Origin: Lingula anatina
Lineage: Eukaryota > Animalia > Brachiopoda
Assembly: GCA_051362555.1 (NCBI GenBank)
Contig: CM120643.1
Location: forward strand, 1,302,001-1,366,000
Length of the DNA stretch: 64,000 nucleotides
Direction: 5' to 3'
Below, one piece after another: positions 1-64,000 of the stretch. The notes beneath the pieces are model-generated. The model worked only from the letters and a program-made list of their open reading frames with translations. It was not told the DNA's origin and made no database searches. The translations under genes were made by a program, and so were the position numbers. The number at the start of each line of letters is the position of its first letter. Position 1 is the stretch's first letter.

Positions 1-1152
1 TTCTGAGGACACTGGTTGTCTTTGTACGACCAGCACGGTGCACTCTAAGGATTAGGCAAAAAAAAAAAAATACATGCATTTTAACGTACCAGTACTGTAT
101 CCCAGTTTCATTTAATATCCGTTCATAATTTCATTGTATATGATAATATAATAATAATAATCTTCTTATATGGCGCCTTACGTTCTACCTCAAGGCGCCT
201 TACAATAATGAATTATGTAACTAATATCATTAAAATGACTGCAATATTTAAATCTAAAACGCTCATTGGAAACCATTTAAAATGAACACTACTAAAACAT
301 TATTAAAATATGAAAAAACATCTAAGAGTTATAGACTAGTGAAACGACGACATCGCAGCGCATAAGGTCTTATAAATTATACAAGTTCGAATATACTGTG
401 TACACTAAAATTAATATCAACCCTCTGTCAGTTATAAAGAGCCCATAAAGCGACCCCATTTCAATCTCACTTGGTATTAAAGATAAGAACGCACCAACTG
501 CCTCTATTGAGGTCAGAGAACCTCACATGTAAATGTGCATGCACGTACAAAAGAGACATCAGCAATGCACTGACCATTTTCAAATTTTAAGACATAAAAT
601 AAATAAAGTAACGTTTGAACACAATAAATCCCACTTTCTTAAAAAAATACAAAATCTATAAATTAAATTATCGTATAAAATAAACAAATGAGGATATCAT
701 AAACCACGTGACAGTGTGCTTGTTGCACCACTTTGAACACAGAGAGGATCAAACAGCCAACTCTGATTACCATGGCGCCATTTTATCTAGCGATTTTCAA
801 CTGACAAGACACGCACAGGTACTGTACATATTTTCTAATTCAGCATACATTGTATCTTCAATAATTATTTGTTTGGAGGTTGTTGTAAAAGTATTATTAA
901 CGAGACGATGATATTTTAAAGAGGGTATTCAGCACGCCATGCATACATGAAGGTCTTTGATCTGAAGAAGCTGACCCTGTAAAGGTTCCTCCCGCCTCTG
1001 TCACGTCTCCCCACACGTCGTCCTTGCAGGGACACAGTGATTAAATCTCGGCTCAAATCAAACGGTCGAGGGACGATGGTAAACGCGGCCCCAGTTGATC
1101 TGTGGAGTACCTGATATTTTAATATTAGAAAGAAAATGATATATTTTTATAG

Positions 1153-1237
1153 CCCTGACCCTGCTGTAACAGCCTGCGTGGTAGGCAGCGATAACACACC
1201 AAGCATTCAAGAGGGTGGCGCCATATTTGATCCGTAA
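1153..1237 (+). CDS. Probable short terminal coding exon (PDPAVTACVVGSDNTPSIQEGGAIFDP*), copy 1
   Basis: Acceptor 'tttttatag|c', open frame to TAA, AATAAA at ~1424. Better conserved between the duplicated units than the flanks. Confidence 0.45.
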
Positions 1238-4200
1238 CTCAATTCGCCAATCAACTCGGTTATGAACAGAACCCTTGTATGTCCTTTAAATATTCCTCTT
1301 TCAGTTAGCGTTGAATTATCGACATCTGCATGTTAGTATACTCTTCATACTTCTTCACTTTGTGTTCAGCAGTTATTGGTATATTGCTTTATTACTATAG
1401 TTATGATTTTTATTATATTAATCAATAAATGTGGGTCCACGTTTTGGTAGCAATTCTCTAGGAATTTCTCAATGACTGAAAAGTACCAGAATCATACTGA
1501 AGTATGTCAATGCTTCAGTCAGGACCTGCAAAAATTGTTTTTAAATATATAATGTTTTCCCACAGTAAATAGCAACCCTTGATAAAGATATAAACAGCTT
1601 CATATAGCTGATTAACCAACCTCTTTTTCAGCTCACTTTAAAGATAAGAACGCGCCAACTGACCTTACTGTAGTCACAGGCCCTCATAAACAAGAAATCC
1701 ATCAACAATGCACTCAAACAACCGTGTAATATAGTTTCATTTCATTAAGATATAAAAATATTATTTACAGTTCATTCTATCATAAATAAAATGGTATCCG
1801 TATAAATAAATCACGGCACAATGCGCTAAACATGATACACATAAAAAGGTAGTGAGGATAAGACCGTTACTGGTCAACACTGTGCATCTCAAAACCCCTG
1901 TGACAAGAAACGTGCGTGTGTTTAACATTATTGTAGCGTTTTTCGCTTGGTTTAAATTCACAGGTACATGTAGAGTCTGTCTATCTAAAGACGCCAGTTG
2001 AATAACTGTGCCAGTTCTTGTTTGCGCGACATTGGTGTTTAACACAAGGAACATAAGTCAATATGCGTGGGCCGGTAAAATACGTTTATGTCGACTCATT
2101 TATTCATGTATCACCACTTTAAATGCGTGAAATCAATTTTCTAGCGTATGTACACTTTTCCCCGCTTTTATCAATAACTAAAACATTTTCTATGTTACGA
2201 TTTATCTGCACCACGGTTATGTTATTATCCACGAACTGACTGTAAAGCTTTTTTTAAATTATTTTTTTTTATGTTGTTCTCGGACTATACAGTTTTTACG
2301 CACATTGGGAGAAGAATGTTCCATTCATTTGTGCCAAGATCTGCCATTACACGGTATTAGCAATAATTCAGCGGATGATCTTAAATTACGTTTAGGAGCA
2401 AATTAATTGATTGGTTTCAGTGCGTAAGAAGGGGATGATTGACATAAAATTGTGTGCATAAAAGTAAAAATTCTGAATTAGGGATGTGTGATCTAACAGG
2501 GAACCAGTGCAACTGTTTTAAAACCCGTGTTATATGATTTTACCTGGATGTGCATGTTAGAGGGTGCCCTGACCTATTCTGAATACACTGCATTTTTCCT
2601 TAAAATTCCATTTTACCAACAAGACGGCACTTATCGAAATTATTCTGGGATCTGTGTTCGCCTATCGTATCATGTGACTTCCAAAGAGGGCTAGCTTCTG
2701 TTATCTTCTCTTATGGGATTTTTTTTTTTTTCTTTTCAAAATATAAATGATTTTGTTTTTATATAATAAAATGTAAGTAGAATTTTTTGAAATATATATT
2801 TTTGACAATTCGTTAATTTAATTGTAAAAAACATTTAGGCACATTTAGTTATATATATATAGATCACACGACGTTCTTGTTGCCTGGCAATAACTAGGTT
2901 AATCCAGCGTGACGTCATTATCAAGAGGATCAAAACCAAGCCTCTTGTTCATTTCTTAATGTCAGTAATTCCTACGTATAACATTTATAAATAAAAAACA
3001 CATGAAGCTTGGGGTGGGGCAATCTTTTTGACCAATGTTCTACAGGGATATTGTTTGGGACTCGGACTTTAATAAGCAAAAATGGTTCTAACCTATGGAA
3101 TTCTAAAAGTTGCAGTACGCGACCCCCAGGGCCAGGTTTAAAAATTACATGAATTTTAACATACCAATACTCTATCCCAGTTTAATTTAACTTCCGTTCA
3201 TAATAGCAATTCATTAAGAAATGTATATTTAATCTTTTTAAATCTGTCATTAACATAACAAATATACATGTAGTATATAGACTGCCAAGGGTCATCAGAG
3301 CATAATGTAACAGTAATTTCCACAGCTAATTTTTAAGTGAAAATAACAGTACCATGCGTGTTTCCTACAAACATTTTCATCTTCGGTTTTTCTGTTAATT
3401 ATTTTGTTAGCAGCTAAATGGGACATATTTAACTAGGACTAGTGAAATGACTCCAACGCAGCATACAAGGTCTTACATATTTGAATATATAGAAAGGACA
3501 AATACTCTGTCTACACAAAGTTGATATCAACTCTCTGTCAGTTTTAAACAGCCCCCCCCCCAAAAAAAAAAAAAAAGAAAAAAAAAAGTGCCCTCATTTA
3601 AATCTCACTTGGCATTAAAGATAAGAGCGCATCAACCGACTTTACTGAGGTCAAATAATCTCACATACACATGCAAGAGTGACATCAACAACACACTGAC
3701 CATTTCCAAAATTTAAGACAAAATAGGAGAAGTAACATTTGAACACAATGTACCCTACTTTCTTTAAAAAACATTTTAAAAATCTATAAAACTTGATTAT
3801 CGTATAAAATAAACACATTTACGTATCATAAATCACGTGACAACTTGCTTGTTGCACCGCTTTGAACACAGAGAAGATAAGAAAGTCACTGATCAACACT
3901 GCGCCATTTTATCTAGCGAATTTCATGTGGCAGGAAACGCACAGGTACTTTATATATTTTCTAATTCAGCATACATTGTATTTGCTATAATAATGTGTTT
4001 GGGTTTTGTTTTTTTGTTTTTTCAACTGTTATTAAGGGACTGTGATATTTTGAAGTGTATATTCAGCATATCATGCATACCTGTAGGTCTTTGATCTGAA
4101 GAAGCTAATCCTGTAATGGCAATCTTCACAATTACCGGTTGTGCGAATCCAACACACCCCATCTTATTTGGTAGCCTAACATTCTTTGAGTTTGTTCAGA

Positions 4201-4453
4201 AACAAGGTAAATCGTCCGCGAATGAAATATTGCGAACACTTGTATATCAGAATGGATTCCCACCGTCCATGCGCACCGTCTCAGTGGGACAGAGCGAATA
4301 ATTCTTGGCACGCTTTCAGATGGGCACGTCGTATTTAATACGAAGACAAGTTAGTTTGCAGATCAACTGGTTGTGAACGAGGCCCAAGTTGATATTTGGA
4401 GTATTTGATATGAGGATCAAATATATTAGAAAGAGAATGAAATATTTTTATAG

Positions 4454-4538
4454 CTCTGACCCTGCTGTAACAGCCTGCGTGGTAGGCAGCGATAACACAC
4501 CAAGTTTTCAAGTGGGTGGCGCCATATTTGATCCGTAA
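4454..4538 (+). CDS. Probable short terminal coding exon (SDPAVTACVVGSDNTPSFQVGGAIFDP*), copy 2
   Basis: Same acceptor, frame and stop as copy 1; AATAAA at ~4727. Confidence 0.45.
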
Positions 4539-6274
4539 CTCAATTCGCCAATCAACTCGGTTATAAACAGAGGCCTTGTATGTCCTTTTAATATTCCTCT
4601 TTCAGTAAGCGTTGAATTATCGACATCTGCATGTTAGTATATTATTCATACTTCTCCACTTTGAGTTCAGCAGTTACTGTTGTATTGCTTTATTATTATA
4701 TTTACTATTTTTTAATCATATAATTCAATAAATGTGGGTCGACATTTTGGTACCAATTCTCTAGGAAAGCATACTGGGTATGTCGATGCATCAGTCAGGA
4801 TCTTCAACAATGATATTAAAGTATTTCATGTTTTCACACAGTACATAGCAACCATTGATAAAGATATAGACAACTACATACAGCTGATAAACCAACCTCA
4901 TTTTAAGCTCACTTGACATTAAAGATTAGAACGCGCCAACTGACCTTACTGTAGTCACGGACACACATAAGTAAGAAAGCCATCAACAACGCACTCATTT
5001 TTTCACAGTTCGAAACGGATAGAAGACCTCTTCATATAGTTTTATTTCATTAAGATATAAAAAATAGTATTTAAATTTCATTCGGTCATGAACAAAAAAG
5101 GGTTGCATATCATAAATACGTACATGTGCTTAACATTATTGTAGCGGTTTTCCCTCCGTCTAAATTTAACAGGTAGCGTCGTCTGGCTATTTAAGGGGGG
5201 GGGGGGGACGCCCGTTGAAGAAACGTGCCAGTTGTTGTTTGTGCAGCCTGGCCACAATACAAGGAACATAAGTCAATATGTGCGAGACAGTAAAATACGT
5301 TTATGCCGACTGAGTTATACATGTATGCCCTCTTTAAGTGTTTGGAATCAAATCTAGCGTGGTATGATTGTATGGTACCATTTTATCTGCCCCACGGTCA
5401 TGATTACAAATCTTTTTTTCATGTGGTTATCGGACAATACAGTTTTTACGCACATTGGGTGAATGTTCCATTCATTTGGGCAAAGAATTACAATCTGGCA
5501 TTACACGGCATCAGCAATAACTAAGCGAATGCTTACGTTTCAGAGCAAAATGATTGCCTGGTTTCAGTACGTAAAAAGGTGCTAATTGATATACAATTGC
5601 ATGCATAAAAGTAAAAATTCTGAATAAGGGATGCATGATCTAACAGGGAGCCAGTGTAACTCTCTTAAAGCTCTTGTTATATGATTTTACCTGGGTGTGC
5701 AGTTTAGAGGGTGCACTGACGTATTCTGAATACACTGCATTTTTCCTTTAAATTCCATTTTACCACCAAGGCAGTGCATATATCGAAATTATTCTGGAAT
5801 CTGTGCTTGCAGTCGGATTACGTGGCTTCCAAATATGGCTATAATTTCTGTTATCTTACGAGATATTTCAGAGGTTTCTTAAAAAATTAAAGATAATAGA
5901 GACTAACTTTGAATGTCGGAACGGATTCATTAACCGTTGGTAAGTATGGGAAAATTATCGTTTTTTATATTAAATGTAAACAACACAAATTATTATGAAA
6001 TCATGAGTGTAAATAAAGGTTCAATGAGGTGAAGGTGAGCATAAGGCATTTTATGTTAGATAAGAAATATAATGTTACTGTCGTCGACATCCTGTTTCAC
6101 TTCAGGATTGGACACTGTTAACCTCCAGACTTCGTAATTAATTTTAATGGCGTCGCTTGCTTGTGCACTCGACTCGTTGCATGACCTTACGTGTAATTAT
6201 TGCAAGTGGACGTGTGCAATTTGAGTAATAAAAATTGTACCGTGCCGCAACGTACATTAGTGCAGCATTGAATC

Positions 6275-6412
6275 TACCCTCTACCAGGGCGACAGAATGA
6301 TTTTCAACAGATATTCACAGATATGTATCTAGATAAATAGACAGTCATTTTGGTCTGATGTCGCTTCAGCCAAAAATGTCCACAATAATAACTGTGGCCC
6401 TGGTAGAGGGTA
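6275..6412. mobile_element. 138-bp MITE with 9-bp TSD (Mutator-like TSD length)
   Basis: TIRs TACCCTCTACCAGGGC...GCCCTGGTAGAGGGTA flanked by the direct repeat CATTGAATC (6266-6274 and 6413-6421). Confidence 0.85.
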
Positions 6413-7253
6413 CATTGAATCCACATAAGGTAAGAAATTTGGGGAAAAAAAGACGTTCAGAAGTAATATCCAAGAGATCAGATTGAGGGAAAACGGTTGG
6501 GAGAGCTAAGAAGACTGATGCAAGTTAGGGAAAGCTTCCGAAGTTGGTGACTTCTCGTAAATCATGCAGTTAGCGAGCGTCACAAACCAAACCGATTTAA
6601 CTGGTCATAATCTATCCGTAAAAAGTTAGCATTACATATATAAAAAATGTTTCATTACACAAGCTCTAGATAGACGTACATGTCGTGATGAACAAAAGTT
6701 CTATTTAGAAGCATGTAACCTGTTTCATTCCTGTAAAATCTGACAATAATTAGTTCTGCGAGTAAAACCTTTCACGCCTCAATAGTTTTAATCATGCTTT
6801 ATTTCAACAATACCTTACACGGTGTATTTTATAGTATCAATAAAATTGCTATTTTCACTATTACATATTTATATCAATTTTTTAATGATTAGTGTACATA
6901 CACACAATGGACAATAGAAATGTCACCCATACTGAACCAATACTTTGGGGGAGCTTAATGACTGTGGAATGATATGCACCTGGCATCATTTTATTAACAT
7001 CAAATTCCACAAAAAGACCAACAATACAATATTCCATGGTACAGCGGTTTTATGCTCATTAATCACATTATAAGTAGACCAGGCATTACAACTTTGATTA
7101 CTCTGATTCAATGTCTGTATATCAAGAAACTCAAAGGTAAATAGATAAGTTACAGTTGTTTTGGGTTTTAAGTTTGGGGAATGTTTAAAATGTTAAAACT
7201 ATTAATAAAATACTTGGATTCCATATTTTCCTCATTTTCACAGGAGAAGGACC

Positions 7254-7836
7254 ATGGCAACAGCACAGATATTTCCATTTGAAATACCACGGAATGAAAA
7301 AGAAAATTATTTCCGCATGCACCTGCTCTTAGAGCATGCAACGGACGTGCTTCGAGATGTTCTCAGGACTCAGCTAAAAGCAGCTTATCCGGGACTGTTT
7401 GATCCCAGTAAAACTGACAAACTTTTTGACGTACTTGACAATCTACAAGTCAAACATACCTTACTGCTATTGAAAAATAGAAAGGTAAGAAACTCGAGTC
7501 AAATGAAACTCCTGTACCCCTCTGGCACCCCTTCAACAACTGTGACAACACAGGACTTAGATATTACACTTGCAGTTGTTTTATTAAGAAACATCACCAA
7601 TCTGAACCCTCATGCTAAATGGGAAAACCCACCAGCTTCCGACACCTCCATAGAGGCCAACATTGGGAGAGTGAAGACCTACCGCAATCAGCTCTCACAT
7701 GGACAGCGTCTTGGCATCACTGACACAGCATTTCAGGCAGAGTTTAATGCTCTCAAGCAAGTCCTGCTGTCACTGTCCCCAATATATACCAGTGATGATT
7801 ACGACAAGCTTCTTATTGTGCCCCTGGATGCTAAAG
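7254..7836 (+). CDS. DZIP3-like HEPN-domain exon, first coding exon of a HEPN-STAND-TPR gene
   Basis: Acceptor 'ttttcacag' at 7243, Kozak accATGG, motifs ENYFRMHLLL, QDLDITLAVVLLRNI, W..PP..DTS.EANIGRVK, HEPN RxxxxH (RNQLSH); phase-1 donor AAAG|gtaatc at 7836/7837. Confidence 0.8.
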
Positions 7837-8477
7837 GTAATCGAGCTTTGTAAAACAGCGTTTGGCGAGTAACAATAAAATATAAGAGTCAAAGGTAATT
7901 GATTTATAATGGTCAACATCAGCGTATACACACGTAATAATATTGGTTTGCAATTTGAAAAATTGTATTTTACCTAATTTTCTTTTACCCCTTTTCTTAA
8001 TATTATGCTTTAGTGAGCACATAGTGTTTATACACTGTAGTGCATTTTTGTTGGTCCGCCGTGAAGATATTTCTTAGAAAGAAATGTAAGCGTTTGTGAT
8101 ATTTTGAAGCTCTAGGTAGAACAACATAATTTAGTTTGCTTTACATGTTCGCCACCAAGTGCGTCATTTTTTTTTCGTTTGTCTGTCTGTCTGTTAGCAA
8201 CATCATGCACATTGTGGACTGCTTTTGATGAACTTTTGACAAACTGTTGGCAGTGGACCAAGTAACTAAATTGCTTGTGAACTTTTTGTTTATTAATTGG
8301 TTAGTTTTAATTACAAATTGAGAGGTGAGCTGCATTGGCTATCTATGCTCCTTCGGTTCGTTTTTAGTTTTTATTGACATCTTTTTATTGTGTAATTTTC
8401 TATCAACTATAAATAGTTATGTGAATTGTAGCATGTTTGTTATGATTGTGTTTATGGCATTCATTTAATATTTCCAC

Positions 8478-9260
8478 TTGCCCCATGCCAGCTCTTCTCT
8501 GTACATCTACCAAGAAAACTTCCTGACCTTAAAGGCCGCGAAGAATTGGTACAACTAATACAGCAGTATATTGCAGGTGAAACCCGAATTGTTCTTCTAA
8601 CGGGGATGGGGGGCATTGGTAAGACATCGGTGGCTATCGAGGTCGGACATCGCGAGGAAAATGCACTGTACATTGATATGAGACAAATCACCGACCTTGA
8701 AACTATCAAGTTATCTCTAGCCCAGCACTACCACCCAACACGACCCCTGAAAGATTTATACAGTGATTATCAAAATATACTCATACAAACTTTGTCTAGT
8801 TTAACTTCAGACACTGTTATCATTTTTGATAACAACGATGAGGTTATTAAGTCAAAATGGCAGGACTTTCACAGCTTGCTTCAGAATATTTTAAATTCAT
8901 CAAAGCATATTACTTTGTTGTGTACCAGCCGTGAATCATTCAGCCTCAGGTCGCATACCACGACTGTCATAGTCGTATCTCCCCTTGATAAGGCACCCTC
9001 CATTGATATCCTTTGGGAAGGAAAAACCGCCAGTCCCACTGTCAGTGAATCAATAGCCCTAGGTGAAATAGCAGAGAAGTGTGGGGGAAATCCACTCATA
9101 CTGAAATTATCATCAGCTCAACTCAAGCAAAAAAACTGCACAAGAAGTATTGGATAGGATGAACAAAAATAGCATTGAAGGCTGGGGTAAGTACGCAGAA
9201 GCAGCAACATATTATAAGAAATCTCTTGAAATCCAGAAATAAATTTTTGGTAAAAAGACC
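8478..9260 (+). pseudogene. Decayed NB-ARC (STAND) + TPR exon, paralog of 34954-37709
   Basis: Walker A GMGGIGKTS, Walker B IIFDNND, CGGNPL. Acceptor reads tttccAC instead of tttccAG; +1 frameshift in the A-run at ~9129-9135; then a jump to a single TPR unit (GKYAEAATYYKKSLEIQK*) and truncation by a repeat at ~9260. Confidence 0.85.
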
Positions 9261-9829
9261 CGGTGTGAGGGGAAGGGGATGGATGTCAGCCATAATATTG
9301 CAACGTGTGGTAATATCACATGTGAATGGAGTGCACTACGTTATTGGGTGAACAAAATTATTTTTATGTCGACAGGTTGCTGCAGGAATAAATACAACAA
9401 CATCCAAGGCATTTACTGGGACAGGGGTGAGAAATTTCTTTTTTGGGTTTTTGGTTTTCCTTGATTGCACAGAGGGGAGTTCACTGCCGGTGTGACAGGA
9501 ATAGAAGTCTAGGTTCCAAGTGATTTTTACTGGTTTTCTTTGCTCTGCCGGTGCGTTGTGTTAACTTGCCAACAGTGGTGTAATTTATTCACCCATGTGT
9601 GCTCATACATGTAAATTACAATGTATATATAAAACACTTGCATGTGTCAATCGACATGGTAATTTAGTGATTTGCAGGGCTACCACGACTGACAATTATG
9701 TACAGAGTTACTACTTAATTGGGAATATTATTTTTTACCAAGTAAATTTTCTACAAAATATTTATTTTTTCTCTTACTTTTTTTTAAAAATCCAAAACTG
9801 AGGTGTCACTCCATGTGTAGCCAAGTGTG

Positions 9830-10510
9830 TTACCTAATTACTGCACAACTCACGAAACAATTAATGCATTCAGTTGCATGTTCTGTGGTCAGAAATGTGA
9901 GGGGTGGTCTTTTTGGCAATTTCTGCCCTTGTATAAAAACGCATGGGTTTGGTGATGAGGCCAGATATGGACGGTAGATTCCGTGTCTGCCGAAGTGTAC
10001 GAGAGGCATAAAACGATGATTGTGCACTGCCTAGGATGGAAGCGGGGGGTGGTAACGTCTCTGTTTGGGGAGCATATCATGTCGGTGCCCAGGACCAGTT
10101 GTTTTTTCTAGGAGGCAACCTTAACCAGGATTCTTACAGAGACATTCTACAGAAAACAATGCTTCGATTGGTAAGAGTCATCTTCAGGAACAAATTTGTA
10201 TACCAAGACGACTGCGCAACCACATCGAGCTCGCAAAATCACTATTTTTCTTCAAAACCAATGGGTTCAGCAACTGCCCTGGCCTGCAAACTCTCCCGAT
10301 TTGAATCCAATTGAAAAACTTTGGGCAAAAGTAACTCACAGATTTAATAGCTATGGTCATCGGTCGGTAAATAGTGATGAACTGCGACAGGCAAATATCA
10401 CTGCGTGGAATTATATCCCCATCCAAACTCTAAAAAACGTGGCACAGGGTATGCCATGTAGGATGAGGGCGCTGCAAGCGGCTGCTGGAGGTCATACCCG
10501 TAATTACTGA
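9830..10510 (+). mobile_element. Tc1/mariner transposase remnant (frameshifted)
   Basis: GGGNVSVWGA, YQDD, PHRAR, WPANSPDLNPIEKLW and AAGGHTRY-like C-terminus, split over two frames. Confidence 0.9.
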
Positions 10511-10947
10511 CTTTTCATGATTAACTGTAGTGAGTTCTTTGACTGTGTAACATATCACTTTCTTTAATATCTTAACTTAAAGTTAATATTGACATCAAGC
10601 TGATGACATGGTTTTCTGGGGGTGTTCCTTTCTTTTGAATGGCATCTTATGTCAGATGTGATATTATTGACCAAAATATCTCACAACAGAAGACTGGATG
10701 TTTTTATCACTCAGTGACATACTTTTTTTGATGAATCAAGCCAAAGAATATTTAATCAGCACTCAAAAATAACAATGATAAAAAATATTCCATATTAAGT
10801 AGTAACCCTGTATGTCAACAAAATTTGGAGCTCATGACTGAATTGATAAGCTACCTCAGATAGTCGTTGAGTCTACGATTGGATGCTAAACTCCAAGTTA
10901 CATTATTTTACACGCCCCTTTTCAACCTGTATAATTACAGCAATATA

Positions 10948-11105
10948 TTGCAATCTGTTTATCTGCAGAGAAATTAAGAGATGTTCTTTTAGATAAGTAA
11001 TTAGTGTCATTTATGATATATATCCCTTGCAATCTGTTTATCTGCAGAGAAATTAAGAGATGTTCTTTTAGATAAGTAATTAGTGTCATTTATGATATAT
11101 ATCCC
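10948..11105. repeat. Perfect 79-bp tandem duplication inside a small palindromic element (~10927-11214)
   Basis: 10948-11026 equals 11027-11105; flanking inverted repeat attgcaatctgtttat / ataaacagattgcaat. Confidence 0.85.
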
Positions 11106-11550
11106 TGTGTAGTCAGCTCAGTATTATAAATAGAACTCAATTGATGTACTCTTGGCCTGCAGGCCTGAAATACAGTGAAATAAACAGATTGCAATATTAA
11201 TTGTATAATTACAGCATATAGCTATTGATACTTCAATTAACTCATTTTGATACCCGTCCCTGTCGTCCTGTGTAAATGTGAATGAAAATTATGTTCGACA
11301 GCAATATATGTCCTACAGCTGGGATGTCCTGGTGGGACAGTAGATCTAAAGCCCCCGTCACACTGCGCTTGCAACCTTTTGGCAACCTCTTTGCAACCTT
11401 AGTCGCAAGGAGGCTGCCTTAGGTTTAAAAGTGGTCGCATAAGGCTGCTAACAGGTCGCCTGCGATCGTTGACATACGAAGGCCATTTTTGTGTACCGAC
11501 AACCAGTGCGACTAACTATGAAAAGGCGCTCAGAGCTAATATTTCATTTC

Positions 11551-11700
11551 TGCACTGCCAGACCAGGTCCCTGCTTCAACCCCTTAGTGCTGATTGCCAA
11601 GCGGGGAGACCGCAGGTATCGTTTATAAAGGGCTGGTATGGCCCCGGACGGGCTTGAACCCGCGTCCTCCTGCTCCGGAGGCGGACACTCTAACCACGGT
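11551..11700 (-). mobile_element. tRNA-derived SINE fragment (Meta-type central domain)
   Basis: Minus strand shows A-box-like TGGTTAGAGTG and B-box GGGTTCAAGCC, then 'cataccagccctttataaacgatacctgcggtctccccgcttggcaatcagcactaagggg'. Confidence 0.7.
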
Positions 11701-11709
11701 TGGTCGTAA

Positions 11710-11830
11710 AGCCTAGGTCCCAACTACGTTTTGGGCGCACGGTTTTTATGTACCTTGCATCCGGCTAAGACGTAGCTAGATCGCACGTAACGTCTGTTAA
11801 TTATGTCGAAAAGTTACTACGTGCTGTTGC
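11710..11830. mobile_element. Left half of the AGCCTAGGTCCCAA MITE family (full copy at 50413-50744)
   Basis: Direct similarity to 50413-50530. Confidence 0.75.
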
Positions 11831-12044
11831 CTGTAGCAGTGTCATAAATTACCGGTATATTGAAACTGAGGGTCCAGTCCGTGTAACACAAAGTCCGCAC
11901 TCCATATAGTTATAACATTAAGGTTTAGTCTGATCATAGTGGATCAAAATCTAGGAAAAAGCTCACCTGTTCAAATGAATGGGAAGCGGACTCTCTGATA
12001 TGGGGGACTCTTTGTCACGTTACACCTGTTCTGTTTATTACCAG

Positions 12045-14084
12045 ATTTTAGAGCAAAGTTTGACCGCTTATGTGCCAGTGGTGCAGTCCCAGTTTACAGA
12101 CAGCGAGTAGCTATTGTTGGTCCCTACGGTGTGGGGAAGACTCATCTCGTCAAGCGCCTCCTTCAAGAGGAATATGACGAAGAAACAGACGCATATACAC
12201 CTGGTGTGAAGATATACCGCCATAGGTGCATCGTCCATAAAGACGGCCGATCTTGTTGGGTCAGAGGGAAAGGTAATGAGACTTAGAAAACATATTTGAC
12301 ACTAGTGTATTTGGGAAGGAAAGAACAGAATGGAGCAAAATTAGGGGCGCTGTACTTTTCCATAAGCTCTAAAGTGGTTAAGATTTTCCCACCACATTGG
12401 GCTGGAAGACGAGGGGGGTACCATCAGTGCATATTCATGTATGGCTATCAACAACTTTGCTGAAAAAGTGCTCGTTCAAAAGCTTTGTGGGTTTCTTGTC
12501 AATATTCAGACACCTGCGATCGTGACAGTTTCATTTTCCAAGATTCTTCATATTTTTGTAAACCTTCGTCTTGTATATTTTTCAAACCAGGCTCTAGGCC
12601 CTATGGCCCCTATAAGTCACACAGCTCCATAACCTGATGCATCTTGGGTTAGAAAATATCATGTCAATATGAATGTTCTTTTCACAATCCTCAGATGACC
12701 CAGAAGATCACCTGGTGCAACACATGGTAATTGGAATACAGAAACCAGACGCATTCCGCCGGGTAGACCAAGTGGACGAAAAGCCACCAGTGGAATCCCG
12801 AAAGGTGGAGAAGGTTATTTATAGCAACACTCGGGAGTCAGAAACAGGTACATGTTCCTCACTTACGGTTTTTTAATAGAACAGAAACAATAAATTATAT
12901 TTCTTTACTTTCCAAAAAAAAAAAAAAAAAATGCACACCTTTTTCACGACTGTGGTCCATCCATTTCGTAAGAGTCCACTTAATATCGTAATATCTGGGG
13001 AATGTATGAAACAGTATTCTTTGGTATAAGACAGTGCGGAATATGTTACGGCCAATGAAGTAGCAATTTCATTGTCACCACTCTTTCAGCAATCAATGGG
13101 AGCATTCACATCGAGATGAGTCAAGGTCTAATAAGGCCGCTACCTAAATATGGCGGACCTACATGTTAGGAAAACCACTTAATCCTGTAATGGTCTCCCC
13201 GCCTCTCACCCTCGGTTCCCCCACGCATCGTCCCTCGACAGGTTGAATTGAGCCGAGATTTAATTAGTGAGCCCCTTCAGGGACGACGCGCGGAGAGGCG
13301 TGTGAGAGATAGAGAGACCATTAACGAATTAAGCGGTTTCCCTTTCATGTAGGTCCGCCATATTAGGTAGCGATCTTACTAGACCTCGGTTCCTCTCGAT
13401 GTGAATTCTCCCAATGTTACCTAACTTAAATATACCGTAAACCACGTTCATAAGACCCTTCCAAATTAATCGTATTTATAGCAGAGACAGCCAGTTTCAA
13501 GAATTTCCATCCGGACCTTGTGCAAAAAATAGAGTCAGGTGCTCGTGGAGAACCTGTGGATCCTGAGAAACAGATTACAATTTGGGATTTTGGTGGTCAA
13601 GATGTTTACTACACCACTCACCAGACTTTCCTCTCAGAGCAGAACATCTACTTGTTGGTGTTCAGGCTTGACGTAGACCTCGATACCAAAATACCGGTAT
13701 ACAGAGGAGAGAAGACCGTGAAAGGTATGATGAAGATTACATTTAGATGCCTTTTTTTAGGTAACTGTGAAAGACCATGTTAGATGTTTTATCTGTAAGC
13801 ACTAATGCAAGTGCAACTATCCTTTAATTTGAATTGGAAACGCCGACCGTTCCTCTGTTTGCGCCTTCTGTTAATAATCAACAGAACTGGCCGTGTTATT
13901 TTTGTTGGGGAAATTGTGATAAACAGTCTTCTTTACCTTAATGTTTCTTTTACATTTTTCAGAGTTCATAGTGTATTGGTTGAACTCTATCCATATGCAC
14001 ACAGTTAGAAAATCAAAAGAAAACAAGAGCGTCATCCCACACGTTTTGATTATTGGAACTCATAAGGACAAATTGGCTTCAGAG
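12045..14084 (+). CDS. Roc (ROCO-family) GTPase domain, 4 exons: 12045-12272, 12695-12847, 13482-13724, 13963-14084
   Basis: P-loop VAIVGPYGVGKT, switch II TIWDFGGQDVYYTTHQTFLS, YLLVF, YWLNSI, G4-like IIGTHKD. GT-AG introns with compatible phases (1,1,1,0). No start exon or COR exon identified. Confidence 0.85.
13098..13412. mobile_element. Palindromic MITE in a Roc intron (related to ~985-1060 and 63500-64000)
   Basis: GGGAGCATTCACATCGAGA...TCTCGATGTGAATTCTCCC with long internal inverted arms; AAT on both flanks. Confidence 0.8.
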
Positions 14085-16389
14085 GTAATAAATCTGTTTT
14101 TTATTCAATTGTTCGATTCGTTTTATACCATACATCCCATCCGTACCACTGCACTCTTCATATTACGAGACATTGCGAGTCATTTAGACTTTTGGAGTGT
14201 ACACCTTGTATTTGCCCTAAGTATCAGAGCTTGTTCACTATTCATACATATTCATGGGGTACAGTGGTCGGAATAATTTTGTTTCCGTTGTACACCGGTG
14301 TAACAACGTTCGAAATATTTTAATCCCTATCTTGTGAATAGAAGGGGGCGGACAAACAATGGAGGGCCGTATAAATCCCTTCAAAATTCGAACGCACAAA
14401 CACAATAGCTTAGGTGGAATAACACAATACTTAATACGAGTGAACCCCATGACGCCGGTTTCTGTGGCCCAGCGCGAGCGTGACAATCCGCTGTAACTAG
14501 GTGTAATTAACAGCAGGATACATCAGCCAGAAGGTCCCTATTGTTTGATGCAGCGATAGGATTATAGCTTGAAGAGGCTAAACCCATGCTAAGGCGTGCC
14601 ACGCGAAGCGAACTGTCCTTTTGTTCACTAGTTTGGCACGCGCAGCTGGTTTTTAGTGTTGCTAACAAACTGCTAGTTAAATTTGTTATCAGTTATTTCA
14701 TCCTATATAAAATTTCCGCAGTCAAAAATTGAACTAATTATTGTTTGTTTGGTTGAAATGCATGAGCGTCAGCATCAATCTGTCTCAAAAAATTCCTATT
14801 GCATTAATTTATAAATGTATAATTTATTTATGTACTTACGTTTTAATTTGAAATATCTGCATTCAAGCTTTCAAGTATTTATAAAACATGAATGATAATG
14901 AAAGAGGAATAAGGAAATAACATATTACTTATATTATGCTTTTATTATAATATTGAAATTAAATGAGGTGCATTGACATAGGCGCAATGACAATCCAACT
15001 ACAACGTGCAACAGGGGGAAGTCTGGCTGTATGATCATACAATATACGAAAGTACGGTCAATTAAAAGTGAAAATCATCAGTTAAAGAGGAGGGGGTCTT
15101 ACTATAGCTCGCTATCTATTGTTAAACCCGACTGTTATTATCTCTCGAACAAGCTTAAAGCATGCCTATACAATTACTGTGTCTCCGGCTGCCGTTCAGA
15201 AACACCATGTCGAACATATTTTGCTATGTAGTGAGAAACATGGTACACTAGCGACTTGTTTTAGATCACTCAAGAAAGGATGCATACGTGCGACACCAGA
15301 GGAAAAACAATCAGGTATGCATCTGATCCATAAATAGTAATTGCACAGTACATGTACATGTTACTAGACCTTTGTCCTAACTCAGTAGTTAGGAATAGGA
15401 TGTTTGGATAAAAAGCTTCTATTCAACTCGCTTAGACCTAGGGCGTGATGCTATCATCCGATGAAACACGTAACTGAACCCTCTACCTGAACCTGAAGTC
15501 CCTTTATCTGAAACAAAAACTGTCCCTTGAACATGTCCATTTTTAATCGTCAAATGATTTGTGATTTCATTGAACGTCTTTGATCGAAAGCTTTCAAGTG
15601 ACAATAACCGAACCGTGTGTTGATTATTTATTAAAGCGTAATTAAGTTTATTCAACATGATCTATTTTGTAAACGATATTTGCCAAGATTGAGCTTGGAT
15701 TGATCACCGTCACTATTTAGCTACTCGCCTATAATGCGTGCTGAACGACAGACAACTTACAAATATTACCTGTGTAACTGTGCAAATGGACGCATTTAGT
15801 TAAATATAACGAAGCCGGTATTTAATCCATCGAACATATTTATATTTGTTCTTTTAAAACCAGTGTAAGGTTAACGCCAAATCAAAGCAAGCCTTGCAGA
15901 CTGGTTTTGTTTAAACTGTCGTGCATCAAGTAAAGCTAAGTAAAGCCTGTTTCTACTTCGCAGTGTTCATCCCAGCCATAAAACTGCATGAAGGATAACA
16001 AGACTCCGTAGACCTGTGCTTCAGGTTTCCAGTAGTCCCGTGTAACACAATAATATCGAAGGCCTGAGAGTAATACATATATGAAGCCGTGTATTAAAGA
16101 TTTAACAAATCAGAAATTCAAGAATTTAAACATGCTAGGTACATGCACATCACTTAATAAGTCATTTCACAAAAATCGCATCTAATTGTTTAGATTAACC
16201 TTTACTTTTATCGATCTCATCCCATTGTCTCAACTACCTAAAAGAAATATAGAGAACATGAGGAAAAGTAACACGTTTACATGCAGGCGAAGGAGTTATA
16301 CTTCAATATTAATCGCGAACAATATCAACAGCGACTAAAGACCGTTGCCTGTCTTTCACACTTTTACACAAACACACGAAGGTTTGATA

Positions 16390-18157
16390 AAGGGAGTCGC
16401 GGCGCGATATCTATCTCTTTCATTCGAACAAGCAAGGGGCTGACCCGAAGTAAGCTTTCTATACTAATGTCCTTTTTATTGTATATTGTAATTACTCTAC
16501 TTGCTCGCCTCCATTGTCTTGTAAAAGTGACAAAGAATATGTTGTATTCACACACGAGTTGAAAGAACTTTGCATAACTCCTTTGCCTTAAGTTGCATAA
16601 TGTCTTTCTCAAGGTTATAATCAGTGTGAAGAGGGTGTCTTGCCTCATTTAAAAAGGGTGTTGTTCTTCATACTGGTTGTTGCTTAACTTATGCTAATCT
16701 TAAACTTTTATGTACCAATATGGTTTTAATAAATCGCCAAAATTATGAATTTAATGAACATTGTGTATCAAACGTTTTGATACGATTTAAATAAATGGAC
16801 GAGGAGGATTACGGTATTAGGTTCTATTTACCTCTGGCTTTAACTTCGCCCTGCTATATAAATGAACAATTGTTGCAGATCGTAACAAAAAAACTTTCTT
16901 ATAGTGTTTAATGACATATATGATTAACATTGATAGTGAAACACTCCTCGACTTTAACGAATCACCTGACGTAAACTGTCTACCCGCGCTCCCCGAAAAA
17001 ACTGTTTCTTTTAATTTTGAAATGAATTGCTTTTAAGGCAAAGAAGTCCATTAAACCCTTTAGTCTCAATATCATTGTACAGCATGTTGTAATCGATATT
17101 TAAAAAATTTAATTTTTGTACTCCGCTTTCATCGAGGATACCTCAAGTTGAGGTTACAATTACGTCGCTCGCCTATGCTACTGGAATATATATTTAAGGA
17201 CAAATTAAGCTTTGTAAAGTCCCTATTGTCACACACCATAGATACTTTATGTCTTGAATGAAAAAATAGCCTCAAATTATCGTTTTGTGCTTAAACCTTT
17301 CATTATTTGAACCAAGATCTGTACTAAAGCTACCAAGACGTACATGCATCAAGTTGGGTCTGCTGGGGGAGGGGAGCATTTAAATGATAAACGAGGAAGT
17401 CTACCTGCAAAAGCAGCAGCAGTGGTTTAAATAATCGCTATCTAGACTCCTTTTTCTTTGACAGCAACATAAAAAGTGTTTAGGGAGAAAGTCACACAAA
17501 GACCCGACGTTGTTTTGTCTTCAGCATTTCTTCTTCCTTGTTATCTGCAATTACTATCGTCAATTAATGAAATCGAGAAAGCAATTAAGTGGCGGCACAT
17601 TGAACATAGTCACTAGGTGCATTTCGCTGAGTGTTTACAAGATCTAGCGACACATTTTATCGCCACGCGTTCTAGTTTGATTGGTTTAGAAAATTAAACA
17701 GTTACTCTGGCGGCTCTCAGTCATTGCTATGAATCTGACATCGAATTTAGTCCAAAATATTAGTAAATTCAGAATTATTAGCTAAAACGTAAATTGCCCT
17801 AATTTGTCAGATAATCAAAAATGCCGGTGATCCACGCGGAGGGTACGCTTTCCTAAAGGTAGCGGCGACGAACGGCGACGATCTTTTTCTGAATAGTGAA
17901 CCTTTATTAGTTACGAAAACACCCCTTTTCAACAGGCGCGTTTTATTAATTACTTCATGTCACAAAATTAATTTATACAGGCAAAACTTTATTCAAGGAA
18001 ATAGTTTCACGAAATGAACGAGAGTAAAATATAAGTCGGCACAAATATAAGGTATACAACAATGAGTCATGTTATGGATCATGTTATGGGCCATGTCGGA
18101 TTATAATGGCATACCTTGATGCAAAACAGTCTATCGTTTCTTCCACCGCGACTCCCT
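16390..18157. mobile_element. Possible old non-autonomous DNA transposon
   Basis: Short inverted termini AGGGAGTCGCGG / CCGCGACTCCCT about 1.77 kb apart; TSD not clean. Confidence 0.3.
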
Positions 18158-18639
18158 TTATTTAATGTAATGTATTACTCATTACCCGTTTCATTTGACA
18201 CTCTCTCTTTTTATCTCCCTTCCCCTTTCTCTTGTTAGAAGGAGGGTAAATAATTAAGCACTCAAAATCTGCACCACCAATCTTCAGAAAAACATAAGTC
18301 AACGAACCGACACAGCAGAATGAATCAAATAACAGCTAGCACAAATTTATATGCAGTTAGCTATAGTGTCACTACATACATAATCAGCTGCACGCGCGAA
18401 GCTGTTGAACAAAAGGATAGTTCGCTACGGGAGACCGTTTGTTTACTTAAGTACTCTAAGGGGGCGTGGCTACCCAGGCGACCAGGGGATTAGGCTAGTT
18501 ACTTTATGCCGTCAACAATCGTTTAGCGACCCTATTATTATACACTCTCTCTATTGTATTTTCCACCGCATTAATCGCAGTGTAATCTTCAAATGGTCCC
18601 CGGGGTAAATGTACATATTCTTAATCCTAGTACGGTAGA

Positions 18640-18992
18640 CTTGTGAAGATTCTTTTGTCTATAGCTATTTATATTAGTTTGATCTTACCATCCAATATTT
18701 CATCTGCTTGCAGTCAGATTTCATCAGGGAATGAGGTTGTGACAGGTATGACAACCTGTTACCCCCTCTGGTGTGCTATTTGGTCAGATCCCCCCCCCTT
18801 GCCTGCCCCTCCCTTAGGAGTGGTAGGTAGAGGTTGGGTAGCTCAGTCCCATCATTCCGATTCAACTTGGCCCCATGTAAGCGGATGTTAATTGCTTCAA
18901 GAACTTTCCGGTGTAGATCTCGTGGCTCTCTTTCCAAGATTATTATGTCTTCTATGGTTGTTGATGTTATACAATGCCCTGTCTGTTCCTGG
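18640..18992 (-). mobile_element. Penelope-like element 3' remnant (GIY-YIG C-terminus plus pseudo-LTR)
   Basis: Minus-strand translation [59 protein letters not shown] matches the end of PLE GIY-YIG endonucleases and is followed by a hammerhead motif. Confidence 0.8.
18688..18733 (-). ncRNA. Minimal type I hammerhead ribozyme of the Penelope-like element
   Basis: Minus strand: cattcc-CTGATGA-a-atctg-actgcaag-cagat-GAAA-TA-TT-ggatgg. Both core boxes intact, 5-bp stem II, imperfect stem I, minimal palindromic stem III. Confidence 0.7.
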
Positions 18993-19199
18993 CGAATTCA
19001 AGATGGCGACGGTATAGCACTCAAGCTGGGGCCACGGTGACAAAATTCTTAAATTATATATGATCGGTTGTAGTTGGACTGTGGCTGACTGTGTGAGGAT
19101 GAATATAAAGTGAAATGACAGCGGAAAAGGGCTGGATTCCCGGTACTGTGACGATAAAAGTGATTTTTTCGTGCGTTTAAAAATCGCGCCAATGAAACA

Positions 19200-20432
19200 A
19201 TGAAAAGGGGAAGACAAAGGACTTCCCATAGTTCATCATCCAGTACAGAAAACACACCGTTGGCCAAACTCCACATCAAAGAGAGCAATATGGATAAAAG
19301 CTCAAGGAAAAAAGAGGGCGACAAATATCTCATTACAGACAATACCGAAATCAGGGACATTATCAGTGATTGTTTGGCAAAATTCGAAGATAAATTGGAC
19401 GCCATTACAAAAACCTTTAAAGATTCTCTCAAACAAGTTGAGATTTCGGTTAAAAGTCTCGATGAAAATATGACCCAACTGGACGAGAAAGTAAGTGCTC
19501 TTGAAACTGAGAACAATGTGCTAAGAGAACAACTCAATGTTAGCGAGCAGAGAGTACAAAGCCTACAAAGACAAGTCGATACGGATCACCAGATAATAAT
19601 AAATCTACAAACGAGATCCATGAGAGATAACCTACTATTTCATAACATTCCCGAGACTGGACCGCAGGAAAACGTGGAGAATACACTGAGGCAGGTGCTG
19701 ATTCAACAGATGAAGATCCCCGCGGAAGAAAACGTGTCTTTTGATAGGGTTCATCGCATTGGATCGGTAACTAACGGACCCAAACCGCGGACAATAATAG
19801 CAAAATGTACGACATTCCATGACAAAAGAACTGTTATGAAATATACCAAAAATCTAAAGGGGACCTACATAAGGATAACTGACCAGTATCCCAAGGAGGT
19901 GGAAGAAAGAAGAAGAACGCTTTATCCCGTCATGAAAGAGTTAAGGGCAAAAAATATCAAACACAGGTTAGTGGGCGAAAAACTCTATGTAAATAACTCC
20001 TTATATACCCCAGATGATCGCAGGCCCGATAACTCTCTAAAAAACCTACCAACACATAGGAAAAACCATCGACATGAAATAAAGTTCTCTGAAAAGAAAA
20101 CTAAAGCAAAGGGTAACTCCTTTACGGGAATCTCTACAAGAGTGAATTCAGTCGAAGACGCACAATCTGCGCTTGCCTCCATTATAGCAGGCGGCCAAGT
20201 AAGCGGAGCCTTGCTTGTTTACGCCTACAGAATAAAAAGTGGCGGTGCCTGGACAGTATATTACAATGACAATAACGATGTAAGTGTAGCCAAAACACTG
20301 GCCAACCTCCTAGAAGCCAAGAGGGTAGAAAATAGATTGATTGTAGTGTCAAGGGTGGTTGGACAGCACTTAAATTCAGAGAGATTCAGTTATTACCAAG
20401 AGTCCGCAATTGACGCTCTCCAACTAGATTAG
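19200..20432 (+). CDS. LINE ORF1p (coiled coil + RRM + CTD) with C-terminal IMPACT/UPF0029-like domain
   Basis: 410 aa: heptad region, SMRDNLLFHNIPE, FDRVHRIG, PRTIIAK, ITDQYPKEVEERRR, then GNSFTG..VNSVEDA..YAYRI..NDNND..LLE..ENRLIVVSR..GQHL..ERF. Confidence 0.85.
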   Translation: MKRGRQRTSHSSSSSTENTPLAKLHIKESNMDKSSRKKEGDKYLITDNTEIRDIISDCLAKFEDKLDAITKTFKDSLKQVEISVKSLDENMTQLDEKVSALETENNVLREQLNVSEQRVQSLQRQVDTDHQIIINLQTRSMRDNLLFHNIPETGPQENVENTLRQVLIQQMKIPAEENVSFDRVHRIGSVTNGPKPRTIIAKCTTFHDKRTVMKYTKNLKGTYIRITDQYPKEVEERRRTLYPVMKELRAKNIKHRLVGEKLYVNNSLYTPDDRRPDNSLKNLPTHRKNHRHEIKFSEKKTKAKGNSFTGISTRVNSVEDAQSALASIIAGGQVSGALLVYAYRIKSGGAWTVYYNDNNDVSVAKTLANLLEAKRVENRLIVVSRVVGQHLNSERFSYYQESAIDALQLD

Positions 20433-21514
20433 ATCGTGTGGGCTAGGTTAGTTTGTTTGATAAGATGTAAACATATATATATATATATATATAGTCAAAT
20501 GCCTGTGTGGGTGTACAGATGTACAGATTATCTGTGTCTCGGTAGTGTACTTGATAGTAATAATTATATATATAGTTTTGAGTTATTGATCATATATTTT
20601 TATAATACAGGTATTCACGAGGCGTCTTGCTGATGTGGGCACCGGATGACCACACACACTCGTTTCTCGAGATACGGTATGCTGTTATACATGTGGTACT
20701 ACTAGCTAAGCTATTGACAATACAAGCAAATATAAGATGTATTCAACAATGCTCATTTTTCAATGTCGGTGGTACGCTGCGAATACAAGGGGACATCGTA
20801 GCTATTGGGAGTATTTGGCTACGATTATGTGCACATTGCTCAATATATATTGCTTAATAGGCAGTGACGGGGAACTAAACTCCTATTATTATTCGCTCAT
20901 GTCACAAACACAAAAAGGGCCCCTAGGTGTCCCAGCCGACATGTGTAAAATAGAACATACCGATATTTTACAGTTTGTAACAACAATACAATCACCGTGT
21001 CTGTGCACGTGACCGATGGCTAGTTGATGTATGCAAGCGTCGTGAGTGTTACCGCTGCCTTGTCTTTTCTAGGACTTGTGATACGTCCTAGGTATTTTGT
21101 AGTGATGACTCGTGTATTGTGGATATGTGTGTGTGTGAATGTATGTGTTAGTGTGTATGTCAAAATGGACAGTTTACAGCTCATGTTTTTCTGTGTAAGT
21201 GAAAGGGAGTACCTAGCAAGTGTAAGTGCGAGAGTTTCTAAGGGTACGCCCTTACCTCGAATAAGCTGTTGTACTACAGTATAAGATAGCCTACAATGAC
21301 AAATTATGTTAATTTTAATTTTTCTCTTATACTTGTCCACTAGTATAATTAATGTGTACTTATTGCATTATATTTGTATGTTGATGATAGGTGGAGCTAT
21401 TTGGAAGAACGGTGCCAATCTGGTGGTGGTAAAAAGTTGTTTCGAGGTAAGAGCGATGAAAAACAAAATAAGGGAAAAAGCTAACCTCGACATTTATTAG
21501 AGCCGTATTTTCAA

Positions 21515-24500
21515 ATGACAAATTGTATTAAGATTGTTTCCGTTAACTGCCAGGGCCTTGGGGATAGACAAAAAAGGAAAGACATATTTTCTTATTTAAG
21601 ACAACAGAAATATGATATCCTATGCCTACAAGACACACATTTTACGTCAGAAGTAGAATCAAGGGTTGGGTCTGAGTGGGGATATAAGGCCTATTTTAGC
21701 TCGTACAGGTCGAACTCGAGGGGCGTCGCTATACTTTTAAATAACACTGCCGATGTTAAAGTAATCAGTGAAAAAAAAGACGATGCGGGTAACTTTCTAT
21801 TACTAAATTGTTTATTAGAAGATAGAAAAGTGACATTGATCAATATATATGGTCCAAATCTTGATTCTCCCGACTTCTATAAACAGATAGAATTGGCGCT
21901 ACAGGATACCGATAATGAGTACTCTATTATCTGCGGTGATTTCAACTTGGTTTTAAATCCAGAAATAGATTATGATCAGACATATCGACAAATAAACAAC
22001 CCAAAAGCAAGGAAAAAAGTATTAGAACTTATTGAAATTTACGATTTAGTTGATGTGTATAGAGAACAACATGAATATTATAAGAGATATACTTGGAGGA
22101 GAAAAAATCCCATTAAACAAGCGAGACTAGATTTTTTCCTTGTGACAGAAAACCTTGTAAGAAGTATTAAAAATTCATATATCGAATCGAGTTATAGATC
22201 CGACCACTCCATTGTGGGGATTAATATTGAATTTAACCCATTTAGGAAAGGTAAAGGGTTATGGAAATTCAATAATTCTCTGCTTGATGATTTAGAATAT
22301 ATAGACAATATAAAACAACTTATTAATAATATAAAAATCCAGTATGCACTTCCTGTCTATAACCTAAATAATATCAGCTCAATTCCGGACTCTGACATAC
22401 AGTTTACCGTAAATGATCAACTTTTTCTTGAGACCCTACTTATGGAGATCAGGGGCAAAACCATTTCAGTTTCATCTTATAAGAAAAAACTAGTTGATGA
22501 CAGAGAAAAAAAATTGATAACAGAAATAAGTAATTTGGAGAGAAATTGCAATCTAAACGCAAATAATATAGAGAGATTACAAGAGGAACTAAAATACATC
22601 AGGGAAAATAAAATGAGGGGTAGTATGATAAGATCCAGGACAAAGTGGCTGGAAGAGGGTGAAAAACCCACTGAATATTTTTTAAACCTAGAAAACCGAA
22701 ATTTCACTTCAAAAATAATACCCAAGATAGTTAAAGATAACGGAGAAGAAATTACTACCCAAACATTAATTTTAAAAGAAATTAAATGCTACTACGAACA
22801 GTTATTTGCAGAGTCTAATGAAGTGATTGATGTTGACTTAAGCACAATTTTACCGCACAATTATCCATTGAGGCTCACAGATGTTGAGTCAAGTGAACTA
22901 GAGGGTATAATTAGTCTAAATGAAGCCTCCCAAATTCTGAAAAAAATGAAAAGTAATAAGAGTCCAGGCTCGGATGGGTTCACTGTCGAATTCTTCAAGG
23001 TATTCTGGTCACAGCTCGGCAATTTTGTTGTTAGATCCATAAACTGGGGTTACTCGACTGGCCAGCTTTCAATTACACAGCGACAAAGTGTAATTACGTG
23101 TCTCCCTAAGGGTGAAAAGCCCAAGCAATACTTGAAAAACTGGAGACCGATCTCTTTGTTAAACGTTACCTATAAAATAGCCTCCGGAGTCATAGCATCC
23201 AGAGTCAAGAAATACCTGGGCAAACTTATTTCAGACGATCAATGCGGTTTCATATCCGGGAGATACATCGGGGAAAGTATCCGTACTGTATACGATATTA
23301 TGCAATACACAGAAGATAACGATATTCCTGGAATGTTAGTGCTATTAGATTTCGAAAAGGCCTTTGACGCTGTGTCGTGGAAATTTATTGACAGGGTACT
23401 AGTTTTTTTTAATTTTGGTGAAAGTATTATTAAATGGATAAATATTTTTAATAAGGGTGCACAAGCAGCAATAAATCAAGGAGGCAATCTCTCAGAGTCC
23501 TTTTACATTGAAAGAGGTTGCAGGCAGGGAGACCCAATAGCCCCCTATTTGTTTATTTTATGCGCAGAAATACTCTCAATAATACTTAAGAATAACAAAA
23601 ATATAAAAAGTATCACTATTGATGACGCCCCCATTTTATTAACCCAATACGCAGACGATACGACTGTGATGCTTGATGGCTCAGAAAAGTCTTTATCCGA
23701 ACTTATGATTGAATTAGAGAAATTTTCAAAAATATCAGGGTTGAAAATAAACAAAGATAAAACAAAAATAGTATGGATAGGACGTATGAAGTTCAGTAAT
23801 TTAAAATTTTTGCCACATATGCATCTTGATTGGGGAAAGCACCAGTTTAATCTTTTGGGAATTGAATTTCATGTTAATCTATTTCAAATCCCCAAACTTA
23901 ATTTCGATAAGAAATTAGTAAAAATTAAGTCTATTCTTAATGGATGGAACAGAAGAATGATCACCCCCATCGGCAAGTGTATAATTATAAAATCCTTAAT
24001 AATTTCCCAATTAAATCACTTGTTTATATCCTTACCGAATCCTAGTCAAAGGTTTATCAATGACCTTCAGAGTGACCTCTTCCACTTTTTGTGGAACTCA
24101 AAGATCGATAAAGTTAAGCGGGATATAATTATTAAAAATTACGATGAAGGTGGTATCAAAATGACACACTTGCCTTCACTGATATCATCACTAAAATTAA
24201 CATGGATTAGACGTATTTATACAAAAAGGAAAAAATGGCAAATTATCGTAGCTAAATATCTAAATTTTGAACTTTTGTCAGTGGGTGGTAATGAGTATTT
24301 GAATAAATGTCTAAAAGTTTGCAGAAACCGGTTCTGGGGGGATGTGTTACTTGCATGGAAAGAACTCAGGGTTAAGGAAGACAAGTTAAGGGGGAAAAAC
24401 AAGCCCGTTTTGGACACCCCTGTCTGGTATAACGAAGCCCTAAAAGTAGACAGTAAGGTAATATACTATAAGCACTGGTTTAATAAAGGTATATCTACAA

Positions 24501-25285
24501 TAAGGGACTTTATAAAAGACACTAAAACAATTACCTTTTTTTCACAAGAAGAAATAAATAAGCGATATGGCATTCAGACCAACTTCCTAGAATATCAAGG
24601 GGTGGTAAGCATTATTAAGCGATACTTGAAATTGCATAATATAAACGAATCTGAAGTAATGCTCCCTAAACTCCCAGAGTATTTAAGTATCTTCTTTAAA
24701 AGTAAGAAGGGCTGCCAAGATTTTTATAAAATACTTAGTAAGAATGCTTCTATTTCAAAGGGCAAAATAAATTGGAATAAATTGTTTGATATTAATGACA
24801 AAGAGTGGTCTCTAATAAATAAACTGCCTTTCAACCTTCCTATCAGTCCTAAATTTAAATGGTTCCAGTATAAAATAAATCAACATATATTACCGACAAA
24901 TAGTTATCTTGCAAAAACTGGTTTAGTTAACACCCCCCTTTGTAAAAGGTGCGAGAAAGAGACGGAGACAATTATTCATGTACTATGGGATTGTTCTGTA
25001 ACTGAAACCTTTTTAAATGTAATCAAAGACAAGCTGAATATGACTTTAGAGAAAAAAACATTTATATTTGGAATTCTTGACAAAAATGAAAATAATAAAG
25101 ATTCGTATAATGTCCTAAATATGTTAATCAAATACTATATCTACAGCTTTAGGTGCAGAAACAAACAATTATTACTTATTTCTTTTGTTGAATTTGCTAA
25201 AAAATATCTGGACTCGGTACAGAATTTGGACCACCTTAAGGCCATGTACGTTTGCTTGCACAATTTAATACTTAGACTTGCTTAG
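21515..25285 (+). CDS. LINE ORF2p: APE endonuclease + reverse transcriptase + C-terminal CCHC
   Basis: 1256 aa uninterrupted: SVNCQGL, LQDTH, GDFN, SDH; KSPGSDG, WRPISLL, DFEKAFD, GCRQGDP, YADD; CKRCEKETETIIHVLWDC. Confidence 0.97.
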   Translation: MTNCIKIVSVNCQGLGDRQKRKDIFSYLRQQKYDILCLQDTHFTSEVESRVGSEWGYKAYFSSYRSNSRGVAILLNNTADVKVISEKKDDAGNFLLLNCLLEDRKVTLINIYGPNLDSPDFYKQIELALQDTDNEYSIICGDFNLVLNPEIDYDQTYRQINNPKARKKVLELIEIYDLVDVYREQHEYYKRYTWRRKNPIKQARLDFFLVTENLVRSIKNSYIESSYRSDHSIVGINIEFNPFRKGKGLWKFNNSLLDDLEYIDNIKQLINNIKIQYALPVYNLNNISSIPDSDIQFTVNDQLFLETLLMEIRGKTISVSSYKKKLVDDREKKLITEISNLERNCNLNANNIERLQEELKYIRENKMRGSMIRSRTKWLEEGEKPTEYFLNLENRNFTSKIIPKIVKDNGEEITTQTLILKEIKCYYEQLFAESNEVIDVDLSTILPHNYPLRLTDVESSELEGIISLNEASQILKKMKSNKSPGSDGFTVEFFKVFWSQLGNFVVRSINWGYSTGQLSITQRQSVITCLPKGEKPKQYLKNWRPISLLNVTYKIASGVIASRVKKYLGKLISDDQCGFISGRYIGESIRTVYDIMQYTEDNDIPGMLVLLDFEKAFDAVSWKFIDRVLVFFNFGESIIKWINIFNKGAQAAINQGGNLSESFYIERGCRQGDPIAPYLFILCAEILSIILKNNKNIKSITIDDAPILLTQYADDTTVMLDGSEKSLSELMIELEKFSKISGLKINKDKTKIVWIGRMKFSNLKFLPHMHLDWGKHQFNLLGIEFHVNLFQIPKLNFDKKLVKIKSILNGWNRRMITPIGKCIIIKSLIISQLNHLFISLPNPSQRFINDLQSDLFHFLWNSKIDKVKRDIIIKNYDEGGIKMTHLPSLISSLKLTWIRRIYTKRKKWQIIVAKYLNFELLSVGGNEYLNKCLKVCRNRFWGDVLLAWKELRVKEDKLRGKNKPVLDTPVWYNEALKVDSKVIYYKHWFNKGISTIRDFIKDTKTITFFSQEEINKRYGIQTNFLEYQGVVSIIKRYLKLHNINESEVMLPKLPEYLSIFFKSKKGCQDFYKILSKNASISKGKINWNKLFDINDKEWSLINKLPFNLPISPKFKWFQYKINQHILPTNSYLAKTGLVNTPLCKRCEKETETIIHVLWDCSVTETFLNVIKDKLNMTLEKKTFIFGILDKNENNKDSYNVLNMLIKYYIYSFRCRNKQLLLISFVEFAKKYLDSVQNLDHLKAMYVCLHNLILRLA

Positions 25286-25462
25286 AATGATACAATACGT
25301 GTCGAGTGTAAATGTATGACAATCTCTTACTGTTTGGAGTCATAACCAATTGTGCATGTCTAATATCTTTGCGTACCTAAGTTCACATCTCGATAGTCTG
25401 TACTGTCAGTCTTTTGTGTTGCATCAGATTGTTCATGGATACTTGTTATATGTTGGTTTGTA

Positions 25463-25950
25463 ATGTGTAGCAACTTGTTATGTGTACCTGAGTTTACAGC
25501 TGAGTGGAGACTATTGTACGCTTATTTGTTCTGTATGATCATGTAAGTGAGTGATACTTTCCGTTATTCCCGACAATCGGCATAATAACATATGTTGTGA
25601 CTGTGGTAAAAATGGTACGTTAGTAATATGTAGAATCTGGTGTGACTTATATATGATAATAGCTGGTTTGTTTGTTTGTTACCATATATGTTAAGCAGTT
25701 CGTGTTATGTGTAGCAACTTGTTATGTGTACCTGAGTTCACAGCTAAGTGGAGACTATCGTACGCTTATTTGTTCTGTATGATCATGGGAGCGATGCTTT
25801 CTGTTATTCCCGACAATCGGTATAATAATATATATTGTGACTGTGGTATAAATGGTACGTTAGTAATATGTAGAATCCGGTGTGACTCATATATGATAAT
25901 AATCTGGTTTGTTTTGTTTATATGTTACGATGTTAATCAGTTTGTGTTAT
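25463..25950 (+). repeat. Two diverged ~243-bp tandem units in the LINE 3' UTR
   Basis: 'atgtgtagcaacttgttatgtgtacctgagtt' starts at ~25463 and ~25707 with colinear downstream sequence. Confidence 0.85.
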
Positions 25951-26110
25951 GTGTATTGTATACTATTACTTTTGTTATTTTGTGCAACGTATTCTGTCAC
26001 TCCCTTGTGCTGTTAATGTCCAATAAGACTACTGTATGCTAGTTTGTCTGTTGCATATATGTTGTAATATGTGTTTAGTGTGAAAATGTATGTTTTGTTT
26101 TGTGATGTCA

Positions 26111-26200
<90 letters not shown>

Positions 26201-26202
<2 letters not shown>

Positions 26203-27678
26203 CGAGTTCAAACCTCGGCAACATATATTCCCGGCAAGCAGCCGCCTCAGATACTGGTGCAGAAGATAGACATCAAGGGGCCCAGTTTCCAGAGGGTCGA
26301 CTTGCCTCAAATATCGCACTTCAAGATGGCGGAACAGGACAAGGAACGTCTGCGGGGCCTTCTTTTCACCACATCCACCGCGCAGTGCCCTGATGACGTC
26401 ACATTCCCGACATCTCCGGTTGGATGGCTTGTACAGGAGAGCACGGATCACCATCTGAAGGTCAGTGAGGGTCAGTGTTTTTACCCTCCCGTCACAATCC
26501 CCATCCCCAGTAGAGGCGATAAGGTGATTGTTTTGCTAGATAAGGGGCGAAATTGTTCATCGGCCGATGACGGAGAGATTTTTGGAGGGGTTTATGACAC
26601 GAAGAGTTGTCGTTTGGACAGTGTCACATTTATCGCAACCGGAGTCACGCGCAGAAGCAGCGTTGTAGGAATCAGTAACACCACCGCGGGGACATCTAGC
26701 GTCATTATCGCTGGCAGTGCAGAGAACAACGGGCCAACTCAGGGGTGTGTCAGGACAATTTCTATACAAACTATCCAAAGCAAAGAAAGTGGCAAGGAGC
26801 TATCAGTGGCCTTCGCTGTGTCCAAACCGACTTACTTTGATAAAATGTCTCTTGTTCAGGGACTACCATTCAACTCAACCCCGTCTCAATCCTGCATTTT
26901 CCTAACTCTAGACAGGGAATTCGGCAAACTGGGGTTTTCAGACCAAAGAAAAACAATGCTGGATATCAAGAAATCAGAAGGAGTATCACTTGACGTCCTT
27001 GAAGGCCTGGACATTCCAGACGGGGACAGGTTCCCCGTGGCGATATCTCCTGACGACAAATACGTCGCCGTCATAGGAGAAAAGCGGGAAAGGAATCAAA
27101 AATCCAGCATCGTGTTACTGACATTCGAAAAGAATGCTGATGGTTTCGTTCTCTGTGACTACAGGGTCCTCGTGTCAAGGGCGAGCACGTTAAAGCCAAC
27201 AGACGACTTCCCTACCCGTCACTGTGTGCTGGAGTTCAGCAAGGATTCCAAGTTGTTAGCTGTGAGCGCCGTTCGTGAGGCAGACCGCCGCCACTGCTTG
27301 ATCCTGATTGACCCACAGGATGGCCATGATGGCCAGTGTCTGGAACATGGGAAGGAAGAGGCTATACTTGGAGGAGCGTGGGTTGGCGAAGACTTCTGGA
27401 CTGTCCATCAAGCTGTTAAAGAAGACGGTCAAATAATACCTGTAGGTCCGACAAAACTGAGAAAATGGCTCTCGCCAGCTGCAGGAGGCAGTCAGCACAC
27501 GCCCGATATAGAACTTCAGGACTGTGATAGCGGACTGAAACTGGCGGATATGTTTTCACAAATCAAAGTAGCAGACGACGGGAAGATAGCTGCCATCACG
27601 TGTACTACTGTGGAAGGAAACGGAATCCATGTTGTGTCCATTCATAGCAATGGCAAGAAGACTGAGAATGAACAATAG
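26201..27678 (+). CDS. Large terminal exon encoding a WD40/YVTN-like beta-propeller; 5' part cut off by the LINE poly(A)
   Basis: About 490 open codons from the poly(A) junction, GC-richer than flanks; blade-like motifs VAISPDDKYVAV, LEFSKDSKLLAV, KVADDGKIAA; AATAAA at ~27865. First internal Met at 26326. Confidence 0.65.
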
Positions 27679-29539
27679 TGAATGGTTTCATCCTGAACGT
27701 TTTAGATATAGGTGTGTATTTATGGTAAACATGCCTTTTTGTGATATACCTCTTCATACTCACATGTTCACTGACGGAATAACTTGATTTAGGAAGACTA
27801 TGCCAATTTCGGTAACATTGAACTCAAATCAATTTGTTTAAAATTAAAAACGTGAAAATGACACAATAAAGTAGTTGTTTAATTTAAATTACGACCAAAA
27901 TTTGGATAGCTAATTTAGACGATTTTTATTCTATTGATTCCTTTTTATTTTATACTTATCCACAGTATGTGATTTCAGGAGAAAGGAAACATATCTCACT
28001 GCAGCTACGTGTTATCGGCTCTACGGGGCTAACTTTGGTGGACTGTTTCAAATGCAATTTATTCAGCTTTAGAAATAATTATCAAATAGCAATGGCCATC
28101 TCGCATTAAAACTGAATTTAGACCCCTTAGTGATAAAGATATGTTAACTTTATTTATTTTGATTATTCGACTTCTCATTTAGTTGACATGATCCATCAAT
28201 ATCAAGACATTGTGTTGACTTAGGTGATACACATAATGTACAAATGATATTACAAATTTTAATTTAAAACTTTAAAATTTAAAGTTAAAACTTGCTAGAA
28301 CACCACAGTAATGATGGAGATATTAAATAACACGTGTTCACAGCTAAGATTTTGATTAATTATTTAATGAATGGAGCGATCATAGGATACAGCTTAACTG
28401 CTACAGAAAATCAAAATCAGCTATGCAGATATCGTGTCTACTTGTGATAAAGACTAAGTTTGTACAAATATTATAATTCAGTAATTTGTACTAGTGATAT
28501 TGTAAAAAATGGCATTATTTGTCTCTTTACCTGGATATGACAACTTGGATTTAGAAATTTTGGTGATTGAAAATCAATAATCAGATCAAAAGACAAGGCG
28601 TTTCCTATGTTGGTTTATAGAGTAATTTGCCGTTTTTCATAGATTGTAAATATACAATATCATGTATAAATGTAATATACTTGACAAGGAATTATCATAA
28701 AAAGAGAAATAGTGACAGTACACAGGTACATATCTAAAACAAATATAATGAATGGTATTCTCACATGTATACTGTCACAATAGGTAGAAATAAATGAACA
28801 TGCATTTAATCATCTAGATTTGTCTGGCGTAAGGGAGACCGGGGCTAGTTAGACCCCGGGGTAATTAAGTTGGCCCCCTATGACAAAGTAACTATGGGGT
28901 AAAATAATTGATCACATTTTGTAAAGTGACCGCATCCAATAGTGCTAAGAAAGCGTCGGCAGTGAGCCCAAATGAAATGATTTAGCATCTTAAAGTAACT
29001 TCATTAAAGAGACTTAATGGAGGAGGGGGGGGGACTTACCCCGGGGTCTAATATGAAAAGACAAATTGGCGAAAGAGGGTAACTTGTCTGATAGTATACA
29101 TATCCATTGCATTCACTCAGGAAACTTCTTAGTTTCTCCATCTTTTCCGTAGAAGCCTGACCAGAAGTACAAGAAAAACAACTTTCTATATGTGTCTATA
29201 GTTAACATAATGTGTTGATCTTTGCAAGCGAACTTTTGGTATAGGAAGTGTGTGTACTATCACAACATTTGAATGACTTTATGATTCATTCTTCCTTATT
29301 GTTACTTCAATGATTTCAGACACTGATCTAGGTATCATTATTATTGAGAGTGTGTGAGATGCACGGAATTAACATAACATTTGTAAGTTTTGATAAATAT
29401 TATGGTTTTTTTTAAAATCACTATGCACTATGATATATAATAATGAACATTTTATTGTGTGTTAACCATGATCATTATTATTAGTTATAGATATTTAACC
29501 AAATGTTTATTGTTATATATTTATCCACTTAGTATTTAA

Positions 29540-29877
29540 AGGGATAATAACTCTTCGTTTTGGCCAAAAAATGAATTTTCCTGGAGTAAACAACAATTTT
29601 CCCATACTTACCAATGGTTTATGAATCCATTTTTACATTCAAAGTTAGTCCCTGTTTTTTTCTAAAAAGTTTGTTTTTTTTTTGTTAAAATCTCTTTAGA
29701 GGTTATAACAGAGTATAGCCATCAATGGAGGTCACGTGGTCTGAAGACAAGCTCAGATATAAAAATAATATCTATAACTGCTGTTTTTGTCGTAAACAGA
29801 ATATATTATATTTCTATGAGTTATTCACAATGTTTTTATTGTGAAATATAGACCTCATGCGAAGAGTTTTTATCCCT
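29540..29877. mobile_element. Kolobok-like MITE (TTAA TSD)
   Basis: TTAA|AGGGATAATAACTCTTCG...CGAAGAGTTTTTATCCCT|TTAA; close copy at 48327-48663 and decayed copies at ~33265-33560 and ~5850-5965. Confidence 0.85.
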
Positions 29878-32800
29878 TTAATTTTTATTGTAATGACGAA
29901 GACATGAAACTGATGATATGCATTAAGGAAGATTCTCAAATTTTGGGACTTATTTATCAGTATAATTTTAGTGAATTCGTGGATTGAATTTGATATGAAC
30001 AAAGCGTTTCTCTTATAGTCATCACAGAGGAGAGCTACAGTATGGACAAATATGAAGATGAACAGGTACTTCATCATGAACGATGTGCTGGTCGCAACGT
30101 TGTAGTGATTGCTGTTCATTGGACAGGGGAGGGCCGACCCTATTGTCTCATGTAGTGCATTCCTAATATGTCTTTAATGTCAACAGAAAGAGAAAACTGT
30201 ATAATACAATGTGTCAAAGCCATAATAAGAGAGTAACAGTTTAAGATATCCACAGGGAAAAATAAAAAAGTACCTGTACTCTTGTGCCACAGATTGAATA
30301 GTGTGACTGACATTACGGAATATATCCCCGAATAATTGTATTTTCCTAAAACGTTATTACTTTATTTTCCTTCCAGCTATATTTTAGGTTTCATGTCGAC
30401 TGTGTTTCTAATTTTATGTGTGAGTTGATTAAGTTATAACATTTGAATTGATGAGAGAACTGTTACCTTGTCATTTAAGCTTTTTGAAAATGTACGTATT
30501 TTATATGATTTTCTATTTGCTGTGCTTTAAAAAAATGAAAAGGAGCGTATGTTGTAAAGTTTAAGAATTCCAGGACGAATTCTTTTGAAAAAGGGGTGTA
30601 CGTTGTAAAGCAAATTACTTACACTTTCACTAATTGCAGATAACAATTAAAACGGAATCAAACGAGTAAAAGGATAGGGAGCTATTGAGTGTAAATTAAG
30701 TCTCATCAATAGTCAACAAGTGTAGAACATGTTTTTAGTGTCAGAAAAAGATGGAAAAGGTCAAAGTCAGTAACAGTTAATTTGATTGGTTAATTTCATA
30801 ACATATTTTAATTTTGATCATCTATTTATCACATGATAACTGAGTTTTGGATAAGGTCCAAGCATGAGTAATTCAAATAATATTTTAGATATCTTTAATT
30901 GAAAACAAGTATCTTAGGGATTACCTAATAAGGAAATGTTGCACGGTGACTCACAACATGAGAATGGAAAATTCCTTGTAATCACGCGAAGACAATGGAA
31001 AAGAAAACAAGTAAATGCGTGATCAGTGAAGAGAAATTGAGTATATATATTCGTGAAGTTGTATGAAGAAAGAGTCGGTGAATAAATGTTCGAAAGCTCC
31101 AGACTGTAGTCGTTATTACTCAATATAACACTTCGTTAGCGTGCACCTTGTTATGTTTGAAACCTGTCGACAGCCGTCTTGAGTTTTCATCTGGGACACA
31201 TTTCTGTTGACCTTGAAGACAAATAATTATTAGGTAACATAGCAACAAGGATAATATGCATCTGAAAATCAAAATGTTTCTTCAAAACATGGCATTTTTT
31301 GTTATTAACAATTTTATGGGCAAGTTGGATTGAAATTTACGGCGACAATGACAGTCGTGTATAATGCTGCCTAGCGTTTATGGTTTCCTACAAGGGCATT
31401 CCACTTAAGCCTTTCCCAGACCTAGCGGTACACTTGCCTGGACAGGTACACTTTTAGATATTGACAGTTTAATAGATTGGACGACACGTAACATGGCAAC
31501 TTTAACTGAACAGCAATATATATATATATATATATATGCGATTTTTTTTTACATAATCAAAGAAAAGATAATCAAATGATTTCATCCTTATCGTATATTA
31601 CATGACAGAAAGAGTTAATATGTTACATGTACCTCCCCATAGTTTAAACCTGGCATTATACCGACTCTATTTTGAGGGTTAAAATATGCGGCAGACTACA
31701 TGTAAGTGAACAATTAAATTAGCAGTTATGTCTTCATGCTTGAACACCAGGTAATGTAGCTGTTGAAATAAACTTTCCATGCGTTCAACATCCACCTCTG
31801 TGCCTTCTCTGTCAGGGTGATAGTTTTTGGCAAAGCTGACTTTGTTGATGATCACAGCCCCCCCCCCCCCTCCACTCTGTGTAGTATTGGTACGCCAGGA
31901 ATATTAAGGTTGGTCGGGAGGGAGATGGCGCACGAGGAAATGTGTCATCTCCATCTCTGTCCATGTTGCCAGGTGTGGTTGCCTAGATGACTATTTTACA
32001 TAAAAGACACGTGGAAATCTGTTTTGAACAATCTAAGCCATTTTAACATATTATATTTGAAACAAAGGCTATGATTGTACTTGACAGGTTAAAGACGATA
32101 ATTTGACAAATGATATGCTTAATAGTCATCTTTAATAGGATATCTGACTTGAAAGAAATTATCATTTAAAGATAAACATTTACGACAGCTGATCTTCTAA
32201 GTAAATGAATCGGAATAAAAAGTTTGTTTTATTTAAAACGCGTTTGGAAAGAAAGCTAGGAAAAGTGTGGAAAGTACAATATAGGGTTTACGGGGTGTCT
32301 AGCTGATAATTTCCCCAAATGCTCAATACATTCACGTATGTGTGAATTCAAATAGCTGTCCGTTTCTATTAAAATTCATTATCTTAAAAAATATGATATT
32401 TATTCTAGTCATGAATTTACTCAATCTATTGTAACATTCGACTTCACTACACCACATTGACTGTTTACCTGTGTTATAAGTTTTATTTTACGAAGATGAA
32501 AATTACGGGTGAATAAATAAAATCTCAGTTTGAAAAAGAGTAATTTTATAATAGCGCGTTATTTTCTTTATATCGGAATTTTAAACCATAGATAACAACA
32601 TACATCTGTAGTAAAGAAGTTAAATTGACAAGATGTGCAACAAACATATGGTGATTGCTTCATTAAATTTTGTATAATATAGGTACATATATAATATGTC
32701 ATACCATATCAATTCAAATTTGTCGACATCATATTAAACTAAAAGTACTTTGTAAAACAGGGGTACATTTATATTAACCATTACATATTATCATATATAA

Positions 32801-33619
32801 ACATAACTCCATTGATTACATCATTTTGTTCTCAAAATTCTGTCGAAAACAACATAACATCAATTTTGTATACAGATAAAATATGATTTTACAAACATGT
32901 ACATCATAGGATTGTAGACATAATGTCATATATTTATATACATGTTATTCAATTCATAGGGGTTTGAATGAGTTATGCTGTTACTAGATATATAATCGCA
33001 TTCTCCCCTTTTTTAACTACATGTTATGAAAACAAGACAGGCTAAACATATCAGCATTTGGGGCCATATTGGACACAAATGATATCAGCTGTTAAATAAT
33101 ACTGTATCTGGTGTATATATTACAACAGCTAAACTTGAAAAAAAAAACTGTGTTTAAGTCAACAAATATGGAAAAGTAACTAAAATCTACTTGCAGCGGA
33201 TAAATATTAATTGATATAAAAGGATAACAACAGTTCATTTTGGCAAAAAAAGCTGGTGTTAACAGCAATTTTACCATACTTACTAATAGTTAATGAATCC
33301 ATTTCTAAAACTTAGTCCGTTTTTTTTTGTCTAAAGATTTTGTTTTTCTTATAATATCTCTGAAGAGATCTCTTAAGAAATTATTACACAGTATAGGCAT
33401 CTATGGAGGTCACGTAGTCCAATGACAAGCAAAGTGTGCAGATTAATTGCTATAACTGCCGTTTTTGTGGTAAAATAAAAGATATTATATTATATGTCTA
33501 GGAGTTGTTTGCAATGTATTTACTATGAAATAAAGATTACACATGAATAGTTGTTATACATTTAATTTTAGTTAATCGTTTCTAAAGCTACTGACGAATG
33601 AAACAATATTTGTTTATTG

Positions 33620-33810
33620 GAAACACATAGCAAATGTTCAACTTTAAGAATAATAAAACTAAGGGATAAATCACATAGCAAGTGTACAACCTTAAAAATG
33701 ATAATAAAACTAAGGGATAAATCACATAGCAAGTGTTCAACCTTAAAAATGATAATAACACTAAGGGATAAATCACATAGCAAGTGTTCAACATTAAAAA
33801 TGATAATAAT
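33620..33810. repeat. 51-bp minisatellite, about 4 units
   Basis: Repeated 'aaatcacatagcaagtgttcaaccttaaaaatgataataaaactaagggat'. Confidence 0.9.
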
Positions 33811-34953
33811 ACGAAGAAATGAATCATGAAGCAAATTTTCAACCTTATTAATAATTTACTTAACAGTGAGGGAAAAAATCCTGGATTCAGGATAACAGCA
33901 AGAAGGAAAGCCATGGAATGAATATACTGTTTCTATAGTGCTCCGGAACACGGGTGAGTTAATTGTTTTGTTGAGCAATGTGCAGTGTTGAGGGGGGGTT
34001 GTCTTGGAGGGAGAAGGGAAGTCCCACTGACCTTTAATCTGTATCTGCCTGTGAAGTGACCTTTTCAAATATTAGAGCCCAGTAATTCAGAAACAAGCAA
34101 TTTCTTTTTGACGAATTCGGAGCCTGTACAATATATATATATATGATCTTATGATCTGCTTACATACAAAAACTAAGCTACTGCTACGTTAACTATTTTA
34201 TCGCTTTACAACCCTCCCACTATCAAAATAAAACGTTTCCTCGAGATGTTTAATTTAAACACATTTGTAATTAAGTGAAGACAATCTCCACCACACAGAT
34301 GAGGATGAATGTGATGTTGCAGTTTTGACCAATTTTGTCAATTTATAAGAAGTCACAGCTATATAAGAAGGTTACAGTAAGTTAGGAAAAACGGAACGCC
34401 TCTATATAAACTTGAAAGTCTAATCTTGGGGAGATAGCATATGTAATAGATATGTGGATGTAGTGCAGGTATGAAGGGGAAAGTATCTGCAAGTCTTGGG
34501 ATATATACAAGCCAAACAATAATTAAAAAAAAAAGTAAAAACGCAAGTCTTTGCTTTTACCATTGTCATTGGCTCAGTGATATTATTTGGGTGGACATAA
34601 ATTGTTATTTCCAGACAGAACGCATGGTGTTTGGTGCAAATCTGACTGGCCAGTGATGCAGAGATGAAGACCTAAGGAAAGCTACAAGTTATTTTTGTCT
34701 CAATTTGAGTTCAGATGAGATATCTGATAATCTTAGAATCATACAAATAATGTTTTGCATGCTGACAAAGTTCAAAATGTGGGACAGGGATAACAGGTAC
34801 AAACTAATTGAAAATTGACTCAAGCATGGCAAACACTGATTAAAATAATATCTCATCTATCACTTCATCCATAATGTATTGGTGCATATCACAGTAGTGA
34901 TACAAATTATTGCCACCATTCACTTGGAAACAAAAGTTGGACCTTCCATGTTT

Positions 34954-37709
34954 CTAAAAATTGTAATGGAGCTTAAAATCCCAACCAATAAAACTCAAGA
35001 ATCGACCAGCCTGACCATATTTTCCCTTGACAATCAATTCAGTGGCAATGTATTTGCTCATATTCATGATTACTTTTCTTAATACGCATCTTTTTGCATC
35101 ACGTACTAAACTATCAAGACGTCTGGTTTTTGAATGCATGGGACCAAAATGCTCTACAAAGACTTTACGAGATTTCTCATAATAAGTAAGTGCCTCAGCG
35201 TATTTACCCATGACACATAGTACACTGCCAATATTCTGGTATGCCGTAGCAGTATCAGTGTGTTTCTCACCAAGTATTTCTTTCTGGATTTCTAGAGATT
35301 TCTCAAAATATGTAAGTGCCTCTGCATACTTACCCATGGCATATAGTGCACTGCCAATATTAATGTATGCCGCAGAAGTATGAGGGTGTTTCTCACGAAA
35401 GATTTCTTTCGTAATTTTAATAGAATTCTCATAATTCGTAAGTGCCTCAGAGTACTTACCCATGTCACGTAGTATATTGCCAATGCTCTGGTATGTCACA
35501 GCAGTATCAGGGTGTTTCTCACCAAGGATTTCTAGCTGCATGTCTAGAGATTTCTCCAAATATGTAAGTGCCTCTGCGTACCTACCCATGTCACCTAGTG
35601 CATTGCCATAATTCTGGTACGCCTTGGCAGTATGAGGGTGTTTCTCAGCAAGTATTTCTTTCTGTTTTGTAATGTATTTCTCATAATTTGTAAGTGCCTC
35701 TGCGTATCTTTCCATTTTACATAGTACATTGCCAATATTAATGTATGTCCCTGCAGTATCAGGGTGGTTCTCACCAAGTACTTCTTTCCTGATTTCAAGA
35801 GATTTATCATGATATTTGAGTGCCTCTACGTACTCACCCATGCCACGTAGTGTATTGCCAATATCCTGGTATGTAACAGCAGTATAAGGCTGTTTCTCAC
35901 TAAGAGTTTCTTTCTGGATTTCTAGAGATTTCGTATGATATTTAAGCGCCTCTGCATACTTACCCATGTGATATAGTGCATTGCCAATGTTCTGGTATGT
36001 CACAGCAGTATTATGGTGTTTCTCACCAAGGATTTCTTTCATGATTCCAAGAGATTTCTCATAATTTGTAAGTGCCTTAGAGTACATACCCATGCCACTT
36101 AGTACATTGCCAATGCTCTGGTATATAACGGCAGTATCAGCGTGTCTCTCACCAATGGTTTCTTTCTGGATTTCTAGAGATTTCTCATAATATGTAAGCG
36201 CCTTTGCATACTTACCCAAGTGATATAGTTCATTGCCAATATTTTGGTATGCCCCTGCAGTATTACGGTGTTTCTCACCAAAGATTTCTTTCATGATTCC
36301 CGGAGATTTCTTATAGTGTGTAAGTGCCTCTGAGTACTTACCCATGTGACTTAGTACATTGCCAATACTCTGGTAGGTAACAGCAGTATTAGGGTGTTTC
36401 TCACCAAGTATTTTTTTTTCAACTTCAAGAGATTTCTCATAATATGGTAATGCCTCTGCATACAAGAAAACGTTTTGAAATACACGTGCAATTAAAAACA
36501 GATTTTTTGATTTTAAAATTGTTATTTTTTTATCATGAAGTTTTTTGTTGCTAAGTTGTTCAGATAGCAAACAAGCTATAGCCTTCAGGTGTGGTAGTAT
36601 TTTTAGGGCTTTTTCATATGTTTCCTTGGACGAAAGGGTATCAAATTCGGATACCAGAAGAGGTGTTTGCTTCATGTAATGTTTACAGTACGCTTCTTGT
36701 ATGTGTTCTATTTCATTTTGATGATTCTTTGCTTGAAACGCTGCATACGCTCTCAATAAGGGGTGAAGATCATAAAAACTAAGATCTGGACTAAGAAGGG
36801 ATTTGTTGCAAAGACTGTCAAGGATAGATTCACATTCATCCTCATCTATTTCTAGCATTTCTGAAACTTCTTCCACATGAAATGAAACTGGGAACATATG
36901 TAAAGCTCGAAATAATTTCTGTTCTTCAGTATTCAGTGTTTCATAAGACATATCCAGGCATGACATCATTTCTTGAGACGCTGGAAGATTTGCCACCTTA
37001 AGGCTTTCAATAACATTTTTGTTTTTCATCCTATCTAATACTCTCTGTGCAGTTTTCTGCTCGAGTTGAACTGCTAATAATTTCAATGCAAGGGGGTTCC
37101 CCCCGCATTTCTTTGCAATTTCACCTAACACTAATGACTCACTATCAGTGGGACTAGGGTTTTTTCCTTCCCAAAGGATATCAATGGAGGGTGCCTTATC
37201 AAGGGGGGGTACATCTACAACAGTCATGTTATGTGACACAAGACTGAATGCTTCACGACTGGTACACAACAAAGTGACATGCTTTGTTGAATTCAAAATG
37301 GTTTGCACCAACTTATGAAATTCTTGCAAATTGGACTTTATTACCTCATCATTGTTATCAAAAATAAAAACAGTGCCTGAAGACAAACTAGACAAAGTTT
37401 GTATGAACATATTTTGAAAGTCACTGTATAAATCTTCCAGGGATCGTGTTGGGTGGTAGTGCTGTACCAGAGATAACTTGACAGATTCAAGGTTGGTGAC
37501 TTGTCTCATATCAATATAAAGTACATATTGTTCACGATGCCCGACTTCGATAGCCACCGATGTCTTCCCAATGCCCCCCATCCCAGTTAGAAGAACAAGT
37601 CGGGTTTCACCTGCAATATACTGCTGTATTCGTTGCACCAAGTCTTCACGACCTTTAAGGTCAACAAGTGTTCCTGGTAGCTGTACTGAGAGGAGCTGAC
37701 ACGGGACAG
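34954..37709 (-). CDS. STAND NTPase (NB-ARC type) + 11 x 42-aa TPR repeats, NLR-like receptor, large terminal exon
   Basis: Intact ~918-codon exon after acceptor 'ttttgatttttccag|ct' (phase 1): GMGGIGKTS, VFIFDNND, CTSRE, CGGNPLAL, LDMSY, YDLHPLL, then repeats of HPxTAxxYxxIGNxLxxMGKYxEALxxYEKSLEIxKxILGE. Confidence 0.92.
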
Positions 37710-40645
37710 CTGGAAAAATCAAAATATGATAATAAACAGGGGCCGTATTCTCAAAACTTAGTAACTTATAACAATTTGTAACTATTTACGGGAATTTGTA
37801 ACTTTGACTTACACGGTATTCTCAAAGCTCTTGTAAGTCGTCGACTTACAAACTCTTGTAACTTTTCACGTAACTTTCCGGAAGTGACGTTTGGTCTATG
37901 AATAACCCGCATCGACGTATTTCACTGCCATGCTTTGCGTCGATAAAACATCTAGACATAAAAGTCTCTTGAAATATATTAAGAATCATTCAGAATGATG
38001 TGTCCAGACATTTTCTTTCAAGTTTTCATCGTAAAATCCACTCATTTTGAATGTGCTTCCTCCGACATGCAAGCTCAGAAATCAGACTTGGCTCCTCTTG
38101 TGGGATTCCCACAGCTGGGATTCCCCAAGTTTGCCGCTAGCAAAAAGCGCTTTATTTCATTAAATTTACAATGTAAACGTGTGTGAATATTTCCTACAGT
38201 AAGTTGCTAATAATAAACACTCACCATATTGATCAAATTTGATACTTGCTTGGATTTCATGCTGTCTTAGCCAAAGCCATACAAATAAGTTCACACAATT
38301 CCACTCTATATATGGCATTCAATTAGATATAAATTATTGTTTAAATATATAAACTTTGTTATTAAGTATGAGTGAGTATATATATTTTTTCTATTCACGT
38401 TTGCTGTGATTTTTTTTAGGATGAAGAGTTGGTAAATGATAGTTTTATGTTAAGCCACAAATAATAACACAAATTAATTCACACAGATAAATTGGCCCAA
38501 TTTTTCAAAAATAATAATCTACATGTTATTTCTAAATAAAATTGATAACTGTGATTAATTAATGGGTGTTGGTATAAAAGTGTGAATATGTTTTATTTTG
38601 TTACCATAAAGAGTTAGTATTTTTTTCATGTCAGTATGAAAAACACATTGTACTTGTACAAATGAACATGTACCTACAGGTTGGCTAGTATAAGCAGTAA
38701 AAAAAATGAAAATAAAGAATTTTGTAAATAAATAAAATATAATAATAATAATAATAAATTTGGTCACTGATTACTCGGTCACATTTTCAATAATTTCAGG
38801 TATTATTTGTTTCATATTATATCTGCTTATTTACACTCACTGAAAACTAACAAATATTCTTTCCTTCTGGATTTTTTCACCAACAGTTGTTATATGAGAT
38901 GTACATTCTTTACAAGTGCCCGTGTTCTTGTTTTATTTCACTGCATCTGAGACTTAAAAAACCTTGACAAAGATTCATTTAGTGTGTGTGTATACATTCA
39001 TGAAATATGAAAATGTTGCTGGGTACACTCAAAATTATTTCATTTTAGGTGTATTCACTCATTTTGAACCTTGAAAAGTGCTTGAATTAAGTTTTAAACC
39101 TGGATGCATGAAGGCAGTTATTCACAGGGAGGGGAAATGTTCCTTTTTGGACATTATTTTATTCTATTTTTTAAATGTTTCATCACCAGTGTGTATACAA
39201 TTTAATTTAAATGATATATTACTTCCTCTTTTCTTTGTTATAGAAACTTATGAGTGACTTTACATTGTCCTCATTTGCATTTAAGGAGTCTTTAAAAAGC
39301 AATTGAATTAGTCTCAAAATTCTTATAAAATCCTGAATTTGTTATTAGTGTTCATGTATGAACCTTGACATTGCACGCTTTCATCATAGAAAGTTATACA
39401 AACATCCATGATAACTCACAAATAATTGAAATAAAAAGTGAAAGGTGATGATTATCCCTAAAACTGACTTAAGAAAAAAAAAAAAGAAAATATGTTTTGT
39501 GACTACAAATAACAAGCCACGGCTGAAATATATTTCATAGCGAATTATAAGATGTTTCTATTTGTTTACTCAAATTAAACGAATCAGTTTCCTGAAAATA
39601 GAAGGAAATTCACTGTGCAGTGCATGCAATTTTAGTTTCAGCCATAACAATTGTGATAAGAAAATACACAATACTTCTTTATCCAAAACAAAACCCAAAA
39701 TAAATCCTAATGAGCAATATATAATGGAAAGAGACATAATCTTGTTTGTGTGTGCATGTATGTGTGAGTGCATCATAAAAGAGAAAATACAGATAAATGA
39801 TAAGGATTAAAACTTGCAGTTATTATTATTGTTATTATTTATGATGAAATAAATAACCATTTTATATTTATTATTATTGTAACAAGACTAAACATGTGTA
39901 TTCTGTGAGGAACTTAAATTATAAAAAAAGACTTATTTCTTTGGCAAGAAGGTTATTTTTAATTTAAATTAAAATTATGGTATATACTGGTTTTATTTAC
40001 CCTTATCTTAGAACTACAGCAAGTAGACAATGCAGGAATTATATTTTGCAGTATGAAATTAATTTCAAAATGAAACAGTAGCAAGAAAACAGCTATAATG
40101 GTTACGATCAAAGTGCAACCCAAGTAAGTGTCAGTTAACTCTAAATTAGAATTTACTCTGTAACATTGTAATAAGTGCAATGTTATGGGTCCGTGTATGG
40201 GGGGGCAAAGTGATTTCCATTTTGTCAGAAAATGAAAAAACGGCCGTTTTTCATTTTCATTTCAAGAAAACAGCGGAAATGCGATGAAAACGGGTTGGAA
40301 ATTCGTTTTTTCATTCAAAATGAAAAAACGAGAAATGGTTCGATTTTCTATGATCTTAAAAATGCTTAAAAATGGAAATATGAAATAAAACATGTATTTG
40401 TATATATATTGATTTATTACTAAAATTGATTTCGTTCTAAATCATTTTTCACTACTGTGCTTCAATCTTTAATGTTGAAAAAATGAGTTAGAATTTACAA
40501 CAACGTGGCAAAACGAATTTTGAATAATGGGTCGTTTTTCATTTTTCAATTTTAAAATGAAAACTGAAAAACGAGAAAACGGAAGTGCAGTCGGCTTGGT
40601 GATATATTATATATAGAGATCTGGCGGCAAATCACCACAGTCATC

Positions 40646-43600
40646 ATGGCTACGTATTCCATTACACATCCTGTGAAGGGAACCTTTAACCTTCGACTCA
40701 ATGACCTCAATGTTAGGAGGTTAGCGCAGGTGTTCAGAGTAAGTAAATAAAGTTTATTCATTAGCACATTAAAAAAAATTAATGTATAAGCTTCAATATA
40801 TGCCTTAAATTTTCAGTGCGACTCGCCTCCCCCCCTTTTTTCTGTTTTTTTTTTTTTCTGTTATCTCTGCACATTAAAGATTTCTGATATTATTTTCAAT
40901 TTCTTTTCATAATCGTTTTATTAATTTATTAGCTTTTTGACTGTAAAATTTATTTTTCTTTAAATATCGGATCTACATGTACGTATGTTCATGTAGGCCT
41001 ACCTTCCTTAACTGCAGATTGTTACAATTCAATGGCAGTATAGGCCTATATAGCCAGGGTTTTCCTGCATCGTACTTTCATTTGTTTTTAAAGTTTGTTC
41101 CTCTAATCTGTTCACGGAAACGTTAAAAATAACGCTATGATTAATATATATTCATGAAATAAAGGCCATAATTCCATCACTTGAAATCCTTGTTTACCAA
41201 TACTAGTACTGGTAAATAAAGAGGTTTATACAATCTAACAAAATAAAAATGAATTGTTACAGACTTAAATACTTACAGGAAGTCGAGTACACCCCATGAC
41301 CCCAGACGCCACGAAAACAAATTTTTAGCACACTTGTTTTAAATGAGTTTTAACTCTCTTAAAAGAGATAAAATTAAGATGGCATCATTTTATTCGCCCA
41401 AAAAATGGAATTTGTTGTTGACTTGCAATATAATAATACAATAACAGTAATACGATCACAATATAATAACACAATGATGTTTACAATATAATGCGTTAAA
41501 ACACATTTTAAAAAATAAAACTTCCTATTATCTTCGCTATATTGCATCTAAAGTATGTTTCCCTTGCACTAGTAGTGTGACATTATCATCTGAAACAATC
41601 GTACGTAAGCTGTGCAGTGTCGCATTTTACCGATAAGGCTAGCGGAGAAAGGGTTGACAAATAAATCCCTCAAACACCTCGAAAATGAGGAATGTAAAAG
41701 CGAATAAATAAGACTTAAATTTTGTGAATAATAATCACCCGTGCGTCCTTTATTCTAATGTTAGTTTGTGTAGAAAATTACGCAAATATGTATTTCTTCA
41801 GTTGTCGATCAGTTTAATTATGTTGCAAAGCAAATGACATACACTTTCGGCAATTACAAAACATTTAAAACTGAATCAAATGTGTAAGAAGTTATTGAGT
41901 GCAAGTTAATTTCTTTAAGCGTCAGTAAGTGCAGATTTTGTTCTCGAAGTAAGAAAAGATGGAACGTTTCAAAGTCCGATATAGTTGGATCTGATTGGTT
42001 GATTTTTCTATCGATTTGCGCGTGTTTAACACGTGTAGAACTCATGCATACTAGAGTTGGACAAGATCCAAGATGAGTAATTTGGGAAAAATTTTAAATA
42101 TTTTAAATCATAAACAAGTCTTATTAAAATTACCAAATTAGGAAATGTTGAATAGAGTTTTGTCATATGAGAATGGGAAATTTGAGAATGGAAAATAGAA
42201 TATAAACAATACTTGTACATTCTGTGAAAAAGGAGTCGGTGAATAAACGTACGAAAGCTCCAAACTGCTGTCGTCATTCCTCACTATAACAATTATTGAG
42301 TAATAAAATATTATATTGAGTATAAAAAGGTAGTATGTCGCCCACTTGGTGTAAAATGTAGGGAAATTTTCCTCTGTCCTTGAGCGACTACGTACGGTAA
42401 CAACAAAACAAGTTTAACCCGCTGTGATTACAGGTCTTTCTTTTAGATTTTATTTATATAGATACTATCGCCTGCCTTCATTCTCTAATAGAAAAATATG
42501 CATCGTCTGCGCCCTCCCCCGCACCGTTACTCCCCCGCACCGATACTCCCCCGCACCGTTACTCCCCCGCACCGATACTCCCCCTTAGTAAATTTTTGCA
42601 TTATGCACATCGATACGACCCCACACTGATAGATCCCCGCATCGATAAACCCCCTGTAAAATTGCCGTTATACGCGCACCGTTACTCCCCCGCACCGATA
42701 CTCCCCGGCGTTGTTGTTTCCCCGCACCGTTACTCCCCCGCACCGATACTCCCCCGCATCATTACTCCCCCTGTGCAATTTTGCCGAAACTGAGGATCGA
42801 GTAACAGAGTCAACCCTCCATTTAATTATACAGGTTTGGGTCAGTCTAGGTAAGTGGATCAAAATCTACGACCCGATTAAGTCCAAATTTTGCGGAGAAT
42901 CTCATGTACCACGCAAGTCCTTTATGCGAAATTTCGAGTTCGCACGTATGTAAGCACGTACGGAGGATATTGAACATTTCCAATAGATTCTACGAATAAT
43001 CTGCGAACAGCGAGGCCGCAAGCGTAATACTGTTGATAAGATCTTAGCCTGGTCCAAGATGCACGCCGCAAGAAATGAAGGAGAAAGAGCCCTTTGCGTG
43101 TTGAGTACGGCGCACGCCCTCACATCTATAACGAACAAAATCGAAAACAAGACGGGACTGCGACTATAAGAGGCGTGCTCACGACGCATGCTCGTGTCTC
43201 GACAATTTCGTTGTGCAACAATTTTCAAAATTTTTGAATTTTGCTCAATTCAGATTCTAATCTAATTCAGATTCAAAAGACAAGGGAAAGAAGCTTAAAG
43301 AGCAGAAAAGAAGGTTGGAGGAAAAAGACAGAAAACGAAGCGCTTTAGCACTTCTTTTTTATTACTTAATAATTTTACGAATTCATCGTTGCCTGAAAAA
43401 AAAGACATAGCTGCGTTATCTTAGATTAAAACTAACTTTGCCTTAAGTTAATAAAAAAAATAAATAAATAGATAAATAAAAGGCCGTACAATATAGATAC
43501 AGTAACTACTGAGTACAGTAGGAGAACGAAATTAATTTTGCAAAAACATTTCTCAAAAATCACAAGGAAGAGCTGTAGACCTACGTACTGTCATTGTCTG

Positions 43601-46600
43601 AGATCGCCTTTGTGTAACGTTCTTTATTTTCCCCAATATATTTCGAATAAAATTAGTCAATTCTGGGTCCCAAGAGGGTGGTTCATCTTGAAAAAAAAAG
43701 CATTACAGAAAGTGTTGTAAATTACGAATGGGGTTTACAAAGCCAAGGGAATCTATGCCTTGGGGGAGTAGTGTTTTTGCGGAGTATCGGTACGCGGGAG
43801 TATCAGTGCGGGGGAGTATCGGTGCGGGGATGTAAAGAAGCGGGGGATTATCGGTGCGAGGGAGTATCGGTGCGGGGGAGTATCGGTGCGGGGATGTAAA
43901 GAAGTGGGGGAGTATCGGTGCGGGGGAGTATCGGTGCGGGGGAGTATAGGTACGTAGCCACGGCTACGTACCTATACGCCCCCGCACCGATACTCCCCCG
44001 CTTCTTTACATCCCCTCACCGATACTCCCACGCACCGTTACTCCCTCGCACCGATACTCCCCCGCTTCTTTACATCCCCGCACCGATACTCCCCCGCACT
44101 GATACTCCCGCGTACCGATACTCCGCAAAAACACTACCCCCCCCCCCCCCCCAAGGCATAGATTCCCTTGGCTTTGTAAACCCCATTCGTAATTCACAAC
44201 ACTTTCTATAATGCCTTTTTTCAAGATGCACCATCTCTTGAGACCCAGAATTGACACATTTTATTCGAAATATATTGGGGAAAATAAAGAACGTTACACA
44301 AAGGCGATCTCAGACTCGCCGTACTCGACACGCAAAGGGCACTTTCTCCTTCATTTCTTGCATCTTGGACTAGGCAACTCAGAGTCTCTCACTTGCAAAC
44401 CAATCGCAAACTCCTTAGAAAGGGAGCAAATTACGCTTGCGGTCTCGCTGTTCGCAGATTATTCGTAGAATCTATTGGAAATGTTCAATATCCTCCGTAC
44501 GTGCTTACATACGTGCGAACTATAAATTTCACATAAAGGACTTGCGTGGTACATGAGATTCTCCGCAAAATTTGGACTTAAACGGGTCATCGATTTTGAT
44601 CCACTTACCTAGACTGACCCTAACCTGTATAATTAAATGGAGGGTTGACTGTGTTACTCGATCCTCAGTTCCGTCAAAATTGCATATGGGGAGTAATTAT
44701 GCGGGGGGTATCGGTGCGGGGGAGTAACAGTGCGGGGGAGTAACGGTGCGGGGGAGTATCGGCATGACCCCTACCCCGAGAGATGTTTACTCATGGATAG
44801 ACCACATTCTAGTATCAGCGTCAGGCATGGAAGACGTGGCCTCGTGTAAAATCATAGGCCCCGATCAGGGGAATTTATCTGACCACCTACCCCTCCGTCT
44901 GTGTATTAAAATGATAATTAATGGATCCACAACCCCTGGGACTGGTGCGTTCAAACACCATACCCTCAACTGGAACAATGGCTCTAATAATGCAGCATAT
45001 TGTAAGATAGTAAATGAAAAACTAGTAAAGTTGCCAGTAAAGTTGCAGACGTTTGAATCGCTACAGCCCGATGAAATAGAAAACGAGATCAACGGTGCAC
45101 TGACCGGCCTAAGCAACATTTTCCATGAAGCAGCTAGAGAGGCTGGATGCTCAGTACAAAATAAATCCTCATTCAAGCATTGGTGGTGCCCACACCTGAG
45201 TCAATTGCGAGAAAAGAAAAAGCTCTGGTGGCATATCTGGACGTCAAATGGCCGCCCTCGGAAAGGCATAATTTATAACTGCTATAAAAACGCTAAACAT
45301 TTGTTCAGAAACTTCTGTCGTTCGTATTCCCAAAACACAATTAATTCTGAAATTAATGAAATGAATAATCTATTTTATACCAGGAATAAAAATAGGCTGT
45401 GGAGAAGGAACTCTATAAAGCCAAACTCAAACTTAACTGCTACTCAATTTGCCAAAAGGATTATGACGGACAGTGAGGACCTGACCTCAGAGCAAGCTCA
45501 TATTTCCTCAGCTACAAATCGTAAATTGGTTCTCAAACTAAAATAAGAGTCACTACTAAACAAGTTATGGAAAGCATAAGTCGCCTGAAAAGAAATTGTT
45601 CTCCAGGCATCGATAGTGTAACTGCCGAACATATTGCTTTTGCTAAAAGCGACGTGCTATGCGATCTTTTCGCTTGTATTTTCACTGCTATTCTTCGTTA
45701 CAATATCGTCCCAGTCACCTTTGCGGAGGGGGTGTTAATCCCCATACTCAAAAAGCGTGGTCTAAACCCAAACCATCCGGAGAACTACCGGCCAATCACT
45801 ATCAGCACTACATACTCGAAACTTATCGAGTCCAGTGTGGCCTATACCACTGCTGGCATCCAGTTTGAAGAGGAACGGATGTCGCTTGCAGCTCCTTAAA
45901 TGATATTATGTGCACTGTGAAAGACGGTGACTCGCCTTTGTATATGTGCAGCCTCGACGCCGAAAAATGCTTCGATATGATTTGGCACAACGGGCTATTC
46001 TATAAACTGTTTGATGTCCTCCCCGATTCACATTGGTTATATCTTTATAAATTGTATAAATGTTTAAGTGCTTCAGTAAGGTGGGGAACAAGGCAGGGTA
46101 GTATTTTATCCCCGATCCTTTTTAACATTTTTATTGACGAGCTGCTTAAGAAATTATCCTCTACAAAAGCTGGTGTTTTAATCAGAAACAACTTATACAA
46201 TAATATAACTTAAGCTGATGACTTAACAATTTTTTCTACAACTGTGACTGGACTTCAAGAGCTGATTAATATCTGTTATGACTTCTCCCTGCGCTGGAGA
46301 ATGAAATTTAGTCTCAAAAAATCACAATGTATGACGGTAGGAAAAGTATTATTAAAAACACCCCCTTCGTGGTTCTTAGGTCGATATTCTATGGAAACGA
46401 CGGACTCTTTAAATATTCTGGGTATGACCTTTAATAGCAACTGCACGGCGGATGACCACACGGCTGCTAGAATTTGTTCTGCAACCAAGGCGTATTATGG
46501 AGCAATGTCGCATGGGGTGTGCTATAAGGGTCTGGACACAAAACCCAAATCGTATATATGGGGTGCACTGGTCTCCCCCGTCATAACCTATGGATCTAAC

Positions 46601-49600
46601 TCCATCTGTTTGTCTCGTAAAAATATAAAAGACCTGAATACATTATAAAACAAACAGGTCACAAGATTCATGGGTTTATCTTCGGGATCTCATACCTCTG
46701 CTCTCCTAGAAGCCTTGCATGTTCCGAAAATTAGTTACACTATATCTAGAAATGTGGAATCACTATACCGCAGGGTAATGACCATTGACACACCATATCT
46801 TAACCTTTTAACTCATCAGCTGTCTCATTTTATGCTTAATCGTTCCATAGTGCATGGGTCGTTGCTTCAGAGGATTGTTTCTTACGGTACGAACCCGATT
46901 TTATGTCTGAGTGGGTCGGGAATCCGGAATGCTGGTCCGGGCCTGCATGCACCGGCAGGACTGGTTGATACGCTGTTATTTTTGTTAAACAGCCCCAGCT
47001 ATCAGAACAGACTCTCAAAAGAATACGTGTCGGCGGGACTGCTCTTAAAATCGTTTTAATTACTGTTTTTATTGCATTATTTTACACATATATTAATTCT
47101 TTTACTCATCTTTTAAGGTGGTTTTAGTAATAACTAAAAAAATAAATTTGCAATAAAACTTTAAGACGAGTAAAAATGATGACCGAAATGTAACTGAAAA
47201 CTTTAAAAGCGGGTTTGTGCACAGACAGTACAAATCAGAATCGTCAATAGGAGTGATAACGCATGAATTTTTGCGTAGGCGTTGACAGGAATTGCCCTTT
47301 TCTAACGGGTTTAAACCAGCGGCGGATTTGGGGGGGGGGGGGGGGGGGGGCAGGGGATCCGCCCCCCCCCCCCCTTCTTCGGTTTCTGAAAAATATTTCA
47401 CACCAATATTCCGAAATTAGAATTTGTAATAGCTATATCATAGTTCTAAACCGTACCAAAGAGAACTGTTTGCTCTCTAAATCACCAAATAATTTTGGGG
47501 CCCTTGAGCATGCCTCGAACCTAACACCAAGGGGCCGATGGTCAGCTTCGCATCCAAAACCTGTCGTTCCGGACCCTCTCCCTTCCCCTCAAATAATCCT
47601 GGATCCGCCCCTGGGTTTTGATCGGGCACAAAAATCATTTTAAGGTGGGGAAAGTAACATGATCCATGCCCGTGACTCACTAAGGCGACTTTTTTTCTCT
47701 TTTACATAAAACAGATTGATTTTACGGACGTTCAGCTTGCAGCATCAGTGAAATATGAAATAAAGTTTTATTCACTGTGATTTTTTTCATTGTTTTTATT
47801 TCCCGCGATCACTATCTCCAAGCCACACCGGAGTTAAAGAAAAAGAAGGACGTTAAGTTGTATCGTGTGCGTGTGTGAGTCTGTCCTGTTAATTCTGAGT
47901 AAAAAATGGATATGTAAAATAAACATTTCCACTCTAAATCAAACAAAGAATATCATTACAGTGTGTTAATAATTTAAGTCTATCTATCTACCTATCCATT
48001 CGTCCGTCCGTCCCTGTCTGTCTGTTTGTTCGTTTATTTTTATTAAATGATGCATCAACATATTTTCAGATTCCACCCGAACAACAAAGTGACCTATACG
48101 TTACAAATGCAGACAATGAAGCAATCTTCCCTTCGGAAGAGGGGATATTTTCGGAGGAAAATTTAAATGGTTTTATCTTCAACCTGCAGGGGTATGCCCC
48201 GGAGTCCGTAAACAGCACTGCCGGTAGTTTGATTTTACCAACTCCTACACCCCCCGTACTCTCCTTTAGGAGTAGGGGTGCATCATTTGCCAGGTGACAG
48301 CATGAATTGCATTCCTATTTCATTAAAGCAATAATAACTCTTCGTTTCGGCCAAAATAATGAATTTTCCTGGAGTAAACAACAATTTTCCCATACTTACC
48401 AATGGTTAATGAATCCATTTTTACATTCAAAGTTAGTCCCTGGTTTTTTTCTAAAAAGTTTGGTATTTTGTTAAAATCTCTTAAGAGATTTTAACAGAGT
48501 ATAGACATCAATGGAGGTCACGTGGTCTAAAGACAAGTTCAGATATCAGAATAAAAGCTATAACTGCTGTTTTTTGGTAAAACAGAATATATTATATTTC
48601 TATGAGTTATTCACAAGGTTTTTACTGTGAAATATAGATATCATACGAAGAGTTATTACCCCTTTAAGTGTTTCTTTATTGATTTACAAAAGAATGTACT
48701 GCAATTGCCTTCCATTAAAATAATAACATAATAGACATAGCCCTTTTCTGAAAGTAAAAATCAATAGAGCTGATTTCTCTTTACAGGAAGATTTATCAGG
48801 GGGTGGTTTTCGGCAAATCTTTAAGCCCTGGGGCACTGATTACTATAAATATGACGCCCGATACATGCAACGTACCTGATGTGTTAAGGATGGTGATAGA
48901 AACGGGTCACTTACCCGGAGAATACGTCCTCACTGATTCGGCAGGGTTCGAATTGACTGATACAGAAGCCACAAGAGGTAGGCCGGTCCGACCCTAATGA
49001 GATGAAGCAACTCATGAAAAGGCATAAGGGGCGAAAAAAAATGCCCAAATTCAAAAAACTTAAACAGATTTTCACTCTCATTCTATCTCTAATTCTTATT
49101 CTATCAATTTAATTCTAGCCGTCCGTCTTCCATGCTTTCCCCCGTCTTTGTTATGAAATGAAAGTCAGCTTTTCTGAGCAAATATTTTCGGTCAGTTTTT
49201 GTCAGTTTTTAATACCGATAACAATACAAGTAAGATAAATCGCTTCAAAAGTGACATTCATGATTGTAAGACTTTCATCTTTATTTCCAGCAAGTGAATT
49301 CTGGAAGTGTAACTCCAGAAAAATATACATTTTAGCAAAGAGCGATGCCCTGGCTTTAAATGCAGCGCGAACCAGTGGGCGGAGGTATAAGCTTTTCTCA
49401 TATATGAATATGTGGTCGATTTGATTAATTTTCTTTAACTACCATATATTGAACTATATATATTTATCTCGTTTAACATTAAAACAACAACAGGCACACA
49501 ATAGGGAATGAAAAATGCCACAATATCAGTACCAAAAACTGAAAGATTTTACTAGGAACACAAAAAACACATAGAGATCTAAGAAAAAAAGTGGAAAGAT

Positions 49601-50321
49601 TGTTTTAAGGCCAAAGGCACATCTGACAGAGAAACTCTGTAAATGTTACTGAAATAATGTTAATTTTAGGCGCTCTCATACCGCCGCCTTTGAAAGGTTT
49701 GAGGACACAGACCCAGTTAGAAAACTTCGCAATATTGAAACTCTGATAGAAGAATTAACCGCCAAACGGAGACAAATCCTGGTCTTGTCACCCACCCAGA
49801 TCGATAACTTCAGAGACATTTTCGGCTGCAGTATTTGCATGGGTAGGTTATATTTCGGCAACACAATTAAATATTCGTGACAACACACTTTTGTATAAAC
49901 ATATCTCTCTTTTAGCACAACTAAGTGAACTCTTTTTAATCTAGGCACAAAGTCAATTGTTTAATTATTTAATGGGCAGTCTATTTTATAGAGAAACTTC
50001 AGAGCAAAGATGCTGAGTATAATTGATTCAGATTAATTTTTGATTAAAGATCTTTTATTTTGTGTTACAGCACCTGCTTTCCCAATAATTTTTTTTCACT
50101 TAACCATTTCCTATACTTTGTTTAATTCAGGCGTACTCCGGACTCCTGTTTTCAGCAGCTGTTGTAATACCATATTAACCTGCCAGGCCTGCATTGAAAG
50201 ATGGCAAACAACCCATCAGAGGAACGCCTGCCCGAAGTGTAGGGCTTCGAGCCCTAGTTTTGTACCGGTCAGGGGCCTTGAGCCGATACTCGAGGCACTC
50301 AAGCCCATATTCGAAGACTGA
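40646..50321 (+). CDS. Transposon-borne RING-finger protein, ~321 aa; exons 40646-40738, 48070-48293, 48787-48977, 49291-49384, 49670-49842, 50131-50321
   Basis: All introns GT-AG with matching phases (0,2,1,2,1) and no stops; C-terminal CSIC-x11-CC-x5-CQAC...CPKC. Exon 1 is the least certain. Confidence 0.78.
42512..44765. repeat. Foldback/palindromic repeat built from 15-17-bp CCCCGCACCGATACT subrepeats, centred at ~43958
   Basis: Centre tataggtacgtagcc-ac-ggctacgtacctata; 43590-43957 mirrors 43960-44315 and 42770-43030 mirrors 44430-44690. Confidence 0.85.
44770..47160 (+). mobile_element. 5'-truncated, decayed LINE ORF2 (RTE/RTEX-like)
   Basis: APE end (WIDHIL, LSDHLPL), then SPGIDSVTAEH, YRPIT, LDAEKCFD, GTRQGSILSP and a *ADD (YADD destroyed by a stop); several frameshifts. 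Confidence 0.85.
47317..47613. mobile_element. Small MITE with CAG(C/G)GGCGGAT termini and G/C runs
   Basis: cagcggcggattt...ggatccgcccctg inverted ends; TSD not clean. Confidence 0.55.
48327..48663. mobile_element. Kolobok-like MITE (TTAA TSD) in intron 2 of the RING gene
   Basis: TTAA flanks and TIRs; highly similar to 29540-29877. Confidence 0.85.
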
Positions 50322-50364
50322 ATCTCCAAGATTTATTAGTTCCAGAATTGAATTACCACGACAT

Positions 50365-51083
50365 TCATACGTGAATATTCTGAAACGCAAGCTTAAAATT
50401 TCTGTACCGTTAAGCCTAGGTCCCAACCACGTTTTCCACGCACGGTTTTTAGGTTCCTTGCGTCCGGCTAGGACGTAGCAAGATCGCACGTAGCGGCTGT
50501 TGATCATGTCGAAAAGTTTCTACGTGCTGTTTGCGTCCTCCAAAAGTCTCACGATGGATGTGCTCCTCACGCACGAACTCCCACGTTTTCCCCATTTTTT
50601 TGGCCGTAGACCACACGTAGCAGCCCGTACGTTCGGGTTGGGACCTAAGCTTTACTTGATTCCCTCCCTGCGATATAGCTACGTCCTAGACGGACGCAAG
50701 GAACCTAAAAACCGTGCGTGGAAAACGTGGTTGGGACCTAGGCTTTAGCTTACGGCCAACCTGGTCGAAGGCCTTCATCAGACTGATGTGAGTAGTTGCT
50801 CACACTCACTGACCGCTAGGTGGTACAGCGGCCAGGACCTTCTTATAAATGTCAGGTAGACCCCCCCCCCCCCCCCCCCCCCCCCCACTAACTGTTGTTT
50901 TCTGACTGTATCTGTTGACTCAAAGTTGGTTGCTGTCTTGTCCTGACGAGGTCTAGGGCTTCCTGTGGTCCCAGAATGATATCCTTCACTTTACTCACAA
51001 AGTCCAATTTTGCTACTTAAAGAACTGGGTGTAAGCTAACGGTACAGAAATTTTTAGGCTTGTGTTTGAGAATTTTCATGTAT
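50365..51083 (-). mobile_element. Probable Penelope-like remnant with inverted partial pseudo-LTR and variant hammerhead
   Basis: Minus strand GLPDIYKKVL followed by CTGATGA-aggcc...ggcc-GTAA-GC-TA (50745-50788); 51031-51083 is an inverted copy of 50365-50412 + 50748-50753. Confidence 0.5.
50413..50744. mobile_element. PIF/Harbinger-type MITE (TTA TSD)
   Basis: TTA|AGCCTAGGTCCCAACCACGTTTTCCACGCACGG...CCGTGCGTGGAAAACGTGGTTGGGACCTAGGCT|TTA, near-perfect TIRs. Confidence 0.92.
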
Positions 51084-51253
51084 AATCCATACGTTGTTTA
51101 GTACACTCGGTATTTTGAAAGAAGTGCATTCATTTGCAAGAGAACAAAATTACAATAAAATATTACACACTTCAGTTATCTCTTATAAGTTCTTGAGTCA
51201 TATGAAACCGCCAAATATGTCGACTACACAATATCAACAAAGAGATCACTAAA

Positions 51254-51812
51254 TCAATTTTTGGGGGGCAATGGAATGCGTTTCCATTTCGTATTAAATG
51301 TATCTTCTTTTCCTGTCTTTATAGCACTGTATTTTTCTATTTTCTTCTTCTGACTGAGAAAATGCAGAAAGAGTTCAAAATCAAATACTAATGGATTTTC
51401 TGAATTTTTGTTTATTAATTGTTTAGCCACAATAATACAGAAATTTAAAGCTTTTGCGCACTGGTCGCTAGACAAACACCCGAACATTATAGTTTTTTTT
51501 CATTTTTTCTGAATTGAATGGTATTATTCGGAGTGTTCCACCAGTTTTCAAATGCAATCCAAAAGTTTCTTGCGCGTACACATTCCACAAAACGATGTAT
51601 TATTGTATACATCCTGGGCGAGTAACTATTTTCATTTCGAACAGTTTGGAGTTGGTGTACAGCACATTGTGAATTATTCTGTATTGCATTGCTTGTAGTT
51701 TAGTTTCTTCGACAGACTCAAATGGTATCAAGAAAGTTCCCTGCCAATCATTGTCACTTATGCCCGATTTTATAAGATTGAACACAAGTTTTAAACGAAG
51801 CTCAAAAATCAT
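51254..51812 (-). mobile_element. L1/Tx1 ORF2 C-terminal fragment (5'-truncated, frameshifted)
   Basis: ETKLQAMQYRIIHNVLYTNSKL, HRFVEC..FW, FGCL...LNFCIIVAKQLI, typical of the L1/Tx1 ORF2 C-terminus. Confidence 0.8.
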
Positions 51813-53619
51813 ACATTGATAATGACATGAGCATTAGCTTGATTTGCTAAAAACGAATTACATACGATCAGATGATTGAAATATACCGGTGGTGCCAAAC
51901 GTCTAGGCTAACAATAAATGTAAAATGCGCATCAACACAAGCAAGATAGGAACTTTTTTATCTGTATAAAGCTTAACACGCCATACATACAACCTTCCGA
52001 TCTCAAGTACCCGGTAGACGTACATGTACGAACGATTAATTAGTGGCCTATTATGGCTGGCAAATTATCTCTACCAATAATTTAAATGGCACGTTCAACT
52101 GCCACAATTGAAAATAGATGTCATAATTTTATGTCAGTTTCGTGTTCGTGCTACTGTTAATTAAGTTACCAGTTCGGTGGTTTTAGGAAATTGCCACATC
52201 GGGTCAGTCAAAATTACAGCATTGCTAATTAAAGAACTATGTGTAAAGGTCATAGATCAGAAGTTATATAATATTTCCAATGGTTAAGTGACCATGTTAA
52301 ACAATTTATAACAGTCAACGGCTATACAGATAAATTTAAAGTCAAGGAAAAGCCTAAGTTGTTCACTGGATCTTGTTTTTTTTTTCAGCAGGAATTCACA
52401 AGACGAGAGAGGGTGGCAGTGTATTATTTCACACACTCGTAGTTCACCGAAAAAAACCCCGTGAAACGTATAATGTGATGTGTATATAGACAAAAAACAT
52501 ATTCATGATATTGGTTAGAAATGGACACGAGCCAAAATCCAAAGCTGTGTACCCCAGACATACAGTTGTATGTGAATGGCCGATTAACAACAGTTAAGGC
52601 ATTAATGTAATATGAAGAGGCCGAGATATTTCACAAGGTGCATTGAATTGCGCGAATCTCATATTTTCCATATTAATCGGAAATAAAATGAAAATATATA
52701 TATATCCTAAATCTAATATTAATTTGTAGTCATTTTTCGTTTATTTAAAATATATTCAGTTAATGTGTAAAGGGGTACATGTCTACAAATAATTAAAATA
52801 ATTATAATTAGCGTTATAACATTATTAAACATCACGTTTAAATCTTCTAAAATTAACACATCATTAATATGAAAATGTCAGAGGGCATCTACATGTATTA
52901 CTAGTCTGGGTGGGAAAATATGTCCGACTTGGACATCGATACCTGTCTGCAGGACTTAGAATACTAAATAATGGGTGTCCACTGGACGTTAAATCCCAGG
53001 AAATTATGTCCTAGGACATGTGTTCCTAGGAAAGGAAGAGAGCCAGGACATGCATTCCCATTCCTAGGAATACATGTCCTACGGACATGAATTACGGCGG
53101 ACATCCATTCCCTTCACACCGGTCAACTGGCTCACCAACCTGAATAAAGGTAAACATTAAAAACTCTATTCATCACGTGAGATGTGAGCCACCTGCCATC
53201 TTAATGATTGCTATAAAAATAGATGTATAATCATTGGACTCAAAAAGAAAAGATTGTGGACTATATACAAGCATGAGGGGAATTGTGAGCTGAAACTCAG
53301 AGGTGGAACTGACGGGAAGAGAAGTGGAAGCAACGCCAGAGAGAAAGCAACTCCAAACCTAGGTAGCTGCATGCTAAGACAAAGGGGACGCATCGATCAC
53401 ATATGCGCGCAATAAAAACTGTCCATTGCAGAAGTTGGGGTAAGTATTGGCTGTACCAAGAGTCACCGTTGCAGACCACATAATCCCAGCACATGATTCT
53501 CTGTGGCCGGCCGCTACCGAAAGACAACATTTGACCACTCACACACAAAAAAGAGCAGGTCAAAAAAAGATCTTTTCAGAGGTAATTACAGCTACAAAAC
53601 CTCATAGCCATAAACAGCT

Positions 53620-56187
53620 CTAACTGTGTTGTTCCGTCAGCTCTATGAATTTCAATAGCGCATCCTGAAACGGGACGAAATGCCCGGAACAGACAGAGTT
53701 ACATAGTTGATTTAGGTCTGGAAAAGAGGAATTGAACGCAGTCTGCACTGCATCGCGCTCAGTTGGAGAAGGAAATGGGTCTCTTGCGAAGTGGGAAAAT
53801 TCTTTAAGTGTCGTCCCAGTGCGGGCACGGTATCTCTCCGCTGCAACCTCCTTGGACGGAAATCTCTGCGGGTCAGCTACAGGGGCCCATGCCTCCCTTG
53901 AAGCGATTTCATTGGGAACGCCTTTACCTGCAGTACACAAGGAAATATACAAATAAATCCGTACAATAATAGAAGTAAAAATCTGTCGCAGTGAATGTGT
54001 TGATTAGGATAAATGTTGAATCGAAACGTGTCAATTGAAATAATTATTTTTTAAGAACAAAACATTTGGCTGAAAAATGTGACCTGAATGACGCCACTGA
54101 ACTCAAAACTAACAATATATGAAGAAATCAAGATCCATTTCAATGTACCTGGTATTCTGTGCTCATTCCAGGCATCGACGACTCGCTGCACACCGATGCT
54201 GCACAAGCTGACCAATAATGTAGACATGCAATATCTGTGTACGTTGTTGTCTAAAGAAATCTTTTCTGTTTCGACAAGTTCAATCATGGCGTTTTTAAAA
54301 GGGTAATTTACCCTTTTGTTAACCTCAGGCCAAATTCTCTCAATGGTGTGGTTCTGAAATTTTAAAAAATACAGCACATGTGAGAGCTTTTCGTCGCAAA
54401 TAATGCATTTCAGAGAAGGCCGATTTGACGGGAATCTGCGGCATGAGATTTAGAGAACGTGAGATAGCGCCGCCAGCGACAGTAACAACGGTTTAAATTT
54501 TAGTCCGTTTACCCGGTGTGTGTGCGTGCGTGCGTGCGTGCGTGTGTGTGTGTGTGTCTGTGTGTGTGAGAGAGAGAGCAGATAAACCTGGTAATCATTA
54601 CTTTTATTTTTTAAGTTGTAGAATTATGGCAGCTGAATTCCACTTGAGCGAACAATTCTTCTCAATAAAATAAATAAATAATTAAATGAAATTAGTATTG
54701 CTAGTGGAAGAAGGGGTTGCAGACAACGTTAACTTAACGTACATATTTAGACGACGTTTGGAGATATGGCGTCCTTTCTTGGTTAATGCGAATATCAGCA
54801 TTTTCTTCTTGCATGAACAGGGTTAAGTAAAATTCTTTACCATGGTCCACACGGACTTGGTCAAATATTCCGTAAATTTTAACGGCAGGCCTGTAATATA
54901 AAGTTCAATATTGCATTCATACCAAACATAAGCGTAACAATCACTTTAACGTAGGACAAAAGTCTCGTGATCAATTTTTGAAATACAATATTGAGACATT
55001 TGTAACGGAAACTTTAATATATAACACTACTTACTTGTAAACTTCTTCATAAATCGTCAAATTGTTTTTGACGGCCATGGTTGCGTGGGACACGATTTTT
55101 CCACTAAAGCCATCCCGCGCTAGTACATGGGTCACTCCAAACATGACCAGCTTTTCGTTCTGGTCTATATGCATTTTATGTCTGAAATAAGCCGCCTGAT
55201 ATGGTATTGGGTTTAGGTTTTTTGAGACCTGAAATATGAATCACAAAGCTAATGAGCACATCACGCTATTCATGTCATATGTTAATTGCAGTTTCAAGTT
55301 AGTGCCAATGAATGATAATATTTTTTCACTATATAGTGCGTGAAATGAATTGGAAATCTTTATTTTGCGTAACCGCTTATATTGATATGCAATATGAATC
55401 AGTCAGAATATTTTTAATCATGAGATGAACCTGTCGCCTTTGGTGATTCGGGTTTTCCTCTCTTAAGACTTTCCCGACTCGCGTCTCCCCTGCTTTGATG
55501 CCCTTTGACCGAAGATAACCGGTCATCATCTTACGCCCATAGGTAGTTCCTACCTTTAAATAAAACACGTTCGTCGCTATTATATCATTTAAAAAACAGC
55601 ATGTTTTAAATAAACTTAAAATATGAATTAACACTATGAAGGAGACTGATTGGCCAATATTAGCAGTGGGTAGAGGACCAGTGTGAGTTTGATTTTTCAG
55701 ATGCAATAATTGAATTTTTGAATCGGCGTGGAATTCTCATGGGCGCAAAAAAATAAGCAAGCACTAGTTATGCATCTCCGTTTCTGTTATGACTTAAAGG
55801 GAAACTTTATGTCAGCTCATTACATCTTTATAAGCTTTATAAGATAGAATTTGTCTGTACTTTTATAGCAGCAGCTCCGTTTTCAGCTGTCTAATTTCAG
55901 TTTGGGAAGGGTTTTATTGATATTGTAATATGTGCACAGCCAAATACCGTTTACAGATAGCTACTTACCTCACCAATAGCTTTTGCGACTTCATTTGCCA
56001 CGACCTCTGTGGGAGTTACATAAGACCTCCGAATATTGTACTTCGAACATATTGTCTTTATGCTCCTTACAGATGCGCCTCTCAAGACTCCGTATTGGGT
56101 CTTTAGAATGCTCGAAATTTCCTCATTTGTCTTGAAATTCTTAACTAAATCTCTAATAATATCTACAAAACCTTCAATGGCAGCCAT
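53620..56187 (-). CDS. IS3/IS481-related (IS3EU-type) DDE transposase, ~398 aa; exons 56187-55969, 55553-55431, 55228-55035, 54890-54743, 54353-54149, 53927-53620
   Basis: GT-AG introns with matching phases (0,0,2,0,1) and no stops; HTH-like N-terminus (SVRSIK; YGRKMMTGYL); catalytic HIDQNEKL, VRVDHGKEF, NHTIERIW (D-38-E spacing); WNEHRIPG. Confidence 0.9.
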
Positions 56188-57270
56188 TTTTCTGCCTATA
56201 CTTCCGTTTTCTCCATTTCATCCCTTAAATGAAAATCAGAAAAACGGACTGACTTCCGTTTTTCCATTTCATCCCTAAAATGAAAATCAGAAAAACGAAC
56301 TGACTTTCGTTTTTCCATTTGAATCGAAAACGGAAAAACTAGCACTTTTCGATTCTCTCATTTCTGCACAGACAGTGAAAAAAAAGGTATTTTGTAATCT
56401 ATTCCACCTTTTCATCATTGGAAAACACGAAAACGGTCGATATTTATATTTTCTAATACGTCAGGGATCGGTCGATCTTTTATTTTGCATTATCTGGAAA
56501 AAATGAAAAAACGAGGGCAATTTCCGTTTTTCCATTTTTCATTTTAAATGGAAAAACGAAAATTGAGCTTCATTTTCCATTACATTTGGGCCATTTCCAT
56601 AAAATGAAAATGAAAAACGGCCGTTTTTTCATTTTCTGACGAAATGGAAATCACTTTGCCCCCCCATACACGGACCGTTATGTAAGGAAAGCCATAAGTG
56701 GAATACTGTCAAAAATGCCAATATGTACAATCTTTTACTAACTCTTGGTATTTAAAACAGTTTTAAGTCATTTGTCTGTTTCCATCAATGATGATAGCAA
56801 TTATTTGAACTTGATCTCCTTCATTTAAATGGATAAACCGAGCCTTTTAAATTAGTTAAAAATACTTTTTAAATATCTAAAATCATTCGAAAGTAGATGA
56901 AAAGTCATTCACAAAACCTACAAAATAAAGTTAATGAAACTTATACATAGTTTTAAATGCAGTCATCAGCTGATCAAGGTCACCACGTCACCGGAAAGGG
57001 GGTCAACAATTGCAACCTTTTTTCTACACGTTTCTATTCCTCTGGCAGCCTCACGATACTTTTTGATACATAGGATGCAGCATATTATTTTATATCATTT
57101 GAAATGTACTTTTTTGTGATGTAAAAGACATATATTTTCTCCACCACATGTATTGAACAGAGGCATAAGAACCTGAGTAAATGAATTGCCGATAAAAATG
57201 GCGATTTTCAGACACACCCTCACGATAAATTTTCCCAGAATTTTTGTAAATAATACAATGACAGCAAACA

Positions 57271-57425
57271 TCCCAGCAGGCAAAATATGTTGTTTTAACG
57301 TTGAAACAATGTTGAACCATAACGTTGAGAAGACATTGAATGTTGGATTTGAAAGTTGTGTCAACCTCAGATAACAACGTTGTATCAACGTCAGAAAACA
57401 ATGTTATATTAACCCCACCCAGTGG
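57271..57425. mobile_element. Small CCCAG...TGGG-ended element with AACGTTG subrepeats in the foldback spacer
   Basis: cccagcaggcaaaatatgttg...cccagtggg with repeated aacgttg motifs. Confidence 0.4.
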
Positions 57426-57501
57426 GAAAAAAACCTGGATATGTTTAGCAGTAGGACGTTTTTGATGGCTAAATATATGTAGGGTATAAATGTATGGCCT
57501 T

Positions 57502-57505
<4 letters not shown>

Positions 57506-57562
<57 letters not shown>
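57506..57562. repeat. (TA)n microsatellite
   Basis: Direct reading. Confidence 0.95.
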
Positions 57563-57565
<3 letters not shown>

Positions 57566-59609
57566 ATTATATTGTTTTCAAAAATCCTGTGGTAATTTAT
57601 CGTCAAGGTGTATCTGAAAATCGCCATTTTTATCGGCGATTCGTTAACTCAAATTCTTATGCCTCTATTCCATACATGTGGCAGAGCAAATATATGTCTT
57701 CTACATCACTAGTAAGTCCGTTTCAAATGCTTTAAAATGGTATGCTGTACAACATGTATCAAAAAGTATCGAGAGCCTGCCAAAGGATTTGAAACATGTA
57801 GAAAAAATTGTTGCAAATGTTGACCCCCTTTCCAGTGACGTTGTGACCTCGATCAGCTGATGGCTGTATTTAAAACTATGCATAAGTTTCATTACTTTTA
57901 TTTGTAGGTTCTGTAAATAATAATGAATTGGCAGCATTCAGTGATGATTATCATGACTTATCATCTACTTTCGAATGAATTTAGATATTTAAACAGTATT
58001 TTAACTAATTTAAAAGGCTCGGTTTATCCATTTAAACGAAGGAGATCCAGTTCAAATAATGAGGTAATCATCATTGATGGAAGAAAAAGATGACTTAAAA
58101 CTGTTTTAAATATCCAAAAAGACTTAGTAGTATTGTGTGGGTTAGTAAAAAAATTGTACATTGGCATTTGTGATAGTATTACACTTATGACTTTCCTTGC
58201 ATAACATTGTAATTATTAAAAAGTTACAGAAGAAAATTCAAATTTAGAGTAAAATGACACTCGCTTAGGTTACACTTGATAATGACAACTGTAGCTGTTT
58301 TCTTGCTACTATTTCATCTTGAAATTGATTCCATATTGCAAAATAAATTCCCTGCATTTATTTAGTACCATGTACTTGCTGCAGTCCTAGGCAAAATAAA
58401 ACCAGAATACACCTTAATTAAACCTTTTTGCCAAAGGAACCACTGTACATATCCATTATTAAACTTCGATTTTCCTCATGAAATAAAAAAAGAATCAGTC
58501 TTGATACAATAATAATGAATGTAAAATGATTTATTTATTTCATCACAATAATAACAATGATTATAACTTTAAATGCTTATTATTTTGGAAAAAAAAAGCA
58601 TGCTGAAACATTTCTCTTTTATGATGCTTGAGCACACACTCACACATACATGCACACACTTATTAGGAATTATTTTGGGTTTTGTTTTGGATAAAGAATT
58701 AATTTGCATTTCTTATTCACAATTTTTAAGGCTAAAACTAAAATTGCATGTACTATACAGTGAATTTCATTCTATTTTCAGGTAACTGAATTCTTCAATT
58801 TGAGTAAACAAAAACATCTTATAATTATGGTTTGAAGTATATCTCAGCTTATAATTAGTAATCACAGAACAAGTCGTTTTTAGGGATAATTACCACCTTT
58901 TACTTTATATTTCATTTTTTATGAGCTATCATAGATGTTTGTATAACTTTCTATGATTAAAGTGTGCAAAGTCAAGATTAATACAGGAACACTAAGGACA
59001 AACTTAAGGATTTTATAAGAATTTTGAGACTTTAATTCAATTACTTTTCAAGGACTCTGAATGCAAATGAGAACAATGTACAGTCACTCATAAGTTCACA
59101 TAACAATGAAAAAAAAACAAGAAATATATCATTTAAATTAATTTTTTACACACTAATGATGAAACATAAAAAAAATAGAAATTAAATGATGTCCAAAAAG
59201 GGTCATCTCCCTTCCTGTGAATTACTGCCTTCATGCATCCAGGTTAAAAACTATGTAAGATCAAATTCTACCACTTTTCAAGGATAAAAATGATTAAATA
59301 AACCTAAAATGACATAATTTTGGGTGTACACAGCAACAGAGTCATGTGTCATTAATGTATACTGTGTCAGACACACAAATATACACACACTACTTTAATC
59401 TTTGTCAAGATTTTTTAAGTCTCAGCTGCAGTGAAATAAAACAAGAACACGGGCACTTGTAAAGTATTTACATTTCATTTGACAACTTTTGGTGAAAAAT
59501 TCAGAAGGAAGGAATATTTTTGGTTTTCAGTGAGTGTAAATTAGTAAATATTATAAATATAAAAAATACCTGAAATTATTGAAAATGTGATTGAGTAATG
59601 AGTGATCAA

Positions 59610-59652
<43 letters not shown>

Positions 59653-61340
59653 ATTATTATTATTATTATTATTATTCTGTTTTTATTTATTTAAAACTTC
59701 CTTAATTTTCATTTTTCTGTATTGATTGCACTAACCAACCTGTAGGTACATGTTCATTTGTACCAGTGCAAATGAAATGATGACATGAAAAAAAATGTAC
59801 TCACTCTTCATGGTAGCAACAAAGGTATAAAGAAAGAAATATTTCTACATTTACAACACCCCCATTAATGAATCAAATGTATCATTTATATTAAAGGAAA
59901 TGTCATTTTTGGGAAAAAAAAATGGGCCAACTTATTCATGTGACTTTATTTCTATTATTAATATTATTTGTGGCTTAACATGAAAATAACATTCAATTCT
60001 CATGATAAAAATTGATATCACAGGCAAGAAAAATCATTTATACCCACTCACACTTAGTAACAATGTTTATATATTAAATTTAAAATACATTTTCATATCA
60101 AATTGCATGTCACACATTGAGTGAACTTTTTTGTATGACTTTGGAACTTTGGTGTACTAAGACAGCATGAAACCCACGCAGGTGTCAAATTTGAACAATG
60201 TGGTGAGTGTTTATTATAAACTACTTACTTTAGAGAATATATTCGAACGTTTTCATTGCAAGTTTAATGAATTAACGCACTTTTTGCTAGCGGCAAACGT
60301 GGGGAATCCCAGCTTGGGGAATCCCACAAGAGGAGCCAAGTCCGATTTCTGAGCTCGCATGTCGGAGGAAGCACATTCATTATGAGTGGATTTTCCTATG
60401 GAAACTTGTAAGAAAATGCTGGGACACATCTTTTTGAATGATTCTCAATATATTTCAAGAGACTTTTATGTCTAGATAAGCATTTTATTGACGCAAAGCA
60501 AGGCAGTGGAATACGTCGATGTGGGTTATTCATGGACCAAACGTCACTTCCGGAAAGTTACGTGAAAAGTTACAAGAGTTTGTAAGTCCACGACTTACAA
60601 GAGTTTTGAGAATACCGTGTAAGTCAAAGTTACAAATTCACGTAAATAGTTACAAATTGTTGTAAGTTACAAAGTTTTGAGAATACGGCCCCAGGACTAT
60701 AACTTTTTGAAATAATCACCTTGGTAGCCTATCCATCTATTACATTTTTTTATGATTTATGAAATATTACATAATCGAACAGTTTAAATAAACATTTATT
60801 CAAAATCCAAATCATATTGTACTTATACCACACATTACCGGCGCCGTTATTCCAAAATTATTGGTTCACAAGGATTAGTTTATATTGCTAGATCCTGTCT
60901 GCATTCAAATGTATGTATGCCTGATTCAGCTAACTTGTCATTGCATATACTAATAATGGAAGCATTGCATAATATACTCCCATACCAAATATTGTCACCC
61001 CTACCGCATTTATGTACATGACTTCAAGAGTACCCGTAGATTGAATTGCACTATTACATAACTACCATCGTGTAAATTGGGGGTGTGAGTGGTAGAACAT
61101 GAACCTACCTAGCGTGACCACAACAGCAACTATATTTTGATATGGAGTTCCTAAATCAGTGGGATACATTATTTACCAAGCGGGTGACGCAGGTGGGGGT
61201 GGGGTGGGGTGGGTGGGTGAAGGTTCAACCCGCCTAATTACCACAAGTTTCAGTTGTTCCATGCGAACTATTTAGTGGGTAAAACAAAATTATGACCGAA
61301 CAAACACAAGAGCAAGATTATCTGGGTAAAGCCGCCAGAA

Positions 61341-62037
61341 AGCCCGGGCTACACTGCGCTTGCAACCTTTTGGTAACATTTTAGCAACCACAATATCTGG
61401 CGGTCGCTTGTGATCACTTTGCAAGCTGATAAGAAGCAAATCGGTTGTCACAGAGTTGCAGTATGATAACTGCAACCTCTTTAAGACCACATTCAAGAAC
61501 ATTCAAGTTAAAGGTTATCAGATCTACACCGTTTGCTGAGGGTTAAACAGCCTGTCAGCAACCACTTCATAATAGAAAACCGGTTGCAGGACTGTAGCGA
61601 TCAATTGTCGATTAGTAAACACAAAGATCATGTATGCTGCTTTCACACCAATCCCCCTCTCAAAAGGGTGGCAAAACGTTTTAGAAAGGACACCTTCATA
61701 ATAGCGTGTTGCCTGATGTAATACTTGGAAATGGATTAGTTTTATTCTAACTCTCGTTGAAAGCGAAACCTTTAATTCTTGAACAGAAAAATTGAAAGAA
61801 GACAACAACATCCGGAGGTTCATTATAATTTCATTATTACATTTATTAATAAATAAATTCGGGTACTTTCTACCTACAATTAAATGTGTCGTTGCAAATT
61901 ATATTAAATAGAATATTTGTAGGGGGTGTGAGCTATAAAACAATCTTATGCAACCAATTAAAAACCTATGCCAACCTCTTTGAGAATAAGGTTGCTGAAA
62001 GGTCGGCAAAGGTTACATGCGCAGAGTAGCCCGGGCT
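61341..62037. mobile_element. PIF/Harbinger-type MITE, 3-bp TSD GAA
   Basis: GAA|AGCCCGGGCTACACTGCGC...GCGCAGAGTAGCCCGGGCT|GAA with GCAACC/GGTTGC subrepeats; related fragment at ~11350-11510. Confidence 0.85.
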
Positions 62038-62497
62038 GAAGGAAATCACACCCACATGCCTTCCATTAAGAAAATATTTAGTGACATTTAAGAACTTGAC
62101 TGCATCATTTAACAAGAATAAGGCAAATCATATTTTTGAATTAACCGCCAGAAGACGTCCGCACAACCGTTGGGAAACGTCTATGTCGAGTCAGATGGCA
62201 TACCAGAAGTTTAGCATAGGCACTAGCCAGCAATGATATTGTTATCAGATTAAGGAAGCTTCGTCAGAAGGGATGGACACTTAATGGTTTGGAGAACAGC
62301 TTGGAAGTGGCATCTTCCCAATTGTCTGCCTCCGGTCGACAGGACGCGCCCCATTTAAGACGTGAAACAGTGGAGAAGGCAAATTGGCGGTGGCCAACGG
62401 AAAGCTTAAAGAATAATCCATCCAACTACTGGAAAGATACTTAAAAGATTCCGTCGAGAATATCTTTGTGGACCGTGACCACCCAGTTATGTTTCAG

Positions 62498-62499
<2 letters not shown>

Positions 62500-62563
<64 letters not shown>
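62500..62563. repeat. (TA)n microsatellite
   Basis: Direct reading. Confidence 0.95.
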
Positions 62564-62567
<4 letters not shown>

Positions 62568-63499
62568 AGCTGAATACAGCGGTTTTGTTATGATTTGTGG
62601 TTATATTCATTTTGACTAAATATCCCAACCAAGAAGTATTTTGATTTAGCCAACTCTATTCACAACAAAATTTCAAATTTGGCAAAGCTGTAAATCGTCT
62701 TCAATAGATGAGTGCCCATGCCCCTCTTTAGAGATACAGCATCTGTCAGTCGTATCGTGGAAGTGAAGGTTAAACTTTCTATGTCGGTTAATTTCGCAGA
62801 TCTACGTGGGATTTCTGATATGAATTGCCTAAAATAAACCTTCCTACTTTTTTGGAAGCATTTCGTAACAGCATTCACACCAGCCACGAAGGAGTATTTT
62901 TGTCACAAAAGTGGGGGAGGGGCGAAAATTTCCTTGGGACCACATGTAACAATATAAATACAAAGGGAATCTCCCTCCACTAAAGGCAAAATAAACGTTA
63001 TATATTCCAAGCCATTTACCTTTTAATACATGCAATTAACAGAACATTTCCAATATAATTTCTCTAAACGACACCAGAAAGCAAATTTTAAAAATTAAAT
63101 CAACCAGCCTAGATCATAATCCCGTTGAGAATGTGTCGGGTTTTCTATGTAAAGCTGAGAGGTAGCCCCGAAAAATCTCTTTGCACCGTCTGTGGAACGC
63201 CATCACTCTGACAACGTTATTAATCTACATGTATTTAATCCCAGGCACAGATGCGTGAGGAGCGCCCTTCAACCCGGAGAAATTAAACTGCAAAGTATTA
63301 AACACGATGCGTTTTTAAACTACATGTATGGCTGTCTTATTCATTTTTGTACAGGTAGTAAAGTGTTGTGGCTAATTATTTTTAGAAGTTACATAATTAA
63401 CATTGGTTAATGTAATGTATTTTGTATCATTTTTTGCGCATTGCATAAGGGTGATTTTTTTTTGGTAGGGAGTATAGTAAGGCTGAATGCCTGACTTAG

Positions 63500-64000
63500 A
63501 GCGGATTCTCAACGAATTGAGCCAGGCTTTACAAAGCCGGTGACCTAAAAATGCCGGACGTACATGAAAGAAAACCGCCTAATCTTTTAATAGTCTCTCC
63601 GCCTCCCCACACGTCGTCCCTGCGGGATACAGTAATTAAATCTCGGCTCCGTTCGCCATGCGGAAGCTACCTGAGAAATATTAAGTGCGCATGCTCATCA
63701 GTTAAACTCGTGGTGAAGAAAGCATGGCGGCTGAAGGCGTTCGAAGGAAAAAAGCTCTTCTGTTTTATTATCTGTCAAAACAATGACGAAAAAGGAATGA
63801 ATTGGCCCGTAGAGCAGCAACGAATCGACTATCTACGGAGATAATATCACCAGAGATATTCACAGAACTACCCAGCCCGGAACGGAGCCGAGATTTAATT
63901 ACTGTACCCCGCAGGGATGACGTGTGGGGAGGCGGAGAGACTATTAAAAGATTAGGCGGTTTTTCTTTCATGTACGTCCGCCATTTTTAGGTCACCGGCT
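63500..64000. mobile_element. Palindromic MITE, right end beyond the window
   Basis: 63536-63654 is the near-perfect reverse complement of 63880-64000; related to 13098-13412. Confidence 0.8.

What the first reader, a model, noticed from the sequence alone, without database searches (positions are those of the whole stretch)
7254..37709. Animal NLR-like gene family with HEPN RNase - NB-ARC - TPR architecture
Seen: the HEPN exon (7254-7836) keeps the RxxxxH motif (RNQLSH) and ends in phase 1, about 640 bp before an NB-ARC exon that starts in phase 1. The intact paralogous NB-ARC + 11 TPR exon (34954-37709) also starts in phase 1, so the family splices as HEPN-STAND-TPR. Known: RxxxxH is the catalytic motif of HEPN ribonucleases, which act as dimers; effector-STAND-TPR proteins are pattern-recognition receptors in bacteria (Avs-type) and fungi (NLR-like). 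Inference: this may be an invertebrate receptor whose ligand-triggered oligomerisation activates an RNase rather than a death-fold signal. I know of no functional characterisation of that in animals.
Basis: partly seen in the sequence, partly recalled or inferred. Interest (0 to 1): 0.78.

Follow-up and report, generated by a model that had tools for sequence, protein, structure and literature searches.

The report
RNase exon switching between immune sensors
This lamp-shell (brachiopod) DNA holds pieces of a gene family that joins a likely RNA-cutting head to an immune-receptor-type ATPase and repeat tail, a layout already listed for corals, but here the ATPase exon next to the head is broken and the head was likely taken over by a neighbouring GTP-switch (Roc) gene.

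Summary
The family is real, but no complete member lies in this window. The HEPN exon (7254-7836) is a DZIP3-like HEPN with RNxxxH. Eleven Lingula anatina proteins join it to NB-ARC and TPRs, and RNA reads from paralogs show that splice. The NB-ARC 641 bp downstream is a remnant: AC instead of AG at the acceptor, a frameshift and a deletion. The HEPN exon joins in frame to four Roc GTPase exons at 12045-14084, matching the RefSeq HEPN-Roc-COR protein XP_013395173 at 434 of 442 residues. COR exons are absent from the window, and no read showed the HEPN-Roc junction. The minus-strand NB-ARC-TPR exon is intact but has no HEPN exon in the window. HEPN-NB-ARC-TPR is already tabulated for corals (PMC10236652), and the RNase idea is in print; my searches found no functional test. 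This scan noted both layouts before on other DNA, in this genome and others. Likely mechanism: TPR ligand binding drives oligomerisation and HEPN RNA cleavage (untested). Verdict: new member of a known kind, with a likely exon-capture event as the local extra.

The parts
7244..7836 (+). HEPN exon (ATG at 7254, 194 codons, phase-1 donor); DZIP3/hRUL138-like HEPN, RNxxxH at 7683-7700
   Evidence: 194/194 identical to the N-terminus of XP_013395173 and 185/194 to the HEPN-NB-ARC-TPR protein P0002
7837..8477 (+). Intron of the ancestral HEPN-NB-ARC-TPR gene; ends GT..AC in this copy
8478..9260 (+). Decayed NB-ARC-TPR exon remnant: no AG acceptor, frameshift at 9129-9135, stop 9155-9157, deletion junction near 9182 into one TPR, stop 9240-9242
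   Evidence: Pfam NB-ARC E=3.4e-8; only 76-81% identical to intact close paralogs
12045..12272 (+). Roc exon with the P-loop (G1); AG..GT, phase 1-1
   Evidence: 75/75 identical to XP_013395173
12695..12847 (+). Roc insert exon, phase 1-1
   Evidence: 3 differences from XP_013395173
13485..13724 (+). Roc exon with the G3 motif (DFGGQ), phase 1-1; alternative acceptor at 13482 matches isoform X1
   Evidence: 4 differences
13963..14084 (+). Last Roc exon found in the window; no COR exon follows up to 64000
   Evidence: 1 difference
34954..37709 (-). Intact NB-ARC + winged-helix + 10-11 TPR exon (phase-1 AG acceptor, 917 codons); its HEPN exon is not in the window
37739..40338 (.). Repeat-like stretch that begins 30 nt upstream of the minus-strand acceptor and replaces the expected intron; inverted copy at 56524-60692
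   Evidence: 81-96% identity per 250-column block over the part aligned

Best explanation
The window holds an intact HEPN exon, a broken NB-ARC remnant behind it, four in-frame Roc GTPase exons and a headless intact NB-ARC-TPR exon, all from a brachiopod family of likely immune receptors whose HEPN head is predicted to cut RNA, and the HEPN exon here was likely captured by the Roc gene. Family mechanism: (1) two coding exons splice at phase 1 into HEPN-NB-ARC-TPR (shown for paralogs by RNA reads and gene models); (2) the variable face of the TPR helices binds an intruder or damage ligand (inferred from variability); (3) NB-ARC exchanges ADP for ATP and oligomerises (inferred from STAND biology; motifs intact); (4) clustered HEPN domains pair, form a composite RxxxxH site and degrade RNA, stopping translation or killing the cell (inferred from HEPN biology, recalled; untested). 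Local history: a HEPN-NB-ARC-TPR copy came to lie upstream of a Roc gene and lost its second exon; its phase-1 donor fits the phase-1 acceptor of the first Roc exon, giving HEPN-Roc(-COR). Exon compatibility and the gene model are shown; transcription of this copy is not.
For: Family: 11 of 16 HEPN hits are HEPN-NB-ARC-TPR, 10 of those 11 keep RNxxxH. RNA: joint 7836>8478 in 3 reads of X7 and 1 of X9, plus 4 loose-end reads in X9 that continue into an NB-ARC start. Walker A, Walker B, GxP-like and MHD-like motifs are present in the minus exon and most paralogs. In 62 pooled repeats the most variable positions include 8, 11, 15, 18 and 19, a helical periodicity, around invariant scaffold residues. 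Rx4-5H is kept in 139 of 158 homologous domains that cover the motif. The AlphaFold model (pLDDT 92.6) has the HEPN nuclease Csm6 as best structural match (Z 7.2, rmsd 3.7, 116 aligned). Capture: the five exons give an open 442-residue frame, 434 identical to XP_013395173. This HEPN is sister to that of HEPN-NB-ARC-TPR P0002 (support 96/91) and only 27-31% identical to the C-terminal HEPNs of two other Lingula Roc-COR proteins; one clade for all three is rejected, p-AU 0.011. The HEPN is 87-95% identical to four close paralogs while the remnant is 76-81% (intact pairs 83-90%), so the head was kept while the ATPase decayed. Another Lingula Roc protein has NHL repeats at the same junction.
Against: No read showed the HEPN-Roc junction or any Roc-Roc junction at 92% likeness in 4 runs (low depth, 6-30% of each run read, 111 loose-end rows hidden), and 0 of 406 reads laid on HEPN plus remnant were 99% or more alike (18 loose-end rows hidden), so this copy may be silent. 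COR exons are missing from the window. Differences from XP_013395173 are uneven (0 of 270, then 8 of 172; Fisher p=0.0005), so the RefSeq protein may come from another allele or copy, and it is itself a gene model. The structural match is weak for a helical bundle (Z under 8; no Foldseek E<=0.001). No ligand, oligomer or RNase activity was tested; overall pN/pS among the window's repeats is below 1 (0.22/0.25).
Confidence: 0.55

Rival explanations
1. Everything on the plus strand is debris of segmental duplication in an immune gene cluster: a partial copy of a HEPN-(NB-ARC)-Roc-COR gene that is functional elsewhere, with this copy truncated after Roc and not expressed.
For: No COR exon in the 50 kb after 14084; a LINE at 19164-25285 and frameshifted caspase remnants at 31895-29086 nearby; no read at 99% or more; unchecked scan notes place related chimeras 63 and 137 kb beyond the window.
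Against: All five exons keep GT-AG sites and an open frame with intact G1 and G3 motifs, and the HEPN has a short branch while the remnant has a long one (0.015 against 0.21). A recent duplication would look the same, so this rival is compatible with the capture itself.
Confidence: 0.3
2. The family is a receptor, but HEPN works as an RNA-binding or pairing module (sensor or scaffold) rather than as a released nuclease.
For: PMC8662601 (passages) allows RNA sensor as well as RNase; one paralog lacks the His (P0012) and 19 of 158 homologues lack the motif; non-catalytic HEPN folds (Roquin, sacsin, MtlR-type) are also among the structural rows.
Against: R, N and H are kept in 151/162, 152/162 and 146/160 domains, and HEPN sits in the effector position on many unrelated switches (NACHT, NB-ARC, Roc-COR, RIG-I-like helicase, IIGP GTPase).
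Confidence: 0.12
3. One reading: the HEPN at 7254 and the NB-ARC at 8478 are one working gene, and the AC is an assembly error or a rare allele.
For: Paralog reads map as a 7836>8478 joint; the frame is open for 420 residues through that site; dN/dS against the minus exon is 0.26.
Against: Three further independent lesions (frameshift, deletion into a TPR, stops); the joined reads differ from the window's letters and none is 99% alike.
Confidence: 0.03

Closest known systems
Coral DZIP3-like HEPN / NB-ARC / TPR proteins (PMC10236652, additional files 16-17; orthogroup OG0000193)
   Same: Same three domains in the same order; 8 of the first 32 of 323 HEPN rows of additional file 17 have this layout.
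   Different: Different phylum; I did not test orthology with the coral genes. The Lingula NB-ARC found no coral hit among 70 hits (word-limited search), so the layout may be convergent. No function is reported in the passages read.
Bivalve, cnidarian and amphioxus HEPN-NACHT NLR-like proteins (PMC9646362, PMC8260672, PMC8662601, bioRxiv 10.1101/2025.07.21.665930; passages)
   Same: Same Pfam HEPN family at the N-terminus with Rx4-6H (194 of 202 in pearl oyster); same RNase hypothesis; clustered, copy-variable genes.
   Different: NACHT rather than NB-ARC; LRR or WD40 more often than TPR.
Lingula anatina XP_013395172/3 (LOC106162424), HEPN-Roc-COR gene model
   Same: 434 of 442 residues over the five exons; same first junction.
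   Different: Continues into COR (residues 444-885), which is not in the window; unannotated as to function.
Bacterial Avs / STAND-TPR pattern receptors (PMC13581612, passages) and AP-GTPase(Roc)-COR conflict proteins (PMC8195603, passages)
   Same: Effector-switch-repeat logic with enzymatic effectors; mostly TPR sensors in bacterial STANDs.
   Different: Only 22-42% local identity to bacterial STAND proteins, which mostly carry HTH heads; no ligand or oligomer shown here; spliced animal genes.
HEPN ribonucleases Csm6, AbiF, Cas13, Swt1
   Same: Best structural rows for the model (Csm6 Z 7.2; Swt1 5.8; AbiF 5.4; Cas13 5.1) and the Rx4-6H motif.
   Different: No sequence match to any solved chain; activation here would be by a fused switch, not cyclic oligoadenylate or guide RNA (recalled).

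Membership tests
DZIP3/hRUL138-like HEPN (PF18738) | Profile score above the curated cut-off | tested here: met
   115 bits against 27, E=2.7e-33
DZIP3/hRUL138-like HEPN (PF18738) | Rx4-6H motif with polar residue after R | tested here: met
   RNQLSH, residues 144-149
HEPN ribonucleases | HEPN helical fold | tested here: inconclusive
   All-helical model, motif at the end of helix 133-149; best row Csm6 Z 7.2, rmsd 3.7, 116 aligned, below the level that separates helical bundles
HEPN ribonucleases | Dimer with composite active site and RNA cleavage | not testable with these tools
   Needs biochemistry
HEPN-NB-ARC-TPR NLR-like receptors (family level) | HEPN, NB-ARC and TPRs in one polypeptide and transcript | tested here: met
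   11 Lingula proteins; spliced paralog reads
HEPN-NB-ARC-TPR NLR-like receptors (family level) | Intact STAND motifs (Walker A, Walker B, GxP-like, MHD-like) | tested here: met
   Minus exon and most paralogs; P0008 has a broken Walker A
HEPN-NB-ARC-TPR NLR-like receptors (family level) | Ligand-triggered oligomerisation | not testable with these tools
   No ligand known
HEPN-NB-ARC-TPR (plus-strand locus 7254-9260) | Usable acceptor and intact NB-ARC-TPR exon | tested here: not met
   AC acceptor, frameshift, deletion, stops
HEPN-NB-ARC-TPR (minus-strand locus 34954-37709) | Upstream HEPN exon | tested here: inconclusive
   None within 37710-64000; sequence beyond the window is not held
Canonical NLR (NACHT + LRR) | NACHT domain and C-terminal LRRs | tested here: not met
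   NB-ARC passes its cut-off, NACHT does not (16.6 against 26.7 bits in the remnant); repeats are TPR
ROCO (Roc-COR) proteins | Roc GTPase with G1 and G3 motifs | tested here: met
   Motifs in the window's exons; Pfam Roc E=3.5e-17 was scored on XP_013395173, not on the window's pieces
ROCO (Roc-COR) proteins | COR in tandem after Roc | tested here: not met
   Absent from the window; present in XP_013395173 (COR-A E=3.4e-21); may lie beyond 64000
Bacterial Avs | Belongs to an Avs STAND clade and senses a phage protein | not tested
   No tree with Avs sequences was built

The most novel reading that the evidence does not exclude
The locus is a snapshot of effector swapping in an animal immune system: a catalytically active RNase exon, recently the head of a STAND-TPR receptor, was spliced onto an LRRK2-type Roc(-COR) GTPase while the old ATPase exon decayed inside the new first intron, making a GTP-switched RNase. 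In Lingula the same HEPN clade also heads a RIG-I-like helicase, an interferon-inducible-type GTPase, CARD-NACHT and caspase proteins, so brachiopods would run a bacterial-style, mix-and-match system of direct RNA-destroying effectors.
Probability: 0.35. Interest if true: 0.6.

Novelty: new member of a known kind. Interest (0 to 1): 0.33.

Why it matters
HEPN is among the commonest N-terminal domains of invertebrate NLR-like proteins (PMC8260672, passages), yet my searches found no test of its activity. If these receptors cut RNA directly, animals would share with bacteria a single-protein sense-and-destroy defence that needs no death-fold signalling. The Lingula family is compact (two coding exons, an intact motif) and easy to test. 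The local structure shows how such heads can move between switches through a shared phase-1 junction.

Tried and rejected
No whole genome is held, so sequence beyond the window could not be searched. No RNA holder was listed; only same-species raw-read runs. Laying 4 runs on 6600-15000 at 92% gave 5 joints, none at an exon boundary: uninformative at that depth. HEPN homodimer prediction (residues 8-190, two copies) gave no verdict, score 0.00, alignment not used: no evidence either way. Sequence search of solved structures gave no real match; Foldseek gave none at E<=0.001. I first took 56524-60692 for a third gene copy; rejected, since no NB-ARC follows it and it does not match the plus-strand intron. 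I considered the HEPN exon a symmetric phase 1-1 module; rejected, since its acceptor is 10 nt before the ATG. Scan look-ups by place (near) and by sequence returned nothing. Paper searches: HEPN+DZIP3+NLR (6 listed of 8), HEPN+Lingula (5 of 5), HEPN+invertebrate+RNase+NLR+STAND (2 of 3), HEPN+Roco+COR (3 of 4), 'DZIP3-like HEPN' (2 of 4), HEPN+NLR+ribonuclease+metazoan+toxicity+oligomerization (1 of 1), brachiopod+NLR+NB-ARC+Lingula (1 of 1), HEPN+exon shuffling+NACHT (0), HEPN+Avs+tetratricopeptide+STAND+animal (1 of 3). In the listings and passages seen, none reports an activity test of an animal DZIP3-like HEPN receptor or a HEPN-Roc-COR protein. Gerdol et al. 2018 on Lingula immunity was seen only as a reference and may list these genes.
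Full report
Observation. The HEPN exon is as described: ATG at 7254, GT donor after 7836, phase 1, RNQLSH, Pfam HEPN_DZIP3 E=2.7e-33. The minus-strand exon 37709-34954 has an AG acceptor, phase 1, an open frame, NB-ARC and 10 whole 42-residue TPRs plus a lead-in. The plus-strand NB-ARC at 8478 is 83% identical in DNA to it but has AC where the paralog has AG, an extra A at 9129-9135, a stop at 9155-9157, and a jump near 9182 from paralog base 707 into a TPR (at least about 540 bases lost), with homology ending near 9260. A six-frame profile scan found no second HEPN in the window. So no complete HEPN-NB-ARC-TPR gene lies here. No whole genome is held.

Source and family. The HEPN's best hits are Lingula anatina records, one identical over 194 of 194 residues, so the DNA is from this brachiopod or a very close relative. 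Of 16 hits among 341-2000-residue proteins, 11 are HEPN-NB-ARC-TPR, 1 HEPN-Roc-COR, 1 HEPN plus RIG-I-like helicase, 1 with a weak DED and C-terminal HEPN, and 2 clam HEPN-NACHT. Ten of the 11 keep RNxxxH. Searching with the minus exon's first 400 residues gave 70 hits: 12 Lingula (11 with HEPN, one partial) and 58 weak hits, bacterial where named. None was identical to the window's exon (best 87%). The junction residue pattern is the same across the family.

RNA. Four runs laid on 7170-9170 at 82% likeness gave 406 reads, 0 at 99% or more and 21 at 95-99%. The one joint listed is 7836>8478 (3 reads in X7, 1 in X9), with ends GT..AC on this DNA; 4 more reads in X9 run from 7836 into an NB-ARC start that differs from the window's letters. 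These are paralog transcripts: they confirm the family splice, not this copy. Four runs laid on 6600-15000 at 92% showed no exon joint; depth on the exons was about 0-4 and only 6-30% of each run was read. Hidden rows: 18 and 111 loose ends.

What the HEPN exon joins here. The identical record, XP_013395173, is HEPN-Roc-COR. Its next four exons lie at 12045-12272, 12695-12847, 13485-13724 and 13963-14084, all AG..GT and starting in phase 1; with the HEPN exon they give an open frame of 442 residues with 8 differences, none in the first 270. Residues 444-885 (COR) are not in the window. Among the 8 Lingula Roc/COR proteins, the others carry a C-terminal caspase (2), a C-terminal HEPN (2), a C-terminal Death domain (1), N-terminal NHL repeats (1) or no further Pfam domain (1). 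The two C-terminal HEPNs are 27-31% identical to ours. In a 26-row tree our HEPN is sister to that of HEPN-NB-ARC-TPR P0002 (96/91), and one clade of the three Lingula Roc-linked HEPNs is rejected (p-AU 0.011; the group was named after a first tree was seen, and long branches are present). The HEPN is 87-95% identical to four close paralogs while the remnant is 76-81%, against 83-90% among intact pairs. The simplest reading (inference) is capture of the head exon of a STAND-TPR gene by a Roc gene. Whether this copy is complete or expressed is open; the uneven differences from the RefSeq protein (p=0.0005) allow another allele or copy.

Mechanism. A profile of 7 HEPNs found 2034 cluster representatives at E<=0.001. 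Among the best 150, 139 of 158 domains covering the motif keep Rx4H or Rx5H. I scanned 52 of the 150 with Pfam (mostly the longer ones): partners include NACHT or other STAND domains, TPR, LRR, WD40, ankyrin, NHL/B-box, CARD, caspase, IIGP GTPase, kinase with RNase L domain and Roc-COR; the Roc-COR case is from scallop and 23.5% identical to the Lingula protein. The AlphaFold model is confident (pLDDT 92.6); its best structural row is Csm6 (Z 7.2), with Swt1, AbiF, Cas13, Roquin and sacsin further down, all below a decisive score. STAND motifs are intact in the minus exon. TPR variability concentrates at positions 8, 11, 15, 18, 19 and 37 of 62 pooled repeats picked by a strict pattern; overall pN/pS among the window's 10 repeats is 0.22/0.25, and repeats are not independent. 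From recalled knowledge of STAND and HEPN proteins I infer ligand binding, oligomerisation, HEPN pairing and RNA cleavage. None of these steps was tested.

What is known. PMC10236652 (passages; supplement searches, files 13-17 of the tool's list not searched) lists DZIP3-like HEPN, NB-ARC, TPR genes in Acropora digitifera: 8 of the first 32 of 323 HEPN rows. PMC3710099 (one table passage) lists DZIP3-like HEPN fused to TPR, NACHT, CARD, Death and LRR in animals. PMC9646362 (passages) reports over 50 HEPN-NACHT genes, Rx4-6H in 194 of 202 proteins and proposes RNA degradation. PMC8662601 (passages) finds HEPN-NLRs in nine invertebrate taxa and calls for tests. PMC8260672, PMC9334734, PMC6321704, PMC8195603, PMC11463336, PMC13581612 and bioRxiv 2025.07.21.665930 were read as passages. 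Nine searches (listed under Tried and rejected) found no activity test and no HEPN-Roc-COR description; the library lacks most subscription papers, including Gerdol et al. 2018, and bioRxiv supplements are closed.

Earlier notes of this scan. My reading was fixed before the look-up. Notes report HEPN-NB-ARC-TPR on another piece of this genome and in other genomes, and HEPN-Roc-COR-caspase and HEPN-NB-ARC-Roc-COR-caspase genes 63 and 137 kb beyond this window. I checked only the papers they named, not their loci.

Verdict. The family claim stands but is a known architecture; the local gene reading is wrong; the local extra is a likely exon capture of uncertain expression. New member of a known kind, interest 0.33.

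Noticed in passing
window 19164-20432 and 21485-25285 (+): Apparently intact LINE: ORF1-like 422-residue frame and a 1266-residue endonuclease-reverse transcriptase-zinc finger frame.
   Followed up: partly
window 26068-27678 (+): A long A run followed by an open frame of about 490 residues with no Pfam hit at E<=0.001; unexplained.
   Followed up: partly
window 31895-31703, 31214-31131, about 29150-29086 (-): Caspase exon remnants, 63-68% identical in the two clearer pieces to the C-terminal caspase of the Lingula Roc-COR-caspase P0077, with a frameshift in a G run.
   Followed up: partly
window 37739-40338 and 56524-60692: Inverted pair of AT-rich stretches that both end at the same 12-base G/C motif; likely a transposon family or the long arms of one 23-kb element; no target-site duplication seen.
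   Followed up: partly
window about 11520-11700 (+): Short repeat that draws thousands of 90-95%-alike RNA reads in run X1; likely a SINE-like element transcribed from other copies.
   Followed up: no
window 44728-47059 (+) and 53620-54449 (-): Broken frames that look like a non-LTR retroelement and an integrase-like element (by eye); palindromes at 43596-44315 and 13094-13416.
   Followed up: no
   Followed up: partly
P0163 (XP_033763247) and P0201 (XP_046857780): Scallop HEPN-HEPN-Roc-COR and soft-coral HEPN-kinase-RNase L-like proteins: further fusions of the same HEPN family.
   Followed up: no
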